Virus record (IMG/VR): IMGVR_UViG_3300042885_001472
DNA from: a virus
Taxonomy: Duplodnaviria > Caudoviricetes
Reading direction: 5' to 3' (one strand)
Length of the DNA: 64,000 bases
The position numbers and the translations under genes are program-made. This document shows positions 1 through 64,000 of this stretch, piece after piece. The notes below the pieces were generated by a model, which had not been told where the DNA came from, did not search any database, and saw only the letters and a list, made by a program, of their open reading frames with translations. How positions within the stretch are numbered: position 1 is the stretch's first letter; each line of letters begins with the position of its first letter.

Positions 1-486
1 TACTTCACATTCATCAGACCCTTGACGAGTTAAAATTAATATTTCCCCTATATTAAATTGTGTTACATATTCTGTAAAGTATTTAAACCTATCAAGTGAA
101 GTTTTAAATTTATCATTATCTTGTATGTGTGATATACTATCATATTTAAAATTAAGTAAGTAATTTAATTGACAATTACTCGCACTATCTAAAAAATCAC
201 CATATTCTTTTTTCAAATGAAAAACACTATCTTGGTAATTAAGGTAAAGTTTATTAAACTCACGTTCTATAACTTTTAAATCTAAGTCTTTAGATAATGG
301 TGTGTATTTTTTAACTACTGGAGTTCTTTTACGTAAAACTTCCATCGCTTCTTCTATGGTATTAGTATAAAACACACTATCAGGTCTACCAGGAAGGGTT
401 AGGGTAGCTCTATGTTTACCAACTTTAACTTGTGATAATCCCACTAAAGAAACCATCAACATCAGATATACAAATAATTTTTTCAT
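1..486 (-). CDS. Secreted protein, partial (runs off the window); weak CAP/SCP-like resemblance
   Basis: Not in the ORF track. Open frame from ATG at 486: MKKLFVYLMLMVSLVGLSQVKVGK (signal-peptide-like), later SASNCQLNYL..ISHIQ..SLDRFKYF..GEIL. TATCTTTG promoter at 507-514 on minus. Confidence 0.6.
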   Translation of the reverse strand, partial: MKKLFVYLMLMVSLVGLSQVKVGKHRATLTLPGRPDSVFYTNTIEEAMEVLRKRTPVVKKYTPLSKDLDLKVIEREFNKLYLNYQDSVFHLKKEYGDFLDSASNCQLNYLLNFKYDSISHIQDNDKFKTSLDRFKYFTEYVTQFNIGEILILTRQGSDECEV

Positions 487-627
487 AGTAATTGTTTTTA
501 TTAAGACAAAGATAAACATTTATTTTTAATTACCAAACAAAAAGTCAAGTGTTTTAACATTTTTTAACAAATAATTATTTTTCATCAAGTTATTGAATTA
601 ATGATTCTTTTTAACTATATTTAATGT

Positions 628-1621
628 ATGGAGTATAAAACACTAAAAGAACAGTACTATGATTTAGTTCTGGATAAGATTATTGTTAGTCTTGAAGATC
701 TTAATGAGACTGAAAAAACGATAATTGATACTGGATATTATTTGATGATTGAAAAACTTGAAGATATTAAACTATTAACCGAAGAAAATTATAGACTTAA
801 GATTGAAATAGCCAACTTAAAATCGTATCAAGATGATAATGATTATAATGAAGAAGAAGATTAAATAAAAAAATATGAAAATGAAAAGTAAAGAAGAACG
901 TATTTTATGGAAATGTTACGTTGAATTGTTTAAACATTCAACACCATCCGTAGATTTTGATTGGTTAGTGGAGACAGCTCCTACCAATGAGTTCGGTCAA
1001 AAAGAAATTGATTTTATGTCTTATGAGATTGACCCCAAAAAATTTGATGAAATCGTTGATTCAATTCTAACTGAACATAAAGTTAATAAAATGAAGAAAA
1101 AAATGTTTAAAACGACAATTTTATTGGGTTGTTCACCAAAGTACTCAAGTAATGTGGTGAATAGTATTACCACTGAAATTAAAAAATAATATGGAATTTT
1201 TACACATAATTGGTATTTGTCCGGATAGTATATCACATATTGATATTTTGGACATAATTATGGTGAATTATAATGAAATTCAAATAATGATTAGTAAATT
1301 AAAAAACAAATTTAATAAATGATAAATGAAGTTATATTCATCAATGATGATGATCGTAAAAGTGTTACTAAAGTACAACCAAAAACTATTGAAGAGTGGT
1401 GTGACGATTCCTTAAAGAAAGAAGACATTGAAGAGTACGTTAAATACCGTGTCAACTTTGAATTAAGTATTGATAAGGTTAAATTGACATCTAACAGAAC
1501 TACCAAAGAATTTGGTAAAATAGTTTATTTGGGTAAGACTAATAATTATGATACGTTTGTTTGTTATAATGGTATTACCTGGGAATTAATCTATGGTGAA
1601 CTAAATAGTGGTACTTATTAG
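628..1621 (+). CDS. Three small hypothetical proteins (628-864, 875-1189, 1319-1621)
   Basis: Co-oriented, closely spaced ORFs with acidic/lysine-rich composition; no family recognised. Confidence 0.7.
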
Positions 1622-1666
1622 ATTTAATCTTTAGAATTTTTTTACTTAGTCTTTATATTTATTGTT

Positions 1667-1855
1667 ATGAGTAAAAACATTAAAAATTTGGTGAGTAGAG
1701 TTCTTAATGAGAGTATTGACGAAAGAATATACGATATGTTAAGAAAAAAAGAATTTAATACATTTAATCGATATTCTATAACAAAGTGGTTAGTTGATAT
1801 TGGTTTTACTGATCAGGAAGCTTACCATCAAAAACAATTATTAAAAAATTTCTGA
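1667..1855 (+). pseudogene. 5' half of a leader-bearing gene interrupted by the ice-binding-gene insertion
   Basis: MSKNIKNLVSRVLNE leader with TATTTAT 4 nt upstream. After ...TDQEAY the sequence switches to DNA homologous to the 3' end of the ice-binding gene (compare 1821-1874 with 3770-3823). Confidence 0.75.
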
Positions 1856-4043
1856 TTCTAAACTAATCAACACTTTTTATACACAATAAATAGTATAATA
1901 CATTATAAATGAAAAAATTAATACCCTATAAATTTTTAGTTATTACAATTTTGTTTTTGCAAAATGTGTTGCATTGCCAAACTACTATCTTAGGTAGTGC
2001 GGTAAATTTTGTTGTTTTTACAGGAGATGGTGATATCGCAAATACAGGAAGTTCACTTATAGCTGGTGATATTGGTACCAATTTAGGTGGTGTTAGCGGT
2101 TTAGCACCAGCAACATCAACCGTTACAGGAAATACTCATATTGCAAATTCTACTACAAATCAAGCAAAAATAGATTTGATTGCGGGCTTTACACTTTTAA
2201 TTTCTGTCCATGCAACTAACTCAATTCACCCACCTGCTTTTGGTATTGGAGAAACGGTATTACCAGGTATTTATGCCATTAGTGGTGCTGGTTCAGTTGG
2301 GGGTAACTTAACTTTAGATGCTCAAAATGATACAAATGCCGTATTTGTTTTTAGGTTTACGGGCGCATTTAATATTGGTGCAGCGGCAAATATTATATTA
2401 GCTAATAAGGCAAAAATATGCAATGTTTATTGGGTTTCTTATGGAGCAATCGGCATTGGCGCAGCAGCCTTTGTAAAAGGTAATTTTATAAGTAATTCGG
2501 CGGCTGTTTTTGTTGGAGCTACAACCTTGGTTGAAGGTAGATTGTTTAGTATTAGTGGTGCCATTACTTTTGGCCCATCACAATTAAAAATACCCCAATT
2601 ATGTGTTCCATCTTATTTTAGCAATTTTAATGCAACTTATAATTGTTTAGTGAGTGCAAAACCCAAATTTATGTTGTTTACATCAAGTGGTGCTGTTACA
2701 TTTCTTGGTAGTTCAAATTTAACAGGTGATATTGGTACAAATGCAGGAGGTATTACAGGTTATGGAACATCAACGGTTGTAGGAACTTATCATGCCTCAG
2801 ATTCTGTAACAAATCAAGCAAAATCAGATTTACAAACAACTTATGGTTATCTTACAGCTTTACCTGTTACAAACGCATTCCATACACCTGCATTGGTAGT
2901 TCTGAAGTTCTTAACCCTGGAGTATATTCCGTTGCTGGCGCTGGCTCTGTTAATGGTACCCTTACCTTAAATGCACAATGTGATACAAATGCCGTATTTG
3001 TTTTTAAGTTTGGTGGCGCATTTTCAGCTGCTGCCTCAAGCAAAGTAATTTTAATAAATAGTGCAAGAGCTTGTTCCGTTTATTGGATTGCAGAAGGTGC
3101 CATAACTTTTGCAGCCTCAACTACTTTTATAGGTAGTTTAATTTCGCATAACGGGGCTGTTAACATCGATAATTTTTGCAGTCTTGATGGCAGATTGCTT
3201 GCAATGAATGGCGCTATTTCAATTACTACTTCAACTGGGACATCAGTAGGAAATTGTGAAATTAATGAATGCAGTTTTTTGTCAATACAGTTGGTTTCGT
3301 TTAAAGCCAAATGTGAAAATAAAACTATAAAATTAGACTGGAGTACAGCCTCAGAAACTAATAATAATTATTTTTTAATTGAACGAAGTATAGATGCTAT
3401 TACCTGGCAAGTAGCTGCTAAAGTTGAAGGAGCGCTTAACTCATTACGTAATACGTATTATACTTATAATGATTTAAATAATAGTGCGGCACTTTTATAT
3501 TACCGTTTAAAACAGACAGATGTTGATGGGCAATTTAACTATTCACCAATCATTGATGTAAAAAATTGTGCAGAAGATGACACTGAAATATCTGTTTATC
3601 CAAACCCTGCCTACGAAATTTTAAACATAATTGTTAACCAGCCTGATGTAAAAATAGTTTCAGTAGCCATTTATAATATATTGGGAGAAGTAGTTTATTA
3701 TACTGAAAAATATCAATCACAAATTGTATTCGAAAATAAAGTATCAGGCGTTTATTTTCTGCATGTAAACTTACCATCAAAAACAATTATCAAAAAATTT
3801 TTAACCCTAAACTAACCAACACTTGTAATACATAATTATTTGAACAAAAAAATTATAAATGAAAAAATTAATACCCTATAAATTTTTAATTATTGCCATT
3901 TTGCTTTGGCAAAATGCGGTGTACGGTCAAGTAATTAACTTAGGTTCGGCGGCAAATTTTGCGCTCTTTACTGGTAGCGGAGCTGTTGCAAATACAGGTT
4001 CATCTACTATTACTGGCGATATTGGTTCTAATTTAGGCGCTTA
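1820..4043 (+). mobile_element. Captured host-derived DNA segment (tail of one gene copy, one full copy, head of the next) bounded by a GCTTA direct repeat
   Basis: GCTTA at 1820-1824 and 4039-4043. Internal ~1950-bp periodic homology. Codon usage is visibly richer in GCA/GCC/GGC than the flanks. No transposase or inverted repeats. Confidence 0.75.
1909..3815 (+). pseudogene. Ice-binding protein (two DUF3494 domains) with Ig-like domain and T9SS type A sorting domain; single-base frameshift near 2892
   Basis: Signal peptide and DUF3494 motifs (GDIGTNLG, LTLDAQNDTNAVFVF, NVYWV, GRLFSISGAI). The second domain continues in another frame (GSSEVLNPGVYSVAGAGSVNGTLTLNAQCDTNAVFVFKF...DGRLLAMNGAI) and joins ORF 3195-3815, which carries LVSF..DWSTASETNN..YYRLKQTD..YPNPA. 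Confidence 0.85.
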
Positions 4044-4296
4044 TGAGGGATATTCCGGTTATGGTGGTAAACCAGAGATTACTATAACACCAAGTGGTAA
4101 AAATAGGTATGATGTTGAATACACAATTCAGTTTGGAGATACTTTAATCAAACTTAATGGTGAATTAATACCATTTAATGATGGTAGACATATTGATTAT
4201 GAATTTGAGATAGGTTGGTCCCAGGATAAAGAATCTGAAGAATTTTATGATTTTAACTGGGAAATGGTTGAATATCAAATTAAAAGTGAATTATAA
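3859..4296 (+). CDS. Chimeric ORF: signal peptide and N-terminus of a second ice-binding gene fused to the 3' half of the interrupted gene
   Basis: The first ~62 aa match the start of 1909 (MKKLIPYKFL...GDIGSNLGAY), then switch abruptly to acidic unrelated sequence (EGYSGYGGKPEITITP...). Confidence 0.75.
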   Translation: MKKLIPYKFLIIAILLWQNAVYGQVINLGSAANFALFTGSGAVANTGSSTITGDIGSNLGAYEGYSGYGGKPEITITPSGKNRYDVEYTIQFGDTLIKLNGELIPFNDGRHIDYEFEIGWSQDKESEEFYDFNWEMVEYQIKSEL

Positions 4297-4310
4297 TATA
4301 TTTATATTAT

Positions 4311-4877
4311 ATGAAATCATTAATTAAAAAGATATTACAAGAAGTTAGAGTTCCCAGAGAAGAAAGGGTAGAACTATATAAAGATGATAACATTATTGTT
4401 GTTGTTCCTTTAACACATAGAGCTTTACAAAAGTACGCGAGTTTCTGTCAGTGGTGTATTAATGATGATAAACATGAATGGGAAGATTATCATAAAGGAT
4501 TACACGCGATCATCATTCAAAGAAAACCTAAAAAAGAGAGGATAGGTATAAGTGGTCACCCAACTGCGAGTGAAATTGTAACGTTTGAAAGATGGAGTGA
4601 AGGTGGTTACACTTTTAATGATTTTCAAGATATTTTAGGTTACGAATTTGATGGTGAAAATAAGGGACAAGCGATTAAAGAAGCTGAAAAATATTTTTTA
4701 CCATTGATTAAGGATATTGATAATTTCGCCACTAATATAACTTATTATTCACCCACAAATGGTATATATGATATGGAAGATAATAATTTATGGGGTTTTG
4801 ATTTTAAAATATCTGATATACCAAATGTAACCGATGAAGTTATAAATATAATGGATGATTATTTAACTGAAGGATAA
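4311..4877 (+). CDS. Leader-bearing protein with a PLT..A....WC domain related to 40415 and 48584
   Basis: MKSLIKKILQE leader; VVVPLTHRALQKYASFCQWCI resembles VYEPLTREANC..KFCTA of 48584. Confidence 0.7.
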   Translation: MKSLIKKILQEVRVPREERVELYKDDNIIVVVPLTHRALQKYASFCQWCINDDKHEWEDYHKGLHAIIIQRKPKKERIGISGHPTASEIVTFERWSEGGYTFNDFQDILGYEFDGENKGQAIKEAEKYFLPLIKDIDNFATNITYYSPTNGIYDMEDNNLWGFDFKISDIPNVTDEVINIMDDYLTEG

Positions 4878-4878
4878 T

Positions 4879-5704
4879 ATGAACCTAAAAGAATCTATAA
4901 GAAGAATATTGAAAGAAGAAACTGAAGATTTATCATCATTCATAGAAAATATGTTAACTAAAACATTAGTTAATGACAATAAAGATATTTTATGTGGTGT
5001 TAAGGTCATTCACCCCAATCATAGGGAAAGTTTACCAGACGCTTTTGGAAATAATATTAAATTCACTAGTTATAAAGTGACATTCATATTTATTGGGGGG
5101 TATGGGACAAAAAATTGGCCTAAAACACAAAGTGTTGTGGGTAAATACGAGACTATTATGAATAAAGGTTGGGAATTGATTTACGATTATACAGACTTGG
5201 CTGTTGATGTATATTCAACGGAAGTTAAAAAATGTGATTAGTTTTATGAACCTACAAGAATCCATAAGAAGAATATTAAGAGAATCCAGATTTGAAAAAA
5301 TGGGTGAAGAAAGGTATAAATCTTGTTCTATGTCTGATATAACCAGAATGGAAATTATTGATAATTTTTTTAAAAAAATAGAAGAAAATCCAAATTATAG
5401 TATTGAAAAACCTAATTATGAAATGTTAATTGATGATTGGGATGGTTATGATGATCAAGTTTATATTCAAAACTTATTAGATGATAATAAAATTGTTTTT
5501 TATGAAGGATGGGTTGATTCTTGTTGGGAAGCGGTTTATAATAAACCCCAATACAAAGGTATGGGTAAGGAAGAGGTTATTGAAGACATTGTATTAAAAA
5601 GATTCCCAAGAATTGGTGAAGAATTTAATATGGGTTTATTGGATTATGGGTATTTTAATGACGGTGATGGATATATAATGTATGTGATATTTAAGAAATT
5701 ATGA
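4879..5704 (+). CDS. Two leader-bearing hypothetical proteins (4879-5241; 5246-5704, start corrected from 5204)
   Basis: Both begin MNLxESIRRILxE. Confidence 0.75.
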
Positions 5705-6108
5705 ACCTACGAGAATCCATAAAAAGAATATTAAAAGAAGATTATAGTCCAGCCGGTAAAGAAGTTACACCAAACAAAATTGTTATCCACAAATCAACCC
5801 CAATTTTTAGGGAAAGTATTCTAAAAAATGGTTTACAAGTAAAGACTGGTGAATGTTATAAAATATACGTTGGTTGGGGAACCAAGTGTGAACCCGCCAT
5901 TTTCGCTACCAACTCAATAAATAAAAGGGCTTGGTTTGATTCAACATATGATGATGATATTTGGGAAATAAATACAGAAATGATTCCTAACGTTAAGTGG
6001 TACAAAGATAGACATTATGATTCAAAATCAAAACATATTGTAACATTTCAAGATATACCAAAAGAAGCTATAAGATTAATTTATAAAGGTACAGGTGAAG
6101 ATGATTAA
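5701..6108 (+). CDS. Leader-bearing protein, possible ADP-ribosyltransferase-like fold
   Basis: MNLRESIKRILKE leader; IHKST..SILKNGL..AIFATN..IPKEAI pattern resembles small ART/KptA-like domains. Confidence 0.5.
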   Translation: MNLRESIKRILKEDYSPAGKEVTPNKIVIHKSTPIFRESILKNGLQVKTGECYKIYVGWGTKCEPAIFATNSINKRAWFDSTYDDDIWEINTEMIPNVKWYKDRHYDSKSKHIVTFQDIPKEAIRLIYKGTGEDD

Positions 6109-6171
6109 AATACTTTTAACTAATAGTAGGGTTTTACGTTTAGTAAGATATTTATCTTTAAACTTTTTAAT

Positions 6172-6654
6172 ATGAAATACAAGATAACCGAAAGTCAATA
6201 TAGAAGATTAATTAAAGAAAATGTTGATGACATTTTAGATAGAATGTCAGCTGGTGAAAATTTAAGACCTTCCGATAAAAGAAAGATGGACGCTTATAGT
6301 AAATATTTAAATACTGGTGGTAGAGAAAGTGATTTTGAGTACTCAGATCACCCAGAGTATGTTGAAAAAGAGGGTGAAGTTATTAAATCTACTTTAGCTG
6401 ATCAACCCATAGAATTTATATTTTCTGAAGAGAATGAATTGGAAGATGGTATCATTGAGTACTCTGGTAAAATATGGTTTGGTGGTAATCAATATATTGG
6501 TGTGATAGCGACAGATAAAAGTGGTTATTTAATTGATTACGATTTTTATGATGTAGATACTCCGGATGAAAGGTTACGTTATGTGATTGAAGGTTTGGAA
6601 CACGAACTTGATAATTTTTTTCAAACAGAGGTAATACCTACCCTACAGAAGTAG
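6172..6654 (+). CDS. Leader-bearing acidic hypothetical protein
   Basis: MKYKITESQYRRLIKE leader; GATATTTAT upstream. Confidence 0.75.
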   Translation: MKYKITESQYRRLIKENVDDILDRMSAGENLRPSDKRKMDAYSKYLNTGGRESDFEYSDHPEYVEKEGEVIKSTLADQPIEFIFSEENELEDGIIEYSGKIWFGGNQYIGVIATDKSGYLIDYDFYDVDTPDERLRYVIEGLEHELDNFFQTEVIPTLQK

Positions 6655-6655
6655 T

Positions 6656-7282
6656 ATGAAATATTTAATAACAGAATCACAATATAATTTATTACTAGAA
6701 CAAATTTCTGGTTTGGATGGTTTAATTGATAAAATATCTCAAACCTATAAGGAAATTGGTGAAAGTGATAAAAAACAAGAATATATTGATATGATTGATA
6801 AATTCATATCTGATTCTGGTGTTAAGAATATATTGGTTGAAGAAATCAAAATGGGTCTTGGTTTATCATTATCTGATAGGGTTATTATAAATACTAAAGC
6901 TTTCTCATTAACGTTACCAATGTTAACGTATGTGATTTTTCACGAAATAGCTCACCAATATCAATTTAAAAAATATGGTGCGGAAAAAATGTATGACTGT
7001 TATACTGGTGAAATAACTACAACACAAGGGGCTGAATTAATGAAATATATTGAAGAAGTGGCCGATGATTTCGCTTTAAGAAAGATTAGACAATTAGTTA
7101 AAATGGGATTTCCTATTAACCCTTCAGAACTTAGTGGTATTAAACCTATGTATAAAAATGTACCTTTATATCATTTTGTTTCATTAGTAGAAAATGTTAG
7201 GGGTATGATTGAGAATAAAAATATAACTACACCGGATAAGATTAGTGAATTCTTTTACAACTGGGTGAAAATTAATTTGTAA
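6656..7282 (+). CDS. Leader-bearing zincin-like metallopeptidase
   Basis: FHEIAHQYQ (HExxH) with a downstream EEVADDFA glutamate motif, as in ImmA/IrrE-type peptidases. Confidence 0.65.
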   Translation: MKYLITESQYNLLLEQISGLDGLIDKISQTYKEIGESDKKQEYIDMIDKFISDSGVKNILVEEIKMGLGLSLSDRVIINTKAFSLTLPMLTYVIFHEIAHQYQFKKYGAEKMYDCYTGEITTTQGAELMKYIEEVADDFALRKIRQLVKMGFPINPSELSGIKPMYKNVPLYHFVSLVENVRGMIENKNITTPDKISEFFYNWVKINL

Positions 7283-7286
7283 GATA

Positions 7287-7351
7287 AACGGTTTAGGACC
7301 GTTGTAGTTTCGGCTACAAGAAAGGTGTCAGCTCGCTACTAGACACCTTTC
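7287..7351 (+). ncRNA. Three consecutive hairpins (cis-regulatory RNA and/or terminator)
   Basis: AACGGT-TTAGG-ACCGTT; TGTAGT-TTCG-GCTACA (UUCG loop); GAAAGGTGTC-12 nt-GACACCTTTC. Confidence 0.55.
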
Positions 7352-7601
7352 ATATTAATACATCTAACCAATATCTTTTAAAGGTTATCCACAAACCAAA
7401 TATTTTTACTTGTAATTTACATCTATAACTTTCATAACTCTTAGGTCCAATGTCATTTACTGACCAAGACAATGTCACATAATTAGTATTTTTATGGATT
7501 CTTCTAAACAACATATTTTTTTTATTTAAATATAGTAAATATTTTTCAAATAAAAATTGTTTTATAGAAAAAAAATGTTTATTTTTGTAAAAAAATTATA
7601 T

Positions 7602-7943
7602 ATGAAAAAATTTTTATTATTAACATTAATGATAATACCTTTATTATCAACCTCACAAAATGAATTAAGAAATTTTGAAACACTTAAAGTAACCTTTGAT
7701 GATACCATTACCAATAAATATTTTCTTTACAAAATATCATTTGATAACATAACGACACTAGAGTTATCAAAAACGATTATACCAGAGTTAATGGATATTT
7801 TTAAATCCAAACCCCATTTTTTTGTGGAACTAAGTGAATACAATATAATATCTAATATTGATGTAGGTGATTTTGAATTGTATCAAATGTTTAATGGTAA
7901 ACATTATAAACCCACTTACTTTAGAAAAGAAAATATAAATTAA
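7602..7943 (+). CDS. Secreted hypothetical protein (start corrected from 7557)
   Basis: MKKFLLLTLMIIPLLSTSQ signal peptide; TATTTTTG promoter at 7580-7587. Confidence 0.7.
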   Translation: MKKFLLLTLMIIPLLSTSQNELRNFETLKVTFDDTITNKYFLYKISFDNITTLELSKTIIPELMDIFKSKPHFFVELSEYNIISNIDVGDFELYQMFNGKHYKPTYFRKENIN

Positions 7944-7967
7944 TAATAACCCATAAAACCAAATCTA

Positions 7968-8267
7968 ATGAGTAAATCAAAAGGAATTAAACAACAGATT
8001 GAATTAAACCCTAGAGGGTTGACTAAAAGAGTTTATAACAGAATTCTTAAAATGAATAAATTAAAGGGATTATCTGATATCAAGACAACTTCAGGTAAAG
8101 TCATCAATGTTGGTGATAATTTATTGTTTGGTGTTCTTTTAGAACCGGAAAATGTTTCTAGGGTAGTTTCCTTTTTACCGGAAGAATATGGTACAATTTA
8201 CAAGTATGGTGGTAGAACATCCAAAACAAGATATCCATTCTTAAAATTAAAAACTCCCTCAATTTAG
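7968..8267 (+). CDS. Basic hypothetical protein
   Basis: Intact ORF followed by hairpin CCTC-AATTTA-GAGG and a T-tract. Confidence 0.65.
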   Translation: MSKSKGIKQQIELNPRGLTKRVYNRILKMNKLKGLSDIKTTSGKVINVGDNLLFGVLLEPENVSRVVSFLPEEYGTIYKYGGRTSKTRYPFLKLKTPSI

Positions 8268-8287
8268 AGGTTTTTTTTATTGTAAGA

Positions 8288-8294
8288 TATTTAT
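8288..8294 (+). promoter_or_regulatory. TATTTAT motif at near-fixed spacing before ATG (representative site; putative late promoter)
   Basis: Exactly 4 nt before ATG at 1656, 8288, 35266, 36853, 37453, 38388, 40419, 44720, 46184 and 47821. 3-5 nt before ATG at 4299, 31750, 34779 and on minus at 28151, 28671, 48483, 55548; 7 nt at 29230. Confidence 0.75.
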
Positions 8295-8298
8295 ACTT

Positions 8299-9206
8299 AT
8301 GGAAGGTTTAATTAAAAAAATTTTAAAGGAAAACATTGAGGAGAAGTTATACAATATAACCTTAAAAGATCTTAAAATTAAGGGTCTTAGTTTTGAATTT
8401 GAAACAAGTTCTTTTGATACTGGTGGTGAGATGTATGACGAATATACTGAATTATTTGATGATTATATAAACGATAATTGGGAAAATTATTTTACAAATG
8501 TAAGTTTAGATGACGATGATGAACCATCATCATTCACCAAAGTAGATGATCCGGATGGACCTGAATACGATTATGATGAAATGAACCACGAAATGATTTA
8601 TATATTCATTGATGAGATGAAAAAAAAGGGTTTTATTACTGAAACTAGTTTAAGTAAATATGAATCAACTTATACTATAATAACCGATACTTTAAAAGTT
8701 AACTTACCCAATAAGGGTTCATATACCTTACATATTAATGAAAAACCAGATGGTACTGTAGGGTTAAATATTAGAGATCTTGACGCACAATTATTATTCA
8801 CAGATTTAATACAAATTACAATGGATTATGGTTATGAATATCTTACAGAAATGAATGATTTTAAAAAAAGATTTTATAACGATATTATGAATAAATTAAA
8901 TGAATATAAGATTGAATTTTCTGATTCATTTATAAAATTAACACCAAATGTATTGAAATTTACGATATGAAAAAAATAATTAAATTAACGGAATCGGATT
9001 TAAATAGAATAGTTAAAAAGATAATTAACGAATCTTATGATCCAGATAGGTTATATGACCGAGGTAAGGTTGTTAGTTCATTAAAGAATGGACCACCAAT
9101 GGTTAGAAAATTCATTAAGAATTTACCCATCATTGAATGTGATAATAAAATATGTACAAAAATACCAGAATTTTTATATGTTTATTTAAGTGGTAAACTC
9201 TATTAA
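8299..9206 (+). CDS. Two leader-bearing hypothetical proteins (8299-8970, 8967-9206)
   Basis: MEGLIKKILKE and MKKIIKLTESDLNRIVKKIINE leaders; ATGA start/stop overlap. Confidence 0.75.
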
Positions 9207-9209
9207 GAA

Positions 9210-9755
9210 ATGAAAATATTGATAAAAAAGATATTATTAGAACAGAATGAATCTGTTGATAATAAGGTTAAAGAACTTATGTTTAACTCAGATGATTGGG
9301 ATGGATTCATTGAAGCCTTAAAAGTTAAGTATGGTAATATAATTTCACTTTATCACGCCACAACCATTAAAAATTCTAATATAATTGATCAAGAAGGTTT
9401 TAGATTAACATTTGGTAAAAATAAAAAGTCCTGGGCACATGAACCATTAATCTATTTTCAAATAGGTAAATCTGATTATATTGATGATGATAGAAGTGTT
9501 CTTTATCGTTTAGATGTACCAGTAGAATTTATAGAACAATATGGTTATATTGATATGGATAATGTTATCATTAGTGATGAAGAATTGATGTCCTCCGGTG
9601 TTGAATTTGAAGGTATGAGTTCTGATATGAAAGAGGCTGTAGAGTATTTTATATGGAATGATATGAGTTTAGATGGTATGGAAATAATGATCCAGGATAG
9701 GGATGGTGAGGGTAATATTTTCAAGGGGTTAATACCAACCAAAATAAGTGGTTAA
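9210..9755 (+). CDS. Leader-bearing protein, possible ART-like fold
   Basis: MKILIKKILLE leader; SLYHATTIKNSNIIDQEGFR resembles the YHGT..I...GF strand of ART-like domains. Confidence 0.45.
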   Translation: MKILIKKILLEQNESVDNKVKELMFNSDDWDGFIEALKVKYGNIISLYHATTIKNSNIIDQEGFRLTFGKNKKSWAHEPLIYFQIGKSDYIDDDRSVLYRLDVPVEFIEQYGYIDMDNVIISDEELMSSGVEFEGMSSDMKEAVEYFIWNDMSLDGMEIMIQDRDGEGNIFKGLIPTKISG

Positions 9756-10243
9756 CGTTTAAGATTTAATATTACTTTAGGTATTAAACTAGTTTCCTCT
9801 GGATATTTTTCAATATAACTACTAAGATCTCCATCTTTAGTGTAACCCATTTCTTTTGTGTTCCATACTCTACAAGTATCTGAAATACTATTCGCGATTA
9901 AAACCATAGTGTCATCATCAAGTAGTGTTTTATATCTACCACCCCAAGATGATCCACCATCACCCCCACCCCAACAATTAATTTTATGATGTCTTCCAAC
10001 TTCAATATGAACATTTCGGTTAATACCCATACTATTATAACCTCTCTGTGATTTACCACATTCAACAAAAGATTCGTGGATGGTCAATAAACCTATCTCA
10101 CCTTTTTCAAGATAATTTTCATCAATAATTTTTGAGTAGGGTATATATAGTTCTGGTAATGATAAACTATCACCTTGTACAAATGGCATCATATTACATT
10201 TGATACCGGTCAATTTTGGGAATTTAATTTTATTTACTATCAT
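9752..10243 (-). CDS. Hypothetical protein (start corrected from 10270), possibly C-terminally truncated
   Basis: ATGA overlap with the MTase stop; IHES..SQRG..HIE..WGGG..IANSISDTCRVW motifs; ends overlapping the convergent gene. Confidence 0.55.
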   Translation of the reverse strand: MIVNKIKFPKLTGIKCNMMPFVQGDSLSLPELYIPYSKIIDENYLEKGEIGLLTIHESFVECGKSQRGYNSMGINRNVHIEVGRHHKINCWGGGDGGSSWGGRYKTLLDDDTMVLIANSISDTCRVWNTKEMGYTKDGDLSSYIEKYPEETSLIPKVILNLKR

Positions 10244-10878
10244 TTTATTATATTTAAAGTTTCTATACATTCTTCAAAGGCACAATTAAAAACATATTCA
10301 CCAACAAATGGATCAACACAATTACGGATAACCTGGTCTTTTCTATGTTTCATTTTAAATGGTCGTAAGTCAAAATATCCTTTATCAGAAGTACCTCTTT
10401 CATTGTGTGTTAAACCATCTTTCATATCAATTTGAGGTATGTTAAAGTTTGACCAGAATAAATGTCTACCAAGTTTTGTTGTTGGTTTTACAAGTGGATC
10501 ATAGTATGGTTTTACATTTTCAATAACAAATTTTATATCAGTATTCTTGGTAAAGTTTTGTAAAAATATTATTTCAGACCATAATTTCATATCCGGCATC
10601 ACCGCATCATAACTACCACCCTTACTGGCCATCATCCTCACTTTACTATGACTTTGACACGGAGGACTAGACCATATAAAGTCAAATTCTCTCCAATGTT
10701 TAGCTAAATATTCGTGTGCGTCAGTAACTATAACAGTATCATTTGGGTGTAATTGGTTATAAACATTCGCAATCTCTTCATTGTATTCTATGGCAGTAAC
10801 TTCAACATCTTCCCAGTGTTTTCTATTACCACCAATTCCAGCGTATAAATTTAATACTTTTTTCATTATTTTATTCAA
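10240..10878 (-). CDS. Short C5 cytosine DNA methyltransferase
   Basis: Motif I NLYAGIGG, motif IV SPPCQ, motif VI IENV; lacks a long TRD. Confidence 0.85.
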   Translation of the reverse strand: MNKIMKKVLNLYAGIGGNRKHWEDVEVTAIEYNEEIANVYNQLHPNDTVIVTDAHEYLAKHWREFDFIWSSPPCQSHSKVRMMASKGGSYDAVMPDMKLWSEIIFLQNFTKNTDIKFVIENVKPYYDPLVKPTTKLGRHLFWSNFNIPQIDMKDGLTHNERGTSDKGYFDLRPFKMKHRKDQVIRNCVDPFVGEYVFNCAFEECIETLNIIK

Positions 10879-11884
10879 TAGTTAAAGGGACATAATTTTC
10901 TAAATTACTTGTTGTTTCAACAATCTTATATTCACTAAAGAATTGTTCAAATAAAGCCATCATTACCGGTACACAAATTGAGTTACCAGCTAAGGCGATA
11001 TGTTGAATAGTTGAAATTTTCACTGTTAATAAATTATCAATGTCATCATCTTTAACACCCATAAAACGATAACCCTCACGAGCCGTTAAAGTTCTAATTC
11101 TACCATCAACCATAATTTGTGGCGATCCAGAAGTTGTAAGACAAGGAGAACAACCACTAGTACCATATATTCTTCTAGACTGATCGTATTTAATATCTGT
11201 TCGTTTGGCTACTAAGTTACAAACTGATTTCTTTTTAACTTCATTTAATTCATATGGTGGTGTGATGTATAAAGATTCATCAACATCTTTTTCAATAAAA
11301 TTATCCATAGGAACTCTATCTTGTTTTAATGAAATAACATTTAACATTTTACTTTTTACACTCTCACTATCTTCACCCAATACAGAAAACATAAAAACTC
11401 GTTCTCTATTTTGGGGACAACCATAATCCGCACCATTAATGACCATCCACGAATTACCATAACCCAAAGATTCTAGTTTAGTAATATATTCCTTAAACGG
11501 TTGGATGTGGTTATTAGAAACTAAGTTTTTCACATTTTCCATTAAAAGAAATTTGGGTTTATTATACTCAACAATCCTTTCAACTTCATATAGTAAACCT
11601 GATCTAGTACCCACTTTAATACCCTTCTGAAGTCCAGCTATAGACAGATCCTGGCAAGGATACGAATAAAATAATAAATCACATTCCGGAAATGTTTTCT
11701 CATCAATTTTTTTAATATCACCCAAGTTACCAAGAATTGTTTTATGTAATGTATTATACGCTAAATTCGCTGAGTTTAGAATATCACAATGGGCGATAAC
11801 TTTATAGTTAATACCAGAATATTTTAAAGCTAATTCTTGAGTTCCATAACCGGAAAAAAGTGATATGATTTTTAATTCTTTCAT
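10871..11884 (-). CDS. dcm: C5 cytosine DNA methyltransferase
   Basis: LFSGYG, YPCQDLS, MENV, QNRERVF, RTLTARE, AGNS: the ordered C5-MTase motifs I, IV, VI, VIII, IX and X. Confidence 0.92.
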   Translation of the reverse strand: MKELKIISLFSGYGTQELALKYSGINYKVIAHCDILNSANLAYNTLHKTILGNLGDIKKIDEKTFPECDLLFYSYPCQDLSIAGLQKGIKVGTRSGLLYEVERIVEYNKPKFLLMENVKNLVSNNHIQPFKEYITKLESLGYGNSWMVINGADYGCPQNRERVFMFSVLGEDSESVKSKMLNVISLKQDRVPMDNFIEKDVDESLYITPPYELNEVKKKSVCNLVAKRTDIKYDQSRRIYGTSGCSPCLTTSGSPQIMVDGRIRTLTAREGYRFMGVKDDDIDNLLTVKISTIQHIALAGNSICVPVMMALFEQFFSEYKIVETTSNLENYVPLTIE

Positions 11885-11904
11885 TTGTTTAAGATTGATT
11901 GTTA

Positions 11905-12897
11905 TTAATTGATTTTTTTATTTGATTCATATGTTGTTAGGAAGAGAGCCATAAAACCGAAATTATCTAAATCAGGATTAGCTTCTTCCCATAAGATACC
12001 TTCACCATCATACCACCCTTTAAAGTTGTTGTAAACCTTTTCATAATCAGTCTCACCATACTCTAAATACAATTTCCTTATTAATGGGATAAATAATATC
12101 CCAAAGTCACATTTACCCCAAGTTAATGATGATTCCAATGGTAATAAAAAACGAGTAAAATCTTCATATAATTGACTTAGGGGTAACTTATCTTTTTCTT
12201 CAACATTAACTAAGAATTGTAACTTTTCGTACTTGGTAATTAATTCATTCATTTATTTAATTTTTACAAATTTAAAATAATATTTTTAAATAAACAAATT
12301 TATTTTACATCAATTAAAAATAATTCATCCAGTTCTTCAGTAAGTAAATCTAACTTACCCTTATATTTTATTTTTTGAGTTTCAGTTAGGGGTTCAGAAA
12401 TCCTATACCCACCTTCAATTTTAATCCTTTCAGTCTTCGTTTGTTTTAATTTATAGGTTGTATGATCTATTTTCTCAATTAAGGATTTAATATTCATATC
12501 AATACACCATCTAACTTCCATAATGTTTGTTTTTGAAATGTCTTCAACAACACCATTCCATTTGGTAATCTTTTTATTAACTAAATCTACCTTTAACCCA
12601 CGTTGACCACCTTGGACACCATTTTCTTCAAACCATTCAATTTCATTTTTCATATTATATTGTTTTTTTTATTATTTAAATTGAGTTAATATAGAATTCA
12701 ATTCTATCCACAATCCTTTTTAATCTGTTATGGTCTTCATCCTGGTGATATTTTTCCTCATTTACCTTGTAAATGTCATAATTCCTACCAAGTTCTCGAT
12801 CAACGTCTGATTTCTTATTTCTTAACCTATTTTCAATCATTAATTTCAATTCTTTTAAATCAATTAATGATAACGATTCTATCTTTATTTTCTCCAT
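11905..12897 (-). CDS. Three hypothetical proteins (11905-12252, 12300-12653, 12676-12897)
   Basis: Co-oriented ORFs; TAAATTTG promoter at 12267-12274 on minus. Confidence 0.7.
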
Positions 12898-12940
12898 TTA
12901 CCAATTATAAACATAATTTTTTAATAAATCAAATATATTT

Positions 12941-14548
12941 ATGGTTATGAAAAGTTTAATTAAGGAACATTTAAAAAGATTGATATTAGAAGTATCAAAA
13001 AAAGATATTTTAATTAATAAAGTGGGTTTATCAATAGATAACGCTACATTAATAGATCAGTTATGTGGATCATTATCAATCTGGATGGCCAATAAATTAA
13101 TTGACTATCAATTGGTAATTAGTAAAGGTCACAACCCTAATGTTGATTTAACTAAACAGGATTTAATAACAAAAATGAATGGTAATAATCTTCCAACTGT
13201 ACAAAGAACTAAAATTACTAGTATAATGGATTTTATTAGAATTGGTTTAAATGGTAATATCTCATTAATTAAAGATTTACCATTTAAGGAATTATATGAC
13301 CAATCTCAAGAATGGCACGATTCCTTAGAACTTGGTACTGGTCAAATTAATTATACTGAAGAAAACCCCATAGTATTAGATTTTAGAAATGAAGATGGTA
13401 TTGGCTTTTATTGGGTAAACTTAGAAACTAAAAATTCAACAGAAGAGTGTAAAAGAATGGGTCATTGTGGAACATCTCATTATGGTATACTTTATTCATT
13501 AAGAGAGACTAAAAAGTTACCCGGAACTAAGTATACCATTAATAATAGTATTTCAACAGCCGCGATTGGTGAAGATAATATATTATATCAATTGAAGGGT
13601 CCTAGGAATTCAAAACCTAAAGAAGAATACCACCAGTATATATTACCATTATTTTATGTGGAAGAAGATGGTGAGTATTTAATCCAAGGTTTTGGTAGTG
13701 AGTACCGGTCAGATCAGGATTTTAAACTATCAGATCTACCCAATAATGTCCTTATTAATTTATATAAGAATAGACCAGAATTATTTGATACAAGAAGGTT
13801 ACAAAAAAAATTAGTTGATTTGGGTATTATTGAAAAACCGGAAATTAATTATATGATTACTCTTGAGATAAGTCCAGATGATGTTGGTAGATATGTAGAT
13901 GGTGATTATTTAGTTAGTAGAAGAAGAAAAAACAAAGAAGGTAATTATGTGGGTAGAGACATTGGTTTATTTGAAACAATTTTATCCGGTGATGTTTGGG
14001 ATTTATGGGAACGTTATAGTGATAATGATAGTTGGAAATATGATATAGATTATTGTGATAAGGAGAATGATGTTAAAATTGAGGAACTTATTAAAAAAAT
14101 GGCGATGGAAGAAATGGGTGAAGATTTTGATGAAGAAGAGTTTGATTTCTTGAGTATTGAGGATAAATTAAAGGAATATGATAGTAATTGGGATATAAGG
14201 AGTGCGATAAGTAGTGCCAGTAATGACGCCCAAGCCGATGATTATGTTAGTCACTTATTGAAAGAATTGAGAAGTGCTTTAAATGAGTTGGGTACTGTTG
14301 AAAAAATGGATGATACTGGAGTTACATTACATGTTGATGTGAGAAATTATCTTGATAGTGTTAGTGAAGAATATCTTGATGAATATATGGATAATTGTAA
14401 TGATGATTTAAAATGTGTATTCAATGAAATTATAAGTCAAGAATTTGATCTACTACCCAAATTTAGTATTGATGATAGATGGACACCGGATATTGAGGAG
14501 AGACTTTTTAATGAAATGTTAAGTGATAGATTATCTGAAATAGGATAA
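12941..14548 (+). CDS. Leader-bearing protein with PcfJ-like domain
   Basis: MKSLIKEHLKRLILE leader; EECKRMGHCG..LYSLR..QLKGPRNSKP matches the PcfJ-like pattern; acidic C-terminal half. Confidence 0.65.
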   Translation: MVMKSLIKEHLKRLILEVSKKDILINKVGLSIDNATLIDQLCGSLSIWMANKLIDYQLVISKGHNPNVDLTKQDLITKMNGNNLPTVQRTKITSIMDFIRIGLNGNISLIKDLPFKELYDQSQEWHDSLELGTGQINYTEENPIVLDFRNEDGIGFYWVNLETKNSTEECKRMGHCGTSHYGILYSLRETKKLPGTKYTINNSISTAAIGEDNILYQLKGPRNSKPKEEYHQYILPLFYVEEDGEYLIQGFGSEYRSDQDFKLSDLPNNVLINLYKNRPELFDTRRLQKKLVDLGIIEKPEINYMITLEISPDDVGRYVDGDYLVSRRRKNKEGNYVGRDIGLFETILSGDVWDLWERYSDNDSWKYDIDYCDKENDVKIEELIKKMAMEEMGEDFDEEEFDFLSIEDKLKEYDSNWDIRSAISSASNDAQADDYVSHLLKELRSALNELGTVEKMDDTGVTLHVDVRNYLDSVSEEYLDEYMDNCNDDLKCVFNEIISQEFDLLPKFSIDDRWTPDIEERLFNEMLSDRLSEIG

Positions 14549-14550
14549 AA

Positions 14551-14901
14551 TTATTTCCAAAATAATTGTACCATCAATATTAGGAACGCTAAAAATAAAC
14601 ATATAAATGTCTTCAATGTTATTGGTTCATTAAATATTAACCAACTTAAACATATAAATACAATAGAACCAACACTGAAACCTATTAACCTAGAAGGCCA
14701 TAGTTGTCCGTTAAAAGCTATTACCATATTTTTAACAGAATACATAAATAACATTGATATGGGTATGCCAATTAAAACTACAACCCAATAGTTATTCTTG
14801 AACCATTCCCATTTCAATTGACCTTGTAGTTGTAGGAAAGTTAATATTTGAGCCATAGCTCCAAACAATATTCCAACTAATAATAGTTTTATATTTATCA
14901 T
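14551..14901 (-). CDS. Four-TM membrane protein, DMT/SMR-like
   Basis: Four hydrophobic segments; LIFNEPITLKTFICLFLA resembles the DMT-family C-terminus. Confidence 0.55.
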   Translation of the reverse strand: MINIKLLLVGILFGAMAQILTFLQLQGQLKWEWFKNNYWVVVLIGIPISMLFMYSVKNMVIAFNGQLWPSRLIGFSVGSIVFICLSWLIFNEPITLKTFICLFLAFLILMVQLFWK

Positions 14902-17668
14902 TTTTTAAACATTATTTTATCACATACTATAAAATAGTATGTCTGGTTAGATTCTATTAAATAGTAATCTATAATTTGTGGGGAATGGTCTTGAGACCTT
15001 CTTATCTTATCTCTGATGATCCCAGTCTTACGTACCCAATCTTCATTATATGTCAGTGGATTCGTAACTTTTACATCAAATAATACTTCTGTTCCTATCA
15101 TATTGTTTTAGTTTAAGTCCCAATAAATATCTGTTAAGTATTTATCAGTTCCATTTACTTTAGAGATTTCATTTTTATGTAATATAGATGATTCCAACAT
15201 TTTTTGTTTATCTTCATCTGTTCGTGGTATCCATAAATTAGGTTGATCAAAGTGATTTATTTTAGCTAGTCTAATAAATTCATTATAATGTTTATCATCT
15301 ATCTTCCCTTTTAAAGGTACAATACCCCCAACACAAGTATTCCACTTAGTTTCTCTACCATTATAAGTTATATAGTAATAATCATCATCATCCGATCCAA
15401 TACCAATAAACCTTTCAACTACATTGTGATTGATTACAAATTGACCTTTTAGTTCTTCAAACTCTTGAAGTATTAATTTTAAGTTACTATCCATTTATTT
15501 TTAATTATATCTATTACTTTATATCATCATTTTGTTTATTACCAGTCCCAGTAATTGTATATGGATTAATGGTTGATGGTGGAAATATTCCAAACCAGGG
15601 ATTTGGGTGATATGTTGGGTATGTCTTTTCAAGTTCCAAATTAATCCCTGATAATAATACCACAGCTTCTTCCGCAGTGATTTGTTGTTTATCTAATAAT
15701 CTTTGTACTATATCCGCTTTTGTCATATTAGTCTTGTTTGTTTAGTGAGTTAATAAATACTTTTAAAGTTCTGTCATCGTCTTGGTATGATAGTTCTACT
15801 TTACAATCTTTTTGAGTATATACCCTACCATTTTCATCAATTACTTCAAACCTTGTTACTTTTGAAGTATCAACCATATCTTCTTGAGATTGAGTGTACC
15901 CTTTTTTATAAGCAACTCCGTATGTGGTTAACGCTATTTCTAATTCTTTAGTTTTCATAGTATTATTTTTTTACTAATCCCATTTATATTTACTTGATTG
16001 TGTTAATTTGGTTAATTCATTTTTCAAATCTAAAGCACCTCTTTTACAACTAGCAAAGTCTTTACGTGAATAAGTTTTTTCATCTGATTGTTCTTTAATC
16101 GCTTTATTTAGTTTTTTATCAAATCTATTTAATTCAATTTTTACTTCTTTTAATATTTCAATATTTGTTTTCATATTACTTGTTTTCTACTTTAACATTT
16201 GTATATCCTAATTTAGTTAGCACTGCTGTAAGTAATTGGTGAGAACTAGTTCCGTCTTCATCTTCAATCTGTTCTCCATTAATGTATATATTTACACCAT
16301 AAGTATGACAACAACCATCATTACAAGTATGATCCCATTCCTCTAACTCTATTAATAGTTCCTCATCTTTATTAACCTCTAATGAGTTTCCACCCCTATT
16401 TTCAAAATCCTCATCCACATAATCTTCATCTATAAAGTCTTCTGGGTCATGAGCTTCAAATAGTTCATCCAATGTTTCTTTACTTACTGTATGTTTATAG
16501 AACAAATAATCTTTAAAGATATAGTCAGCGACAAACCCAATAGTACCTGGTGATTGGTTTTGATATTTATTATATAACTCTCTAATCTCTTTCTTTTCAA
16601 CAATATCTGTAATGTCTATTGGTGGAGCATCGTGAGCACAATTATCAAAATTATAAACTTTATTTTTAACTACTTCTAATTCATCTTCATTTATATCAAC
16701 TTCAACTAAATGTCTCTCCCAATACATCATATCCTCATAGTAAAAATTACTAAATGTAGCGTATGATGACTTATTAGGTATTTCCTCTTTACTCTCGTAA
16801 CATTTTCCTTTTATTAAGTAGTATTTCATATTTTGTGTATTAATTTAGCGTATTTAATCATTTTAGTACTATGTGGATCAGTGGCAACCATATCTACTAT
16901 TTCAAACTCTACTTCCGGATTACTATTGATCCTACCTTCAATATTATCAAACACCATTGACCATTCAGTAATTTCTTTTATATTATATGGATGTAGTGGT
17001 ATAGATTGTAATAATGGACCATTTAAAGTGGCTTGAACGTGTATGACTTCCCACCCACTTTCTATTTTTAACATAGTTCCTTTCATATTATTTTACCTTA
17101 TCTTTATATCTAACTGAGAACTTTGGGAAGTCAACCCTTAACATATTGTAGTAACCATCTTTAGTGTAATTTAGATAGATATCTTCTTTTGTTATTTCAT
17201 TCCTTGATTTATATTTCCAGTTAAATACTTTATTTTGTGTTTCATAAATCTTATAAAAAACAAAATCACTACTATCACTAAGGTTTTGTATTACAAAGAT
17301 ATTTTGTTCATAGTTCATAAGAAACTCATAACATGTATCAGGTGATAGTTTAATCCAACCACCTTCATTCCAATCAAATATTTCTAATTCACAAAATGTT
17401 TCATAATGGAAATATCGTTCTGGTTGTGAGTAAGTGGAAGTACTAAATAGTATTACCAATATAATTAATAAATGTTTCATACTTTCACCCCTTTATTTAA
17501 TATTTTTAATATTTTACCGATTAAATTAGATTTATAGATGTTATCTCGTCTTAATCTAAGTTCAACACAATTATCACATTTACAATATTCTTTAACATTG
17601 TGAGAACCAAAACCCTCAACAGTCAACTCTCTATTATGAGTCCAAGTTTTTGGTATTATACTTTTCAT
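14898..17668 (-). CDS. Array of small hypothetical genes (14898-15101, 15108-15494, 15514-15726, 15728-15958, 15974-16174, 16176-16829, 16826-17086, 17088-17480, 17477-17668)
   Basis: Abutting or overlapping ORFs on one strand. 17088-17480 has a signal peptide. 15108 is paralogous to 18447, and 15728 shares its C-terminus with 56805. Confidence 0.75.
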
Positions 17669-17672
17669 TGTT

Positions 17673-18098
17673 TTAACGATTTGATAAATATATGTACGCT
17701 CTATGGTATTTTTCAATCCTATCCAGATCCTTTTTACCAAGTCCTTTAAGTCTAGTGATATCTGAATTATCTCGTAAGTCAGCTAATTTAATTTCAGTGG
17801 CTTCATTACTTACCGCAATAGCTTTAATGTACTCATCGTATGGGGTATTCTTTTGATGTGTAACTAAATGTAATAAACCAATTGTTTTATCTGAGAACCC
17901 AAGTTTAGTTAGTTGTTCAAATGTATAATCTGTATCCTCAACCAAATCGTGCATAATTGCGGCACATTTCACACATTCATCCCCTTTTGTCCCCATCATA
18001 ACTCTTATACAATGTAAAATGTATGGTTCTCCAGCCTTATCTAGTTTATTTTCAAAAGCTTTTGATGTAATTGATATCGCCAACGCTAATTTATTCAT
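17673..18098 (-). CDS. HD-domain hydrolase, small alarmone hydrolase-like (RelA/SpoT HD)
   Basis: DKAGEPYILHC..AAIMHDLVEDT..EIKLADLRDN matches the HD_4/(p)ppGpp hydrolase motif set. Confidence 0.8.
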   Translation of the reverse strand: MNKLALAISITSKAFENKLDKAGEPYILHCIRVMMGTKGDECVKCAAIMHDLVEDTDYTFEQLTKLGFSDKTIGLLHLVTHQKNTPYDEYIKAIAVSNEATEIKLADLRDNSDITRLKGLGKKDLDRIEKYHRAYIYLSNR

Positions 18099-18125
18099 AT
18101 TTTTAAGTATTAGATTGTAAAGGTA

Positions 18126-19402
18126 TTAATTATTTTCCACACCACCAAAATTTAACCCATTTTTTAATTTATTAATTAAAAATTGTTCTCGTTCAATCAT
18201 CGTTTCTAATTCCACGATTACCATATTTTTTAGTTTGGTATTTGTGATAAGTTTACCACCGTTAATTTTAAACCCATTAAACCATTCACCCTGGGTATCA
18301 GAACCTATGGAGTAATCAATTGTGATTAAAGGGTTAGTCCATTCAAGACTAAACTCTTCCATTTCTGATTTACTTAAATAACTATCTATAGTTATTGTCC
18401 CACCATCTCGGATGGAATCTATTTTTCTTATTACTATCATCTTATTTTAGTTTAAGTCCCAACAAATGTCTGTTAGGTATTTGTCATTATTCTCACCTAG
18501 TTCAGTTATCTCTAGTTTATGATTAGTCGCCCATTCATCATCACGTCCCCAAGTACCAGCTTGATCATAGTGATTTAGTTTAGCTAATCTAATAAACTCC
18601 TTATAATGTTTTTCGTCAATCTTTCCTTTAAGTGGTATGATTCTACCTACACAAGTATTCCACTTTGTTTCCCTACCATTATATGTTACGTAATAGTAAT
18701 CTTGGTCATCTGTCCCAATCGCAATAAACCTTTCAACTACATTGTGATTGATTACAAATTGGCCTTTTAGTTCCTCAAATTCCTTGAGTATTAATGTTAA
18801 GTTACTGTCCATTTTATTTGTATTCTATTTGTTTTAATATTCTTTTTAGTTCCGATATATTTTTACAATTACCAAAAAATCCGGTGTCATACTCATCCCT
18901 ACCTATTTCAACGAGAGGGGTAGAACTATTGTACCAGAAGTTTAAAAACCAGTCATTATGTTTAAAATTAAGTACGTGTGTACCATCACCAGCATACTGA
19001 TCATGAATCCAATCTAATGATTCAATATCTGATTGATCTAGGTATTTAACTCTAACTAATGGGTATTCATCAAAAGCTTCCCACAATTCATTCTTATCAC
19101 TAATAACCCATTTATAATATTCTTTAGTATCAGGATCTAATACCTCATATTCAAATCCTACATAAAACTCTTCTATTGTTGGTGTGTAATATTTACCACC
19201 TTCCACCTTCTGATTCTCCATCTTTTTTATATATCTTGTTTAAGTCGTAGTGTTTAAAAAAATCATTAATACCATTACGTTCATCTTCTGATAAAGTAAC
19301 TTTTACCGACTCTTTAGGGTTTTGTTTTAGATATTCCACCGCGTCATTTAATGACATTTCTTTTAAAAATCTTTGTTGTTCATATTCGTTATTTGATCCC
19401 AT
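18126..19402 (-). CDS. Four hypothetical genes (18126-18440, 18447-18812, 18814-19221, 19193-19402)
   Basis: Abutting ORFs. The last start is moved from 19504 to 19402 because the predicted extension lies within a tRNA-like element. Confidence 0.7.
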
Positions 19403-19420
19403 ATTTATATTTTTTAATTC

Positions 19421-19510
19421 TGTAGTCAGGACAAGATTCGAACTTGTATGGATAAGCGTACCGCGCCAGCAGTTATCCTCTGTAGCGTCTACCAATTCCG
19501 CCACCTGACT
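19421..19510 (-). tRNA. tRNA-like element: Leu-type acceptor, D and T arms with a non-canonical anticodon region
   Basis: AGTCAGG/CCTGACT acceptor stem; GCGGAATTGGTAGACGC D arm; ACAAG-TTCGAAT-CTTGT T arm; no canonical 5-bp/7-nt anticodon arm. Confidence 0.6.
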
Positions 19511-19517
19511 ATTTTAA

Positions 19518-19639
19518 AAATTAACCTACCGAAATGTAATCTATTCACGCTTGAATTACATCTCCCAATCTCCATAGTGATACTTCGTAACAATCTCACC
19601 CCTTACAGCTTACTACTACTTCAGCGCCTCGGTTAATTT
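19518..19639 (-). ncRNA. Putative structured RNA between two tRNA-like elements
   Basis: Closing stem AAATTAACC/GGTTAATTT and internal ATGTAAT/ATTACAT hairpin; no credible ORF. Confidence 0.35.
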
Positions 19640-19640
19640 A

Positions 19641-19714
19641 GTATTCAGGGTGAGATTCGAACTCACATCTTGCTTTGACTCACAAAGCGTATTCTACCAT
19701 TGAACTAGCTGATT
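19641..19714 (-). tRNA. Degenerate tRNA or pseudo-tRNA (anticodon unassignable)
   Basis: D arm GTTC-AATGGTA-GAAT; perfect T arm GTGAG-TTCGAAT-CTCAC; GCTTTG/CAAAGC stem with a 5-nt loop; two acceptor-stem mismatches. Confidence 0.55.
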
Positions 19715-19734
19715 ATTTGAAATAAAAAAATAAA

Positions 19735-22700
19735 TTATAAAATTGTTATTAACTCATAAGTTGAATTTTGTGTTTTAAATTTAATATAATCTTCTCTTTG
19801 TTCTACTATCTCAGTAATACTGGTTGTTAACCAAGTGTATTGCATCCTCGGTTCAAGTATTAATGAACGACCTATTTTTATATCATCATGTGACGATTTA
19901 CCACCCTTATTCTCATCCCATTCAATATACTGGACTATGTAACCAGTTTTAGTTAAACCATCATTTAATCTTTTAAGACTATACTTTGATTTTGGTTCTT
20001 CATTAGGGATTATGTTTCCAGCGTCATATTTATGTTTCTCACAAAATAATTCGTTACTATATCCGGTATTGATAATTACACTACATTTATGACAAAGTGT
20101 AGCCCCATTTCCATTATTAAATTTATGTATTGGTTTTCTCATATTATTTTATTAAAAATTTAATCCGGTAATTCACCAGGTTGTTTGATTCGTACTTCAT
20201 TAATGTGTTCAAAATCGGAATCTTGTAAAAGAGTTGGGTCACAACATACAAACCAATGAGATTTAATAGTTTCATATAATTTGAAAATAGAATATTTAGC
20301 TATTTTAAATTCTCCTTTATACTTAACCCAATAATACCCCTCTTGTCTATTCATATTATTTGTTTTTTGTTTTTTTATAAAATTCCCAATACCCTTTAAA
20401 TAATTTGGTCTTATCCTCAACCCATCTAATATCAATACCATCGTCTCTAAGTCTTTTAGAAACATAAGGTTTTTCATTTGGTCCAATACCACCTCTTGGG
20501 ATACCATCACCTGGTGAATAAATATTCATTTTCTATTGTCTTTAGTTTATTAATAAATGTATTCTCCAACCCATAAAACCATCCCATCCATAGTTAAAGT
20601 TTCATAGTGTATGTGAGTTTGTAACCCAGGAGGTTGTGATTCATCCCCAGTTCTTAAACCACCAGATATAACAAATCCACCCTCTTTTCTTCTAAACCCA
20701 GTAGGAATATTTGGTTTTTTTAGAAACTTTTCATTTTTAATTCTTTGAACTATTTGTCCCTTATATTTGATATCATGATCACATTCTCTTAAATAACATT
20801 TTTCTACACGCCATAAATCTTTATCCGTAAATTGATAGATATCATCACCAGAGTAAAATCCTAACCCAACTACTTCTTCCCATAATTGAATCATAGTAGT
20901 TCTAATGTGATCTTGTTGTTCTTTACTTAATAACCCAAAATCGTGTCTATATCTCATACCCATTGAATCTATAAGTTTAGGGTTGGGATTAATATTTTCT
21001 GTAGGGAGTAAATCGGGTAATAAATCCACACCTTCAAGTATTGGTGAGTTGTTGAGTGGTAAGTGAGCTAATATAATTTTGTCTTTGTAACCATTTCTAT
21101 TACAATCCCAATCACCTGATATTTCACTTATGGTATTTGGGTTTGTATAGTTATGTGTTTCTAATACCCATTGACCTTTTGTTGCCATTATTGAGTTATC
21201 ATCAACTATTAACAGATAATCACCTATGTTTATAATTTTATGTTCCATATTACTTTATATTATTTTTAATATAATCATTCCAGTCTTTATTCATTTTATC
21301 TAATTCCTCACTTATTAATCTAAGTGAATATGAATTCCAATAACCATCATTATCCTTTGAGAACCAAAAATTGTAATATCCACTTTCATCTTGTTCAGCG
21401 TCACCTAAAAAGATGTCATTATAATAGACATGAAATGATGGAGTATTTGATGTTGTTTTTTCAGTTCTAATCATTAATAATTTTTTTAAAATCGTTAAAC
21501 ATATCTTCCACATATTTTTTGGCCTCTTCAATGGTATCAAATTTTTCATACCCAACTATACCTTGTGAGCTGGTGGGGAAATAAGGACTAACATGGAATG
21601 AATTACATACACCAGTCCTTCTATTATCCAAAATCGGCATTTCATCCTGTTTCACAAAACCGGTTATCCAAGCGATCTGTAAACCATTATAATAACCTAT
21701 TCTCGCCCAACGACCAATGTCATCGGTATTTTCATTATCTGAATACCTTATACTCCAAGAAAAACCTTTTTTATCAAGAAGGAGTTTTTTATTTATCTTG
21801 TGTTTCATTGTCTGGTTTGTTTAGTTTTTATATAAATTTACCACATAAAGTACATTCAAAATTAACATCTGACTTTGCTAATCTATAAGGTAATGGATGA
21901 TAACACATATCTTTTTGGTATTGAGTAGCATATTCTTCCATAGCATTTAATATTCCTTGATGAGTAACATTATATTTTACACTACACTTTGCAATTGCTT
22001 CAACATTTCTTTTTAATATTTCTTCTTTAGTTTTCATTGTTTGGTTTGTTTAGTGATTTTAATATTACCCTAATACTTTCTTCAACTTGTTGGTATAATA
22101 TATCATCAGCTTCATCTCTACCATGTCCATACGCTTCTTGTATCGCCCATATAATATCCTTTTCACTATATTTTTTATCCTTATTATCTTCTTGACATTG
22201 AGTGTAACCATTTATAAATACTATGTTTTCTAAAGTATGTTCTTTAAATGTTAAACCAGCTTCTTTTCCAATTTCTGAATATTCATCAGCTAACTTTTCT
22301 ATTTCTTGTTTAGTTTTCATACCTCAAAAGTAAATAATTAATTCTTTATAACCAAATATTTCATCATTTATTTTACACACATAACATTATTTGTTAGGTG
22401 TACCATTATAATTAACTTCAATATCTTTCATATTATTTAGAGCATTCTTCGCATATTCTAACGCTGATCGTACTTGTCGATCATGGGATGTTAATCCTTT
22501 ACTACTATTATGGATATTACTGGTAATCCTTAACGCTTCAATTATATTTTCTAATTGGAACTTGTAAATTGTAATTTCTTCCATTATATATTTTTGGTTA
22601 CTTTATTATTATAAATCCATTCACGATGGAATCGATCTTGTACATTAATTATACTTTTTTCTATCTCTTTAAAATACTCAACATATTCCGGTCTTTCGGA

Positions 22701-23434
22701 AATATCAAGTGTACACATTTCTAATTCAACACAATCTTTCAAATTAGATAACGCTTTTTGTGTGTTAATAACTGTTTTTATTTTCATTTTATTTGTTTAG
22801 TAAATATTTAAAAAATTCATCCATATCCATACTATATTCAACATCACCTTCTTTAAATGTATCCCATCTAGTGGCCATAGACATTAATTTAATAACTTCA
22901 TGTTCAGTGTACATTCTTTTAATGTTGTTTTCAGACATTACATTAGTGTATTTCTTTTGTTTACTATGTTTTGTATTTTTTTCTTCGTTAATTAGTTTAG
23001 CAAACCAAGTAACTTTATAATCGTTATATACACCACTTTCTTCTTGTACTTTTTCAAAATCTATAGTAGTAAACTCATCACCATCTTTAATGTAATGTAG
23101 TATATGGTCTGGATGCATAGGAATATAGTTTGATTCAGGTATTCTACTATGACTACCCATTACTCCTTTTATACCTGGTATTGTTTTGTAGGTGGTGTAT
23201 TTAACCAACCACTTACCTTCTGATTTATGTAATATTCCTTTCATATTAGTCTGTTAGTATTTTATTGTAGTAGTCCTCTGCTAAATGTTCAAAACTATTC
23301 ATTCCGTAATTCATTGATTTCTGTCCTTCAATGTGTGTTTTAATTATTAACTCTTTTTCTTTTAAAAGCATTTGATTTCTAAGTGGATTTTGTACTTGAA
23401 GCATATCCATTAATTCATGCATTGGTGTTTTCAT
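19735..23434 (-). CDS. Array of small hypothetical genes (19735-20142, 20160-20510, 20550-21248, 21250-21555, 21467-21808, 21828-22037, 22027-22320, 22387-22584, 22584-22787, 22789-23244, 23246-23434)
   Basis: Tightly packed co-oriented ORFs; some predicted starts are probably too far upstream; TACTTTTG promoter at 22325-22332. Confidence 0.7.
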
Positions 23435-23435
23435 A

Positions 23436-24606
23436 TTAATCTTCTTTATCTGTTATTTCTTTATGTAGTAATCCAAACCATAAGTTCTGTATCTGATGAA
23501 CAAACTCAATATCAAATGATACAACGTAATACATTCCATCATCATGTTCAAAAGCACTATCAGTATATTCTTGATAGAAAGCCCAATTTTTAGCCCAGTC
23601 TCTATACTTAAAACAATAGTTATTATCTTCTATACCCCTACACCAGTAATCATCTTTTTTAAAGAATCCCCATTCAATGAAGTGATCGTCTGTTAGAACA
23701 ATACCTTTGGTTCTTTCATAACTTTCCAATGTGTCTTGAGTTTCCTCTAAGTCAACGACAGTACATGAATTATGTCCTATATCTATTACCTTAGTGATTC
23801 TATTACCTAAATCTACTAAATTTCCTATTCTAAGTTCTTGTGGTTTCATATCTATTTTAATTTAAGTTCTTCTCCTGTTAATACAAAGTATAAGTTCTGT
23901 AATTGATGGACATATTCAATTTTAATGTTAAGTAAATCTCCAAGGTCAAATGTTTTATTATCTTTATCATAAACTAAAGAACTATCTAATACTTGTTTTC
24001 TAAGAGTTGAGTGAACATCCCAATCTGATGTCCAAAATTCAAATTTCAACAACCATTCCTCAGTTAATGGAATTGGTTTACACCAACTCCTTTCAGCCTC
24101 AAATACTTCTTGTATAGTCCATGGGGTAACAATACAAGGTTCTCCATTATTATCATAAAAATTTCCTACCCTTAATTCTTGTACTTTCATATCTATTTTA
24201 ATTTAAGTTCTTTCTTTAAAACATAAAACAAGTTCTGAAGTTCATGTACATAATCTATATCATTATCTCCTAATGTAAAAGTAATACCATTTCCATTTTG
24301 TCTAAATGGAAATCCATTTATATTCCAGGATTTCCATTCATTATCCCCATAACCATAAGACTTATAAGTACCACCAAACTTCAATAACCATTCTTCTGTT
24401 AATGGGATTGGTTCATACTGACTAATAACATCCATGTATGGATTTTCTACTTGAGTACCACTAACATCTTTAGCTTCGTATTCAATTACTGGTTCTCCAT
24501 CTTTTACCCACCATGAATATATGTTGTTACCCATTATTCCACTTATGATATGAGTGGTGTGTTCATAATAAACATAGTTTCCTATTCTAAGATCTGTCGG
24601 TGTCAT
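23436..24606 (-). CDS. Three tandem paralogous hypothetical proteins (23436-23849, 23852-24190, 24193-24606)
   Basis: Shared ELR[IV]GN N-terminus, [IV]xLT[ED] core and VHx[LI]QNL C-terminus. Confidence 0.8.
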
Positions 24607-26918
24607 ACGTTAATTATTTTATTTATTTTTCTAACTTTGAATGGGTGAAATATTTGAAGCCATAATTTTGTAAATCTCACATAAAATCTATTATCAACCT
24701 GATCACAAATATCTAAACCCATAACTCTTTGTTTAAGTTTTTTTAATTGTCTTTGATTACCATTGATTATACAATTTTTATATTCTTTTTTAAATTCTTT
24801 AACAGAGAATTTAACCATTCTCCAGAAGGGGATAATATGTACGTATGAGTATTCTCCGGATAACTTCCAAAATTCTAATTTCCACTTCCACCAAGAAGGT
24901 TGATATTCTTTTTCAATTGGGAATTTATGACCAAGTTCTTTAGGTATTAAATTAATTTTGTATTTTAATAGTTTTATCGTAATGGTTCTTTCTTTAATTT
25001 TATCTTTACCTAATTGGTAATGATAATTCCATGAATTAATGGCGAATGAATGACCGGTAGTTTGTTCTAAAGATTTAACTAGATCAGTATACGTTATACT
25101 ATCTGGTCGTTCACCGAAAAAACAATCACCATCTTCAATCCAGGAAACATCACATTGATTGGCGACACATTCTTCATTAGGACATTGATACCCATCTTTA
25201 AGTGAGGGAATTCCATTTGGATTTGAAACATGTTCACTCAAATCTTGATAATGATCTTTATGAGTAATACTTAATTTACTTCCACAAGAAGGACAATATA
25301 ATTCTCTTTTCATTAGTTTTATTTTTCTGGGTTTCCAAACATTATCCACGCAAATACACTTAATCCTTCAATTACTATTGTAAGCATCCACCAACCAACA
25401 GTTTCTCCTTTAGGATCGTACATACAAGCAATACACGGCCATATTAATAATGTTGTTACTATTACGAACAATAGTACTCTAAATAATATTTTTAAACCTT
25501 TCATAAATTAGTTATTATAGTTAATAATGTAACAAGTGTATATAATTGTGTACGTAAAGTAAAGAAAGAATACTACCCCCACAACAAATGTTGTAATAAA
25601 CAATCCAAATCCCCAAGTTTCACCAGGAGTCTCATCTTGATCACCTATAAAAATATTAGTCACTTTACCTATTAACCACGGGAGAAAAACTATACCTAAT
25701 AATGTTAGTATTGTTAGTACATGTACTTGTAATGTCGTAAATTCTGTTGTCATATTATTTATTTAATTCGTTATAGGTATTAATGATTTGTTCTATTTCA
25801 CTTATTTCAAAATCAGAACAGCCAATTCTAACTCCTTTAGGAAATGATACGGTGTAGCTTGTTCCAGAACCAGTTATCTTAGTGTTATTATCTGTCATAA
25901 TTCTATATACATTAAGTAGGTCTTTGTATACAATTACATTCTCACCATCAACAACAACACCATTACCAATCACAACCTTGATTCTACCAGTACCTAACAC
26001 TAATGTTTTGGTTTGGTCTTCTTTATAGATAGGCTCCCATGTTTCAACTATTTCTTTAGGTACTGAATAAGTGTTTTTGATTGTGTTGTTGGGTATATAT
26101 AAATCATTATTTCCACTATATTTGATATATAATGTTCCTTTTGGATGGTCACCCATAGTTATTGGTGATTTGTAACCGATTATTTCTTTTTTCATATTTG
26201 TTTTATTCTTTAAGATATATTTTTCAAATTGTTCAAATGTGATTAATGTTCCTACACTATTACCATACACATTACCTGGTGATACGCCACCATAGACATC
26301 TAGGTCACCTTCTGTTTCATAAAAATTAGGTGTCTGGGAACAAGCAAATTCACTCTGGTCAAACCATCTTCCTACTATCTTGGCTTGTTCTTTGGTGGTG
26401 ACATTAATATACCATTGTTTAGGTATTACAAATTCTTTATTCATCTTATTTATTTATATTAGTTTATTTATTATATTCCCAACCAACCCAAAACATTAAA
26501 CAAAGACAAGTTAATTGTATCCCAAGTAAAACTATATTGATTGGGAATATTGGAATTATCGCGGCCGTTGGGATAAAGGATATTAACCTGACCAACTCTT
26601 TTCGTTTTTTAATTTCTTCTTTCATCATTATCTATATTTTCTAATTAATTTAAAGATCTCTCCAATGTCGGTAAACCTTAATTCTTCACCAAGTTTAACC
26701 GGTAAGAACGCGATGGTGAATCCGTGATTGGCCATAAATTGTTCAGTGACACGAACACCATTAATAGTGTGAATATATATCCAAGGATAGTTACCACTTA
26801 ACTTAACCTCAATACCAAGTTTTTTCATCCGGTCAACGAATACTGTTAAAATATCTTTTCCCATAACTTTAGAATAATACCACAGTGACATTAAGTTTAT
26901 TGGTATGACCCAAATCAA
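24603..26918 (-). CDS. Hypothetical genes (24603-25349 with CxxC motifs; 25319-25504 and 25508-25753 two-TM membrane proteins; 25755-26444; 26628-26918)
   Basis: ORF track plus hydrophobic segments and CPSC/CPNEEC motifs. Confidence 0.7.
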
Positions 26919-27210
26919 TCATATGTTTAGTACCCTTAGATTTTCCGTCCCAGAACACAATTAATGTGTCAGCGTATTCGGCCATCTCCTTGTTTCTAAG
27001 AAACCCAGCGGACTTACCGAACTTAGCCCAATTAGGTAAAAACTTTTTAATGGGGATATTATTCTCAATAGCGTAACGTTCACCTAATAGATCAGCTCCC
27101 TTAGCTGTACCACTAACTATTTCAGTGATGGTATCAAGATTAGTAACATTAGTTTTAAGGAGGTCGTAGTCATTAAATGTTCTACTTCCAGCGATGATAA
27201 GTTTAGACAT
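26869..27210 (-). CDS. SLOG-family YspA/DUF2493 protein
   Basis: LIIAGSR..IVSGTAKGAD..RNKEMAEYAD..FWDGKSKGT is the characteristic motif set. Confidence 0.85.
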   Translation of the reverse strand: MSKLIIAGSRTFNDYDLLKTNVTNLDTITEIVSGTAKGADLLGERYAIENNIPIKKFLPNWAKFGKSAGFLRNKEMAEYADTLIVFWDGKSKGTKHMIDLGHTNKLNVTVVLF

Positions 27211-27264
27211 ATTTTTATTTTTTACGAAGATATGGAATATATTTTAAATAAACAAATTTATTAA

Positions 27265-27400
27265 GTGTGAGTTAGTAGCCAAACCCGGCCCATGACAACC
27301 AAACTACTAACCCAACACCTAATAACACTGGATGTGTTAATGTGGAAAACTATCAAATAAACCTCAATAACGTTTTACATCCAGAGACAACAAACAATGT
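27265..27400 (-). ncRNA. Putative small RNA with two long hairpins
   Basis: CTGGATGT (27328-35) pairs with ACATCCAG (27377-84); GTTAGTAG (27271-78) pairs with CTACTAAC (27304-11). TACATTTG promoter at 27403-27410 on minus; no ORF. Confidence 0.55.
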
Positions 27401-27506
27401 GACAAATGTAAGGATAATATTTTATAAAACAAAATAAAATATGTTAAAATTTAAAATATTTTTTATATTTAGCCGTAAGTGTAGTAATTGGTAGGGTTAT
27501 GGCCAA

Positions 27507-29222
27507 TTATAAGGCTTTTTTCATCAATAGTGAGGCTGTATACCCCTTTAAATTGAAAGTATCTTCTACCCAGGAACTTAGAACCACCTCTTTTTGATGA
27601 TATTTCATACCAAAAACAAATTCAAAAAATAACCAAATTTCATCATAATCAAACAAAAATTGTTTAGTTTTTTTATCCTGTTCTATAACAACTTTTCCAT
27701 CTTTTTTAAAAAAAATTGACTTAGGATAATATTCAGATTTAACAATTTCCAATTGATCAGGACTAAAGTAAAAGTTCATCCAGTTAGAGGGAGTTAATTT
27801 TAATCCACTAATGGATTTAAAGTAATTTGAATAGATTTCTTTAGTATAATGTTTAAATATTTTACTAATCTCATCATCACTAAAACCAATACCTTTTAAA
27901 TAAAGTACACTACCAAAAAGGTCTTCCATAGGGTTGGGATATTTTTTTTGTAATATACCTATCACTTTATTTAAATGAGGTTCTCTGATGGTTTTAAAAA
28001 TTTCTTTAATTTCATTTTCATCATAACCAGCTTCCTCTAAAAAGTTCTTAATATCTTTGTAAGAAGTTAAATTCATTTTAATCAACACATCAACAATTCT
28101 ATTATCAACGGTTTCTTTTAATATTTGTTTAATTAGTTTTTTCATTTAATATAAATAGTTGATAACTACATTAACTTTATTAATACCATCCACCGGTAAG
28201 GGGATTAATTTTACTATTTTCTATACCCATATAATTTTTTAACCACCTATCTAAATGAGATCTCATTTCATGTAGATCTAAATCAAATATTATTTGAATC
28301 GGTGACCATATACTACTTTTATCAACCCAAAAACCATTATTTGGTGGATGATATTCCATAACAATTTTACCATCTTTTGAATAATAAATGGAATCCATAT
28401 CAAGAACTGGTACAACATCATTATCAATAATATCAAGTTGATCAGGATTAAAATAAAAATTCATCCAATTGGATGGTGTCAAATCCATACCACTAATGGT
28501 TTTAAAGTAACTATTATAAATCTCATCAATTTCTTTAGAATCATATCCAACTTTTTTTAAAAACTCTTCAATTTCTTTAGTATTGGTCAAATTTAATTTA
28601 ATTAATACATCAATAATTCTATTATCAAAGGATTCTTTTAATATTTTCTTAATTAGTTGTTTCATTTAATATAAATATCTTTTTTAATTTAAAACTTCAC
28701 ACAAAATGTGTGATGTATAACCCTTTAATTTGAGAGTCTCCTCCAACGTTACCAGCGATAGCCGTTGGTTGATTTGGGTGTATAACCCTTTAATTTGAGA
28801 GTCTCCTCCAACCAGTATCTCAAAACTTCCCGCATTTGTTCGTATTCCATACCAAAAAACGATTCAAAAAATGACCAAATTTCTTTATAACTAAACCAAA
28901 AATACCTACTTTTTTTATTCTCTTCCATCACAACTTTCCCATCTTTCTTAAAGAAAATAGAATTTTTATATTCATCATCTTTAACAACTTCTAGTTTATC
29001 TGGACTAAAATAATAATTCATCCAGTTCATAGGTGTCAATTCTAATCCACTGATGGATTTAAAGTAACTATAATAAATTTCATTAATTTCTTTAGAATCA
29101 TATCCAGCTTCCTCTAAAAATTCTTTAATTTTCTTATAATCATTTAAATTTAATTTAATTAGGACATCAACGATTCTATTGTCAACGGTTTCTTTTAATA
29201 TGGTTCTAATAAGGTTTTTCAT
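27507..29222 (-). CDS. Three tandem paralogous leader-bearing proteins (27507-28145, 28180-28665, 28749-29222)
   Basis: All have LIxxILKE-xDNRI[VI]DVLIK[ML]NL and the YFKxISGLxLTPxNWMN..PDxL..KDGK[VI]V core; each has TATTTAT upstream. 39811 is a fourth member. Confidence 0.85.
28684..28812 (-). repeat. 34-bp identical direct repeat (28714-28747 and 28779-28812) with an alternative coding tail
   Basis: Both copies encode LEETLKLKGYT. The gene continues PKSTNGYRW*; the silent copy continues SHILCEVLN*. Confidence 0.85.
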
Positions 29223-29378
29223 CTATATTATAAATATGTTGGATTTTATATTAATTAACGGGGGTATAAATAAAAGAACCACAACCGGGGGAAATAATAC
29301 TAATAGTAATAATATAATACTATACCAATATAGTATAAATAATAAAGAAAGAGATAAAAGTATACAGAACTAGTATAA

Positions 29379-29813
29379 TTAAAAATAACCCATAGAGTAA
29401 TTATCCAATATGGAATCATCAAAAAAAGAATTATCCTTTATCCATATATGTAAAACAAAATTAACATCCTTAACAAAATACTCCAATGATGAAACAATGG
29501 AATGGTTAAACCATATTGTATGAACCCATGTATGATAATTTAAACTTAGGTCATAGGTAATAATAGTTAAATCATCATTTCTAATCATCATATCAAAATC
29601 ACTCTCAGAAGAAATGGTGGGAGAATCATAAACATAATTTAACCAGGTTACAGGAGTAAAATCTATACCGGTAATAAATTTAAAATACCCAAACCATATG
29701 GAAGTAATTTCAGATTCAGAATAACCACAATCAGATAGGAAGGTAAAAACTAATTTAACATCAGATACATTAAGTTTCATCTTAATCAGTATATCAAATA
29801 TTCGTATATCCAT
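29379..29813 (-). CDS. Diverged leaderless member of the 27507-29222 family
   Basis: RIFDILIKMKL..CGYSESEI..YFKFITGIDFTPVTWLNY aligns with the family core. Confidence 0.65.
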   Translation of the reverse strand: MDIRIFDILIKMKLNVSDVKLVFTFLSDCGYSESEITSIWFGYFKFITGIDFTPVTWLNYVYDSPTISSESDFDMMIRNDDLTIITYDLSLNYHTWVHTIWFNHSIVSSLEYFVKDVNFVLHIWIKDNSFFDDSILDNYSMGYF

Positions 29814-30606
29814 ATATTAAATCTAAGAGAGGTAAAAGAAATATGAGGGGGTATAATGTGTATAAAAAGATAATGTCACTAAGAAAGAATCTGATATGTT
29901 AAATGTCATTTAAATGTACTTAATCGTCTGATAACCGCCTCTACCCCTAAAATGGGGGTATTGTGAGAATATCATAAAATGATAAAGATTACCGATAAAA
30001 ATAGGGGTAATTGATGGTACAATAGGGGGGTTATAGTTTACAGTAGTGGGTTTACCATTTACTGAAGGGGTATTACTTCTACAACTGGGGTATAAATACT
30101 CAATCCATATCGCCCCTTCCACAAACTCACGATAATTCCCCCCCGGAAAGTTTCAAAAAGTTATTAACAAATCCCCCTTTTTTGAGATGAGTTACCCCCT
30201 TTCCTCTATTTTGACTATGTACTATTCCTTATTTTATCATACTGTAAATGTACTAAATTAATTTTATATATCCTAATTTTATTTGTTAAATTATTATATT
30301 ATAATCGGAACTATTCCGGCCGTCCCCCTTTAATCTTACATTCCCTGATCGGGGGGGATTTTAATATTTCATTAATTATCCAAGTGGATTGATCCGGATA
30401 TGGATTATCTACACTCAATGTTTCTAAGTATTGGGGTATTATTTTCCATGACGCTTTTTCTCTTGACTTAACTTCTGTTACCATTCTTAATTGGGGGGGA
30501 TTTTAATACCATATTAACCATATAATCTCCACCCCACCTCACCTTAACGTTTTTAACAATTGTTCCGGTATCTAAGATCATATCAATCTTTGATATTTGA
30601 TCCAGA

Positions 30607-31573
30607 CTATGGGTTAATGTTGTAGTTATCATTTTCTATATGGATTGAGGTTTCTAATATTTTATTCACCACATTATTATATTGAAAATTATACTGGGGG
30701 TGACTACATCTAACTTCGTTAATTTTTATACCCCTATATAATACTTCTTGTTCAATGGTGAATATTTGTTTTAATTTACTATAACGTACTTTTTTAATAA
30801 ATCCTTTTTCCATTTCTTAATACTTCTAATAGTTTATACTTCTGGAATAGACCGGTATTGAAATCTGGTAATAGTCTCTTCACTTTTGATATCTGGGTTA
30901 TAATATGAGTTTCATTTACCCCTGACATCATTATGTCTGAAGATACTATTGATTTTACATTCTTTATCATATCTTTTCCCATTTTTTATTATTTCTTCCG
31001 TGGTTTGACATTTTATTATACCTGTGGTGGGGTTAATTATACATTGTTCTTTACCCCTATGTGTCCACTTTACAATTTTTATCAAATCTCTTTCCATTTT
31101 CTATTATACCTTCTATACTTTGACCTACTGTACCAGTTGATTTAAATTTTATTTTAAATGTAACTACTATGGACGATGATTTTACCTCTTTAACCATTAC
31201 TATCTTCTAATATTTTTTCTACATCCCCCTCCGGTTGAGTATCCAGTTTCGCTGTGACTGTGTGTTTAACATTGGTAATGATGTTGGTAACATATTCTTT
31301 GATTAGGTCTACAAACTCTGGTTCATCCGACCCGGTTAAACTCATAAAGGATGTCCCCCAGTTATAAGACCACCACAATGTTCCGGACACCTCAAACTCC
31401 AATCTCCATTCCTTTGTCGTGGGGTTAATCCACCACCAAGATTCCAAAAGTTCACTATAATAAAGTTCATAAGATGATAGATCTTTATGTAATCGATCCA
31501 ACATAAATTCTTGATATCTTTCTTCCTGTGTCATATTAATTAATTTACCACTAAGGTATGGATTATATTCCAT
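30607..31573 (-). CDS. Small hypothetical genes (30607-30813, 30794-30982, 30912-31097, 31190-31573)
   Basis: Co-oriented ORFs; the starts of the overlapping ones are uncertain. Confidence 0.55.
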
Positions 31574-31759
31574 ATAAACAAATTATTTATGTTAATTTTT
31601 CGGTGGGGGGTGAAATCCCTTATTTTTTAAAAAAAGGTAGGGTGGAGTCCACACTCCAAGAACCCCCTTGGTTTCCAGCCCGTCTCAATTTACATTACCG
31701 ACAGTACGAAATTACGGAAATTAATTGGATTATCCTAATATTTATTGTATATTTATATC

Positions 31760-32697
31760 ATGAAAGATTTTAGAATTATAATTTGGAAAGAAAAATCAAT
31801 GAACAGTCAACGAGAAATAGAGATGGATCAGGCCGTGGATAAGGTTTTTAAAATAAAAGATAACTTATACGACCTATTTAATGGTTTACATGACTCAGAT
31901 TACGATTTACCCACAGATGATAAAGATTATGATGATATGTGGAACTTAATGAAAAGAATGGCTCATTTAGTTGTTAATAAACATTTTGGTTTTGATGAGG
32001 ATGATTATTACTTCCAGGATCTATATGTTGAAAATAATGAAGTATATTGTGAGATACACTTGAACTAAACCCCCTTTTAAACAGATATGAAAAAACTTAA
32101 AATTACCATAGAACCAAATAACTCTAATAAATTATTGGAACGTACACATAACATCTCCGATAAGATGTTTTATCTTGTTACATTACCCCTACAAGAATGG
32201 GGACCTGAAATGGATGATGTAAGTGAAAAAAATGTAGTAAGACTTCATGATCCAATGTTCCAAGTTAGTGATATTGTTATGGAATTATGGATTGAAGAAA
32301 CCTATGGTATTGAAAGAAAGGAATACTCTTTGGTGGATCTTGATGTTGACCCCACCAACGGGATAATAGAATACGATATAAAGATGAAATAATGAAGGGG
32401 TTAAGATTAATAGTAGTTAAAGGTGATAAGAGTGTTATGAATATTCCAATCCGGATAGAGGATCAGGTATTTACTTTATTAACATTAGATTGGGGTGTAC
32501 CCAGTGTTGTGAGTGTTAAAGATTATGATAAGATTGAAGATTGTTTATATAGTATAAGAGATACTATAAGCCAATCTTATATTAAACACCACTTAGATTT
32601 AGATTACCCCACAGATTATAAACACATTGATGTGGATATAAATAACGGAATGACCGAGGTTATGATAGAAATATTTATAAATGAAACAATTAATTAA
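31760..32697 (+). CDS. Three ~100-aa distantly paralogous acidic proteins (31760-32068, 32087-32392, 32392-32697)
   Basis: Similar length and pattern (DKVF/DKMF/DQVF; C-terminal D[VL]..N[NG]..E). TATTTAT at 31750. Confidence 0.65.
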
Positions 32698-32708
32698 AAT
32701 AGTTTATT

Positions 32709-33437
32709 ATGGCGGGAATAGTAAGAGAAAACATTGATAGGTGGTACGACCTTAATTTGGATGTGGATAATAGAACATTGTTTATGGGATCAGTAGGTTC
32801 TGATAGTGAGGGTTCTGAAACCGGAGTGGATAACTTTATGGCTGAATACTTCATCAAGGGTATTCACGTATTGGAATCAAAGAATGATAAACCCATCACC
32901 ATCATTATGAATAATCCTGGGGGTGACTGGTATCACGGAATGGCCATCTATGATTCGATCAATACATCCAAGTGTCATTGTACCATTAAGGTATATGGTC
33001 ACGCGATGTCAATGGGATCAATAATCTTACAGGCCGCGGATAAAAGAATAATGTTACCCAGTTCAAGGTTCATGATCCACTATGGTTATGATGGGAAGTA
33101 TGGTCACGCCAAGATGGTGGAGAAGTGGGCGGAGGAATGTAAAAGACTTAACCATAGTATGGAAAACATATACCTGGATAAACTAATGAAGAAGGAACTG
33201 GAACAAGGTATACCTTATATGGTTAATACATTTCAATCCATAATGAATAAACAAAAGGAATTTGATTACCCCACCAATAAGATCGGGGGAGTTAAGTATA
33301 CATTCTCCAGGAAGAATGATATTAGGAGAGAAGAATATAGAACCATACTAAAAGAAATGTTAAACTTTGATACCATACTCTCACCGGAAGAAACTATCTC
33401 ATTGGGATTCGCTGATGAAATATATCTACCCCTATAA
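32709..33437 (+). CDS. clpP: ATP-dependent Clp protease proteolytic subunit
   Basis: NNPGGD..GMAIYD, catalytic Ser in GHAMSMGS, His in RFMIHYG, and LSPEETISLGFADEI at the C-terminus. Confidence 0.9.
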   Translation: MAGIVRENIDRWYDLNLDVDNRTLFMGSVGSDSEGSETGVDNFMAEYFIKGIHVLESKNDKPITIIMNNPGGDWYHGMAIYDSINTSKCHCTIKVYGHAMSMGSIILQAADKRIMLPSSRFMIHYGYDGKYGHAKMVEKWAEECKRLNHSMENIYLDKLMKKELEQGIPYMVNTFQSIMNKQKEFDYPTNKIGGVKYTFSRKNDIRREEYRTILKEMLNFDTILSPEETISLGFADEIYLPL

Positions 33438-33489
33438 AAAATAATTAATTATTTAACAAATAAAAGTTGTTTTTTAATTTTATTATATA

Positions 33490-33497
33490 TATATTTG
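33490..33497 (+). promoter_or_regulatory. Bacteroidota sigma70-type -7 element TAnnTTTG (representative site)
   Basis: Intergenic and correctly oriented at 7580, 33490, 44385, 48496, 55630, 61628 (+) and 507, 12267, 22325, 27403, 51609 (-). Some sites have an upstream TTG in -33 position. Confidence 0.7.
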
Positions 33498-33519
33498 TAA
33501 CTTAAAACAATATAACTAT

Positions 33520-33699
33520 ATGAAAAAAATGATCATGATCTTGTCAATCGCCTTAGTAGGTTTGACATCATGTGGGTCTGGACCGGAAGGAACTGTTACA
33601 GCTGTAGATTCTACAGTAGTAGTAGTTGATACTCTTACAGTAGACACCACAGCGGTATCAACAACCACAACAACGGGCGTAGATACCACAAAGAAGTAG
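33520..33699 (+). CDS. Small Thr/Val-rich lipoprotein (59 aa; missed by the ORF track)
   Basis: MKKMIMILSIALVGLTS-C lipobox; mature part GSGPEGTVTAVDSTVVVVDTLTVDTTAVSTTTTTGVDTTKK; own TATATTTG promoter. Confidence 0.8.
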   Translation: MKKMIMILSIALVGLTSCGSGPEGTVTAVDSTVVVVDTLTVDTTAVSTTTTTGVDTTKK

Positions 33700-33709
33700 T
33701 AGGGACACT

Positions 33710-33760
33710 TGTGGGGAGGGAAAGGGCTTAAACCCCTCCCTCCCCCCCTAAGCGCTCTCC
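33710..33760 (+). terminator. GC-rich hairpin after the lipoprotein gene
   Basis: GGGGAGGG-AAAGGGCTTAAACCC-CTCCCTCCCC. Confidence 0.45.
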
Positions 33761-34069
33761 TCCTATGGGGGTCCCCCCAGTATCCCCTCTCCTGGTGGGC
33801 GGGTTTTTAGGGGTAGTATGTGGGGGGTGATGGTGTGAGAAAATTTTCTGGGAATTTTTCATTTTACATTTTAGGACCTTTTCATTTTACAAATTATAAA
33901 ACAAATCTTGTTCAATATTATTCCGCGTTCGTGATTATTGAACAAACTAAAGATATTAAGATTTTATAAAGTCGACCCCCTTCTAAAAGGTGAGGGGATT
34001 TTTTAAAAATTTTTTTGGAAAATTTTAAGTTTCAAAAGTTTGGAGTATTAATTAATAAAATATATAATA

Positions 34070-34297
34070 ATGACACAAATTAAAAAAGAACACTTAGTTT
34101 ATATGGATGATTACATCTATACACCAATATATTATAAAGGGGTACAGATAAAAGAGCCATTCTTTGAGGGTAAGGGTAATCATTCAGTTCATCAACTGGA
34201 GGAGTTATGTGAACAATTTAAAGATTATTGTCACCAACAAGCCATCATCAAACAAAATTGTATGAAACATATTATTGAGTTAAAGTTTGGGGGTTGA
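34070..34297 (+). CDS. Hypothetical protein
   Basis: Intact ORF with an A-rich upstream region. Confidence 0.55.
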   Translation: MTQIKKEHLVYMDDYIYTPIYYKGVQIKEPFFEGKGNHSVHQLEELCEQFKDYCHQQAIIKQNCMKHIIELKFGG

Positions 34298-34439
34298 ATT
34301 TAAAGATTAGTATACCCCCCCCCCCATCCACAAGAATTAAACTACCCCCCCTTCCATCACCAGTTAATCAATCCACCTATCCCAGGATAAAATAATTTTT
34401 TAACCTCCCTAGACCATATTTATATAAAAACATAATAGT

Positions 34440-35162
34440 ATGAAAAACGTAATTAGGGAACAAATAAATAAAGTTAAGAATTTTGAAAAACTTATTAATG
34501 AGAATGTTGGGGATAAAAATAGTAAGTCAATTATTAATTTGATTTTTTCAGAAAATGAAATTGAAGAAATATATAGGATAAAAGATGATATAGCGTCAAA
34601 TTATTTAGATTCCCTAGATGTTGATCCCTTCACAAATGAAGATGATAGTGAGTTAGTAAATTTTGTTAAAAACACGATGACTAACAAAGGGGTTGAAGTA
34701 AGTGATGAAGAATTAAAAATTGTATTAGATTTAATTAATAGAAATATTTTAATTTAAAACTCCCCCTATCTCCAGATATATTTATACCATATGAAAGATT
34801 TAATTAAGAAGATACTAAAGGAAGAATTTAACCCCATTAATTACTACACAACATCAGGTCCAATGACAATGGATGATTTTATAGATATTGAGGTTGAGGA
34901 ACGGGAGAATTATGATCTTGATGATGTTAATGAGTGGATTGAAAAATATGACATTAAATCAAATGACGATATCATATGGGTGGCGTTAGAACCACACATC
35001 GCGGCGCGATATCAAATGAACAGTGGGGATTGGGATAACGCGAAAGAAGTTTATGATAGTAACCCCCATGATTTTGATGTTAAGGTTATAAATTCAAGTA
35101 AGGGATTTTTAATACCTGAAACGGATGATGGGGATGAGGGTTTCATATTTGTTTTTAGATAG
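34440..35162 (+). CDS. Two leader-bearing acidic proteins (34440-34757, 34791-35162)
   Basis: MKNVIREQINKVKNFEKLINE and MKDLIKKILKEE leaders; TATTTAT upstream of both. Confidence 0.75.
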
Positions 35163-35173
35163 TATTATTTACT

Positions 35174-35207
35174 CCCCTATCCTTTATTGTGTAGGGGGCT
35201 TTTTATT
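35174..35207 (+). terminator. Rho-independent terminator
   Basis: CCCCTAT...GTAGGGG followed by a T-tract. Confidence 0.6.
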
Positions 35208-35276
35208 GTCCATTAGAAACATACCAACTTTTTTTCTTTTTCAACCCCAAACCCCTTTATTCACATATTTATTGTT

Positions 35277-36455
35277 ATGAAAACCTTAAACGAACAAATT
35301 GAAAGAATTAATCAATTATCCAACTATGAGGTTGGTGTATTACTATCTGAACAAGATGTGGTTAATGATAAAGAAATGGTAATTAAAGGTGAAAGTTTTT
35401 TTGGTGATGGTAAATGGAAGAATTTATCAAAAGAAGGGTTAAATCATTTATTCAACGAATTAAAAAAAATGAGAACTTTTATTATTAACAATAAAAGTGG
35501 TGTTGTTTATATTAAAATTATCGCTGGTGAATCTCAAGTGACAAATTATGATTCTGAGGTAACCCCAAAAATCCCTGTAGAACCACGTTATTTATCATTA
35601 CATAGAGCGGATACGGTAAAAAAAGTTTTAACTAAATGGTTTAAAGATAGAAAAGATGAAGGTTTAATTAATGAAGTACCAATTTTTGAAGCTCCTGAAG
35701 TGGTTATAGGTAACAACTCTTATGTTAAAGGTGTAGATAACCCAGATGATAAAAAATATGTTCCAGAACGTTTTGTTAAAGTTGAGGTTAAAATTAAATC
35801 CCCATATGAATGTATTGTTGGATTAACGGTTGAGGTTATGTATAATAAAACTTATGACCCTAAATTTCCTTGTCGTGGTGGACATACTTGTAATGAGGCC
35901 AAATTTCAAGTAAATCTTAATGGTGTGTCAATTGGTATCGCTGATTTAAATAATGGTAGTTCACCAGATAGTGGTGGTAATAGAACTAGTGGTAAACTTA
36001 TTGTGGATGATTCAAAAGCCAAATCAATTATTGGTAATAAGAGTAAAAATATAATTATAAGTTTAAAATGTCTTTCTGGGGGTAATTGTCATTCTAGTAC
36101 ACCGGAAGTTAGAATATCTAAAGGAAATACAATCATTTATCATCAATGTTCACCATCAATAAATGATAGAGGTGAAACCCAGGAAAAAACTATTTTAGTT
36201 TTAGATAATTGTGGTAATTTATTACAAAAATCTAACCTACCGGCTGAAGAACAAAAAAAGGGGGATGATAAAAAAGATGTGAGTACCGTACCCCAAAAAA
36301 CATTAAAATCGTTAGATAATGATATTAAATTAATTACTGATTTAGTCACTAATAAAACTATAACTGGTAAGGGTAATTATTTTATTGTGAATAAAATGTT
36401 TAATCATAAAGGAACTCAATTTAATGTGAATGATACAATTTTGAATAAACCTTAG
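35277..36455 (+). CDS. Leader-bearing protein with OmpA-C-like segment and Cys-rich domain
   Basis: MKTLNEQIERINQLS leader; YLSLHRADTVKKVL resembles the LSxxRAxxVxxxL peptidoglycan-binding motif; several paired Cys. Confidence 0.5.
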   Translation: MKTLNEQIERINQLSNYEVGVLLSEQDVVNDKEMVIKGESFFGDGKWKNLSKEGLNHLFNELKKMRTFIINNKSGVVYIKIIAGESQVTNYDSEVTPKIPVEPRYLSLHRADTVKKVLTKWFKDRKDEGLINEVPIFEAPEVVIGNNSYVKGVDNPDDKKYVPERFVKVEVKIKSPYECIVGLTVEVMYNKTYDPKFPCRGGHTCNEAKFQVNLNGVSIGIADLNNGSSPDSGGNRTSGKLIVDDSKAKSIIGNKSKNIIISLKCLSGGNCHSSTPEVRISKGNTIIYHQCSPSINDRGETQEKTILVLDNCGNLLQKSNLPAEEQKKGDDKKDVSTVPQKTLKSLDNDIKLITDLVTNKTITGKGNYFIVNKMFNHKGTQFNVNDTILNKP

Positions 36456-36670
36456 TTACCAATAACATTTGTAGTGTCAACAGACATTCCCATAATTATA
36501 TCCCTATCGTCTTTTGAAAGTTCTTTAAGACACTTTTTAAGTCCTCTCATCATCATACGATCAGCCTTTCTTTCTGTAATTTTTTTACCATTAGTTAATG
36601 TTATAGTTTTTTTACTAACACAAGATGTTATTAAAAGGATTGATACGAGTACTAAGATTAATTTTTTCAT
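36452..36670 (-). CDS. Small lipoprotein
   Basis: MKKLILVLVSILLITS-C lipobox. Confidence 0.7.
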   Translation of the reverse strand: MKKLILVLVSILLITSCVSKKTITLTNGKKITERKADRMMMRGLKKCLKELSKDDRDIIMGMSVDTTNVIGN

Positions 36671-36863
36671 AACTTTAAATTTTAATTGTTAATAATAGTT
36701 TAATTACTGTAAAGATATGGTTTTATTTTCATATAAACAAATTATTTTAATATTTTTACATAAAATATTGATAATCAATTAAATAAAATATAAATTTTAT
36801 GAACTAAAATACCCATACCGATTATTTAAATCCAAAAACCCCTTCATTAAGATATTTATCCTT

Positions 36864-37451
36864 ATGATAAAAATATTATATATATTCCTAATACTTTACC
36901 CCACCATATTATTTTCTCAATTAAGAGATTCCGTTAAAATTAAAACCCCTATCTTTGAGATTATATATAGTGAAATTAAAGAAAGTCCCCTATTGGTGAA
37001 ATACCATGTTGAATGTCCTATGGGAACTATTCCAAGAACTGGTATGAATTTCTATGGTAATGATTCAATCCATACATCTGACGATTTAGATTACATTAAT
37101 AATGTTTACGATAAAGGACATATGGCCCCAGCGGCTGATTTTAATTGTACCAAGGAACTATTAAAACAAACATTTACCTATTTAAATTGTGTACTACAAA
37201 ACCAGTATTTAAATCGAGGTGTTTGGAAAATGTTGGAGATACAAGAAAGATTGTGGGCGAAGAATGATGATGTTGATGTAACTATTGAAATTAAATTTAA
37301 TAAAACTTGTAAAAAATTGGTCTCCGGAGCTGCAATCCCATTAGGATTTTATAAAACAATTAAATTAAAGAAAAAAAATAAAGTTTATAAGTACTATTTC
37401 CCAAATATAAAACCGGTAAAGGATAAATTTTTATATTATCAAATTAAATAG
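36864..37451 (+). CDS. Secreted DNA/RNA non-specific endonuclease
   Basis: Signal peptide; YDKGHMAPAADF, TFTYLN..Q..LNRGVWKMLE (Endonuclease_NS motifs). Confidence 0.9.
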   Translation: MIKILYIFLILYPTILFSQLRDSVKIKTPIFEIIYSEIKESPLLVKYHVECPMGTIPRTGMNFYGNDSIHTSDDLDYINNVYDKGHMAPAADFNCTKELLKQTFTYLNCVLQNQYLNRGVWKMLEIQERLWAKNDDVDVTIEIKFNKTCKKLVSGAAIPLGFYKTIKLKKKNKVYKYYFPNIKPVKDKFLYYQIK

Positions 37452-37463
37452 ATATTTATTGTT

Positions 37464-38366
37464 ATGAAAATTATCATTACAGAATCTCAATATGAATTAC
37501 TAAACGAACAATTAGCTAAATACATTGGTAAAGGTATTGGTAAATTATTTAAATCAACACCAAAGGTTATTAAGTCAATTACACCGGAAATTAAAACATT
37601 AAATAGTGAATTATATAGAGTAATTCCACCTCAATATTTAAAAAACGAAAAAGAAGTTTCTTTATATATTTCCAGATTAAAAAGTCTTAATCAAGATTTA
37701 AATAAAATAAATGTGGATTACATAAAAAAATATGGACAAAAAGCGTATGATGATATTTTAATAAATTTTATTCTTGGTGGTTCTAACGAGAAAACTTTTT
37801 TAAATACATTAAAGAATGTGAAAAACCCAAATATAAGATTAAAACCCATTTTAGGTTTAGGTCGAGAACATTATGTATTTGAATCGGTATTATACCCTAA
37901 TAAAATTATTAAAGTTGAATCATCTCCTGGTACTATTAATAAATGGTATAGTATTTTTAAAAGTAGACCTGATATTTTTCCAGTAATGTTTAAAACTTTA
38001 AAAGTAACTGGTAAGGAAGGTGAAAAATTAATGGGTGTTGTTTTGGAAAGATTAGATACTTCAAAATTCATAAAATTATGGGGTGAAATTGAATCTGAAA
38101 TGTATCCACTTTTTAAAAATTTACCAATATCAGAAAGAGAAGTTTCATTGGAAGGTATTGTCAAATATATTAAAACCCCTAAAGTGAGAAAACAATGGGT
38201 AGAACTTTTAAATTTTACAAAAAAAGAAAAGCCTAATTTAACTCGAAGTATTGATGAGTTTTCAAAGATGGTGAATGAATTATATAAAATAACACCAAAT
38301 CCTGACATTAGAAAATTTAATTTTGGTTATGATGATAAAGGTGTTTTAAAATGTTTAGATATTTAA
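37464..38366 (+). CDS. Leader-bearing protein-kinase-like domain
   Basis: LGLGREHYVF Gly loop, IIKV lysine, VLERLD hinge, PDIRKFNFG catalytic loop (DxxxxN), terminal LDI. Confidence 0.65.
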   Translation: MKIIITESQYELLNEQLAKYIGKGIGKLFKSTPKVIKSITPEIKTLNSELYRVIPPQYLKNEKEVSLYISRLKSLNQDLNKINVDYIKKYGQKAYDDILINFILGGSNEKTFLNTLKNVKNPNIRLKPILGLGREHYVFESVLYPNKIIKVESSPGTINKWYSIFKSRPDIFPVMFKTLKVTGKEGEKLMGVVLERLDTSKFIKLWGEIESEMYPLFKNLPISEREVSLEGIVKYIKTPKVRKQWVELLNFTKKEKPNLTRSIDEFSKMVNELYKITPNPDIRKFNFGYDDKGVLKCLDI

Positions 38367-38398
38367 GTTATTAACCCTTCATCAATATATTTATTATT

Positions 38399-39337
38399 AT
38401 GAAAAACTTAAATGAACAAATAGAAAGGATTAATCAATTATCCGAATATAAGGTTGGTGTTGTTATTAATGAACAATCATCAACTGGGTGTAATTATTCT
38501 GATTATCAAAATGGTGATGGTATTAAAAAACCAAAAATTACGGTCACTAAATCACCGACTGGTGTTGATTTAACATATGAGGGTCCGGAAACTGGTTTTT
38601 GTATACAACATTCAAAAGGTTCTACCGGTGATAGTATTCACCAATTAGCTGGTGTGACTCGTGTAATTGTTTCACAATATCTAAAAGAATTATATAAACA
38701 AGGAACATTTGTTTATCCAGATTTAAAAAATATTGGTATGACTAAAAAAGATAAATTTTTTAGTATTAATGTACCATTTGTTAAAACTACTGAAAGTAAG
38801 GCTATCACAAATTTCAATGAACGTGGTGGTTGGGGACATACCGGTAACGATTCATTTAACGATTTTCTATCCACAATATCTGATACCACAAAATATGGTT
38901 TAGTTACTAAAGAAACTAAAGTGGCTTCTGGTGGTAATTCACCTGACATTACTGAAAATTGGGTATCATTTAGAGATCTTGAAAAATTTCCTATTATGAC
39001 ATCAACTGAAGGTGTGGATGAGTCTAATGAAAAAATTGAAAAAATTGAACATAATAATAATCCAAATATTTTAAGAGAAAGGTTAAAAAAGTTGGGTGTT
39101 ATAATCAATCCAAGTGTCAAATATGTGGGTACTAATAATGGGTATGTTGAAGTAAAATACTTAACAAATTGTCCTAATGAAGGAAAATGTGATAAAGTAA
39201 ATTTAAGTTATGTTTTTTCTGATAGTGGTGAAGAAGATACTGTATTAGAAAAAGTTAAAATTAAAAATACTATTGTAGATGAAATTGATTATTCTATGAA
39301 AGGTGTTAAAGGATATATTATTACTATCCAACAATAA
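38399..39337 (+). CDS. Leader-bearing hypothetical protein
   Basis: MKNLNEQIERINQLSEYKVGVVINE is nearly identical to the 35277 leader; the rest is unrelated. Confidence 0.75.
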   Translation: MKNLNEQIERINQLSEYKVGVVINEQSSTGCNYSDYQNGDGIKKPKITVTKSPTGVDLTYEGPETGFCIQHSKGSTGDSIHQLAGVTRVIVSQYLKELYKQGTFVYPDLKNIGMTKKDKFFSINVPFVKTTESKAITNFNERGGWGHTGNDSFNDFLSTISDTTKYGLVTKETKVASGGNSPDITENWVSFRDLEKFPIMTSTEGVDESNEKIEKIEHNNNPNILRERLKKLGVIINPSVKYVGTNNGYVEVKYLTNCPNEGKCDKVNLSYVFSDSGEEDTVLEKVKIKNTIVDEIDYSMKGVKGYIITIQQ

Positions 39338-39343
39338 TTAAAT

Positions 39344-39814
39344 ATGAAACTATTAATTAAAAAAATCTTAAAGGAAAATATTGATGATAAAATATTTGAT
39401 TTTGTTTTAACTAACATTGAAAGGGGAATTATTAAACCACCCTACGTTAAAACTTTGTCTGAAGATTTTGATTTACCTAATGATCAAATTAAAAGTATAT
39501 TGAAAAAAATTATTGGTGGTAAAGTTACTATGTATAAAAATGGTGATACACTGGTTATTGATCGTAGGGAAAACCGTTTATATGAAGAACATAAAGATGG
39601 TTGGTGGATTAAACAACTTTTTGATGAAAGGGATAATTTAATTTATAGTGAAACTCACGATGGTTGGGCTAAATGGGAATATGATGGGAATCGGAATCTG
39701 ACATACTATGAAAATGATGAAGGTACTTGGGAAAAGATAATGTATGATAAGTGGTCTAATAAAATAATTTATAATGAAACATCTGATGAAGGTGTAGTTA
39801 AAGATCTTAGATGA
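39344..39814 (+). CDS. Leader-bearing protein with YxExxxG-W-K repeats
   Basis: Three to four repeats of N-x-x-Y-x-E-x-x-[DE]-G-W-x-K (beta-hairpin-type repeat). Confidence 0.65.
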   Translation: MKLLIKKILKENIDDKIFDFVLTNIERGIIKPPYVKTLSEDFDLPNDQIKSILKKIIGGKVTMYKNGDTLVIDRRENRLYEEHKDGWWIKQLFDERDNLIYSETHDGWAKWEYDGNRNLTYYENDEGTWEKIMYDKWSNKIIYNETSDEGVVKDLR

Positions 39815-40308
39815 AAAATTTAATTAGGAAAATATTAAAAGAATCAGTTGATAATAGAGTTATAGGTCTTATCAATAAAATGAATTTATCAACTTTTAGT
39901 GAAATTGATAACTTTTTAGAAGAGGTTGGGTATAGTGATGATGAAATTATTGAAATTTATCACAATTACTTTAAAACTATTAGTGGTTTAGAATTAAATC
40001 CTACAAACTGGATGGACTTTTACTTTAGTCCTGATCAATTGGAAATTTTTGAAGATAATAATTATCCCAATACATTATTTATCAAAAAAAATGGTAAGGT
40101 TGTAATGGAAAAAGATAAAAATTTTGAGGAAAATAAATATAAGATTATTTTTATAGATTATCGTTTAATTTGGTCTGTACTTAATAACTTATTTTTTATG
40201 AAAGATACGGAAGTAACTAATTTTTTAAATGAATGGTTGGAAGAAAATTTTAAAATAAAAAACTACAAACCTGTTTATCAATCGTTATCAACATACGGAA
40301 GTAACTAA
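39811..40308 (+). CDS. Fourth member of the 27507-29222 paralog family
   Basis: MKNLIRKILKESVDNRVI..YFKTISGLELNPTNWMDFYFSPDQLEI..KKNGKVVME. Confidence 0.85.
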   Translation: MKNLIRKILKESVDNRVIGLINKMNLSTFSEIDNFLEEVGYSDDEIIEIYHNYFKTISGLELNPTNWMDFYFSPDQLEIFEDNNYPNTLFIKKNGKVVMEKDKNFEENKYKIIFIDYRLIWSVLNNLFFMKDTEVTNFLNEWLEENFKIKNYKPVYQSLSTYGSN

Positions 40309-40380
40309 TTTTTTAACTGGTTGGTTAAAAGAAAATTTTAATATAGAGGGTTATAGACCTATTTATCAATCGTTATAAAT
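40205..40380 (+). repeat. 88-bp tandem duplication of the gene 3' end (72/88 identical by hand alignment; first 24 nt identical)
   Basis: Copy A 40205-40292 lies in the gene; copy B 40293-40380 encodes the alternative tail TEVTNFLTGWLKENFNIEGYRPIYQSL*. Confidence 0.85.
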
Positions 40381-40429
40381 TATATAAAGTTAAAAATTAC
40401 TTTTTAAACTTTAATTGATATTTATACAT

Positions 40430-41713
40430 ATGAAATTGTATATGAATTTAAGTAAAATAATTAAAGAAGTTATTAATGAGTCGATTTTAACTGAAGCTTT
40501 TACTATTGAAGATTTAAAGGATAAATTCGTTAATAAAGGAACTATTGATGAAGAAACTTTTGAAGAAATAATTGGGTTTAATTTAAAAATAAATTACACT
40601 AGTTGGTTACTAAAAATGGTAAACACTAATTTAATCCCCTCAGAAGATGTCTATCAATTTATCCATTATTTAGAAGTTTTTAATAAATTTAAAAATCTTT
40701 ACCCTATTAAAGATATTAATCGTATCAATAAAAATGAGGAAATTGAAGAATTCATCAAAACATCAATTAAAATAATTGAACAAAGTAGTACTAGTGGTCA
40801 AGAAACGAAGGGTGATAAGAATTATGTTACACCAACAGAAATTTCAAGGTTAGATAGGGTTGGTATAAGTTTTTTAGGTACGATTAGTAGATACCAAGTC
40901 TTTAAAATACCTTACACCATTAATCCTGAAGCGACCTGGAAAGAATATAGAGAAATATTAGGTAGATGTTCTGGTAGAGGTAGTGGTTTATTAGACCCTG
41001 ATGGTGAACCAGTGGCTGTTAAATTTTGTACTATAGCTACACTACCACGTTTTAAACAATACACAGAAGATGGTCCAATGTATGTATTTTTTAATACAGC
41101 TGATCATTTAAGTCCTTATCAATTTCACTATGAAAGTAGTCAGTATAAAGACAGAAGAAATCTAAACATATTTACGGGTGTAAAAATAGGTAGTAAAGAA
41201 TTTAAAATTTATAATTCATTTTTTAACTTTTTATTTGAAAAAGAAGGGAGGGTTATACCTAAAGATGTGTTTGATATTTATATGAAACCAGAATCCAATG
41301 GAATAATAAGTCCTAAAAATATAAAATTATTTGCCCAAGAATTTGGTATAAATACGATACCAACAGAATATTTAGATTCATTACGTGAAAGTTATATTAG
41401 AACAATTAATAATAGTTTAAAAAAATCAAAAATTAATACCATTCCTTTAGAATTTTATGTAAACATACAAAATATATTTAACCCAAAAAATTCAAAATAT
41501 GTTTTAGATTTTTTAAAAAGTAATAGTATTAAAGCACCACAAGAATTGATTGATTTGTCTGAACGTAAGATTAATAAATTTTCAACTATGAGTGACACTG
41601 AATTAAAACAATACCCTAAAGGAATTGGGGGGAGTAAAAATGTTGACTGGTATGAAAGTACTGAATTTGATGAGTGGGAAAAAGAGATAGAACTTAGAAA
41701 TTTTTTTAAATAA
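40430..41713 (+). CDS. Leader-bearing protein, paralog of the 48584 N-terminal region (start corrected from 40415)
   Basis: WLLK..YLEVFNKFK..KFCT..F..YTEDG..YQFHYESSQYKD is shared with 48584. Confidence 0.75.
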   Translation: MKLYMNLSKIIKEVINESILTEAFTIEDLKDKFVNKGTIDEETFEEIIGFNLKINYTSWLLKMVNTNLIPSEDVYQFIHYLEVFNKFKNLYPIKDINRINKNEEIEEFIKTSIKIIEQSSTSGQETKGDKNYVTPTEISRLDRVGISFLGTISRYQVFKIPYTINPEATWKEYREILGRCSGRGSGLLDPDGEPVAVKFCTIATLPRFKQYTEDGPMYVFFNTADHLSPYQFHYESSQYKDRRNLNIFTGVKIGSKEFKIYNSFFNFLFEKEGRVIPKDVFDIYMKPESNGIISPKNIKLFAQEFGINTIPTEYLDSLRESYIRTINNSLKKSKINTIPLEFYVNIQNIFNPKNSKYVLDFLKSNSIKAPQELIDLSERKINKFSTMSDTELKQYPKGIGGSKNVDWYESTEFDEWEKEIELRNFFK

Positions 41714-41715
41714 AT

Positions 41716-42396
41716 ATGAGAAAAAAAATTATACAATTAACGGAATCAGATCTTAGAGAATTAGTCCGTAAAATAATGGTTGAGGTTGAGTTACCTACGG
41801 AAGAAGTATCTGATCCGGTAATAGATTCAATAAGAGATAGGGTTATTGATCATGAGGGTAAACGAAATACGGTTTATAAAGATTCTCGTGGAATACCCAC
41901 AATAGGTGTTGGTTTTAATTTAAATAGACAAGATTCAAACGCTTTATTAACACAAGTTGGGGCTAATCCTGGACAAATAAAACGAGGACAAAGTAAACTT
42001 AGTAATAAACAAATTAATACATTATTAAATAAAGACCTTAAAAAATCTAAAGAAGACGCTAAACAATTAGTTAAAAACTTTACAGGATTACCATCAGAAA
42101 TACAAGGTGTACTTATTGAAATGGTATTTAATTTAGGTAAGTTTGGTTTAGCTAAATTTAAGAAATTTTTAGATTACATTAATAAAAAAGATTGGAAAAA
42201 AGCTTCAATTGAAATGTTAGATTCTGATTGGTCTAAACAAGTTGGTAGACGTTCTAAAACACTTTCAAATATAATCGCGTTACAAGGTTCATATGGTGAT
42301 TTATCTAACGCTAAAAATGTTTATGATAAACTTAACCAAACTGATGTTTTTATGGGTAAACAATTTGATAAAAATACTGGTTTAAAGATTAATTAA
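41716..42396 (+). CDS. Leader-bearing GH24 (T4-type) lysozyme
   Basis: HEGKRNTVYKDSRGIPTIGVGFNL (E-x8-D-x5-T triad), MVFNLG..L.KF, WSKQVGRR. Confidence 0.88.
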   Translation: MRKKIIQLTESDLRELVRKIMVEVELPTEEVSDPVIDSIRDRVIDHEGKRNTVYKDSRGIPTIGVGFNLNRQDSNALLTQVGANPGQIKRGQSKLSNKQINTLLNKDLKKSKEDAKQLVKNFTGLPSEIQGVLIEMVFNLGKFGLAKFKKFLDYINKKDWKKASIEMLDSDWSKQVGRRSKTLSNIIALQGSYGDLSNAKNVYDKLNQTDVFMGKQFDKNTGLKIN

Positions 42397-42428
42397 TTAT
42401 CCTTAATGGAAAAAATTCTCCAATTATC

Positions 42429-42489
42429 TTGTTTTAGTGGAAAATATTTGTAGATTATACCATTTTTTATTGTTTTAGTGGAAAATATT
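42429..42489 (+). repeat. 20-bp direct repeat TTGTTTTAGTGGAAAATATT (42429-42448, 42470-42489)
   Basis: Identical copies 41 bp apart, with a partial third copy near 42404, upstream of ORF 42541. Confidence 0.7.
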
Positions 42490-42540
42490 CCTTAAATTTA
42501 CCACACAATAACCCCAGTTATAAAAAAAATAAATTAAAAA

Positions 42541-43220
42541 ATGGAAACAACTATGTATTTTATTTTAGGTATCCTCACGATTATTGTACCAATATTCATT
42601 GGTATGATTATTATGGGTTTAGTTAAGATTAACAGACAACAAAAACAAATAAAAGATCTTATTGAACAAATTAATTTTCAAGGGAGAGATTTTAATAACA
42701 CATTCTTAGACATTCGTAGGTCAAAAGAAAATGATACTCGTAATATGTATGAAGAATTACGAGAGTTAGAAAAAAGAGTACAAAATCATTTAGATGATTT
42801 TAAAAGAGAAACAAAATCGTATACCGATTCTAGGGTTGATAAATTAATTGACACCTATTTTGAATATAAAAAAATAAGTAAAGATAGTAAGGAACTATTA
42901 AAGGACTAAAATAAAAACTGGGGTTATTTTAAACTAAAATTAATTTAATTATAAAGAATATGCCAAGATTTTCAGAAGAAGTAGATTTCAACATTAGTGT
43001 TGAGGAATTTTTATCAAAATGTTCACCAAAAAATATTAAAGACTTAATACAATTATTAGAAGATGATAATCACATCAACCAATATAATAATAGAGTGTTA
43101 AACTTTATGGAGGAGAAGTATGTTAATCATTGTAATCATTTAAAAAATTCTTACTTACAGATTAGTAAAGAAGATTATGAGATAATAGAAAATTTATCTA
43201 AAAAATATGGTGGTTACTAA
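42541..43220 (+). CDS. Membrane-anchored coiled-coil protein (42541-42909) and hypothetical protein (42960-43220)
   Basis: N-terminal TM followed by a coiled coil in 42541; spanin- or holin-like context next to the lysozyme is possible but unsupported. Confidence 0.7.
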
Positions 43221-43242
43221 TATTTATTAGTAAAAAAACCCA

Positions 43243-44346
43243 ATGAAAAATTATTTTAAATCTTTATTTCTATTTTTTTCAATAATTTGTACTTTACATA
43301 GTAATTCTCAGACAATATGTCCAACGACAATTCTTTATGATTATATGGAAACATATACCTGGTTTGGTAATTGGAGTACACCCACTAATACTGGATTTTA
43401 TTTAAACGCTTCGGTAACACCCTCAGTTAGTGGAGTAATATTTGGATCAGGTAATGGTTCATCGGGGATTGAAACGGCTATATACACTTTACCAAATGTA
43501 ACTGGTTTAAATAGTCTTTATAATTATAAATTTAGATTTAGACTAGCTTCATATAGATTTTCTAATCCAACCACTGCGACAGCTGGTGTTGATAACCCTG
43601 ATTACATTGATGTAAGATATTCAATAAACAATGGAACTTCATACACAACTGAAATGAGGATTACTGGTAACGCTAACGCTTATTGGGATTACAACATTTT
43701 AGGTGTGATCACTAAAACAGCTACTGGTATTATGACAACATATTCACCATTAGGTGGGGGTAATCGAACAACCACCGGAGATGGGTATTCAGTACTTGAA
43801 TTAACATTACCAGTTGGTATTACACAATTAATGTTTCAAATAAGTTGTAGAGTTAATTCTGCTGGAGAAGAGTGGTGGTTAGATAATGTTGAATTGATTG
43901 AAATGACTCCTTGTTCAATATTACCAATAGAATTAGTTAGTTTTGATGGTTTTAACCATATAAATTATAATTATTTAACTTGGGTATCAGCTACTGAGGT
44001 AAATAATGATTATTATTTGTTAGAACGAAGTGTTGATGGTATTAATTGGGTTGAAATAACTAAAAAATATAGTATTGGTACATTAAATACACCCACTTTT
44101 TATGATTATTCTGATCATACCTATATAAATGGTGAAATTAACTATTATCGTCTATCACAAGTAGATTATGATGGTAAAAAAGTATATTTTAACATAATTA
44201 GTTTAGAATCAAAAAATTCCTTAAATAACTGTCTTTATGAGTATTTTAACTTAAATGGACAAGAAATTGATATCCAAAATGTAAGTTCTGGACTTTATTT
44301 AAGGAAATGTGGTAATAAATTTGAAAAAATTCTTAAAATTGAATAA
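43243..44346 (+). CDS. Secreted protein with LPIELVSF Ig-like domain and degenerate T9SS-type C-terminus
   Basis: Signal peptide; LPIELVSF..LTWVSATEVNNDYYLLERS..YYRLSQVDYDG; YFNLNGQ..SGLYL..EKILK. Confidence 0.75.
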   Translation: MKNYFKSLFLFFSIICTLHSNSQTICPTTILYDYMETYTWFGNWSTPTNTGFYLNASVTPSVSGVIFGSGNGSSGIETAIYTLPNVTGLNSLYNYKFRFRLASYRFSNPTTATAGVDNPDYIDVRYSINNGTSYTTEMRITGNANAYWDYNILGVITKTATGIMTTYSPLGGGNRTTTGDGYSVLELTLPVGITQLMFQISCRVNSAGEEWWLDNVELIEMTPCSILPIELVSFDGFNHINYNYLTWVSATEVNNDYYLLERSVDGINWVEITKKYSIGTLNTPTFYDYSDHTYINGEINYYRLSQVDYDGKKVYFNIISLESKNSLNNCLYEYFNLNGQEIDIQNVSSGLYLRKCGNKFEKILKIE

Positions 44347-44425
44347 TTTTCATAAAAAAATTAGGTTAATTAAAATTAAATTTTTACATTTGTATTAGAT
44401 AATTAACTATAAAAAAATTAAAGTT

Positions 44426-44680
44426 ATGGAAACTACTAAAACATATACAAAAAACGAAAATGGGTTCTACACTAATTACACTACAGAAGATGTGGTTAGA
44501 GAAATGAATGAACTTAAAGATAGTAATACTTGTCCTATGACTAACCCAGAATTTTATGAGTTATGGAAATGGGATAACCCAACTAAAGTTGATGATGAAG
44601 AAACTAAAAGACTTAAGAGAGAAAGATATTTAAAAGTTAGGGAACAAGTTAGAAATAATTTGTATAAACATAGAAGATAA
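44426..44680 (+). CDS. Hypothetical protein
   Basis: TACATTTG promoter at 44385 and a terminator downstream. Confidence 0.7.
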   Translation: METTKTYTKNENGFYTNYTTEDVVREMNELKDSNTCPMTNPEFYELWKWDNPTKVDDEETKRLKRERYLKVREQVRNNLYKHRR

Positions 44681-44683
44681 TAA

Positions 44684-44711
44684 AAAAGACCATAGTATGG
44701 TCTTTTTTTTT
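44684..44711. terminator. Bidirectional terminator
   Basis: AAAAAGACCAT-AGT-ATGGTCTTTTTTTTT. Confidence 0.8.
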
Positions 44712-44730
44712 ATACCTAATATTTATAATT

Positions 44731-45408
44731 ATGAAATATTTAATAAAAAAAATACTAAACGAAATTGTATTCAATCCTGATAGAGAAAAATTTAAATGGA
44801 GAGATATTGGTTCATTAAATGTTAATGGTAAAAAAATACATACTAGTACTTTTAGGACTCCAACTTATAAATATATAGTAAACGCTGAGGAATATCCAAA
44901 TCATTTTTATTTAATTTCATTTTATCCTTCACTAAATACTGATTTTTTTGTGAAACAATTTTTGAAACAAGAAAGGGGTCGTACTTATTATGATAAGTAT
45001 AGTTATAGAACAAATGAAAAAGTTATATCACCAGAAGATCAGGTGAGATTATCTAAAATGGGTGGTAAAGAAAGAAGGGAAGAACTTAATAAATTACCTT
45101 CAATGGCCTATAAAGTTTTTGCCTTAATAATGGAATATATGGATGAAATATTAAAAAAAGATCCATTAGCTTCATTCGGATATTTTGGTGCTGCGGATTC
45201 AAAAGGATCTGAAAATCCTGATGATGATATAATTGACACTAAAAGATTTAGAGTTTATAGATTAATGTTAGATGATCGTTTTAAAAATACACATACACCA
45301 TACCATAAAGAATCATTTAGTGGATCACTATATATTAATAATGAAGCTGAGAATAATTTCCCTAATATTATTGAGTTTGCCAATAAAATTTTACAGAGTC
45401 ACCTATAA
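44731..45408 (+). CDS. Leader-bearing hypothetical protein
   Basis: MKYLIKKILNE leader; TATTTAT 4 nt upstream. Confidence 0.75.
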   Translation: MKYLIKKILNEIVFNPDREKFKWRDIGSLNVNGKKIHTSTFRTPTYKYIVNAEEYPNHFYLISFYPSLNTDFFVKQFLKQERGRTYYDKYSYRTNEKVISPEDQVRLSKMGGKERREELNKLPSMAYKVFALIMEYMDEILKKDPLASFGYFGAADSKGSENPDDDIIDTKRFRVYRLMLDDRFKNTHTPYHKESFSGSLYINNEAENNFPNIIEFANKILQSHL

Positions 45409-45512
45409 TTTTGTTAAAATTTACTTTTTTTACCTTCACCTATTGTTTTATTGAAAATAATTAATTAACTTAGCGTTATAATTCAATTAGTAATAATTTA
45501 AAAAAACAAAAA

Positions 45513-45812
45513 ATGAAAAACAGTAAAAAAAAGGAAAACTTGAAAGACATTAAAAATGTGTCAACAAAAAATGTTAAATCAAATTTAAATGAGACTAAAA
45601 AAGTTTCAACAAAAAATGTTGTATCAAACACAACAAAAAACGTTAAATCAAATTCAGTTCCCACTTACACACCAGTAAGTAAACACATTTATAATACCGG
45701 TGTTAGTTACCGTGTACGTGTATATGTTAAAGGTAAAATGGTTTCTATCACAACTCCAACCAAAAAAGAAGCGTTTCGTGTTAGAAAAGAATTGTTAGGT
45801 TTACGAGGTTAA
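45513..45812 (+). CDS. Basic protein with K[NK]VSTKNV repeats and AP2-like DNA-binding C-terminus
   Basis: KNVSTKNVKSN / KKVSTKNVVSN / TTKNVKSN repeats; YRVRVYVKGK..T..TKKEAF..R; terminator AGGAG-N8-CTCCT at about 45838-45865. Confidence 0.65.
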   Translation: MKNSKKKENLKDIKNVSTKNVKSNLNETKKVSTKNVVSNTTKNVKSNSVPTYTPVSKHIYNTGVSYRVRVYVKGKMVSITTPTKKEAFRVRKELLGLRG

Positions 45813-45880
45813 TAAACTTCAACGAATAAAAGTGAAAAGGAGGTGTTAAAATCTCCTTTTTTTATTAAAAAAAATAAGAT

Positions 45881-46153
45881 ATGAAATATACAAAAATTAA
45901 AGAATTTTTATTATTCTTTTTAATACAATTAGTTTTATACCTTTTACTGGTAGTTAATTATAGGTGTGTTGTTAACATCAATTATGTTGGAACTACATTA
46001 ACTGACTTCATAATAGGATCATTTAATTTCTTTATAGTTAGGAAAATAGCCAAAAGTGAGGATTCATTACACCAGTGGGCTGGTTATTCAATTGGAGGAG
46101 CTATTGGGGATGTTTTGGGATTATATATATCTAAAATACTTTTAGAGGTTTAA
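45881..46153 (+). CDS. Three-TM membrane protein
   Basis: Three hydrophobic segments; IGGAIGDVLG. Confidence 0.65.
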   Translation: MKYTKIKEFLLFFLIQLVLYLLLVVNYRCVVNINYVGTTLTDFIIGSFNFFIVRKIAKSEDSLHQWAGYSIGGAIGDVLGLYISKILLEV

Positions 46154-46194
46154 ATTAAACCTAATACTTTCTATTATTTAAGATATTTATCACT

Positions 46195-46740
46195 ATGGAA
46201 CATATAATTAAAAAATTATTAGTGGAAATGATTTCAAATGAAGAATTACCATTAAATAAACTTGAAATACTTGCGTTAAAATTTTTAACAAAAACCAATT
46301 TAACTCCAAAAACAAATCAAAATATTATAATTAAAAAATTGATGTCTGAGTTAGATTTTACGCGTGAAGAAGCCGTTAAAATTTACTTTTTATTTCTGAG
46401 TAATTACCGAAAAGATTCTGATTATGAGAGTATTATTACTCCAAATAGATCTTCATTCACTAAAAGTACTAGTACATCCAATAAAAGAGGTAGAGATTTT
46501 GTGATAAATAGAATTCCGTTTACCGGTTCAAATACAATGGGAAAATATGTTGGTGGGGTTTATGTTGTAACTTCATATAATTGGTACCCAATCTTTGTTT
46601 TTAAAAATGGTCAATGGTATGAAAATGAAAGTGGTTATAGTATGAGTACTAAAAAACAAATTAGTCAATTAAGACCTAATGGTGAGAATATTATAAAATT
46701 AAAAGTGGATGAGTTGAAGGATTTGTATTCTTCTTACTAA
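46195..46740 (+). CDS. Leader-bearing hypothetical protein
   Basis: MEHIIKKLLVE leader; TATTTAT 4 nt upstream. Confidence 0.75.
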   Translation: MEHIIKKLLVEMISNEELPLNKLEILALKFLTKTNLTPKTNQNIIIKKLMSELDFTREEAVKIYFLFLSNYRKDSDYESIITPNRSSFTKSTSTSNKRGRDFVINRIPFTGSNTMGKYVGGVYVVTSYNWYPIFVFKNGQWYENESGYSMSTKKQISQLRPNGENIIKLKVDELKDLYSSY

Positions 46741-47377
46741 TTACTTTAAATGGTTGATCAGATCTGAGAGATTACTCTCATTTTCTCTCATTATTTCTTC
46801 TTCCATTTTACTAGTCACCCTTTTTAATTCCTTATATAATTTAGATACTAATATCTTACCAACAGTGTCTGGTATTATAACATCATGGATATTTTTACCA
46901 TTGATTACTAAATCAGGTGAAAAATTTTTACTGATAATCACCAATCTATATCCTTCTCTACTCTTATTAATAGTAATAAATATGGTTACATTACCATCCT
47001 CAAATTTTTTGATATAATGTTTATCATCCAGAGGACTGGTATAAAGTTTAGTGTTAGGATCTTTCAATATTTTAGAAAAAATATCTATAACTTTTTTTTG
47101 TGAGATAGTTAATTCAGTGCTATTGGAACGTTCTAACCAAAGTGCCAACTTCTTGTACTTATAAGATAAACTATTTTTTATTTTTCTTATCATTTTTTTG
47201 TATTAACTTGTTTAATTCAACTAATTTACCATGTTTTAGTAATGTGAAATATTTAGAAGATTTTGAATCTAAAAATATTATGGAATCAGTTCTTAATAAT
47301 TTATTAATATCATCATTATGATACATTTCTAAAAATACTTCTTCATCCAGATATAGTTTATTGAAAGACATATTCAA
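46741..47377 (-). CDS. Two hypothetical proteins (46741-47193, 47171-47377)
   Basis: Overlapping co-oriented ORFs. Confidence 0.65.
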
Positions 47378-47421
47378 ATATCGTTTATTTTATTCAATAA
47401 ATCAATATATAAAGGTATATT

Positions 47422-47811
47422 TTATAAAATATTTTTTAAATAATTTTCATCCACTTTACAACCTTTCTTATAATTCTCTTCCCAGGGTATAAATTGTAAG
47501 TTTTTAATATTACCCATTTTTTCCGGTGAAATTTTATTCTTCCAACCATAAGAAATCGGTATAATATGGTCTAAATGGTTTCCTCTAAAAGATCTCAATT
47601 CAAACCCCTCTAACATATGGATTGGTTGTGATTCTGTTATAAACCAAACCTTAGCGTAATATAGTTTTTTATCAACATCCTTAAGATTTTTTATCTTTTT
47701 AGTTATTTTAGGTGTCTTCTTACAAATTTCCCTAATCAACTTTAATTTTTTTAATCTATTAGAGGTAGGATTTTTTGTAACTTTTTTACGTGATGGTAGT
47801 TTTCTTAACAT
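47422..47811 (-). CDS. HNH-endonuclease-like protein
   Basis: HLDHIIPIS..NIKNLQFIPWEENYKKG. Confidence 0.75.
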   Translation of the reverse strand: MLRKLPSRKKVTKNPTSNRLKKLKLIREICKKTPKITKKIKNLKDVDKKLYYAKVWFITESQPIHMLEGFELRSFRGNHLDHIIPISYGWKNKISPEKMGNIKNLQFIPWEENYKKGCKVDENYLKNIL

Positions 47812-47831
47812 ATTGATAAGTATTTATAGAT

Positions 47832-48176
47832 ATGAATATATTAATAAATGGTAGAGAATATCCGTTAGAAGTTAAATTAACACAAAAATCTAAATCCAAG
47901 GGGATGATGGGTAGAAATAATCTAAATGGTGGAATGATATTTATATTTGATAAACCACAAACACACTCTTTCTGGATGAAAGATTGTTTAATACCCTTAG
48001 ATATCATTTTTTTAAGGGGTAATACGATTACAACCATACATCATTCATGTAAACCTTGTGATAAAGATGAATGTGAACGTTATGAAGGTATTGGTGACTC
48101 AGTATTAGAGTTTTTAGGGGGTTTTTGTAAAGATAATGAACTTAGTGTGGGTGACCATGTTGAATTTGTTCATTAA
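47832..48176 (+). CDS. DUF192 family protein
   Basis: KGMMGR..GMIFIF..SFWMKD..PLDIIF..VLEF.GG..GD.V. Confidence 0.85.
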   Translation: MNILINGREYPLEVKLTQKSKSKGMMGRNNLNGGMIFIFDKPQTHSFWMKDCLIPLDIIFLRGNTITTIHHSCKPCDKDECERYEGIGDSVLEFLGGFCKDNELSVGDHVEFVH

Positions 48177-48477
48177 TAGTTAAATTAAGTTGATTTAGTA
48201 TCTTTATCTCAATAATTCTGAGTTCTTTATTCTTTTTTTTAATTTTATTTAACACTTCAGTCACTACTTTTATTGGTACTTCATTATCACTAACCCTATA
48301 TCTAATTTCATCAATATGTTTATCATCACTTAATCTTCTCAATTCATTCACTAATGAATCATATAAATTCCATTCATCCTTACTTTCATTAAACAATGAT
48401 CTACCATAAATCATTCTTTTACGGTAATCTGTTTTCAACAAAGATTCTTTTAATATCTTTTTTAATTTTTTTCTCAT
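48142..48477 (-). CDS. Leader-bearing hypothetical protein
   Basis: MRKKLKKILKE leader; TATTTAT 5 nt upstream on minus. Confidence 0.7.
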   Translation of the reverse strand: MRKKLKKILKESLLKTDYRKRMIYGRSLFNESKDEWNLYDSLVNELRRLSDDKHIDEIRYRVSDNEVPIKVVTEVLNKIKKKNKELRIIEIKILNQLNLTINEQIQHGHPH

Positions 48478-48583
48478 TTATAATAAATATTTTATTATAT
48501 TTGTAACCACTAAATAAATTATAACTTTTTTTAGTAAAAGTAGATATTTAATAATAGGTTAAAATCATTAATAACGTTAAACT

Positions 48584-50074
48584 ATGGGTAAAGTAAAAGT
48601 TAAAATAACAGAATCTCAAATGAATTATTTATTTGAGAATAGTAGAATTGATTATTTAAAAAATCAATTTGGTGTAATAAGTAATACGGAATTTGAAGAA
48701 CTTTCAAAAGCTGAAAGAACAAAAGGAAGGGGTAGAAAACCAAAAGACGTAACACCTTCAGATGTTGAAGGTACTGAGACACCAAAAGAAAAGAATTATA
48801 CATTAACTCCAATTAAAACACCAGAAGGTGGGTTAATCGCTTTAATCTTAACGGATGAGAAGGGTAAAAGTAAAGTTAGAATTTCAGAAGAAACTTTTAA
48901 TAATATAGTTAACGCTGATCCAACAAATAATAAAATTTATGTTCAATGGTTATTAAAAATTTTAATTGAGTTCATCAAACATAAAGATTTTGAAGAAGCG
49001 GCCAGATTTGTTGATGAAGATTTACCACAATTAAGTCAAACATTAGTGGTTTTTGATGAAGTCAAAAATCTTAATAAGTTTAAAACTTACGCGGCAAATG
49101 AACCTGGATTACCTAGTAACCCTTCAAATATTTTAAGTTATACTTCAATAACACAACTTTATTTGGCTATTGAACCTTATATTGAAAAATCTGATGCTAG
49201 TGATTTAGAAAAAGCGTTAAATAAATTTATTAAATTAAAGGAAGCTAAAATTGTTTATGAAGATAGTAAATGGTTAGTTTATGAACCATTAACAAGAGAA
49301 GCTAACTGTGCTTTACCAAATCCTGGTTTAGTTAAATTTTGTACTGCTAACCCTGGAAATAGTTACTTTCAAAGATACACCTCAGAAGGTGGTAACTTAG
49401 GTCCTGGTGGAGAAAAATCAAGAATTTACGATATTATAAATAAAAAAGTGTTGACTGGTGAAAGTGGAGAAGTTTATCAATTCCATTTTGAAAGTGAACA
49501 ATGGAAGGACGCTAGTAATGGACCTAATATAAATCTTGTAAATTTTTTTAGTGCTAATCCAGGATTAGGTCAATTTTTTAGTGACATCTTAAAAGACTTA
49601 GCTAAAAGACTTAACGTTAATGACTTAGAAAGAAATAAATATTTAAGAATTTTATCACAAATTGGTGAAATTGATAATATTTTAGAATATTTTGATGTTG
49701 ATTCTGAATCAATAGATCTTAAAAGTTATAGACTTAAAAATTTATCTTCTGATATTAGTAATTTTAAAAATTTATACTCTTTATCACTTAATAATGCTGG
49801 TTTAAAATCATTCCCAAATGAGATAACTAAACTTAGTAATTTAGCGATATTATTTGCACCAAATAATAATATTAAAGAACTACCTAAAGATTTTGGGGAT
49901 TTAAAAGAGTTACACGTACTTAATCTTGAAGGTAACCCACTTAAAGAATTGCCGGAATCTATTTCTAAATTGAATGGTAATTTCTTAAAAATTAAACTTC
50001 CTAAAGAGATGTCTGAGGAGGCTAAAAGTAGAGCCACAAAATTATTATCAAAAACGACAATTACTTGGGTATAA
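48584..50074 (+). CDS. Leader-bearing protein with C-terminal leucine-rich repeats
   Basis: About four LxxLxLxxNxLxxLP repeats (LHVLNLEGNPLKELP); the N-terminal region is paralogous to 40430. Confidence 0.8.
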   Translation: MGKVKVKITESQMNYLFENSRIDYLKNQFGVISNTEFEELSKAERTKGRGRKPKDVTPSDVEGTETPKEKNYTLTPIKTPEGGLIALILTDEKGKSKVRISEETFNNIVNADPTNNKIYVQWLLKILIEFIKHKDFEEAARFVDEDLPQLSQTLVVFDEVKNLNKFKTYAANEPGLPSNPSNILSYTSITQLYLAIEPYIEKSDASDLEKALNKFIKLKEAKIVYEDSKWLVYEPLTREANCALPNPGLVKFCTANPGNSYFQRYTSEGGNLGPGGEKSRIYDIINKKVLTGESGEVYQFHFESEQWKDASNGPNINLVNFFSANPGLGQFFSDILKDLAKRLNVNDLERNKYLRILSQIGEIDNILEYFDVDSESIDLKSYRLKNLSSDISNFKNLYSLSLNNAGLKSFPNEITKLSNLAILFAPNNNIKELPKDFGDLKELHVLNLEGNPLKELPESISKLNGNFLKIKLPKEMSEEAKSRATKLLSKTTITWV

Positions 50075-50162
50075 ATAATTTTAGATAAAGATTAACTTTT
50101 CATTTATCAACCATATTTATAGTTATAATACTAGTATAACAATTTAATAAAAAAACTAAAAA

Positions 50163-50306
50163 ATGGGTAAAAAAATTAGATTAACTGAATCAGAATTAAT
50201 CAATCTTCTTGAAAGAATCGTAACAGAACATAAAAAAGAAGAAAAGATGAATAAAATTAATGAAAGTAGAAGAGAAAAACTTCAAAATCGTAGAAGATTA
50301 AAATAA
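50163..50306 (+). CDS. 47-aa basic peptide consisting mostly of the shared leader (missed by the ORF track)
   Basis: MGKKIRLTESELINLLERIVTEHKKEEKMNKINESRREKLQNRRRLK*; ATATTTAT at about 50114; terminator follows. Confidence 0.65.
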   Translation: MGKKIRLTESELINLLERIVTEHKKEEKMNKINESRREKLQNRRRLK

Positions 50307-50336
50307 AAAAAGGGGATTTAATCCCCTTTTTTTTTG
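50305..50336. terminator. Bidirectional terminator
   Basis: AAAAAAGGGGAT-TTA-ATCCCCTTTTTTTTT between convergent genes. Confidence 0.85.
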
Positions 50337-51596
50337 TTACTTACCTATTTTTATTACAATCTTATCTTTAACCTTATCAAATGTTATTTTAATAACAGTA
50401 TTTTCTTTATCTTCATTCCTTAAAATCTCTTCTGAAATAGGATCTTCAATAAACTTTTGAATAGCTCTATTTAAAGGTCTAGCCCCAAATTTCTCATCAT
50501 ATCCTTCTTTACCTAAATATTCTTTAACTGAAGAATTAATTTTTAACGTATAACCAATTTCTTTACTACGTTTTTCTAGTTTTTTAAGTTCAATTTCCAC
50601 AATTTTATGAATATCTTCTTGTCTAAGTGAATTAAAGATAATGATATCATCTAACCTATTAATAAACTCTGGCGCGAATTTCTTTTTTAACTCCTTATCA
50701 ATAATTGATTTTTTTTCTTCCTCAATAACCACACTTTTACTTTGTGTTGAGAATCCAATACCAGTACCAAAATCTTCTAAATGTCTAACACCAATATTAG
50801 ATGTCATAATGATCAAACAATTTTTAAAATTAATTTTTCTACCTAAACCATCAGTCATTTGACCATCATCTAACATTTGTAATAAAATGTTAAAGGTATC
50901 TGGATGAGCTTTTTCAATTTCATCAAAAAGGATAACACTATATGGTTTTCTTCTAACCTTTTCAGTTAATTGTCCACCATCTTCATGTCCCACATATCCC
51001 GGAGGGGCTCCGACTAATCTTGATATCGCGTGTTTCTCCATATATTCACTCATATCAATTCTAATTAAAGAATCTTCTGAATCAAACATATATTCAGCCA
51101 ATAATTTCGCTAAATAAGTGTTGTGTGATAAAATACCATTAGTATAATATCTACGATTAGAACCTTCTTTTAATTCAAGGTCATACATTACTTCTTCATA
51201 ACCTAAATTGGTTAATTGTGTAACCATTGAATTTAGAGGTTCACCATTATCATTATATTGTGTTATAATTATATCACCTAATTTTAAATCTTTAACAAAA
51301 ACTTCATCAAAATTAATTGGATTAACTTCATTGTGTTTAAACACAATATGATTATCAGCACATTTAAGCTCTTTTCCATCACTTAATTTAAGATGATATA
51401 CTTCATAGGGTATTGTTTTATGTAAAGCTTCTATGTCAACAAAACCATCATCAGTTAATACTTCGTAATCATTAATTTTGGTTGTTTTAGTAATCTTTTT
51501 TAAAGATTCTAATTCATGTTTATCAAATAATAAAACATTATCTAATTTCTCAAGTCTTTTTTGTATTTCCTCTACCCTACTCATTTTATTTTCCAT
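50337..51596 (-). CDS. clpC: ClpC part 3: IntC-2 (159 aa, 51120-51596) plus the rest of AAA+ D2 (260 aa)
   Basis: CADNH block B and YYTNGILSHN|T terminus; then YLAKLLAE, RIDMSEY, GAPPGYVG, LFDEIEKAH, GIGF (ClpP-docking loop), GARPL. Own TATATTTG promoter at 51609-51616. Confidence 0.93.
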   Translation of the reverse strand: MENKMSRVEEIQKRLEKLDNVLLFDKHELESLKKITKTTKINDYEVLTDDGFVDIEALHKTIPYEVYHLKLSDGKELKCADNHIVFKHNEVNPINFDEVFVKDLKLGDIIITQYNDNGEPLNSMVTQLTNLGYEEVMYDLELKEGSNRRYYTNGILSHNTYLAKLLAEYMFDSEDSLIRIDMSEYMEKHAISRLVGAPPGYVGHEDGGQLTEKVRRKPYSVILFDEIEKAHPDTFNILLQMLDDGQMTDGLGRKINFKNCLIIMTSNIGVRHLEDFGTGIGFSTQSKSVVIEEEKKSIIDKELKKKFAPEFINRLDDIIIFNSLRQEDIHKIVEIELKKLEKRSKEIGYTLKINSSVKEYLGKEGYDEKFGARPLNRAIQKFIEDPISEEILRNEDKENTVIKITFDKVKDKIVIKIGK

Positions 51597-51616
51597 ATTT
51601 TATTTTTACAAATATA

Positions 51617-53098
51617 CTATTTTTCATTTAGAAAAACAATGCATTTATTTATTATTTCTTGTTTATTATTTTTATAATCATATTCACTAATATGTAATAC
51701 TTGATAACCAGATTCTAATATCATTTTATCTCTTTTTTCTTCTCTTAATGAATTTTCTGGTGTTGACCTATGATAGTAAGTACCATCAAACTCAATAATT
51801 TTTCCCTTAACTAAATCAATAAAATCTGGTAATATTACACCATTTAACAATGATAATCGATATTCATTATTTTTACCACTATCATCAATGTCACCTTTAT
51901 TAAATGTCGCAAAGAATATATTATCGTTTTTAATACTTGGTTCTGTTTCTAATATACCCCAAAATAACTGTTGTGATATTTTACTAAAATTAGTTCTTTT
52001 ATAATTAGTTAACCACTTATTTTGTCTTTCATTAAATCTTTTTAATCCGTCTTTTTCACCATATTTCTGGAGACAAATTTCTAAACTAAATGTTGTTTGT
52101 CTTTCAGTTACTTTTTCTTTAGATTGTTGATACGTGAATCCTCTATTAACCCAATAACTTATATTAGATGGTAATAACCTACTTTCATAATCAATATGTT
52201 TTAAAGCATTTAATTGATTGTTTACTACCATAATTTTAGCATCTTCTTCAGAGTATCCTTTATCCACCCAAAACTTAACCTGGGATGGTGTTTGACATAT
52301 TTTATTAATCTCTTCTTCAGAATAACCCAATTTTTGTAAATTATCTTTAGAAACTACAAACCTATCTTTAACCATCATAGAATTTTTACTTTGTATTTTT
52401 GAAATATTACTTTTAGCTTCTTCTTCAGAGTAACCTTTACTAACCCAACTATCAACACATAATCTATTAGACTTGACTATAACATCACTCAATTCTTTTA
52501 GTTTAACTTCAGCTATGTCTTTAGGTAGATACGCATTATATAAATTAGATTTAGAATATCCTTTAGTTTCACAAAATTTATTTGAACACCCAGTAATTTT
52601 ATAATAAAATAAATCTGATATATTTTTTATATTCTTTTTAGTTAATATTAAGTCTTCACCACAAATATTACATTTTGGGCGTCTGTTAGATATAAATTCA
52701 CCACCTTTAAATATTATTTTAATACTTTCATTAAATTCAATTTTATTTTTTTCATTAAGTTTGGTTTTTACACCAATATTAGACCTTTCTTTAGTTATGT
52801 TTGAAATCTTGTTTTTACCATATTCTTTAGACCAACCGCGTTCTAACCAAAAATCAAGTGTTAATAGATTAGATTTTTTAAACCCAAACTTACTCGGTAA
52901 CCATCTATTAAATCTAACCCATTTTATAAGACCATCTTGTGTCAACATATCTTGATAAATTAAATTTATTTTTTCAGTTATTAATTGACTTTCAAAATTA
53001 ATTTTATTGTTAATATTGACCAAATATTCTGTGAACTCATTAGATGTTTTAAAAACTTCTTTAACTTCTTGCCTTTTTCTATCTTTTAAAAATTGCAT
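51617..53098 (-). mobile_element. Free-standing putative homing endonuclease (Vsr/DUF559-like PD-(D/E)XK) between the IntN-2 and IntC-2 genes
   Basis: C-terminal PDF..IIEFDGTYYH..RD..GYQVLHISEYD; five W..[KR]G[YWF]S.E repeats; CxxC..CxxxxC motif; GATATTTAT upstream. Confidence 0.75.
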
Positions 53099-53183
53099 AT
53101 TTATTATGTTTAATAATAAATATCACGAAGTTTTGAAAAAGACCTATTTGTTGGAAAATATTTTTAGGGTGAAGTGGGATGAG

Positions 53184-54662
53184 TTAGTGTTTTATCCTAT
53201 CTATTAATTCATTAATATCAATTTTTTCAACTAAATTAGTACTTTTATTTCTTATAACTATCTGAGTATGAGATGTAAAACATTTACCAACTCCTGTTGG
53301 ACCAAGGAAGATGAAGCTTCCTATAGGCCTTTTTGGGTTCTTAATACCCACCCTATTCCTTCTAAGAGCTTTCGCAATTTTCTCTACCGCTTCGTTTTGA
53401 CCGATAACTTTATCACCCAATTCTTTTCCCATATCTAAAAGTCTTAACCCCTCTTTAGTTGAAACTTTATTAAGTGGGATACCGGTCATCATAGAAACAA
53501 CTTCCGTTATTGATGATTCATCAACAAGACTTCTTTTATGGTTTAATTGTACCTCCCATAATTTTTTAGTTTTTTCTAAATCTTCATTTAGGATTCTTTC
53601 CTGATCTCTCAGTAAAGCGGCCTTTTCAAATTCTTGTGTCTTAACAACTGTGAGTTTTTTCTCCTTTAATTCAACAAGTTTCTTTTCTAATTCAACAATT
53701 TCTTTTGGTGGTTTAACAACAACTTGAGCTCTAGCTCCAGCTTCATCCAAAATATCAATCGCTTTATCTGGGAATTCTCGATCTGTAATATACCTTTCAG
53801 CTAACTTAACACATTCTTCAATAGCTTCTTTAGAATACTCAACTTTATGGTAATCTTCATACTTACCCTTAATATTATTTAAAATTGTTATAGTATCTTC
53901 TGGGGATGTTGGGTTAACCATAACTTGTTGAAATCTTCTAGTTAAAGCCCCATCTTTTTCAATGTTCTCTCTAAATTCATCTAATGTAGTCGCCCCAATA
54001 ATTTGGAGATCTCCTCTAGCCATCGCTGGTTTAAAAATATTTGACGCGTCAAGTGATCCGGAACTATTTCCAGCTCCAACAATTGTATGTAATTCATCAA
54101 TGAATAAAATTACATCTCTATTACCAACTAATTCGTCAAGAATACTTTTCATTCGTTCTTCAAACTGACCACGATATTTTGTACCGGCCACTAATGAAGA
54201 AAGATCTAAAGAAACAATTCTTTTACCTATTAATGTTCTTGGGGCTTTACCCTCTTTAATTTTTAACGCTAAACCCTCAATAATTGATGTATTGTGTGAT
54301 AAAATACCATTAGTGTAGTAACGTCTATTTGAATTTTCTGTTAATTCAAAGTCATACATAACTTCTTCATAACGTAAATCATTGATTTCAGAAATAACGC
54401 TAACAATAATTTGACCATTACCATCATCGGTTAAAATTTCATCACCAATATTTAAATCCTTAACAAAAACTTCCACAAAATCTTTATAGAAAACAATATG
54501 GTTATCAGCACATTTTAATTCTTTACCATCAGATAATTTAAGATGATACACTTGATATGGAATTGTTTTATGTAACTTTTCCAATTTTTTAAACCCATTA
54601 TCAGTTAAGATACTGAAGTTACTCATATCAAATGATTTTGTAAATTTTTTTAATTCTTTCAT
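53184..54662 (-). CDS. clpC: ClpC part 2: IntC-1 (124 aa, 54291-54662), rest of D1, UVR/M domain, D2 Walker A (336 aa), then IntN-2 (32 aa, 53187-53282)
   Basis: LSHN|TSIIEGLA, LVAGTKYRGQFEER, LFIDELH, IGATT, PDKAIDILDEAG, UVR helix, FIFLGPTGVGK|CFTSHTQIVIR. Confidence 0.93.
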   Translation of the reverse strand: MKELKKFTKSFDMSNFSILTDNGFKKLEKLHKTIPYQVYHLKLSDGKELKCADNHIVFYKDFVEVFVKDLNIGDEILTDDGNGQIIVSVISEINDLRYEEVMYDFELTENSNRRYYTNGILSHNTSIIEGLALKIKEGKAPRTLIGKRIVSLDLSSLVAGTKYRGQFEERMKSILDELVGNRDVILFIDELHTIVGAGNSSGSLDASNIFKPAMARGDLQIIGATTLDEFRENIEKDGALTRRFQQVMVNPTSPEDTITILNNIKGKYEDYHKVEYSKEAIEECVKLAERYITDREFPDKAIDILDEAGARAQVVVKPPKEIVELEKKLVELKEKKLTVVKTQEFEKAALLRDQERILNEDLEKTKKLWEVQLNHKRSLVDESSITEVVSMMTGIPLNKVSTKEGLRLLDMGKELGDKVIGQNEAVEKIAKALRRNRVGIKNPKRPIGSFIFLGPTGVGKCFTSHTQIVIRNKSTNLVEKIDINELIDRIKH

Positions 54663-54719
54663 ATATTTTATTTTTTAGATTCGTTTTTTCCCTTTTATTA
54701 TAAATGGTAACGTATTTAA

Positions 54720-55544
54720 TTAGGGATTAGATAATGTTTTCAATAATTCTTCAATAGTAGTTTTTATCACTTCACCTGTTAAATCATTTCTCATAACAAC
54801 CTCAGTATCAGAACAAATACACTTACCAACACCCGGGTCGCCTATCAAAACGGGATTATTTTTCTTACGTCTACTCAAAATTTGAGCAACTCTTTGAATC
54901 TCATCATCTCTACCAATAACTGGATCAATTTTACCTTCTTCAGCTGATACCGTAATATCTTTAGAAAAATTATCTAAAATTGGTGTTTTACTACTAGTTT
55001 TAGTGTACTTCTTTTTTTCTGGTTCAATTGGACTACTTTCTTGTTCGTCACCTTCATAACTCGCCATAATACTTAATTCTTTAATTTTTTGTTTAAAACT
55101 ATTATAATCAACCTCAAAATCATTTAATAAAGAAGCTATGTCAGATTTAGAATTTAACATAGACAAAATCAAATGATTTAAATCAATAAACTCTGACTTT
55201 AGACTTACCGCCTCATTATCTGAATTATTAATTATTTCTGTACTATCCTTATTTAGGGGTAATATGTTATACTTTTTTTGTACTCTAGGTACGATATTTT
55301 GTTGACAATTAAATTGTAACTTAACTATCAATTTTTTAGTATCAACATTCATACTCACTAATGTTTTAACCCCCATATTATTATTATCTCTAAGTATTGA
55401 TAATAAGATATGTTCAGGTCTCACATTCACATCATTAAATTCTTTCGCGGTATCAAACGAAGAGTTCATAATTTGTTTCACTTTAGGTATTACTCTTTTC
55501 ATATTGATTAAGTTTAGTATTTTTTTTCTTAAAAGTCCAATCAT
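54720..55544 (-). CDS. clpC: ClpC part 1: Clp N-terminal repeats, D1 Walker A, then IntN-1 (33 aa, 54723-54821)
   Basis: [47 protein letters not shown]|[11 protein letters not shown]. Confidence 0.93.
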
Positions 55545-55642
55545 TATATAAATATCTTCATAAAATTGTTACTTTTTTTAAAATGAAAAAAAATATGTTA
55601 AAAAACTTTTTTTATTAGAAAATAAGTTATACATTTGTGATT

Positions 55643-55960
55643 ATGTATAATACAGCTCCAAAATATAGAAAAATTGAGATTCTACTAAACAAATCTGGTG
55701 AATCAAAATATAATACCCCCATTCAAGGTGAGAAAAAAGATAAACCAAATAGTATTGGTATTAATAAAGTAACAGATACATCTTTTTCTACAAGAGAGAA
55801 ATGTGTTTTTGAAGATGTGGCTTTAGTAGTAACCGGTGGTTATATTTTAATAACCCAAGAAAATGGTGGTGATGATCTGGGTTCTGAAAGAAGTACTATT
55901 GGTAGGATTTTTGATTTAAAGGATGTATATTCTTATAAAGCGTATTTTGAAGAACGATAA
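55643..55960 (+). CDS. Hypothetical protein
   Basis: ATG at 55643 downstream of the TACATTTG promoter at 55630. Confidence 0.65.
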   Translation: MYNTAPKYRKIEILLNKSGESKYNTPIQGEKKDKPNSIGINKVTDTSFSTREKCVFEDVALVVTGGYILITQENGGDDLGSERSTIGRIFDLKDVYSYKAYFEER

Positions 55961-55983
55961 AAATAATAAATAAATAAAGTAAT

Positions 55984-56283
55984 ATGGTAATATCAAAACA
56001 AATGGAAGGATCAGTAGTTCAGTCACTATATGATTCAAGTAATGTGATAGCTTCACAATTTAATACTGACACTAAAAATTTAGTGATTATATTCAGTAAA
56101 GGTAATCAATATCTTTACGAGAATGTTGAATACTCTGATTACACAAAATTTGAAGTCTCTAAAAGTCAGGGTAAGTCATTTAATGAATTCATTAAAAAGT
56201 ATTCCGGTAAAAAATTAGGTGAAGTGGATGTTACTTCAATAAAAGAAGATATACGATTAATTAAAGAAAGTCATGGAAAATAA
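55984..56283 (+). CDS. KTSC domain protein
   Basis: SSNV....YN..L.I.F..G..Y.Y..V......F..S.S.GK.FN..IK pattern. Confidence 0.8.
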   Translation: MVISKQMEGSVVQSLYDSSNVIASQFNTDTKNLVIIFSKGNQYLYENVEYSDYTKFEVSKSQGKSFNEFIKKYSGKKLGEVDVTSIKEDIRLIKESHGK

Positions 56284-58239
56284 TTTAGACAGTGAATATA
56301 CGGCCACACACATAGGTGAAGGTAAATTTGAAGTTAAAATGTCTAATGGTGATATTAAGAATAGTGGTCCTAATATGGAAGGTATGATACGATACACATA
56401 TTTTGAAGATTATGAATTACCACCAATAGGTTGGAATATTACTAGAGATCAATTAATAAAAGATTATTTTCCAAAGTTAATGAAAGATGTACAAGAAGGT
56501 AAAATTGATTTAAATAAACTAAAACCAGATGAAAAAACTAACAAGTAAAAATATAACGAATATAGTTAATCAGTTTCCGGTAAAATATGAATATGGTTTT
56601 ATGGCTTCTGAAATAAATTCTTTGTTAACTGAATATGATATTAATGAAGATTCTTTTTATAAGTCTCTTGGTGTTAACACTTGTATGGTTATTGAAGGTC
56701 AAACCATCACATATCATTGTGATATTGAGAAGGCTTTATTTTGTGTGGTAGAAAATAGGGGTGAAGATCTTTGGGAATGGGATTAATATTAAATAAACAG
56801 TATAATGGGTAAAGAAGAATTTTATAAATATGGAGAATCATTAGGTATTAGTATCAATGATTTACAAAGACTTAGAATGTTGAATAATCAAGATGTGTCA
56901 GACATTTCAAAAGTAACAAGGTTTGAAGTTATAGATGAAAGTGGTAGAAGTTATACTAGACATAATTCTAATGTAGAACTATCTTATCAAGATGATGGGA
57001 GAACATTAAAAGTATTCATAAACAAAGAAGAAAATGGGTAAAATAGTATACTACACTTGGATAGGAATTGGAATTATTATAGGTTTACCCATAGTTCTAG
57101 TTCTTCTATTAGGGTTATGGGTACATGATAAGTATCATAAATTAACATGTAAAATGTGTAAAATAAAATAAAATGACAAAATACAAAAAACCAAAATGGA
57201 CTTTCCAGTTCTACAAACCATTCTACTTTGAATGGAAACCAATTTACAGAAGTTTACCAGAACTAATGTGGAAAGATAAATTTGATTCACCACGTTGTGA
57301 ACTAGAACCATATTATAAATTTGAATGGTTATGGTTTGGGGTCAGAGCTCAACAAGGAACTGATGATGAATGGTGTCAGTGGTTGTGGGTATATGAATAC
57401 AATGATGGTGATGTAGAGAAAGCGAAAAATAGTTGGGGATGGATAGATTATAATACTAAAAAATCAACTTGGAACGATGGATATGGAAAATAAAAAAAGA
57501 GAAGAAGGTATCATTGGTAGTGTAGTAACTACTTTATTATTTTTAATTTGGAATTTAAGTTTCTTATTTATTTTAATAGACTTTGGATTTGATCCGGTAG
57601 GATTTGTTCTTTACTCTGTAGTTACATTTATTTTAGGTTTAATGTCTTTTGAATATTGTTTTGGTCTTGAAAAAATAAGAACTTTAGGTTTTACCATTTT
57701 TGAATTTGAGATGTGGGATAAAGATAATAGAGAATATGTTAAAAGATATGATTGGGGTATTGAGGAGTTACACGCTAAATATTTTTTCCATAAACAAACA
57801 TCTACAATGTTAACATCAACAAAAATTGAAGATATTAAAGAACGAGCTTTAAGTTGTAGTTATTCACCAACAAAAGATAAAACAATGGTTATGAAAGTAA
57901 TATTAGGTTATGTTGAATCAATAATTAAAAATCGTGAATCAATTGAAAATGTTAAAATAAAAAATATTGTGACTTTAGAAAGTCATTCATTAGATGAATT
58001 AATTAAACTTGTAAATGGAAAATAAAATACCAACAACAGAGGATGTTATGATTCCTTATTTTTTATATGATAATGAAGATAAGGATCTAATTAAATCGGC
58101 GATGATTGAATTCGCTAAACTACATGTTGAAGCCGCTTTGAAAGGTTGTTTAAATAAATATCATCACGCTTCAGAAGAAAACTATGTTTTTGGAAGTAGT
58201 GAAATTATGAACGCTTACTCACTAACTAATATAAAATAA
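56273..58239 (+). CDS. Array of small hypothetical genes (56273-56548, 56529-56786, 56805-57041, 57173-57493, 57477-58025 membrane protein, 58015-58239)
   Basis: Overlapping co-oriented ORFs. Confidence 0.75.
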
Positions 58240-59361
58240 ATGGAAAATAATAACTCAGTATCTTATGTAGCTCGTATTAACGAGATTAAAGAAATCCCTG
58301 GTGCGGATAATATCGAACAAGGTATTATTGGTGGGTGGAATTGTATTATAAAAAAGGGTGACTATAAAGTAGATGATTTAGTCGTAGTGACAACTACAGA
58401 CGCTGTCATACCTGAAGAATTATCTGAAAAATTAGGTGTAACTAATTACTTACGTAAAGGTAATCGTGTTAGAACTGTTAAATTAAGAGGTGTATACTCT
58501 GAATGTTTAATTATTCCAATCACTTACATCCAAGGTGTTAAACGTGTTGAGGGTGTTGATTGTATGGAATTACTGGGGATATTCAAATACGAACCACCGG
58601 TTAAACAAATTCAATTAGCGTCTGGTAAAAAGATTAAGTATAAAGATAATCCTAACTTCCAAGTTTATTATAAATTCCCTAACTTAAAAAATGTTAAAGG
58701 AATGTTTACTGAAGAAGATGTTGTTGAAATTACTAGAAAAATCCATGGTACAAATGCCCGTTATGGTATTGTTAAGAAAACTAAATTAAAGTTTTTAGAT
58801 AAAGTTAAAAAGTTTTTTGGTTTGGTTGATAAATGGGTTGATTATGAATTTGTTTATGGATCACATAATGTAGAGAAGGGTTCTGATTCACAAGGATACT
58901 ATAGTACAGACGTATGGTCAACTATCATTGAAAAATATGATATTAAAAATAAACTTTGGAAATTCTTTAAAGAAAATAATCAATTAATGGGATGGGAAAA
59001 CCTTATCATTTATGGGGAAATATATGGTCCAGGTATTCAAAAGAATTATGATTATAAATTAGATGAAATTAAATTTGCTGGGTTTGATTCAACAATAAAT
59101 GGAGTATATGAAAGTACTGAAGGATCGTGTCTCACATTTGGATTTTTAGATATACCTTATGTACCTACATTATATCGAGGAAATTGGTCTCAAGAAGTAC
59201 AAGACAAATATACATTTAATAACTTTATTGAAGGGACTAAAGTACCACACGAAGGTATTGTAATTAAACATGAGTCCGGTAATAGACATAAGGTTGCTAA
59301 GGTTATAAATCCCGAATATTTAATTTATGGAGAAAAATATGATGTAGGAGATTCACACTAA
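58240..59361 (+). CDS. RNA ligase (Rnl2/DRB0094-type) with N-terminal OB-like domain
   Basis: Motif I RKIHGTN, YGEIYGPGIQ, FAGFD, HEGIVIK, KVIN. Confidence 0.88.
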   Translation: MENNNSVSYVARINEIKEIPGADNIEQGIIGGWNCIIKKGDYKVDDLVVVTTTDAVIPEELSEKLGVTNYLRKGNRVRTVKLRGVYSECLIIPITYIQGVKRVEGVDCMELLGIFKYEPPVKQIQLASGKKIKYKDNPNFQVYYKFPNLKNVKGMFTEEDVVEITRKIHGTNARYGIVKKTKLKFLDKVKKFFGLVDKWVDYEFVYGSHNVEKGSDSQGYYSTDVWSTIIEKYDIKNKLWKFFKENNQLMGWENLIIYGEIYGPGIQKNYDYKLDEIKFAGFDSTINGVYESTEGSCLTFGFLDIPYVPTLYRGNWSQEVQDKYTFNNFIEGTKVPHEGIVIKHESGNRHKVAKVINPEYLIYGEKYDVGDSH

Positions 59362-59371
59362 AAATAAAGAT

Positions 59372-59815
59372 ATGGAAAATAACAAACTAATAGCTGAGTT
59401 TATGGAAACCGTAGGAAATGTAGATTTCCATGATGGTAAAGGATTCGTTCCAATTTATTGGTATGAAGGAATAAATGGTGGTAAAACACCATACAAAGAA
59501 GATGAACTAGAATACCATAAATCATGGGACTGGTTAATACCAGTAGTAGAAAAGATTGAATCGCTAGATTTAAAGGAGTATGGATATAAGTGGGAAGGAA
59601 TAGATGGAGAAACTGAATATAACAATGGTTCTATTTGTGTTGAGATAGAACAAAATAGATGTTGGATTTATATGAATTTACAATTAGATCCATTTCATAC
59701 ATTTAATGAAAAAACACATAGACAAAAATTTGATACCAAAATAGAAGCAGTATATGCTGCTGTAGTAGAGTTTATTGAATACTATAACATACTAATAAAA
59801 AACCAAGACAAATGA
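59372..59815 (+). CDS. Conserved phage hypothetical protein
   Basis: NNKLIAEFM..YHKSWDWLIPVVEKIE..IEAVY.AVVEFI. Confidence 0.7.
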   Translation: MENNKLIAEFMETVGNVDFHDGKGFVPIYWYEGINGGKTPYKEDELEYHKSWDWLIPVVEKIESLDLKEYGYKWEGIDGETEYNNGSICVEIEQNRCWIYMNLQLDPFHTFNEKTHRQKFDTKIEAVYAAVVEFIEYYNILIKNQDK

Positions 59816-60228
59816 GAAAAATATACTTAGATGATGTAAGAACTCCAGAAGATCCTACCTGGACAGTAGTCCGAAATTATAACGAATTTACTGATGTAAT
59901 AGAAGAATTTGGTTTAGATACAATCGATCAAATCTCTTTAGATCACGATTTAGGTGATAGCGCAATGAAAGAGTACTTCAATAACGTACATCCTAATTAT
60001 TGTTTGAATTATGACAACATCACCGAAAAGACTGGTATGGATTGTGTTAAATGGTTGGTTGAGCTGTGTTTAGATAACAACCTCACTCTACCTTTAATAA
60101 CTGTACATTCAGCAAATCCTATAGGAAGTGCTAATATGATGGGTTACATCAATAACTTCTTTATGAATACAAAACGTCCTCAAAACTGCGTAAGAGTTAA
60201 AATTCCACATACAATAAAAAGAGACTAA
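59812..60228 (+). CDS. Cyclic-phosphate-processing receiver-domain protein
   Basis: IYLDDVR, ISLDHDLG, TGMDCVKWL, VHSANPIG. Confidence 0.8.
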   Translation: MRKIYLDDVRTPEDPTWTVVRNYNEFTDVIEEFGLDTIDQISLDHDLGDSAMKEYFNNVHPNYCLNYDNITEKTGMDCVKWLVELCLDNNLTLPLITVHSANPIGSANMMGYINNFFMNTKRPQNCVRVKIPHTIKRD

Positions 60229-60229
60229 T

Positions 60230-63200
60230 ATGGAAGAAATAATTTTAGGGGGAGGTTACACTTGTAGCGTATGTGGTCAATACCAAAGAACCTCCGCTTT
60301 ATGTTATCATAATAATAATTTAATACCGGAAGATGTGGACATTGATAATACTAATACGGAACAAACAGCGATAGAATGGTTTACTGAAATAACAACACAA
60401 CTTGGTTACGTATCAACAGATATACTTGAACAAGCCAAAGAAATGGAAAAACAACATCTTTGTAAAATGTACATTCAAGGGAGAAAAGACAATCACTTAG
60501 ATTACTATCCAGAAAAACACGCTAACGAAACCTATAACGAAATGTTTAAAAAAGACTAATATGAAAACATACATATTAAATATGACACTCTCATCACCAA
60601 AAAACATTGAGGAAAGTGAAATCTTAGACAAATTAGTTCAATTTGCGGAAGATAATAATTACCTATTAGGAGGAGGACTTCAATTGGTGGATGAGATTAA
60701 TCCCAAAGACCATTGTAATTATAGTGGTTTACCTTCACCATCAGCTTACGATAAGACTAATATGGAAGAAGAAGTAATTTGTCCAAATTGTGATAATAAA
60801 GAAAATTTTCATTTTAATTATGATTATAATGATGTTAACTTACCAATTATAGATATATTATGTAATACATGTGGGACTTTTTTTAAAATAAATTAATATG
60901 GAAACAACGATGAAAAATCATTTAGAATGGTTAAAGGGTAGAATGGTGGTAACCCCACAAATGGAAGAGGAACTACTTGAACAAGAAAAACGACAGATTA
61001 TTGACGCTTATAGTCAAGGTTTAAATGATTGGATTACTACAGATATGAGTATCAAAACAATTAATAAAGTGTCAGAACAATATTATAACGAAACATTTAA
61101 ATAAGATTAGTATGGAAGATAAACCAAAATTAGAATCCGCGTCATTTGATTTTTCTCAAGGTGGTAATTGTGTATCAAGTAGTGATGAGGCTGAATTTTT
61201 AACTATACAATGTGAATCATCTTTAGGTATAGATCGGGATGGTGGGTGTTTTTTTATTTTAAAAACAGAAAAATGGTCAGTTGATTGTGAACAAGATTTA
61301 AAAGAACTATTTGATAGGATTAATACAATTGTTAAAAAAAATGAAAATGAAATATGAAAAAAACTAAATTATCTTTAATCAATCACGAAGGAGATTGTCT
61401 TTGGGCGATACGTTCCGGTGATGATGTGGTTGTTTATGATCAATGGGAAGATCTTGTTGAGATTTTAAATGTAGAAAAATTCTGTTTATGGTTGGATGGT
61501 GAAACCGGCCTTACCGATTCACACGGAAAAACCTGGTACTGGACAAAAGAAAGTAGAGAGGCTAAACCAAGTATGTGGAAATTGATTAATTTTTTGAAAT
61601 AATTTTTGTTTTATAATTAATAATTCTTATATTTGTAAAATGAATAAAGAAAAAGAGTTTGAAGTTATGTATGATAAAATTGTTGAGGAATCTAAAGGAA
61701 ACTTAACAAATCAAGAATATAGGGAATTAATTACATTAGAATATGTTGTCAGTCAAGGTTATGATAAACCAGGTGATACTGAACGATATATGGAGTTAAG
61801 TAAAAGAAGATAAGATGAATAAAGACCAAGAAGAATTATTGGATGAGGTTTATGAATCTTTTATGTTACAAAATGGATTCAAATACGAAAATGGACTATT
61901 GGTGGGTAAAATTGGTGGATTAAATCAACTAAATGTCACTTATTGGTTAACAAAGGAAGTGTTCATCAATAAATGTAAAACTAACCCAGAGTTCTCTGAA
62001 ACGTTGGATCTAAAGATTGAAGAACGAGAGTTAACTTTTGAAGAGAGATGGGAATTATCAAAAAAATATGGATACATAAAAAGCGATTGTGAAATACCTT
62101 CACCAGATTCGGTTTATATGGGGATTAATGAGAGAGAAACAATGATTGGTATCTGGAATGATCCAATAGTAAATAGTAATATCCCAACAAAATTAATCAC
62201 AATAACATATAACGATAAAACAATAGAAAGTTGTGAATAAAGAATTAATATCTAAATTATTAAGGGCGTCTCAAGAGATTGATAGAACACCTAAAGCTGA
62301 ATATATTCATCTTTCCGAAGACTTTATACAAAAACAAGCTGACGAAAAGAACATATCATTTGATGAAATGGTAAAGATTATTGAAAACGAACTAAACCCA
62401 AAAAAATAGAAAGTTATGAATAAAGAAGAAGCAAAAGACGAGCTAATCAAAGTATTAGAATCTCAAGTAATGGACTTATCAATGATGTCTAAAATTGAAT
62501 TAGGTGATGATGTAATCGCTGAACTTAAACGATTAAAAGAGATTATAAATGAAAAGGTTTAATGACTTGGATGTGAGAATTCAAATGTTAATCATAGTAG
62601 GGCCTTTGATTGCTCTTTTAATATTTTCACACTACCAACATAGAAATTACCCTTATTGGATGGAAACAAGATATGTAAAAGTTATAAAATGAACAGACTC
62701 ATTAAAACACAAGAAGAACTTGAAGTATATCAAAAAGAAGTTCGAAACAGACAATATGAAACAAATCCTGTAACGGTTAGTTTTAGTGATGATTGGGATA
62801 ATATGGAACCTTATAATTTTGATATTGAGTATATAAAAGTTACAAGAACCGATAATCACGAAATTATAGAACGAGTAAAATATTAAAATGAAAGTAATAC
62901 AAGTATATAAGCCATTACAAGATAGTAATACCGAGTTAGAAAAATTGGAACTTGTTGAGTATATTACAAAGACAGAGGATGATTTTAAAAATCCCGGTAC
63001 TATAACAACAAGTGTACATAAAAGAATCCCTTACTGGTGTGTTAAATCAGAAATGTTAAAACCAAATGAAACTTATCAAGAATGGTTAAAAAGAAAAAAA
63101 GAAGCTATTGAATACGCAAAAGAACATTCAACCTCAATTAAAGATGTTGAAGGAATTTATTTCTATGATATACAAGCAATAGGTCTAATAGTAGATGGAT

Positions 63201-63849
63201 GGGATGAAAATAATGAAATAAAAATATCTAAGGATAAATTTGGTATGATGGTTAGATATGATTACATTTATAGAGATAATTTAAAAAAATGAACAAACTA
63301 GATAACACATATTCAATACCACTATATGAAAATGGTATTAAAACTGAATGGACTATAGATGGTATAGTTGGAGATGAAAAATATCAAAAATTAATATCAA
63401 CAGAAGGTAATCTACCTGTGTTAGTTAATGTTACTACAAAACAAGCAAAATGAACAACCTAGATAAACTGACAATAGATAAAGTGGATAAATTTCTTAAA
63501 GAATTGTCTGAGGCGAATGTTGGTATAAGAAGAAAGTTATTAGCTATGAAAAAATTTTTAGAGAAAGAAACTATATTATTAGATAAAAAATTGTAATAAT
63601 GAACAACCTATATAAACAATGAAAATCACATACGATAAAAGAACTTATAATATTGAAGATGGTGATAAGAAATATGAAGTTGTTCATATTGTAAAACACC
63701 CAAACAAAGAGTATGATACAGACACTTATTATTTCTATGAATATAGAGAAAGTGATATCCCAGATGCTTCTGGTACTTGGCATTTTGAACCATCTGAAGA
63801 ATTAGTAAATAAAATAAAAGATTATATTAGAGAATATGAAAAGGTTTAA
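60230..63849 (+). CDS. Array of small hypothetical genes (60230-60559, 60561-60896 Zn ribbon, 60898-61104, 61112-61357, 61354-61602, 61640-61813, 61815-62240, 62687-62886, 62888-63292, 63289-63453, 63450-63596, 63619-63849 and others)
   Basis: Abutting, frequently ATGA-coupled ORFs; TATATTTG promoter at 61628. Confidence 0.7.
62549..62692 (+). CDS. 47-aa single-TM protein, copy 1 (missed by the ORF track)
   Basis: MKRFNDLDVRIQMLIIVGPLIALLIFSHYQHRNYPYWMETRYVKVIK*; near-identical copy at 63836-63979. Confidence 0.7.
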   Translation: MKRFNDLDVRIQMLIIVGPLIALLIFSHYQHRNYPYWMETRYVKVIK

Positions 63850-63979
63850 TGACTTAGATGTGAGAATTCAAATGGTAATTATAGTACTACCTTTGATTGC
63901 TCTTTTTATATTTGCACACTACCAACATAGAAATGAACCTTATTGGATGGAAACAAGATACGTAAAAATTATAAAATGA
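63836..63979 (+). CDS. 47-aa single-TM protein, copy 2
   Basis: MKRFNDLDVRIQMVIIVLPLIALFIFAHYQHRNEPYWMETRYVKIIK*. Confidence 0.7.
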   Translation: MKRFNDLDVRIQMVIIVLPLIALFIFAHYQHRNEPYWMETRYVKIIK

Positions 63980-64000
63980 ACAACCTAGATAAACACCTAT

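Follow-up and report, generated by a model that had tools for sequence, protein, structure and literature searches.

Candidate prohead-targeting leaders on diverse proteins of an uncultured T4-related jumbo phage

In phage T4, the internal proteins IPI, IPII, and IPIII carry the N-terminal capsid-targeting sequence (CTS) MKTYQEFIAE (Mullaney and Black 1996, as cited in PMC5694885), and the internal-protein genes of T-even phages are polymorphic (PMC3012670). Propeptides are also borne by ejection and inner-body proteins of the phiKZ-like giant phages phiKZ, 201phi2-1, and SPN3US, together with an S80 protease (PMC5694885). The DNA analyzed here, a stretch of 64,000 nucleotides from IMG/VR record IMGVR_UViG_3300042885_001472 (hereafter the window), comes from an uncultured giant relative of T4, a jumbo phage with T4-like head genes. 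A preliminary description had proposed that a T4-style targeting and protease leader is attached to diverse cargo proteins in this window. That core idea fits everything that could be tested, and the overall reading is partly supported: the leaders are most likely T4-type prohead-targeting propeptides, a view we hold with moderate confidence, and would belong to an enlarged form of the T4 system for head loading and trimming.

Leader-bearing genes in the window

The leader genes, a leaderless paralog, and two Clp genes that bear on their interpretation are located as follows.

1667-1855, + strand: 62-aa gene, weak class A leader MSKNIKNLVSRVLNE; TATTTAT 4 nt upstream of the ATG
4311-4877, + strand: 188-aa gene, class A leader MKSLIKKILQE, then conserved body VRVPREER...
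4879-5241, + strand: 120-aa gene, class A' leader MNLKESIRRILKE
5246-5704, + strand: 152-aa gene, class A' leader MNLQESIRRILRE
5701-6108, + strand: 135-aa gene, class A' leader MNLRESIKRILKE, then ART-type (Tpt1/KptA-like) body
6172-6654, + strand: 160-aa gene, class B leader MKYKITESQYRRLIKE
6656-7282, + strand: 208-aa gene, class B leader MKYLITESQYNLLLE; weak hint of a YgjP-like metallopeptidase (E 0.1)
8299-8970, + strand: 223-aa gene, class A leader MEGLIKKILKE
8967-9206, + strand: 79-aa gene, class B leader with a class A core inside, MKKIIKLTESDLNRIVKKIINE
9210-9755, + strand: 181-aa gene, class A leader MKILIKKILLE
12947-14548, + strand: 533-aa gene, leader MKSLIKEHLKRLILE
27507-28145, - strand: 212-aa gene, class A leader MKKLIKQILKE; paralog family
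28180-28665, - strand: 161-aa gene, class A leader MKQLIKKILKE; paralog family
28749-29222, - strand: 157-aa gene, class A leader MKNLIRTILKE; paralog family
29379-29813, - strand: 144-aa paralog of the 27507/28180/28749/39811 family, without leader or promoter box
32709-33437: ClpP-like protein
34440-34757, + strand: 105-aa gene, weak leader MKNVIRE...
34791-35162, + strand: 123-aa gene, class A leader MKDLIKKILKE
35277-36455, + strand: 392-aa gene, class C leader MKTLNEQIERINQLSNYEVGVLLSE
37464-38366, + strand: 300-aa gene, class B leader MKIIITESQYELLNE
38399-39337, + strand: 312-aa gene, class C leader MKNLNEQIERINQLSEYKVGVVINE
39344-39814, + strand: 156-aa gene, class A leader MKLLIKKILKE
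39811-40308, + strand: 165-aa gene, class A leader MKNLIRKILKE; paralog family
40430-41713, + strand: 427-aa gene, leader MKLYMNLSKIIKEVINE
41716-42396, + strand: 226-aa gene, class B leader MRKKIIQLTESDLRELVRKIMVE; phage-lysozyme domain from residue 46
44731-45408, + strand: 225-aa gene, class A leader MKYLIKKILNE
46195-46740, + strand: 181-aa gene, class A leader MEHIIKKLLVE
48142-48477, - strand: 111-aa gene, class A leader MRKKLKKILKE
48584-50074, + strand: 496-aa gene, class B leader MGKVKVKITESQMNYLFE; leucine-rich repeats at the C-terminus
50163-50306, + strand: 47-aa ORF, class B leader MGKKIRLTESELINLLERIVTE
50337-55544: intein-split ClpC

All 28 N-termini carry a short leader with a terminal (Leu/Ile)-x-Glu, although the leader is weak at 1667 (MSKNIKNLVSRVLNE) and 34440 (MKNVIRE...). 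The 28 positions in the preliminary description are all real ORF starts with the N-termini claimed for them, except that for the minus-strand genes 27507, 28180, 28749, and 48142, which do have leaders, the coordinate given was the low end of the gene and the true starts are 28145, 28665, 29222, and 48477. The three leader types it distinguished exist but do not separate cleanly, as they overlap and type B includes the type A core (LTESDLNRIVKKIINE), and the form MNLxESIRRILKE, which it had placed under type A, is better split off as a fourth class, A'. The class consensus is MKxLIKKILKE for A, MNLxESIRRILRE(ELNE) for A', MKxxITESQY/LTESDL..E for B, and MNLxEQISRIxxMMGxxE for C.

The motif search of N-termini that had been suggested shows leaders enriched in the window genes relative to shuffled sequences. 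A loose pattern within the first 24 residues matches 25 of the 139 called genes, against an expectation of 1.8 and a maximum of 7 in 1000 within-protein shuffles, while a strict pattern matches 12 times against 0.055 expected and occurs inside proteins once per 16,129 internal residues scanned; N-terminal enrichment is ~14-fold for the loose pattern and ~200-fold for the strict one. As claimed, neither of the two small-gene arrays (14.5-27.2 kb and 55.6-64 kb), both of which were scanned, has an N-terminal leader. Beyond the window, exact coding patterns for MKxLIKKILKE were found in 112 IMG/VR stretches, compared with 6 irrelevant matches in 596 Gb of bacterial genomes. The hydrophobic-x-Glu tripeptide is itself common, which counts against reading the leader as a cleavage site.

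When the first 25 residues were cut off and the bodies compared all against all by BLASTP, no similarity at E<=1e-3 was found beyond one paralog family (27507, 28180, 28749, and 39811 with leaders, plus the leaderless copy at 29379-29813) and one weakly similar pair (40430 and 48584), and it is only for these that the description of the bodies as unrelated fails. Among the domains assigned to the cargo, lysozyme (41716, PF00959, E 2e-13), leucine-rich repeats (48584), and an ART-type fold (5701, Foldseek match to Tpt1/KptA, E 1.4e-5) were recovered, but the kinase-like, OmpA-like, and PcfJ-like labels found no Pfam or PHROG support in the genes concerned, and the zincin label reduces to the weak YgjP-like hint in 6656. 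Most cargo proteins have no recognizable function, and the effector cocktail envisaged in the preliminary description is hypothetical.

Modularity of the leaders and the junction glutamate

Two cargo families are represented by numerous metagenomic homologs, 213 for 4311 and 236 for 5701. In the family of 4311, 92 of 92 members have a Glu (P1; Glu11 in 4311) directly before the conserved body and Leu, Ile, or Val at P3, with leaders that range from 6 to 31 residues and belong to several classes. In the family of 5701, a Glu lies 0-2 residues ahead of the body in 116 of 117 homologs, with leaders of class A' (51), B (35), C (17), and A (8). Judged from these homologs, orthologous bodies accept any of the four leader classes, and the junction Glu stays constant; that of the 4311 family could alternatively be part of the conserved body. 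Two-domain members of the 4311 family (n=22) contain an internal leader-like linker in which hydrophobic-x-Glu abuts the body, and this tripeptide persists even where the remaining leader has decayed. In the AlphaFold2 (AF2) models, the bodies of 4311 and 5701 are well folded (pLDDT above 85-90), whereas residues 1-9 of 4311 are disordered (pLDDT <50, compared with 89 overall) and residues 3-15 of 5701 form a detached, low-confidence helix (pLDDT <50); both leaders are thus predicted to be separable from, and to lie outside, the cargo fold.

A modular leader outside the predicted fold, with hydrophobic residues at i, i+1, i+4, and i+5 and Lys flanks that make its helix strongly amphipathic, might also be expected of a docking or localization helix that is retained uncleaved and ties diverse proteins to one shared partner, for instance a membrane, a hub protein, or a site on the virion surface. 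We consider this unlikely. The junction Glu is invariant regardless of leader class or length, and six-residue leaders exist (MGILTE and MTKLNE) that are too short for such a helix. In addition, because hydrophobic-x-Glu survives in linkers with a decayed leader, a cleavage site fits better than a docking surface.

Prohead protease, relatives, and upstream sequences

Two contigs overlap the window at 100% identity, over 11,113 and 2,064 bp, and extend past its end, where the gene order is TerL, a T4-type portal with an intein, Peptidase_S77, a 95-aa leader gene, an acidic scaffold, and the Gp23 capsid protein (PF07068). A check for a gp21/S80-like prohead protease had been proposed, and a gp21-type enzyme is indeed present (227 aa, PF03420, Pfam S77, ~18.5 kb beyond the window end), but the relevant family is S77, not S80. 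The 95-aa gene, with the class B leader MKLKVKITESQLEE, begins 3 nt after the protease gene and is the only gene with a leader in the ~30 kb beyond the window end, head genes included. Identity to the nearest isolates in the protease and the capsid protein is only 41-47%, and no phage in culture was found to carry these leaders. Six relatives that belong to one capsid-protein clade have 1-6 small genes with leaders in the interval from protease to scaffold; in five relatives from two other capsid clades, no leader gene adjoins the protease. S77 is present in 13 of 30 leader-bearing contigs, including all three that are at least 90% complete. In one relative (G009), 46 of 421 genes (~10%) match the loose pattern, among them a 769-aa PolyA_pol-type nucleotidyltransferase, and at this share a single capsid would have a great deal to hold, which speaks against packaging.

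Synonymous leader codons are used at near genome-wide frequencies, which argues for selection on the leader peptide. It is, however, conceivable, if quite improbable, that the leader is instead a mobile start module, in which a promoter box and the first codons of a near-leaderless mRNA are spread by recombination and ensure expression of captured genes while the peptide has little function. Consistent with such a module, the ATATTTAT promoter box is found upstream of 11 of 25 leader genes compared with 8 of 114 others, TATTTAT-N4-ATG and TATTTAT-N5-ATG exceed expectation (11 occurrences vs 1.5 and 6 vs 1.6, respectively), 35277 and 38399 share a promoter and ~27 codons at ~90% DNA identity with sharp borders, and codon preferences differ by position, one Ile favoring ATT and another ATA. 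Nevertheless, 14 of the 25 leader genes lie inside operons without the box, and synonymous sites are otherwise near saturation, yet the amino-acid pattern is kept, with K/R and I/L/V exchanges and the invariant Glu across hundreds of diverged homologs and four classes. Moreover, the fusion proteins retain internal leader copies where no translation start is needed. In some of the relatives ATATTTAT precedes TerL, though it is not upstream of their protease, scaffold, or capsid genes, and within the window it also precedes the ClpC N-fragment, a non-virion gene; as the box is common to such genes, expression timing is not yet an argument for packaging.

The shared box, the presence of both ClpP-like and ClpC genes in the window, and the occurrence of a ClpC-like ATPase in 5/5 and ClpP in 4/5 leader-rich relatives would suit an N-terminal degron or recognition tag through which phage ClpC/ClpP limits protein lifetime or an unfoldase receives the proteins, but this is very improbable, as it predicts neither a constant Glu right where the domain begins nor leader genes in the head operon beside the prohead protease, one relative (G010, 96% complete) has leaders without a ClpP match, and another (G001) has a ClpP-like gene while being essentially leaderless (1 loose match in 259 genes). 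G001 argues equally against a link to the S77 protease, since it has an S77 match too, and, as far as gene content goes, co-occurrence with Clp does not discriminate for or against a degron.

A head-loading model and its relation to known systems

For the leaders as prohead-targeting propeptides, we infer the following course. The leader, a short, detachable, amphipathic N-terminal segment of 6-30 residues in four interchangeable classes, would bind the assembling scaffold core of the prohead and guide the attached protein into it. The gp21-family (S77) protease would then cut after the Glu of Leu/Ile/Val-x-Glu and remove the leader, and the trimmed cargo would be retained in the DNA-filled head and may be ejected into the host with the DNA. 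The putative cargo known so far comprises the ART-fold protein, the lysozyme, and the leucine-rich-repeat protein, most others having no recognized function. A more speculative extension, which we regard as rather doubtful, is that the four classes act as an address code and not as one tag and that the internal linkers make some genes true polyproteins. The classes would then differ in the amount, the time, or the place within the prohead that they specify, with class B for core proteins beside the protease and A, A', and C for mobile cargo, and the prohead protease would cut the polyproteins into several cargo proteins within the capsid. If this extension is correct, sequence could reveal the complete injected proteome, dozens of proteins in each phage, of a widespread uncultured jumbo-phage lineage of freshwater and marine environments, and the leaders could be used as portable packaging tags.

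The phiKZ-like phages resemble the system proposed here in having many (~50) head proteins and cleavage after the Glu of a short motif (PMC5694885), as well as diverged paralogs with conserved N-termini, e.g., SPN3US gp53 and gp54. Their protease, however, is of the S80 family, the motif is A/S/G-x-E, the propeptides are mostly long, and they belong to another phage lineage, whereas the head genes here are T4-like.

The T4 CTS is likewise an N-terminal leader of ~10 residues with an MK start and a hydrophobic-x-Glu end, common to otherwise unrelated proteins that are encoded at dispersed sites in variable regions, away from the head operon, with a gp21-family protease in the same genome. The resemblance between the CTS and the leaders is one of pattern only (MK start, hydrophobic residues at 4 and 7-9, Glu at 10-11); no significant similarity in sequence was detected, in peptides too short for a statistical test. 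Other gp21-processed T4 proteins (Alt, gp24, gp67, gp68, and gp22) have ITE/LRE/LIE ends that resemble the class B motif ITES/LTES and the double sites found in A', and the leaders in the T4 record are MELITE for Alt, MAKINELLRE for gp24, MEGLIE for gp67, and MLKEQLIAE for gp22. T4 packages Alt, an ADP-ribosyltransferase, and cargo protein 5701 also has an ART-type fold, although one closest to Tpt1/KptA and not to Alt. Small core-protein genes adjoin the protease gene in both phages, but T4 has 67 and 68 upstream of its protease gene 21, whereas the leader gene here lies downstream of the protease gene. The phage described here differs in scale and variety: 28 genes with a candidate tag in 64 kb, compared with the three internal proteins and Alt of T4; four or more interchangeable leader classes, 6-31 residues in length, where T4 has one; and fusion proteins that carry internal leader-like linkers.

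Leader-bearing genes of the window

The leaders, short N-terminal tags ending in hydrophobic-x-Glu on 28 genes of the window, are grouped here into classes A (MKxLIKKILKE), A' (MNLxESIRRILKE), B (MKxxITESQY or LTESDL), and C (MNLxEQISRIxxMMGxxE). Every gene start listed in the preliminary description coincides with a genuine ORF start and has the N-terminus given there, four minus-strand genes having been cited by their low coordinate, and the small-gene arrays at 14.5-27.2 kb and 55.6-64 kb, described as leader-free, indeed contain no leaders. The three leader types originally proposed are present but not fully distinct, as type B contains the core of type A, and MNLxESIRRILKE is better kept separate as A'. 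Of the 139 called genes, 25 have a loose leader pattern within their first 24 residues, against 1.8 expected and a maximum of 7 in 1000 within-protein shuffles, and these shuffles rule out chance as the origin of the enrichment. A strict pattern gave 12 matches against 0.055 expected and occurs once in 16,129 internal residues.

The bodies, that is, the remainder of these proteins, had been called unrelated, and this largely stands, as BLASTP detected no similarity after removal of the first 25 residues except in the following cases:

27507, 28180, 28749, 39811, and a copy at 29379-29813: one paralog family of bodies
40430 and 48584: one weakly similar pair

The copy at 29379-29813 has neither leader nor promoter. 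The cargo labels lysozyme (41716), LRR (48584), and ART-type fold (5701) were recovered, whereas kinase-like, OmpA-like, and PcfJ-like were not reproduced. Searches of Pfam and PHROGs left most of the cargo without a functional assignment, and the cargo carries no charge bias (median pI 5.7, vs 5.8 for other genes).

Upstream, a TATTTAT box lies 4 nt before the ATG in 11 cases (1.5 expected) and 5 nt before it in 6 (1.6 expected) within the window, for example at:

1656, 8288, 12936, 35266, 37453, 38388, 40419, 44720, and 46184: TATTTAT boxes

This fixed distance from start codons implies near-leaderless mRNAs and a phage-specific promoter. The box is commoner on leader genes (11/25) than on other genes (8/114). 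Genes 35277 and 38399 have the box and ~27 codons in common, at ~90% DNA identity and with sharp borders, which shows that promoter-plus-leader modules do move as DNA. It is nevertheless the peptide that appears to be the conserved object, since the box is missing from 14 of the 25 leader genes, the choice among synonymous codons in 33 class A leaders is close to that of the whole genome (Leu TTA 64% vs 65%), with K/R and I/L/V exchanges, and the amino-acid pattern is kept through hundreds of diverged homologs; the codon analysis rules out a purely RNA-level explanation. The ATATTTAT box is also found ahead of the ClpC N-fragment (55544) and, in some relatives, ahead of TerL; the protease, scaffold, and capsid genes lack it. 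As a marker of late expression, it failed: in the complete relative G009, its carriers are for the most part genes of unknown function, along with one helicase and one endonuclease.

Leaders on orthologous bodies

Two families allow leaders to be compared on the same body. Gene 4311 represents a very widespread family with 213 metagenomic homologs, 59-98% identical, and in 92 of the 92 members with an N-terminal VRVPR body, the residue directly before the conserved body (P1) is Glu and that two residues before it (P3) is Leu, Ile, or Val, although leader length ranges from 6 (MGILTE, MTKLNE, MKRISE) to 31 residues. Gene 5701 has 236 metagenomic homologs, with Glu 0-2 residues before the body in 116 of 117.

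Leader classes on orthologous bodies
4311 family (n = 92): A 18, A' 45, C 11, other (mostly short) 18
5701 family: A 8, A' 51, B 35, C 17

As different classes occur on the same bodies with an invariant junction Glu, these alignments suggest that the four classes are functionally equivalent, interchangeable modules and that the Glu is a conserved boundary. In 22 two-domain members of the 4311 family, the domains are separated either by a whole leader minus its Met (e.g., ...LQESIRRILREELNE before VRVPR) or by a decayed linker in which the terminal hydrophobic-x-Glu persists. Five homologs (P0007, P0069, P0100, P0102, and P0114) have a leader-domain-leader-domain layout, some retaining the internal Met; these may be polyproteins or may have arisen recently by fusion of neighboring leader genes.

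AlphaFold2 models built with the homolog alignments of both families gave confident bodies (mean pLDDT 89 for 4311 and 79 for 5701) with the leaders outside the fold; at pLDDT <50, residues 1-9 of 4311 are disordered and residues 3-15 of 5701 are helical. The 5701 body (5701-6108) matches Tpt1/KptA, an ADP-ribosyltransferase-superfamily fold (Foldseek E 1.4e-5). Foldseek returned no PDB match for the 4311 body, in which His/Cys residues H36, C46, C49, H61, and H65 are invariant.

The phage beyond the window and its relatives

The window is AT-rich (G+C ~28-30%) and contains small-gene arrays, DNA methyltransferase-like genes, an RNA ligase, a ClpP-like gene, and an intein-broken ClpC. Its sequence was found neither in INPHARED nor in a scan of JGI metagenome contigs, and the genome beyond it was reached by exact-protein look-ups from contig to contig, with 100% identity to the window across overlaps of 11,113 and 2,064 bp. 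The preliminary description had suggested T4-like processing by a gp21-type protease, and such an enzyme, a 227-aa prohead protease of Pfam S77 at 20527-21210 of stretch L176, is encoded by the window's own phage on these contigs, along with thymidylate synthase, large terminase, an intein-carrying T4-type portal, an acidic, scaffold-like protein at 8725-9933 of stretch L177, and a major capsid protein of Pfam Gp23. Given these T4-type head genes on contigs identical to the window, the window is part of an uncultured jumbo phage with a T4-type head. The phage is present in the JGI samples 3300020575 and 3300034105 and in ENA ERZ27272032 and ERZ27271747. By protease and capsid protein, the nearest isolates are Microcystis phage Mel-JY01, Flavobacterium phage immuto, and Rhodothermus phage RM378, at 37-47% identity.

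19422-19714, minus strand: tRNA Ile(GAT) and tRNA Leu(GAG), within the minus-strand small-gene array
32709-33437, plus strand: divergent ClpP-like gene, 17 kb from the split ClpC
50337-55544, minus strand: ClpC-type chaperone in pieces (Clp_N, two AAA modules, UVR, D2-small; Hint/intein signatures)
15218-18628 of the examined stretch L176, ~13 kb beyond the end of the window: portal gene of T4 type, 1136 codons, intein-interrupted (Pfam Portal_T4, Intein_splicing, Portal_T4)

The ClpC locus also holds a separate 493-aa ORF with endonuclease-like hints. In IMG/VR relatives the ClpP-like protein is 58-66% identical to that of the window; an unbroken ClpC-like ATPase (743-842 aa) was seen in 5/5 relatives and a canonical ClpP in 4/5.

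Leaders recur among the head genes of this lineage:

in the window's own phage, 3 nt after the protease gene, followed by the scaffold and capsid genes: 95-aa protein with a class B leader, beginning MKLKVKITESQLEE
8842-9270 of stretch L158, minus strand (opposite), flanked by the protease and scaffold genes: SprT-like (zincin) protein; class A leader, ATTTAT box
5439-7076 of stretch L169 (relative G002), directly upstream of the protease gene: 545-aa protein with a leader-like C-terminus, ...LRSIIRNIIKEELK

Apart from the 95-aa gene, no leader gene was found in the ~30 kb covered beyond the window, which include the head genes. At the same place, after the protease and before the scaffold, six relatives of one capsid clade have 1-6 small leader genes; in two other capsid clades, no leader gene adjoins the protease. 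The SprT-like leader protein is conserved at its position, with equivalents in G019, G007, G005, and G009. In G009, the capsid gene is followed ~1.8 kb downstream by the 4311 ortholog, a single 560-aa ORF separating the two.

Exact MKxLIKKILKE coding patterns were found in 112 IMG/VR stretches, and bacterial and archaeal genomes totaling 596 Gb gave 6 matches, none a bacterial homologue: a Winogradskyella glycan-cluster gene (2), non-coding sequence in a Clostridia MAG (3), and a phage contig in a Prochlorococcus single-cell assembly (1). The identity of these matches rules out a host-cell origin of the leader. The thirty leader-bearing viral contigs examined are fragments, from genomes that CheckV puts at very roughly 200-400 kb, and Pfam S77 is present in 13 of these contigs, including 3/3 that are at least 90% complete. 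G009 (318 kb) has loose leader matches in 46 of 421 genes, one encoding a 769-aa PolyA_pol-type enzyme; other relatives have the variant MKKSELKQIIKEEIxKVLNE, and the more distant G001 (42% G+C) has essentially no leaders. A tblastn search with the leader proteins found no match in cultured phages. Immuto, the nearest cultured relative examined for leaders, has one leader-like gene in the 59 kb examined (gp072, MKKSQIVKAVQEVLEE, in the head module) and is thus not a model for the expansion. The IMG/VR contig L163 (G027; 63,985 bp), a leader- and S77-bearing member of the same lineage, is equal in length to contig L151 (QCKH01000009.1) in the Prochlorococcus single-cell assembly AG-409-L21, possibly a host clue for this sub-clade or possibly a co-sorted particle.

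Interpretation and comparison with T4

On balance, we somewhat favor the view that the leaders represent the capsid-targeting and propeptide system of T4 in a greatly expanded form with several classes, in which the leader would bind the prohead core and be cleaved off, and the cargo would be retained in the virion and then ejected. Several observations count against it: the very large number of tagged genes, extending to the PolyA_pol-type enzyme; the two capsid clades lacking a leader gene beside the protease; and the placement of the ATATTTAT box at the ClpC N-fragment and some TerL genes rather than at the protease, scaffold, or capsid genes, so that expression timing gives no argument for packaging. 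A docking helix retained on the mature protein is unlikely, as it accounts less well than a T4-type system for the invariant Glu at the junction, the linkers inside fusion proteins, and the location in the head operon. The same three features are a poorer fit for a recombining start module, which we consider rather less probable still, and for a ClpC/ClpP degron, which is the least credible of all.

If the leaders act as in T4, they mark capsid-borne proteins of an abundant uncultured jumbo-phage lineage, the first to reach the host, and dozens of ORFans per genome could then be grouped together as candidates for an early-acting or anti-defence role. The interchangeable classes, invariant Glu, and internal sites give precise, cheap predictions for metaproteomics and protease co-expression assays, and the leaders may also find use beyond T4 as short tags for packaging.

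T4 has its small prohead-core genes 67 and 68 next to gene 21, and its processed proteins start MEGLIE (gp67), MELITE (Alt), MAKINELLRE (gp24), and MLKEQLIAE (gp22). Capsid proteins of the lineage keep L(I/L)NE ~20 residues before a conserved VVFPIVRRVF block, where gp23 has its LTE site. The leader-like C-terminal end of the G002 protein recalls the Alt C-terminal propeptide, and the ART-type fold of the 5701 body recalls packaged Alt itself. A full-text literature search found no paper with these leader strings and none describing such an expansion. Published work states that the capsid targeting sequence is the only part that T4 internal proteins have in common, and polymorphic internal proteins bearing it are known in T-even phages. 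The principle is already established for T4; what the present comparisons add is evidence from orthologs that the leader classes are interchangeable, that the processing-type junction is invariant, and that some of the proteins may be polyproteins.

Follow-up and report, generated by a model that had tools for sequence, protein, structure and literature searches.

Host genes are assumed to enter phage genomes by rare illegitimate recombination, and their capture by this route is textbook phage biology (the 'morons'), the raw event being seldom seen before selection has refined it. Classic morons are intact transcription units located between genes. As regards the captured proteins, the reference structure is PDB 5UYT, which was named 'Ice-binding protein' by its depositors and which we take to be IBPv of Flavobacteriaceae bacterium 3519-10. 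In viruses, PF11999 genes described as 'ice-binding-like' have been reported in polar viromes (Central Arctic vOTUs), and these were proposed to be cryoprotective auxiliary genes (PMC11515562).

The locus described here lies in a window of 64,000 nucleotides of viral DNA (IMG/VR record IMGVR_UViG_3300042885_001472), which denotes the whole stretch that was analyzed, and it consists of a slice of a tandem array of ice-binding protein (IBP) genes that interrupts a phage gene. It is similar to the Central Arctic viral genes (PMC11515562) in that a PF11999 gene with Flavobacteriales-type affinity is carried by a phage of a freezing habitat. It differs from them in that the acquisition is resolved to the base, with both junctions and relatives that hold the empty site, and in that the cargo is a slice of an array, not one gene, and is frameshifted. 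The likeness to phage morons lies in foreign DNA without a mobile element, present in one lineage only and with little or no homology at the junctions. Unlike classic morons, the insert splits a gene, each of its ends is a gene fragment, and the gene at its centre is broken. The two tandem PF11999 domains of 5UYT can also be observed here, but the protein family of the window (~636 aa) is extended by a linker domain and by a T9SS sorting domain, and the copy in the window is interrupted within domain 2. What is unusual at this locus is that both junctions, the empty site and the matching type of bacterial array are all visible, with the product unrefined. It is a useful example and a caution for annotation, and it represents no new kind of system.

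Composition of the inserted slice

The repeat structure of the locus is defined by two direct repeats, of which 1818-1917 and 3767-3866 are 76% identical at a spacing of 1949 nt, and 1897-2087 and 3847-4037 are 75% identical at a spacing of 1950 nt. As deduced from the empty-site comparison described below, the insert extends over 2216 nt (window 1823-4038), and it is composed of the tail of IBP copy 0 (14 codons), the whole of copy 1 and the head of copy 2 (60 codons). The coordinates of these features are presented in Table 1. The 14 codons of copy 0, which start at 1822, encode the end of a T9SS sorting domain, read off the sequence as LPSKTIIKKFLILN. The N terminus of copy 1 (ORF 1909-2970) resembles a signal peptide as judged by eye, and the head of copy 2 comprises a signal peptide and the beginning of the first IBP domain. 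This head is in frame with the C-terminal half of the phage gene, which results in an ORF of 145 aa (3859-4296).

Table 1. Features of the inserted IBP array slice and of the disrupted phage gene. Positions are those of the window.
Feature	Position	Strand	Basis or remark
Disrupted phage gene, N-terminal 52 codons	1667..1822	+	98.7% nt identity to the corresponding part of the L019 intact gene
IBP copy 0, 3' end	1823..1866	+	Stop TAA 1864-1866; ~80% nt identity to the copy 1 tail and spacer, 3771-3858
Spacer copy 0/copy 1, 42 nt	1867..1908	+	Direct repeat
Exact 37-nt repeat	1902..1938 = 3852-3888	+	Covers the start codons of copies 1 and 2
IBP copy 1, complete but frame broken	1909..3815	+	Pfam: two PF11999, linker domain, PF18962
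Frameshift	2893..2894	+	TT in place of the Phe codon of the conserved P-A-F-G motif; 1 base missing
Spacer copy 1/copy 2, 43 nt	3816..3858	+	Sequence and direct repeat
IBP copy 2, first 60 codons	3859..4038	+	75% nt identity to 1909-2087
Disrupted phage gene, C-terminal 85 codons and stop	4039..4296	+	78-87% aa identity to intact homologues P0099-P0106

The Pfam search of copy 1 identified two PF11999 domains (E 7e-34 and 2e-26), with 117.7 bits for the N-terminal part and 93.6 bits for the C-terminal part against a gathering cut-off of 28.7. Additionally, the C-terminal T9SS sorting domain PF18962 (Por_Secre_tail) was matched at residues 234-302 of frame 2895-3815 with 42.5 bits, above its cut-off of 27. 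The best match among solved structures is the two-domain IBP 5UYT (E 5e-55, residues 24-320). The sequence-only reading had described a slice of a ~1.95-kb tandem IBP array, made of a tail, a full copy and a head, and had assigned its genes to DUF3494 proteins with a T9SS signal; the array is confirmed by the repeats at 1949/1950 nt and by Pfam, and the assignment by the two PF11999 matches and that of PF18962.

It is important to mention that the frame of copy 1 is broken by a 1-nt deletion, which splits domain 2, so that no uninterrupted frame runs through the PF11999 domains; this frameshift can be observed directly in the sequence and had been overlooked in its first reading. ORF 1909-2970 stops early, and the true frame resumes at 2895 and runs to 3815. 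The resulting 353-aa product contains the signal-peptide-like N terminus, a complete first PF11999 domain (profile positions 4-203 of 208) and half of the second, and the remainder of the second domain is found in frame 2895-3815 together with PF18962. A 206-aa downstream ORF has the sorting domain and no signal peptide. The signal-peptide-like N terminus and the sorting domain are thus located on different frames, and not on one polypeptide as in T9SS cargo. The identical 353-aa truncated product was found on 18 contigs, and no indel variant was found at the frameshift in the Logan contigs of lake runs covering the site. An intact allele of the captured gene was not found among 5.8 billion protein clusters, in a search that admitted full-length proteins, the query being continued across the frameshift with X in place of stops. 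Recoding across the frameshift was considered and rejected, as neither a slippery heptamer nor a long homopolymer was found at 2885-2900.

Assembly support, empty site and junctions

Contigs with the 353-aa product were obtained from JGI (two samples), from an ENA assembly (k141 contigs) and from Logan, and alignment of four of them to the window showed 100% identity over up to 6970 nt. Half or more of the stretch is contained in at least 20 runs from lake water or freshwater, which were released from 2016 to 2024. When Logan contigs from four lake runs were mapped onto the window, the k=31 graph was broken only at the 37-nt repeat, at both of its positions (Table 1). It is this break that could speak for a chimera, in which the assembly would have joined phage and bacterial reads at short repeats. 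However, the contigs from the three independent pipelines are identical, including k=141 contigs that cross the 37-nt repeat, and both junctions (1822/1823 and 4038/4039) are internal to single Logan contigs in two runs. Moreover, the three graph pieces have equal depth in run X1 (9.17, 9.14 and 9.18), and the repeat itself is a separate unitig with a depth of 16.9, about twice that of its flanks, as expected for two repeat copies per genome. An assembly artefact is therefore excluded, and the chimera of which the sequence-only reading had warned retains a negligible probability. No empty-site joints were seen in the contigs of the four runs, these being contig-level data, in which the empty form may be missed.

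In order to locate the insert in its target, the phage-derived C-terminal 83 residues were used as a query in a large protein collection. This search yielded eight clusters of 139-140 aa with 78-87% identity, whose N-terminal halves match window 1667-1822. In the window, the N-terminal piece of this gene continues out of frame into the insert up to a stop at 1853-1855, which results in a 62-aa ORF (1667-1855). The contigs of these clusters (L017-L022) carry the intact gene in the same gene order as the window, namely genes of 78, 104, 43 and 100 aa, then the target gene, then a gene of 188 aa. The nucleotide identity of the flanks to the window is 87-97% across these contigs, and for the left flank (29-1822) it is 97.2% to L017 and 97.15% to L019. 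The blastn alignments to these contigs end at 1822 and restart at 4039 (L019) or 4041 (L017 and L020). The empty site reads GAAGCT-ACGGAG-GCTTATGAG in L019 and GAAGCT-ACAGAG-GTTTATGAG in L017, from which it follows that the insert occupies 1823-4038, that 6 nt were replaced, ACGGAG being lost from the target on insertion, and that the intact gene has 139 aa. The empty site in related phages for which the sequence-only reading had suggested to look was thus found, in full synteny. Because related, syntenic lake phages with ~97% identity in the left flank hold the uninterrupted gene, the insertion is evidently the derived state.

The target gene gave no match in Pfam or in PHROGs that would indicate a function, and its halves gave no match in IMG/VR, where relatives of the neighbouring genes are 61-69% identical (aa) and not syntenic here. 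Two substitutions in its C-terminal half (E to K and F to S) affect residues that are invariant in all eight intact homologues, a hint that may point to relaxed constraint. As to decay of this half in general, the idea was rejected: its identity to the relatives (88-90%) lies in the same range as that among the intact relatives (84-88%).

The sequence GCTTA is present at 1820-1824 and at 4039-4043, at both ends of the insert as the sequence-only reading had stated, but its interpretation as a 5-bp microhomology used for insertion does not hold, since the empty site shows a loss of 6 nt and only GCT is native on the left. The right GCTTA is native phage sequence, and the left one is composed of the native GCT and two donor bases. 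The usable microhomology amounts to approximately 2 nt (CT) on the left and 1 nt (G) on the right, where copy 1 stood in for the unseen copies 0 and 2 of the donor. The transposase reported earlier as absent was also not found among the neighbouring ORFs scanned by profile, no meaningful terminal inverted repeats flank the insert, and the target shows a 6-nt loss, not the duplication of a transposon or insertion sequence. The insertion, its empty site and both junctions are direct observations, and from the empty site in close relatives and the junctions without extended homology we infer illegitimate recombination in which microhomology was minimal and a small part of the target was deleted, and not a 5-bp microhomology or a target duplication.

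We consider it likely, with a probability of roughly 85%, that a piece of a host array was captured by illegitimate recombination and is now most likely a non-functional passenger. During infection, a 2216-nt piece of the bacterial host chromosome, part of a head-to-tail row of paralogous IBP genes with T9SS sorting signals, would have been joined to the phage genome by illegitimate (non-homologous) recombination, with at most 1-2 nt of microhomology per junction and with no transposase or site-specific recombinase taking part. The landing site would have been a dispensable accessory gene of 139 aa, in which 6 nt were replaced. The piece contains the tail of one array gene, the whole of a second and the head of a third; in the second, a 1-nt deletion parts the Sec signal peptide and the first ice-binding domain from the T9SS sorting domain, and the insert would have become fixed in one clonal lake phage lineage.

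A different entry route would start from an ancestor with a 136-aa allele (...GAAGCTTATGAG...), into which the array slice entered at a 5-nt GCTTA microhomology or with a 5-bp target duplication. The removal of 2219 nt, as proposed in the sequence-only reading, does join the two phage frames, and this route would be in agreement with the GCTTA at both ends of the insert and with a donor tail that, by analogy with copy 1, would read ...CTTACC and share CTTA with the second GCTTA of the phage. Slippage at the GAAGCT/GAGGCT near-repeat of the empty site could also have removed 9 nt. However, the restored 136-aa gene does not stand: the three extra codons (TEV, TEA, TDI or VDV) are kept in 8/8 intact homologues, two of which are ~97% identical in the flank, and with all eight at 139-140 aa no 136-aa allele was found in the large protein collection. 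As this route also requires two events where one is enough, we regard it as improbable. Much further down in probability lies the possibility that the IBP array was ancestral in the phage group and that the relatives lost it by precise deletion, for which no direct support was found. Such a deletion must have rebuilt an open gene of 139-140 aa, with its three extra codons, in several diverged lineages; neither the ten IMG/VR relatives nor the viral contigs that were scanned yielded an IBP, and the phage copy is nested within the radiation of bacterial paralogues.

Bacterial relatives of the slice and the probable host

The close homologues of the captured gene are proteins of bacterial type, many of them ~636 aa long, in which two PF11999 domains are combined with a T9SS sorting domain, and the named sources are all Bacteroidota (Crocinitomicaceae, Parvicellaceae, Salibacteraceae, Flavobacterium and Ferruginibacter). 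The closest cluster (P0108/P0218) is 57% identical (aa) in residues 1-328 and 54% in those that follow, and it represents the middle gene (copy B) of an array on a lake metagenome contig, L024. This array consists of head-to-tail IBP/T9SS genes of 627, 636 and 637 aa, followed by an IBP of 1328 aa. The spacers are 39 and 47 nt long, compared to 42 and 43 nt in the window, the period of ~1.92-1.96 kb agrees with that of the window, and the GC content is low (31%). The L024 array and the slice thus share the domain layout, the period, the short spacers and the low GC, whereas the phage copy is only 54-57% identical to it at the amino acid level.

The bacterial affinity can also be observed in a maximum-likelihood tree of 27 proteins, in which the phage copy was included with an X at the break so as to bridge the frameshift. 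This copy groups with the L024 middle gene as its sister (support 99/96), and both together are sister to the third array gene (support 99/99), among bacterial paralogues. The 60 residues of the copy 2 head have their best match in the third L024 gene (copy C; 60%), compared to 53% for the middle gene. Within the insert, the nucleotide identity is 80% between tails 0 and 1 and 76% between heads 1 and 2, which is too divergent for a duplication inside the phage, and the divergence resembles that between adjacent L024 genes. Most likely, the donor had an orthologous array, and the fragment would have spanned the final part of the first gene of this array, the second gene and the initial part of the third.

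The search for a donor among Bacteroidota and other genomes, which the sequence-only reading had recommended, gave nothing above 57% aa identity in any collection. The best values were 49-51% (aa) among species-representative genomes and 47% in a profile scan of metagenome contigs; two large protein-cluster searches gave none above 57%, and an exact 25-mer scan of metagenome contigs gave no match. The donor species appears to be absent from the sampled collections, and L024 would represent a relative rather than the donor. The host-to-phage capture and its recency, as claimed in the sequence-only reading, are in part upheld. The origin in an array of bacterial type and the insertion stand, and the event can be called recent in the sense that it postdates the ~3% divergence between this phage and the empty-site relatives; because no donor closer than 57% aa was found, it is by inference that the host is taken as the donor and that anything beyond this is said on its recency.

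The base composition is uninformative on the origin of the insert. Raw GC in 300-nt windows is 0.29-0.40 in the insert compared to about 0.21-0.30 just outside, and this rise reflects a Gly/Ala/Thr-rich protein. GC3 is 0.16-0.20 in the insert, 0.21 on average in the phage genes and 0.14-0.20 in the L024 genes, and thus the GC and codon usage proposed as a sign of foreign origin do not set the insert apart from the phage genes.

The window codes for a head maturation protease, a lysozyme, an RNA ligase, a DNA methyltransferase and two tRNAs, as well as for a Clp/Lon-type ATPase in pieces. Relatives of the adjoining 188-aa gene are carried by ten IMG/VR contigs with lengths of up to 318 kb, and in one of these a major head protein lies beside the homologue; the truncated IBP ORF is found on contigs of up to 294,686 nt. 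These features are those of a large phage, which is found in lake water and of which apparently one clonal lineage carries the insert. Window 1-8000 gave no blastn match among 50,697 phage records.

Bacteroidota are largely without Shine-Dalgarno sites. In the window, the 5-mer Shine-Dalgarno core was found upstream of none of the 82 ORFs of at least 100 aa and the 4-mer core upstream of one, with a higher background. This near absence fits a Bacteroidota host and is independent of the insert. Together with the Bacteroidota-type IBP homologues, it makes the host proposed in the sequence-only reading plausible, and a lake habitat is plausible as well.

Fate of the captured DNA and its meaning

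The cryoprotective auxiliary gene suggested in the sequence-only reading is unlikely as a working gene, because all contigs carry the frameshift in the captured gene and the databases searched yielded no intact allele. Phage genes flank the insert on both sides, and it is thus located on a viral genome, but with the frameshift in the captured gene, which is not intact, the auxiliary-gene reading fails here. To judge from the sequences, the captured DNA is most likely a passenger, neutral or mildly harmful, whose fixation is confined to a single clonal lineage.

Two observations deserve mention in their own right. Despite its truncation, the 353-aa product retains a signal peptide and a full ice-binding domain, which counts against a 'dead passenger', and the lineage has kept the insert without change in many samples, a pattern that weak selection in its favour would explain as well.

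A working gene would mean that a 353-aa periplasmic IBP shields infected cells in ice-covered lakes, or that the 145-aa fusion is used somehow. The complete first PF11999 domain behind a signal-peptide-like N terminus would allow the former, the insert is identical in all contigs compared, the stretch occurs in lake runs released from 2016 to 2024, and a cryoprotective auxiliary role has been proposed for viral PF11999 genes elsewhere (PMC11515562). However, the frameshift halves the second domain and cuts off the T9SS sorting domain, which is present in every close homologue, the site offers no sequence for recoding, and the target gene is destroyed as well. Conservation within a single clonal lineage is uninformative, and GC3 shows no adaptation either way. 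We therefore hold a working gene to be improbable, and it is slightly less probable still that the 353-aa or the 145-aa product is made in infection and acts by periplasmic ice binding in Bacteroidota of seasonally frozen lakes.

The horizontal spread of DUF3494 genes is well known. If such a product were at work, jumbo phages that capture slices of IBP arrays could be a vehicle for this spread. As a non-functional passenger, the insert is a concrete and datable example of how auxiliary genes begin, with its target destroyed and all three of its genes partial or broken, and it indicates that non-functional captures can become fixed in a natural population. It also calls for caution, as a PF11999 match on a viral contig need not represent a cryoprotective auxiliary gene. 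Finally, the insert links an uncultured jumbo-phage lineage to a probable low-GC, T9SS-bearing Bacteroidota host in lakes.

Genes around the disrupted target gene

From position 1667 to 7282 and beyond, many adjacent small genes whose sequences are otherwise unrelated share their short N-terminal opening motifs, which are of the types MNLxESIRRILKE and MKYLITESQY. These genes include the target gene, the small phage gene split by the insert, and the motif was found again in two related phages (L001 and L008). The C-terminal half of the target gene (4039-4296) now forms the phage-derived part of a 145-aa fusion with the head of an ice-binding-protein (IBP) copy, and two residues of this part differ from those of all eight intact homologues: K instead of E in TLIKLNG, and S instead of F in GWSQDK. 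These substitutions give a weak hint of relaxed constraint that would have followed the disruption of the gene.

In related lake phages with an empty site, an 80-aa gene lies between the target gene and its 188-aa downstream neighbour, a position occupied in the window by a spacer of just 14 nt. This gene, for which Pfam and PHROG searches returned no match, is a second presence/absence difference directly adjoining the insert. The pentamer GCTTA occurs 10 times on the plus strand of the whole window, against about 60 occurrences expected from base composition alone.

Distribution of a Clp/Lon-type ATPase

A Clp/Lon-type ATPase is distributed across three ORFs on the minus strand, between positions 50337 and 55544 of the window.

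Coordinates of the features described in the window and in related phages
Feature	Sequence	Coordinates	Strand	Match or position
80-aa gene	L017 (empty-site contig)	5435-5677		between target gene and 188-aa gene
14-nt spacer	window	4297-4310
ATPase piece	window	54720-55544	minus	phrog_4871
ATPase piece	window	53184-54662	minus	phrog_4871
Separating ORF	window	51617-53098		between ATPase pieces 53184-54662 and 50337-51596
ATPase piece	window	50337-51596	minus	phrog_4871
IBP linker domain matched by L008 protein	window			between second IBP domain and T9SS sorting domain
360-aa protein	L008	1521-2603	minus

IBP-related sequences in the same lakes and in a related phage

Contigs of two lake metagenome runs (X3 and X24) match the conserved stretch 2752-2831 at 85% identity or more and then diverge, leaving a loose end at 2831. 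They represent another IBP gene present in the same lakes, and it may lie closer to the donor lineage. A protein of 360 aa from the related IMG/VR phage L008 starts with a signal-peptide-like sequence, matched no Pfam or PHROG family and shows 46% amino acid identity to the linker domain of the IBP in the window. This resemblance suggests that host-surface-type domains may occur in other phages of the group.

Follow-up and report, generated by a model that had tools for sequence, protein, structure and literature searches.

Organization of the ClpC locus

The window, a stretch of 64,000 nucleotides from a viral metagenome record (IMGVR_UViG_3300042885_001472), carries on its minus strand a ClpC gene divided over three open reading frames (ORFs A, B and C), with a fourth frame for a putative endonuclease lying between the last two (Table 1). 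The ClpC part of ORF A ends with GDPGVGK, the Walker A motif up to its lysine, and both ATPase modules (D1 and D2) are cut after this lysine (GVGK/T, the slash marking the cut). These are the junctions that an earlier, sequence-only reading of the locus had described, with both Walker A motifs (GDPGVGK and GPTGVGK) cut at the same position and each followed by a short IntN and a stop; the IntN lengths it gave, 33 and 32 residues, were confirmed. Its statement that the next frame then opens with a long IntC holds for site 1 (124 residues) and fails for site 2, where the 493-residue endonuclease frame precedes the one that starts with IntC2 (159 residues). A second ATG at 55502 may be the true start of ORF A and extein 1.

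Table 1. Features of the ClpC locus, listed from the 5' end of ORF A (window positions)
Feature	Position	Strand	Description
ORF A	54720-55544	minus	Extein 1 (241 aa) and IntN1 (33 aa), then stop
Extein 1, 241 aa	54822-55544	minus	ClpC N-domain and start of AAA+ module D1; Clp_N, E = 2e-15
IntN1, 33 aa	54723-54821	minus	Cys1 and block A only (CICSDTEVV...SNP); stop codon 54720-54722
Gap 1, 57 nt	54663-54719	minus	Non-coding, in frame, two TAA codons, without endonuclease gene
ORF B	53184-54662	minus	IntC1 (124 aa), extein 2 (336 aa) and IntN2 (32 aa), then stop
IntC1, 124 aa	54291-54662	minus	Own Met; block B CADNH, block F YDFEL, block G SHN; ends ILSHN, then Thr+1
Extein 2, 336 aa	53283-54290	minus	Remaining D1, lid, UVR/M-domain, start of D2; ends GPTGVGK
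IntN2, 32 aa	53187-53282	minus	CFTSHTQIVIRNK...; CFTSHT...IKH; stop codon 53184-53186
Probable homing endonuclease gene, free-standing, 493 aa	51617-53098	minus	Between IntN2 and IntC2; 85 nt before, 20 nt after
ORF C	50337-51596	minus	IntC2 (159 aa) and extein 3 (260 aa)
IntC2, 159 aa	51120-51596	minus	Own Met; N-terminal extension, blocks B, F and G (SHN); ends ILSHN, then Thr+1
Extein 3, 260 aa	50340-51119	minus	Remaining D2 and D2-small; stop codon 50337-50339
Terminator-like hairpin, bidirectional	50305-50333	both	Just 3' of ORF C

Across the ClpC pieces, Pfam searches identified Clp_N, AAA, AAA_lid_9, UVR, AAA_2 and ClpB_D2-small. Extein 2 accounts for AAA_lid_9 (E = 1e-30), UVR and AAA, and also matches phrog_4871, an ATP-dependent protease, while extein 3 accounts for AAA_2 (E = 2e-58) and ClpB_D2-small (E = 6e-24). 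The translation of extein 3 contains a GIGF motif where ClpC has its GFG loop, an equivalence taken from the alignment of an intein-free homologue (L013) and not from one of the window's own sequence. Joined end to end, the three exteins (241+336+260) give 837 residues versus 838 in this homologue, which aligns from end to end with Staphylococcus aureus ClpC (6EM8, E = 1.5e-243) and over its full length with Bacillus subtilis ClpC. The ClpC of about 837 residues with N domain, D1, UVR and D2 that had been proposed is therefore borne out by the Pfam matches and by the length of the homologue. By this domain composition and the alignment of the homologue, the host is a genuine ClpC-type protein, a class I AAA+ unfoldase with an N-domain, D1, a short UVR M-domain, D2, a ClpP-docking loop and D2-small, and ClpP is also encoded by related phages. 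Neither frameshifts nor internal stops were found in any extein or intein half.

Apart from the hairpin behind ORF C, the sole terminator-like match is a weak 5-bp stem (53287-53300) located within coding sequence, and because of this the four ORFs (A, B, C and the endonuclease frame) may share one transcription unit. Promoter scanning was uninformative, with 41 sites found versus 39.8 expected by chance.

Two atypically split inteins

At both sites the layout is that of a split intein, with the halves on separate ORFs that are set apart by a stop codon, a spacer and a new start codon. The split is of the atypical kind, falling after block A, so that each IntN consists of little over 30 residues and block B (CADNH, which lacks the usual Thr) belongs to IntC; blocks A, B, F and G are intact and each lies on the expected half. 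Gap 1 reads in frame through its two TAA codons, as first described, and is reproduced exactly in independent contigs, and gap 2 between the IntN2 and IntC2 frames measures 1,587 nt, including the endonuclease ORF. An N-terminal IntC extension of about 28-35 residues is specific to site-2 inteins, and that of the window's IntC2 has 35.

The residues expected to perform the splicing chemistry are strongly conserved. Each of the 33 IntN sequences compared has Cys1, and among 63 aligned sequences the block B His (H108), the block F Asp (D157), S175, H176 and N177 are invariant, with T178, the Thr+1 that had been noted at both sites, nearly so. This alignment was built from read-through and contiguous rows, IntN-only rows being left out because they misplaced against block B. 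From this conservation, the ClpC pieces are predicted to be trans-spliced, with Thr+1 chemistry and three partners. The intein cores are nearly identical and the flanking extein residues (GVGK/T) are the same at both sites, making mis-pairing of the two inteins possible.

Sequence and structure comparisons placed the elements in a known family. IntC1 matches the Cat consensus atypical split intein (CatC, 6dsl_B, E = 8.9e-9) and VidaL (6vgv, E = 6.6e-4). IntN1 has homologues at several related loci (L001-L004, L008, L081, L083 and L085), and searched alone against PDB sequences it gave nothing meaningful. AF2 prediction of the read-through of IntN1, gap and IntC1, supplied with an alignment, returned a single HINT domain (pLDDT 86.8, pTM 0.80) with disorder confined to the artificial linker, and the same read-through as a single sequence without alignment reached a pLDDT of only 39.6. 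In Foldseek searches of the PDB with the predicted structure, all 39 best matches were inteins or intein-like HINT domains, with VidaL first (E = 1.7e-8) and the RadA intein among the best. The computational evidence thus agrees in supporting that the ClpC interruptions are two naturally, atypically split inteins.

The probable endonuclease gene at site 2

The 493-residue protein combines W..KGYSEEEAK-type repeats and a Cys-rich stretch with a putative C-terminal Vsr-like nuclease (ILPDF...IIEFDGTYYH). As a single sequence it had no match in PDB or PHROG, and the profile alone reached I-Bth0305I and Vsr: the best PDB match was 3r3p (I-Bth0305I) with a weak E of 0.0086, followed by DUF559 and Vsr, the latter at about 0.6. 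The Pfam matches, MTES_1575 and DUF559, were both below the curated cut-offs. The protein probably belongs to the Vsr-like (I-Bth0305I) homing endonucleases, an assignment to be read with these weak scores. Its dN/dS lies at 0.28-0.35. A free-standing endonuclease gene between the intein halves and on the same strand, the arrangement that defines a fractured gene, is present at site 2 and absent from site 1.

Independent contigs and alleles in relatives

Contigs assembled independently from three lake metagenomes (X9, X10 and X11) match the window over both breaks with no mismatches and no indels, which answers the concern, raised with the first description, that contiguous cis-inteins had been broken in assembly. 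All or part of the stretch occurs in 24 runs from 24 studies, none recorded as RNA; 21 of them contain half or more of its sampled words, and the sequence is identical among samples dated 2016 to 2024. The longest contig of this phage reaches about 295 kb, and the source of the window is a jumbo phage of freshwater lakes. A search of the GenBank phage collection gave no close match to the stretch; its hits were distant ClpC genes, free of inteins, from uncultured huge phages.

Other phage ClpC genes share the insertion sites, and the same architecture recurs in many independent phage contigs. No intein is present in 49 of 80 related IMG/VR loci, and intein-free alleles share lakes with the window's phage. 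Among the remaining loci are some with a split at just one of the two sites, either 1 or 2, and with the endonuclease gene present or absent, and one (L009) has a contiguous cis intein at site 2; contiguous relatives are L009 and L061. At the matching places, relatives have stop codons, changes of frame and start codons of their own. Three complete three-piece loci independent of the window, with intact junctions, were found (L081, L083/84 and L085/86), and in L081 and L085 the endonuclease gene is reduced to remnants. Among the 120 best database clusters, 13 represent middle pieces of the IntC1-extein 2-IntN2 type, two of these 13 being the window's own. The homologues number about 1,060.

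Selection and history of the inteins

The dN/dS ratios were 0.07-0.33 for IntC versus 0.15-0.29 for the exteins, rough values given that dS was saturated (often above 1); those of IntN, where about 30 codons could be compared, were noisy and reached 1.4 in one pair. Between divergent phages the inteins are better conserved, with 58-76% amino-acid identity (72-76% at site 2), than the exteins, with 58-65%. These values indicate purifying selection acting on the intein halves.

Phylogenetic analysis placed the site-2 inteins in one clade (77/81, support 99), and the tree requires 3-4 changes of site versus about 30 with shuffled labels, indicating that the inteins at the two ClpC sites are largely separate lineages. 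Within the window, IntC1 and IntC2 are 64% identical as proteins and 72% as DNA, with long identical peptide blocks, and IntN1 and IntN2 share 37.5% identity. We rejected a recent origin of the two by duplication or by gene conversion, in view of the DNA identity, the synonymous differences inside the identical blocks and the different tree lineages.

The two pairs also differ in charge. IntN position 13 is Asp in 9/9 site-1 and Lys in 24/24 site-2 sequences, and IntC positions 12 and 26 show charge swaps opposite to it. Together with the site-2 IntC extension, this pattern suggests selection for pair specificity, and the reciprocal charge differences may keep the two intein pairs orthogonal. 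A more far-reaching idea, which we consider unlikely, is that the two paralogous split inteins would constitute a naturally evolved orthogonal pair, set by the reciprocal charge swaps and the helical extension at site 2, in which ordered or conditional double trans-splicing gates activation of the phage ClpCP during infection, or in which limited cross-splicing yields a single-ring ATPase.

Comparison with known inteins

The window's inteins share with AceL-TerL, GOS-TerL, Cat (6DSL) and VidaL (6VGV) a short IntN containing block A only and a long IntC with blocks B, F and G. The kinship to such phage inteins that the sequence-only reading had pointed out is thus sustained by the Cat and VidaL matches, with VidaL as best structural match, and so is the similarity in block B, which reads CAFNH in VidaL and CADNH in the window, both without the usual Thr. 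By Foldseek, the window's intein model is 31% identical to CatC and 21% to VidaL. Unlike these four inteins, those of the window have a ClpC host, occur as two paralogous copies in one gene and carry a Cys1/Thr+1 splice pair, and the site-2 ClpC inteins add their N-terminal IntC segment.

In Dassa et al. 2009 (PMC2677866), fractured genes show on one strand the same order of extein-IntN, short spacer, free-standing endonuclease gene and IntC-extein, with a Vsr-like endonuclease (a probable one in the window) and a phage or metagenomic setting in both cases; the gp41-7 locus of that study has no endonuclease gene, like site 1 of the window. The hosts reported there (gp41 helicase, IMPDH, DnaE, NrdA, NrdJ, DNA ligase and terminase) are each fractured in two, whereas ClpC is fractured in three, and the text mentions neither Clp nor ATPase, P-loop or Walker. 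The motif ILPDF...EFDG.YYH of the window's probable endonuclease resembles the Vsr core, and compared with I-Bth0305I and its Vsr-like family (PMC3239194; 3R3P) the protein is much larger (493 residues), with its N-terminal repeat modules and Cys-rich stretch.

Insertion between the Walker A Lys and Thr is known from the mycobacteriophage TerL1-a and Pyrococcus RadA inteins (PMC5050341, PMC4760082; PDB 4E2T/4E2U), where Thr is stated to be the +1 residue of TerL1-a and P-loop insertions are described as common. In contrast to the window, these are single inteins in other ATPases (TerL and RadA), and the RadA structure that has been solved shows a single contiguous chain. No Clp ATPase appears in the lists of top intein hosts, and literature searches found no paper on a Clp ATPase as intein host or on a natural double split, in keeping with the earlier impression that neither had been reported. 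The kind of element is known, and the ClpC host and the natural three-piece design seem to be undescribed.

Proposed mechanism and alternative explanations

We propose, with a probability of roughly 0.85, that this phage ClpC gene carries two related, atypically split inteins and that its three polypeptides are spliced to a ClpC of 837 residues. Two selfish elements of one family would occupy the P-loops of D1 and D2 at the same position, between Lys and Thr of Walker A. The locus would yield three polypeptides (extein 1-IntN1, IntC1-extein 2-IntN2 and IntC2-extein 3), and each IntN would dock onto its cognate IntC, the two together forming a complete HINT domain. The exteins would then be joined by class-1 splicing through a Cys1 thioester, transfer to Thr+1, cyclisation of the terminal Asn and an O-to-N shift, and the product would have both GVGKT loops restored; normal ATP binding is expected of each ATPase module only after its own splice. 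The homing engine of intein 2 would be the Vsr-like endonuclease gene, presumably cutting the intein-free alleles that co-occur in the same lakes, while intein 1 would have lost its endonuclease gene and be retained because ClpC needs its removal at the protein level. The two inteins would be old paralogues, each from a lineage specific to its site.

With the halves predicted to fold into one compact domain, their association is plausible irrespective of chemistry, and assembly without splicing is reported for a fragmented phage NrdA (PMC3045599). The intein halves might likewise only hold the three ClpC pieces together non-covalently by high affinity. We consider this very unlikely, as Cys1, the block B His, the block F Asp, the terminal His-Asn and Thr+1 are all conserved in the sequences compared, and with a HINT domain left in each P-loop, between Lys and Thr, both rings would probably be unable to bind nucleotide. 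Slightly less probable still is a non-functional ClpC gene disrupted by mobile elements, whose pieces are drifting: loss of the endonuclease at site 1 and its remnants in L081 and L085 would fit such decay, but the frames of exteins and intein halves are uninterrupted, dN/dS of the exteins and IntC halves is far below 1, the three-piece layout is retained in phages as divergent as 58-65% in extein identity and the sequence did not change over the sampled years.

An artefact of assembly or sequencing, with contiguous cis-inteins or an unbroken gene in the actual genome, has a negligible probability: the window was assembled from a metagenome and some relatives are contiguous, yet the lake assemblies agree base for base over both gaps, gap 1 contains two stop codons in frame and gap 2 a whole conserved gene, and relatives are broken at matching places. 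Cross-reaction between the inteins might also produce, besides full-length ClpC, a fusion of exteins 1 and 3 (a single-ring ATPase) or a cyclised extein 2, with a role of its own. The identical junction residues and the long identical blocks of the IntC cores would allow it, and the middle piece has the IntC-X-IntN layout, which is the laboratory arrangement for cyclisation. Against this, the IntN halves have little over a third of their residues in common, the site lineages are largely separate, reciprocal charge swaps are fixed on both halves and the extension is confined to IntC at site 2, and we give such products as little credence as docking without splicing.

If splicing to full-length ClpC is correct, this would be a natural protein requiring two trans-splicing reactions among three polypeptides, tandem trans-splicing having so far been an engineering trick and not a documented natural design. 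It would also provide a related intein pair with Thr+1 and IntN halves of 32-33 residues, a length reachable by peptide synthesis, in which orthogonality has possibly already evolved, and would add a chaperone/protease motor to a list of hosts in which replication and packaging enzymes otherwise predominate. Metagenomic proteins that lack annotation, more than 1,000 in number and mostly named hypothetical or ClpC fragments, become readable as pieces of one gene, and the allele series (empty, contiguous, split with endonuclease, split with decayed endonuclease and double-split) clearly documents in nature how such genes originate and persist in fractured form.

Other occurrences of the intein family

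In representative bacterial and archaeal genomes, the intein family was found on MAG or metagenome-derived contigs only, with no cultured isolate among them. Many phage ATPases carry members of this family at K/T sites of their P-loops; the family is also present in TerL-like genes on MAG contigs (L097 and L099), and a related phage of 362 kb (L089) carries a split case of the SbcC type.

A phage ClpC gene in three pieces

The ClpC locus of this phage consists of four ORFs arranged head to tail (Table), and reading of the ORFs, junctions and Pfam domains bore out the claim of the sequence-only reading that ClpC is encoded in three pieces, with the P-loops of D1 (site 1) and D2 (site 2) both cut at GVGK/T. 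Translation likewise gave the proposed N-terminal intein halves (IntN, 33 and 32 aa) and C-terminal halves (IntC, 124 and 159 aa, ending HN/T), and the 57-nt first gap with its two in-frame TAA codons was confirmed. The exteins (241+336+260 aa) sum to the predicted 837-aa ClpC; L013, an intein-free homologue on a contig of a related phage, has 838 aa and aligns end to end with ClpC from S. aureus (6EM8, E 1.5e-243) and from B. subtilis. That the next ORF opens with an IntC held for site 1 but not for site 2, where an endonuclease-type ORF intervenes.

A terminator-like hairpin lies directly 3' of ORF C, and a terminator scan gave no convincing terminator between the ClpC pieces, since its one other match is a weak 5-bp stem within coding sequence. 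The start of ORF A is uncertain because its homologues align only from about residue 16; two candidate in-frame ATG codons lie 14 codons apart, the first overlapped by a promoter-like site (10/12 matches). Converging on the operon is a 496-aa ORF with C-terminal leucine-rich repeats and a weak phrog_6688 match, and a similar gene also flanks the ClpC locus of L083.

Table. Features of the ClpC locus in the window and of related phages (L numbers, loci from related phage contigs; G numbers, related jumbo phage genomes; a slash marks the insertion point)
Feature	Location	Strand	Description
Four ORFs, head to tail	50337-55544	-	From ORF reading
ORF A			274 aa; Clp_N, ends GDPGVGK, then 33 residues starting CICSDTE, stop
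Candidate starts of ORF A	55502-55544		Two ATG codons
Gap 1	between ORFs A and B		57 nt, two in-frame TAA codons
ORF B			492 aa; first 124 residues end ILSHN, then T-SIIEG..., rest of AAA module, AAA lid, UVR motif, GPTGVGK; then 32 residues starting CFTSHT, stop
Endonuclease-type ORF	51617-53098	-	493 aa, between ORFs B and C
ORF C	20 nt past the 493-aa ORF		159 residues to ILSHN, then T-YLAKLL..., AAA_2, ClpB_D2-small
Weak 5-bp stem	53287-53300		Coding sequence
496-aa ORF	48584-50074	+	Leucine-rich repeats
tRNA genes	19422-19714	-	Ile (GAT) and Leu (GAG)
Uninterrupted ClpC			49 of the best 80 loci
Site 1 alone, same intein	L002, L004		Without endonuclease gene
Site 1 alone, same intein	L003, L008		With endonuclease gene
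Site 2 alone	L010, L015, L023, L027, L034, L059, L063		With endonuclease gene
Site 2 alone	L071		Without endonuclease gene
Site 2, contiguous (cis)	L009:7009-7527		Fused at the natural split point
Both sites	L001		Contig stops after IntN2
Site 2 split intein plus other D1 P-loop element	L007, L012		L007, site b split intein; L012, Ala1 cis-intein
Second family, split	L005, L006, L007, L038, L040, L047-L049, L051, L053, L054, L066, L068		
Second family, contiguous	L061		
Ala-start intein	L011, L012, L014, L045		~1,092 nt between first and second exteins
Gap 2 of L081	L081:6480-8500		Endonuclease remnant and other genes, including a DNA methylase
Gap 2 of L085/86	L085:5300-6650		24-residue endonuclease remnant only
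Thymidylate synthase intein	L083:1-1582; L084		Contiguous
SbcC/Rad50-like C-piece	G001:C1:79939-83307 (L089)		Opens with same IntC type, ending SHN/TT
ClpP genes (E ~1e-58)	G001:C1:59649-60173; G003:C1:228452-228976; G004:C1:222727-223254		Phages of 318-368 kb

Both insertions are atypically split inteins

IntC1 matches the C-fragment of Cat, an engineered consensus atypical split intein (6dsl_B, E 8.9e-9), as well as VidaL (6vgv, E 6.6e-4); its matches to the RadA and gp41-1 inteins are weaker. In both window inteins the split falls after block A, so that IntN is left with Cys1 and block A alone, and blocks B (CADNH), F (YDFEL or YDLEL) and G (SHN) lie in IntC. Cys1 is present in all 33 collected IntN sequences. 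An alignment of 63 homologue rows shows no variation at the His of block B, the Asp of block F or the terminal Ser-His-Asn, and hardly any at Thr+1. IntN1, gap 1 and IntC1 were modelled as one read-through chain, with TAA read as Gly. Without an alignment no fold was obtained (pLDDT 39.6); with the 63 rows, the same chain reached pLDDT 86.8 and pTM 0.80, with IntN at 92-96 and disorder confined to the artificial linker. All 39 best Foldseek matches in the PDB were inteins or intein-like HINT domains, with VidaL at the top (E 1.7e-8). The window element is thus a member of a known intein class, the short-IntN/long-IntC kind that had been proposed, as its Cat/VidaL homology, fold model, selection and recurrence support, and from anatomy, fold, selection and recurrence we infer trans-splicing with high confidence.

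An error of assembly could also have produced such splits, but contigs assembled independently from three runs, none the likely source, speak strongly against this: they span the two gaps, the two IntN stops and the endonuclease gene at either end, with 0 mismatches and 0 indels across the covered breaks. Public metagenomes of freshwater or lakes contain all or part of the stretch in 24 runs, which come from 24 studies and date from 2016-2024; at least half of its sampled words are present in 21 of these runs. In the same runs, contigs of relatives follow the window up to the boundaries of intein 2 (53283 and 51086-51089), or to within about 35 nt of them, and then run into different sequence; one contig of run X2 joins the two boundaries through 33 unmatched letters, consistent with a D2 allele that lacks the intein. 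Such alleles therefore probably occur side by side with the split form in these lakes, where they could be targets for homing.

Three-piece ClpC recurs among related phages

An IMG/VR scan with ORF B gave 591 relatives, the best 80 of which were analysed by tblastn and junction-by-junction reading (Table). The same insertion sites proved to be occupied in other phage ClpC homologues, at site 1, site 2 or both; the single cis form may be ancestral, or may be a re-fusion that followed loss of the endonuclease gene. IntC1, searched against 5.8 billion proteins, gave 1,060 matches, and the best 120 were all ClpC pieces: 79 IntC-E3 (E, extein), 19 IntC1-E2-E3 (about 21 with rows left unclassified by the sorting rule) and 13 IntC1-E2-IntN2 middle pieces, including the window's own 2. 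At three further middle-piece loci (L081, L083/84 and L085/86) all junction residues are intact and the neighbours KTSC and thymidylate synthase are those found near the window, so three-piece ClpC is a recurrent, maintained architecture. Both gaps of L083/84 contain an endonuclease gene, and gap 1 of L085/86 contains none. These loci show that the endonuclease gene follows the expected gain-and-decay cycle while the intein halves persist. In L081 and L085, decay has left a C-terminal remnant of the gap 2 endonuclease.

In this phage ClpC the P-loop of D1 is an intein hot spot. A second, distant family (~30% identity, IntN of just 24 aa) lies three residues upstream, at GEPG/CGK or GEPG/TGK, with Cys or Thr at +1; in L007 it is combined with a site-2 split intein, giving a three-piece ClpC from two different intein families. 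A third element, at the D1 K/T site itself, is a contiguous 364-aa intein starting with Ala (AQPLDAK...) and ending VTHN/T, which is large enough for an endonuclease domain; in L012 it is present alongside the split intein of site 2.

A probable endonuclease gene between the halves of intein 2

Gap 2 has the same arrangement as the fractured genes of Dassa et al. 2009 (PMC2677866), and the 493-aa ORF, homologues of which occupy the same position in many related loci, is a probable member of their Vsr-like endonuclease family, its conserved core ILPDF...IIEFDG.YYH looking Vsr-like. The profile of these homologues matches the homing endonuclease I-Bth0305I in its catalytic domain with a weak score (3r3p, E 0.0086) and, more weakly, a DUF559 endonuclease-like protein and then Vsr; the Pfam matches, MTES_1575 and DUF559, are below threshold. 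The ORF is under purifying selection (dN/dS ~0.3). In it and its aligned homologues a motif like W..KGYSEEEAK is repeated four or five times, and the nuclease core is preceded by a Cys-rich stretch (CNICGEDL...CSNKFC); repeats and stretch matched no Pfam or PHROG family and are probably modular DNA-binding units.

Old paralogues with site-specific residues

Against relatives, dN/dS is 0.07-0.33 for the IntC halves and 0.15-0.29 for the exteins, rough ratios given that dS is saturated. Amino acid similarity between phages is higher for the inteins (58-76%; site 2, 72-76%) than for the surrounding exteins (58-65%), which fits horizontal spread. In a midpoint-rooted tree of 116 IntC sequences, 77 of the 81 site-2 inteins group in a single clade (support 99) that falls inside the diversity of site 1, and only 3-4 site changes are required, against about 30 with shuffled labels. 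The window's two inteins are old paralogues, since IntC1 and IntC2 belong to separate lineages, share 64% protein and 72% DNA identity and differ synonymously within identical peptide blocks, and IntN1 and IntN2 are 37.5% identical; a cassette jump between two similar P-loop sites is their likely origin. Residues that differ by site may underlie pair specificity: at IntN position 13, 9/9 site-1 sequences have Asp and 24/24 site-2 sequences have Lys, and IntC positions 12, 26, 17 and 105 are Asp, Lys, Ser and Phe at site 1 versus Lys, Asp, Glu and Leu at site 2. In addition, IntC at site 2 begins with a conserved extension, which measures 35 aa in the window and includes ~28 aa of columns conserved throughout the clade.

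Novelty, other hosts and ClpP

The fractured-gene hosts of Dassa et al. (PMC2677866) are gp41, IMPDH, DnaE, NrdA, NrdJ, ligase and terminase, each in two pieces, and intein-host surveys (PMC5050341, PMC4760082) mention, among Clp proteins, only a chloroplast ClpP intein, with Clp ATPases not among the top hosts. Literature on inteins with ClpC, ClpB, jumbo or huge phages, or two split inteins, in which subscription journals are thinly covered, contained no such case, in agreement with the earlier impression that a Clp ATPase host and a double split were unreported. A paper from 2025 that describes freshwater 'moraphages' (200-307 kb) places a ClpA-like gene among widely shared genes (24 counts in its table) and nowhere mentions inteins. 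The parts that seem new are ClpC as a host, a natural design in three pieces joined by paralogous inteins, and how large the unannotated family is.

The short-IntN/long-IntC intein also occurs, always ending SHN/T, in other P-loop ATPase genes on MAG contigs and in a related 362-kb phage; judged by eye from the exteins, these genes include terminase-like, clamp-loader-like, DnaB-like, FtsH-like and SbcC/Rad50-like ones, the last, in that phage, preceded by a 338-aa endonuclease homologue. It thus seems that the family specialises in the P-loop K/T site, a classic site described for other inteins (PMC5050341, PMC4760082). ClpP is encoded in three of four related near-complete jumbo phage genomes, which therefore carry both halves of a ClpCP machine, and spliced ClpC probably works with phage ClpP. 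At L083 and L084 the thymidylate synthase gene adjoining the ClpC locus has, by precomputed Pfam annotation, an intein of its own with LAGLIDADG-type matches.

Follow-up and report, generated by a model that had tools for sequence, protein, structure and literature searches.

The minus strand of the window (the whole stretch of viral DNA analysed, 64,000 nucleotides) carries one ClpC, 823 amino acids (aa) long after splicing, which is spread over three open reading frames (ORFs). Read along this strand, the locus comprises the following features.

55543-55572, minus strand: sigma-70-like match GTAACA-18-TATAAT (10/12), the best one upstream of part 1; a candidate operon promoter only
54822-55544, minus strand: N-extein of part 1, with Clp_N (Pfam, E 2e-15) and the first half of the D1 Walker A (GDPGVGK)
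54723-54821, minus strand: IntN-1, 33 aa, with Cys1, a β-hairpin and a helix; D1 class, Asp at position 13
54663-54719, minus strand: gap of 57 nt between part 1 and part 2, in a frame shared by both ORFs, with two TAA stops and no endonuclease gene
54291-54662, minus strand: IntC-1, 124 aa, ending in SHN before Thr+1 (sequence comparison, AF2 pLDDT ~90, Foldseek)
54570-54662, minus strand: class-specific N-segment of IntC-1 (residues 1-31), with Lys in the GFxK motif
53283-54290, minus strand: D1 extein, 336 aa, with the rest of AAA+ D1, AAA_lid_9 and a UVR-type middle domain (Pfam)
53187-53282, minus strand: IntN-2, 32 aa; D2 class, Lys at position 13
51617-53098, minus strand: free-standing homing-endonuclease-like gene, 493 aa (weak Pfam matches, position in the D2 gap)
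51120-51596, minus strand: IntC-2, 159 aa, whose shared core ends in SHN before Thr+1 (sequence comparison)
51513-51596, minus strand: N-terminal extension of IntC-2, 28 aa
51420-51512, minus strand: class-specific N-segment of IntC-2, with Asp in GFVD
50340-51119, minus strand: D2 extein, 260 aa, with the rest of AAA+ D2 (Pfam AAA_2, E 2e-58; ClpB_D2-small, E 6e-24)
50305-50333, minus strand: intrinsic terminator (13-bp stem, then a T run) directly 3´ of part 3, the sole strong terminator in the locus

The preliminary description had placed both inteins correctly, with the Cys codon of IntN-1 starting at 54821 and the Asn codon of IntC-2 ending at 51120, both on the minus strand. Part 1 is likely to start at the ATG at 55502 (MKRVIPKVK...), since the equivalent Met starts the proteins of the relatives, and the product counted from this codon is colinear with uninterrupted homologues of 823 aa. 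The domain set of ClpC (class I Hsp100) is complete across the three exteins in Pfam searches, comprising Clp_N, two AAA+ modules, the UVR-type middle domain and D2-small; the D2 Walker A starts at the 3´ end of the D1 extein, which encodes its first half (GPTGVGK). A close homologue (P0008) is called ClpC in its source record, and the spliced product is 97.8% identical to an uninterrupted protein (P0007) over 823 residues without gaps and with the same junction residues. This match between the predicted joined product and uninterrupted homologues is consistent with protein splicing.

The four ORFs are co-directional and separated by intervals of 57, 85 and 20 nt. It had been suggested that promoter-like motifs near parts 3 and 1 could allow the pieces to be made at different times. 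However, such motifs do not rise above chance in this region, where 41 sigma-70-like sites are found against 39.8 expected. The small gaps, the single strong terminator and the lack of promoter excess leave the idea of different timing without support, and the four ORFs would rather be produced together as a single operon.

Two paralogous, atypically split inteins, assignable to class 1, occupy the GK/T (Lys/Thr) position of the D1 and D2 Walker A motifs. Their halves lie on separate ORFs and are split after block A, with sizes of 33+124 aa (D1) and 32+159 aa (D2) that can be read directly from the stop and start codons. Both inteins contain Cys1, CADNH with the block B His, MYD(F/L)EL with the block F Asp, and SHN/T with the terminal His-Asn and Thr+1. 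The scores against Pfam PF14890 (Intein_splicing) are 24.4 and 23.4 bits, compared with a gathering cut-off of 35.8. An IntC profile searched against the PDB matches gp41-1 best (E 3e-11), followed by CatC (6DSL, 2e-9) and VidaL (3e-8), and a single-sequence search finds CatC (6dsl_B) at E 3e-7. By these similarities, the window inteins fall in the sequence family of the Cat consensus intein, gp41-1 and VidaL. No additional copies of this intein family were found in the 64-kb window.

The fold was modelled for the D1 intein. The AF2 read-through model of IntN-1 and IntC-1 has a pLDDT of 77 overall and ~90 in the intein parts, with the IntN region (91-93) forming a strand-strand-helix. The top Foldseek matches of this model are VidaL (6vgv) and gp41-1, with TM values of 0.85-0.87 over the whole intein; 68 PDB entries match at E<=1e-3, and the best 50 of these 68 are almost all inteins, with a few bacterial intein-like or Hedgehog Hint domains. 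The D1 intein is thus predicted to adopt the Hint fold. Short rows consisting of IntN only were misplaced by MAFFT, either split or aligned with block B, the latter because the Hint fold is pseudo-symmetric, and they were left out of the alignment used for folding.

The D2 gap is filled by the 493-aa ORF, which comprises a conserved N-terminal domain, a Cys-rich insert, repeats of the W..KGYSEEEAK type and a putative C-terminal Vsr/DUF559-like nuclease (subtype X). Its Pfam matches stay below the cut-offs, both for MTES_1575 (E 5e-4, 20.4 bits, cut-off 38.2) and for DUF559 (E 7e-3, 16.7 bits, cut-off 20.6), and no match was found in PHROGs. The homologue in a related locus with both inteins, L012, reaches the DUF559 cut-off at 21.2 bits. 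Endonuclease homologues fill the same gap in 10 related loci. Moreover, the D1 gap of L012 contains an endonuclease gene of 481 aa, whereas that of the window is only 57 nt long and may have lost, or never had, such a gene. The arrangement of a fractured gene, in which a free-standing, same-strand endonuclease ORF separates the intein halves, is therefore found at the D2 intein and not at the D1 intein of the window. Fractured genes described by Dassa et al. 2009, including gp41-1, show the same order of an N-extein+IntN ORF, a free-standing endonuclease ORF of the same strand and an IntC+C-extein ORF, their endonucleases being Vsr-like or GIY-YIG (PMC2677866). Unlike the window, those loci have one fracture and mostly a canonical split site, with a long IntN and a short IntC (PMC2677866). 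No mention of Clp, P-loop, Walker or two split inteins was found in the text of that study (PMC2677866).

All four states occur among the relatives of the locus: no intein, D1 only, D2 only and both. About 20 distinct middle pieces are found at the 90% clustering level, and several hundred loci are present in viral contigs. In syntenic relatives ClpC is uninterrupted and shares 97-98% identity with the spliced product, so both inteins behave as mobile and dispensable elements. In one syntenic intein-free locus (L109), the DNA aligns in three colinear blocks that break at the two GK/T codons, with 89.8% identity to the D1 extein over 54293-53283. The intein-free allele came from a protein look-up; when it was sought in contigs of four lake runs, which are fragmentary, of low depth and affected by cross-matches from Clp genes of other organisms, no clean joint was found at the intein borders.

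The two IntC halves had been called near-identical, which is too strong: BLASTP aligns IntC-1 (124 aa) and IntC-2 (159 aa) with 79 of 131 residues identical (60%, E 1e-54). The two long blocks on which this description relied do exist as quoted, and the IntN peptides are loosely alike, as it had stated (12/32 identical). Identity is unevenly distributed along the IntC, with 40% in the first 30 residues, 96% in block B, 41% in the variable middle and 86% in the C-terminal segment. The long identical blocks correspond to the catalytic intein blocks (B, F and G) and are kept by purifying selection. In the block B segment, pS is 0.57, dS ~1.06 and dN 0.06, and a dS of around 1 indicates that the protein identity stems from purifying selection and not from a recent copy or gene conversion. 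Recent gene conversion in this genome was considered as the source of the identical blocks and ruled out on that value. Across the ClpC inteins of related viral contigs, all of them considered, these blocks hardly vary, whether the intein sits at D1 or at D2. The IntC-2 of the window is 92% identical to that of one relative (L001).

When a tree is built from the IntC core with the N-segment removed, inteins of the two sites are intermingled, and the 7 changes needed come close to the 8.4 expected at random. This intermingling indicates that the core is exchanged between the sites and the recognition module is not. The core is thus swapped repeatedly between D1-site and D2-site inteins, while the IntN and the first ~30 residues of the IntC stay class-specific.

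This class-specific part, IntN plus the first ~30 IntC residues, constitutes the putative recognition module. Its N-segment is 40% identical between classes compared with 83-93% within a class, and its within-class dN/dS is 0.04-0.18. Furthermore, a charge pair is inverted between the two classes: the D1 type has Asp13 in IntN and Lys in the IntC GFx motif, while the D2 type has Lys13 and Asp, respectively. Most of the 33 IntN peptides from the D1 site have Asp at position 13, three of them having Asn or Lys instead; at the D2 site, Lys is found there in nearly all peptides. Where both positions are charged (45 IntN/IntC pairs), 36 pairs are Lys:Asp/Glu, nine are Asp:Lys and none is discordant, a covariation that represents few independent events and yields two well-supported contrasts in an independent-contrast test, too few for significance. 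An Asn:Asn variant is also found. The covariation suggests that position 13 of IntN touches the GFx(K/D) residue of IntC. Nevertheless, co-inheritance is expected even without selection, given the physical linkage of the IntN to the IntC N-segment on the other side of the split. The charge rule is not universal either, since one relative (L028) has its D1-site intein in the Lys:Asp state and Asp in IntC-2 too.

The IntC-2 extension had been proposed to confer orthogonality. It exists (28 residues, against the ~30 first noted), but it is conserved in relatives whose D1 site has no intein of the family, and another sequence stands in its place in L012, where both inteins are present; it therefore did not arise to separate two inteins. 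A Pfam search of the extension and of the longer N-terminal additions of the relatives gave nothing above the cut-off. One MAFFT run aligned the extension with the IntN-1 helix, which recalls an IntN mimic and is possibly noise.

The possibility of mixed splicing had been raised from the topology, and the topology itself is confirmed. Part 2 begins with IntC-1 and ends with IntN-2, an IntC-extein-IntN order as employed for cyclisation of the SICLOPPS type. Pairing of IntN-1 with IntC-2 is predicted to join the N-domain to D2 through a hybrid Walker A, giving a protein of 487 aa when counted from the likely start, in agreement with the ~500 aa claimed, and pairing of IntN-2 with IntC-1 to give D1 alone (336 aa). 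The earlier observation is hence partly confirmed and its interpretation partly supported: of the two outcomes it offered, evolved specificity fits the comparative data (dispensable inteins, class-specific module) better than alternative splicing does.

In the proposed mechanism, each IntN (hairpin and helix) would dock on its own IntC N-segment and complete the Hint fold. Two trans-splicing reactions, involving Cys1, Thr+1 and the terminal Asn, would then restore both P-loops. The inverted charge pair within the class-specific module would bias the halves toward the cognate partner, and with such a bias neither the domain-skipped N-D2 nor a cyclic or polymeric D1 would amount to more than a minor by-product or be a programmed output. 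The favoured reading, to which a probability of about 0.7 is given, is that ClpC is made in three pieces joined by mobile split inteins with a shared core, whose class-specific module biases cognate pairing and keeps mis-splicing minor. Evolved partner preference is what the class-specific module favours, and mixed splicing is more probably a side reaction kept in check than an alternative by design. More tentatively, and at somewhat less than even odds, the D1 and D2 types may be atypically split inteins that evolved in nature to be mutually orthogonal, with an exchangeable core and a portable specificity module maintained by selection against skipping and cyclisation. This portable module would comprise the IntN hairpin tip and the first ~30 IntC residues, including the inverted Asp/Lys pair.

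A considerably less probable reading is that the inteins are promiscuous and no selection for specificity operates. Cross-reaction would then be appreciable and the by-products tolerated, with enough full-length ClpC ensured by co-translation from one operon, mass action and a sterically difficult end-joining of D1. The shared catalytic core (86-96% identical) is compatible with this, as is the Asp state of both IntC in L028. Tolerance is also argued for by the D2 IntC core, which in nature is combined with either of two IntN types sharing ~29% identity, IntN-1 being no more distant from either. Cross-reaction occurs among the natural split inteins of DnaE, and atypical IntC pieces have been engineered that take foreign IntN peptides. 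In published work, cross-activity sometimes persists after a charge swap (bioRxiv 10.1101/546465), and atypical inteins reportedly associate mainly via hydrophobic clusters (PMC11766414). In the AF2 model of part 2, with the non-cognate halves in cis, IntN-2 still folds as a hairpin and helix, as promiscuity would allow. The confidence of that model speaks for cognate preference, the pLDDT being 57-76 for IntN-2 and ~55 for the IntC-1 N-segment, compared with ~90 with the cognate IntN, although the alignments of the two runs differ. Against promiscuity, the module is conserved within each class while the remaining IntC is exchanged between classes, no charged pair is discordant, and 12 of the 15 distinct middle pieces are like-charged, combining a Lys-type IntC-1 with a Lys13 IntN-2.

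Programmed alternative splicing at the protein level, in which cross-pairing would yield an N-D2 ATPase with a single ring, a cyclic D1 or both beside full-length ClpC, is improbable. The topology permits it, the hybrid Walker A would be intact, and the three-piece arrangement is widespread and stable. However, syntenic phages with uninterrupted ClpC, whose flanks share 84-93% nucleotide identity, cannot make such products, and relatives with the D1 or the D2 intein only are common. Moreover, there is no sequence sign of separate regulation, and the recognition modules have diverged instead of converging. Scarcely credible is a locus of inactive relic inteins, with three polypeptides assembling non-covalently or a dead gene, for which nothing specific speaks beyond the low Intein_splicing scores, since the catalytic residues of both inteins are intact, catalytic blocks and exteins are under strong purifying selection, and the Hint fold is confidently predicted.

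Bias toward cognate pairing, the reading preferred here, can be set beside known systems. Like the window inteins, AceL-TerL, GOS-TerL, Cat (6DSL) and VidaL (6VGV) have a natural split between blocks A and B, a short IntN (25-37 aa), a long IntC (>100 aa) and an origin in phage-type metagenomic DNA. The TerL inteins lie in the terminase Walker A loop, where relatives of the window inteins also sit; one intein family hops among P-loop GK/T sites of unrelated ATPases. The window differs from the AceL-TerL/Cat/VidaL kind in its ClpC host, in having two paralogous copies per gene at homologous AAA+ sites, and in the conserved 28-aa N-terminal extension of IntC-2. Its +1 nucleophile is Thr, in contrast to the Cys+1 listed for AceL-TerL, GOS-TerL and Cat (PMC11766414). 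Both tandem AAA+ domains of a single protein are intein-occupied here, and the intein copies evolve as mosaics. A literature search found no relevant report on ClpC split inteins or on natural genes with two split inteins, which does not prove their absence.

Protein ligation relies chiefly on split inteins. When three fragments are to be joined, the pairs must be free of cross-reaction, and synthetically accessible short IntN pieces are especially valued. In engineered tandem trans-splicing, two split inteins join three pieces, as here, and are known to need orthogonal pairs. The locus and its many relatives indicate that a single protein is naturally assembled out of three parts by two members of the same intein family, which raises the cross-reaction problem known to engineers. 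Engineered orthogonal or charge-swapped inteins rely on a designed charge network, while the candidate basis in the window is natural and consists of one inverted pair and the neighbouring class-specific residues. The comparison points to a possible specificity site at the IntN hairpin tip and the IntC N-segment. If orthogonal, the pair could be put to direct use and its module moved to other inteins; it would set a natural precedent for short-IntN orthogonal pairs in three-fragment ligation and be a ready source of them. If cross-reactive, the locus would offer a natural case of how a phage tolerates or limits mis-splicing.

As for provenance, a megablast of 24 kb against deposited phages returned two short ClpC-like matches only, and blastn gave only distant clpC similarity, best with uncultured phages of ~640 kb. 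The source of the locus is a freshwater jumbo phage. The ClpC locus is present in 24 lake-water or freshwater sequencing runs dating from 2016 to 2024.

The clpC locus is made up of four co-directional ORFs (50337-55544, minus strand), as follows:

54720-55544, minus strand: part 1, with a Clp_N domain, then GDPGVGK and a 33-residue peptide beginning with Cys
53184-54662, minus strand: part 2, with 124 residues to SHN, then Thr and the remaining AAA+ D1, the lid, a UVR-type middle domain, GPTGVGK and a 32-residue Cys-initiated peptide
51617-53098, minus strand: endonuclease-like ORF of 493 aa, with weak C-terminal similarity to a Vsr/DUF559-type nuclease
50337-51596, minus strand: part 3, with 159 residues to SHN, then Thr and AAA+ D2 with the D2-small domain

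The insertion point of both interruptions is the Lys|Thr of the Walker A loop, and both elements carry Cys1, the block B His, the block F Asp, the terminal His-Asn and Thr at +1. Both are thus split inteins that pair a short IntN with a long IntC (IntN-1/IntC-1 at the D1 site, IntN-2/IntC-2 at the D2 site). The longest ORF of part 1 opens at 55544, but comparison with relatives, together with the gap-free alignment to 823-aa homologues, makes 55502 the likely true start; this leaves the best promoter-like match (55543-55572) upstream of the gene. It had been suggested that, with a host-type promoter near 51609 for part 3 and a TATTTAT motif (55548) for part 1, the pieces may be made at different times. 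The match near 51609 (9/12) overlaps the start of part 3, and promoter-like sites occur at chance frequency (41 vs 39.8). Given the small inter-ORF gaps (57, 85 and 20 nt) and a sole strong terminator after part 3, a single operon is the simplest reading. Parts 1 and 2 share one reading frame (54663-54722), separated solely by two TAA codons in the 57-nt gap; the shared frame may be coincidental, with odds of 1 in 3, or it may be a remnant of a once contiguous or endonuclease-free state.

The joined exteins comprise 823 residues and align without a gap to uninterrupted 823-aa metagenome proteins, at 97.1-97.8% identity and with the same junction residues. One uninterrupted homologue is encoded on an 81.6-kb contig (L109) syntenic with the window: its gene lies between the KTSC gene and the 47-aa and LRR genes. 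The DNA of L109 matches the window in three colinear blocks (93.5%, 89.8% and 84.5% identity), with breaks at both GK|T codons. The window-specific insertions are of ~0.53 kb (IntN-1, the 57-nt gap and IntC-1) and ~2.16 kb (IntN-2, the endonuclease gene and IntC-2). The phage lineage thus exists both with and without the inteins, which are dispensable insertions. The freshwater jumbo phage indeed has a doubly fractured clpC; its pieces are found on 13-15 contigs, the longest of 294,686 bp, and the locus is present in 24 freshwater or lake runs from 2016 to 2024.

From sequence comparison, the two inteins that would join the ClpC pieces are paralogous and atypically split, and of a kind already known. 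In the PDB, the IntC-core profile matched gp41-1 (E 3e-11), CatC (6DSL, a consensus atypical intein; 2e-9) and VidaL (3e-8). Because of the frame shared by parts 1 and 2, the natural read-through of IntN-1, a 20-residue linker and IntC-1 could be folded. The prediction gave IntN-1 as a hairpin plus helix (pLDDT 91-93), IntC-1 at ~90 and a disordered linker, and Foldseek placed VidaL at the top (TM 0.85), with gp41-1 at 0.85-0.87 across the full intein length. In having a short IntN, both share the geometry of the AceL-TerL, GOS-TerL, Cat and VidaL inteins (PMC11766414; PMC10189870). The order of N-extein with IntN, free-standing Vsr-like endonuclease, and IntC with C-extein is what Dassa et al. 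2009 (PMC2677866) described as a 'fractured gene'. The family comprises 3582 cluster representatives at E<=1e-3 (326 at E<=1e-30) and at least 499 loci in IMG/VR. In every locus read, the element's site is the P-loop GK|T or GK|S, and the hosts include terminase large subunits, clamp-loader-like and SbcC/Rad50-like ATPases and Clp proteins.

The preliminary description took the two IntC halves to be near-identical and the IntN peptides only loosely alike. The IntN peptides are 12/32 identical. The IntC halves are not near-identical over their whole length (60% identity): identity is 40% over the first 30 residues, 96% in the block B segment, 41% in the variable middle and 86% in the C-terminal segment. 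Synonymous sites in the 96% block are strongly diverged (dS ~1.06, dN 0.06), which rules out recent copying and indicates that the identical peptides are kept by selection. These blocks are nearly invariant over all ClpC inteins at both sites.

The IntN peptide and the first ~30 IntC residues are, by contrast, class-specific (D1 or D2 type, by the domain carrying the intein). The IntC N-segment is 40% identical between classes and 83-93% within a class, with a dN/dS of 0.04-0.18. Of 33 collected D1-site IntN peptides, most have Asp at position 13, the hairpin tip in the model, and three have Asn or Lys; nearly all D2-site peptides, and most family members in other proteins, have Lys there. As the IntC GFx(K/D) residue, which follows directly on the first turn of IntC, D1-type inteins have Lys and D2-type inteins Asp. 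Among 45 same-locus pairs with both positions charged, 36 are Lys:Asp/Glu (IntN:IntC), nine Asp:Lys and none discordant; one D1 pair is Asn:Asn, and a terminase intein with Asp12-Asn13 has Lys. In the IntC-core tree without the N-segment, D1 and D2 inteins are interleaved (for example, the D1 inteins of related viral loci L030 and L031 with L045, of D2; L107, of D1, with L001 and the window's IntC-2) and the class label changes seven times, as many as with random labels. With the N-segment included, the two D1 inteins then available form a clade (support 100/99). This contrast indicates that the catalytic core has been exchanged between sites and the IntN-proximal module has not.

For the pair that would cyclise part 2, 12 of 15 distinct middle pieces have Lys both at the IntC-1 residue and at IntN-2 position 13, a like-charged combination. 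In a fold of part 2 based on 20 aligned middle pieces, IntN-2 was still a hairpin plus helix (pLDDT 57-76), and the IntC-1 N-segment fell to ~55, against ~90 with the cognate IntN, the two runs using different alignments. This drop fits an N-segment that would act as the IntN-binding element and accommodate a non-cognate peptide less well. We lean towards an evolved partner preference carried by this small class-specific module, for which the comparative data name residues to test.

Several points stand against such a preference. The D2 IntC core is naturally paired with two IntN types only ~29% identical to each other, and IntN-1 is no further from either than they are from one another, so IntC may accept varied partners. 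Lying on either side of the split, IntN and the IntC N-segment are linked, so that co-inheritance is expected even without selection. Independent charge-pair switches are few (two contrasts on well-supported branches), and in L028, a three-piece relative, the D1-site intein is Lys:Asp, IntC-2 also has Asp and IntN-2 reads Val13-Asp14. Charge swaps give orthogonality in some cases and not in others, and natural DnaE split inteins cross-react (10.1101/546465); an engineered atypical IntC accepts foreign IntN peptides (PMC3443213).

Programmed alternative splicing, raised earlier as one possible source of domain-skipped or cyclised ClpC, is unlikely because close relatives do entirely without inteins. 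The IntC-2 N-terminal extension proposed to confer orthogonality is real (28 residues), but is not an adaptation to the D1 intein: it is conserved across ten relatives with either an unrelated intein or none in D1, and L012, with both inteins, has another sequence in its place. Several relatives have an IntC-2 ORF reaching 60-150 residues farther upstream, right to the endonuclease stop (L001:7821-8072, L007:7827-, L003:427-837, L021:7614-8072 and L012:11110-11424), so IntC may carry an extra N-terminal domain there; these additions had no Pfam match. In many family members from a library of 1.8 billion proteins, IntC begins at residues 115-260.

Proteins related to part 2 were sorted by architecture into uninterrupted ClpC; IntC-1 followed by D1 and D2 in a single chain (D1 intein only, ~30 clusters); N-domain, D1 and IntN-2 (D2 intein only, ~14 clusters); and IntC-1 at one end with IntN-2 at the other (~20 distinct middle pieces). 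Most of the relatives in the first set of viral contigs carry the D2 intein alone, and in L012 each of the two inteins has its own endonuclease gene. IntC-2 is 92% identical between the window and L001, whereas the ClpC exteins of the same pair are only 64-66% identical, which indicates that the element moves between diverged phages. In L008 (3387-6284; also L009 and L010), a split intein lies at the D2 site, and the D1 Walker A loop holds, within a single ORF, a ~364-aa insertion that matches LAGLIDADG_3 (E 1.6e-6); this insertion is probably a full-length intein, unrelated to the split ones, at the same P-loop. The middle pieces P0017, P0092 and P0095 have N-terminal intein halves of another sequence type, ending ..SHN|TGKT, two residues upstream of GK|T; here another split-intein lineage occupies a different position of the D1 P-loop.

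The gap endonucleases (window 51617-53098 and homologues in L001-L021) share a common N-terminal domain and W..KGYSEEEAK-type repeats. Their C-terminal nuclease is of two subtypes, a short EFDGTYYH and a longer Vsr-like EFHGDMFHG, which travel with two IntN-2 sequence types; the window and L012 copies have an extra Cys-rich insert. In L028 (7535-12297), the D2-gap endonuclease gene is broken in two, a 50-aa N-terminal stub being separated from the remaining 464 aa by ~3.2 kb of genes on the opposite strand, among them an IS1595-type transposase. Finally, the intein-free L109 (8735-11720) has two tandem copies of the leucine-rich-repeat gene adjoining clpC, where the window (48584-50074) has one 496-aa ORF of this kind.
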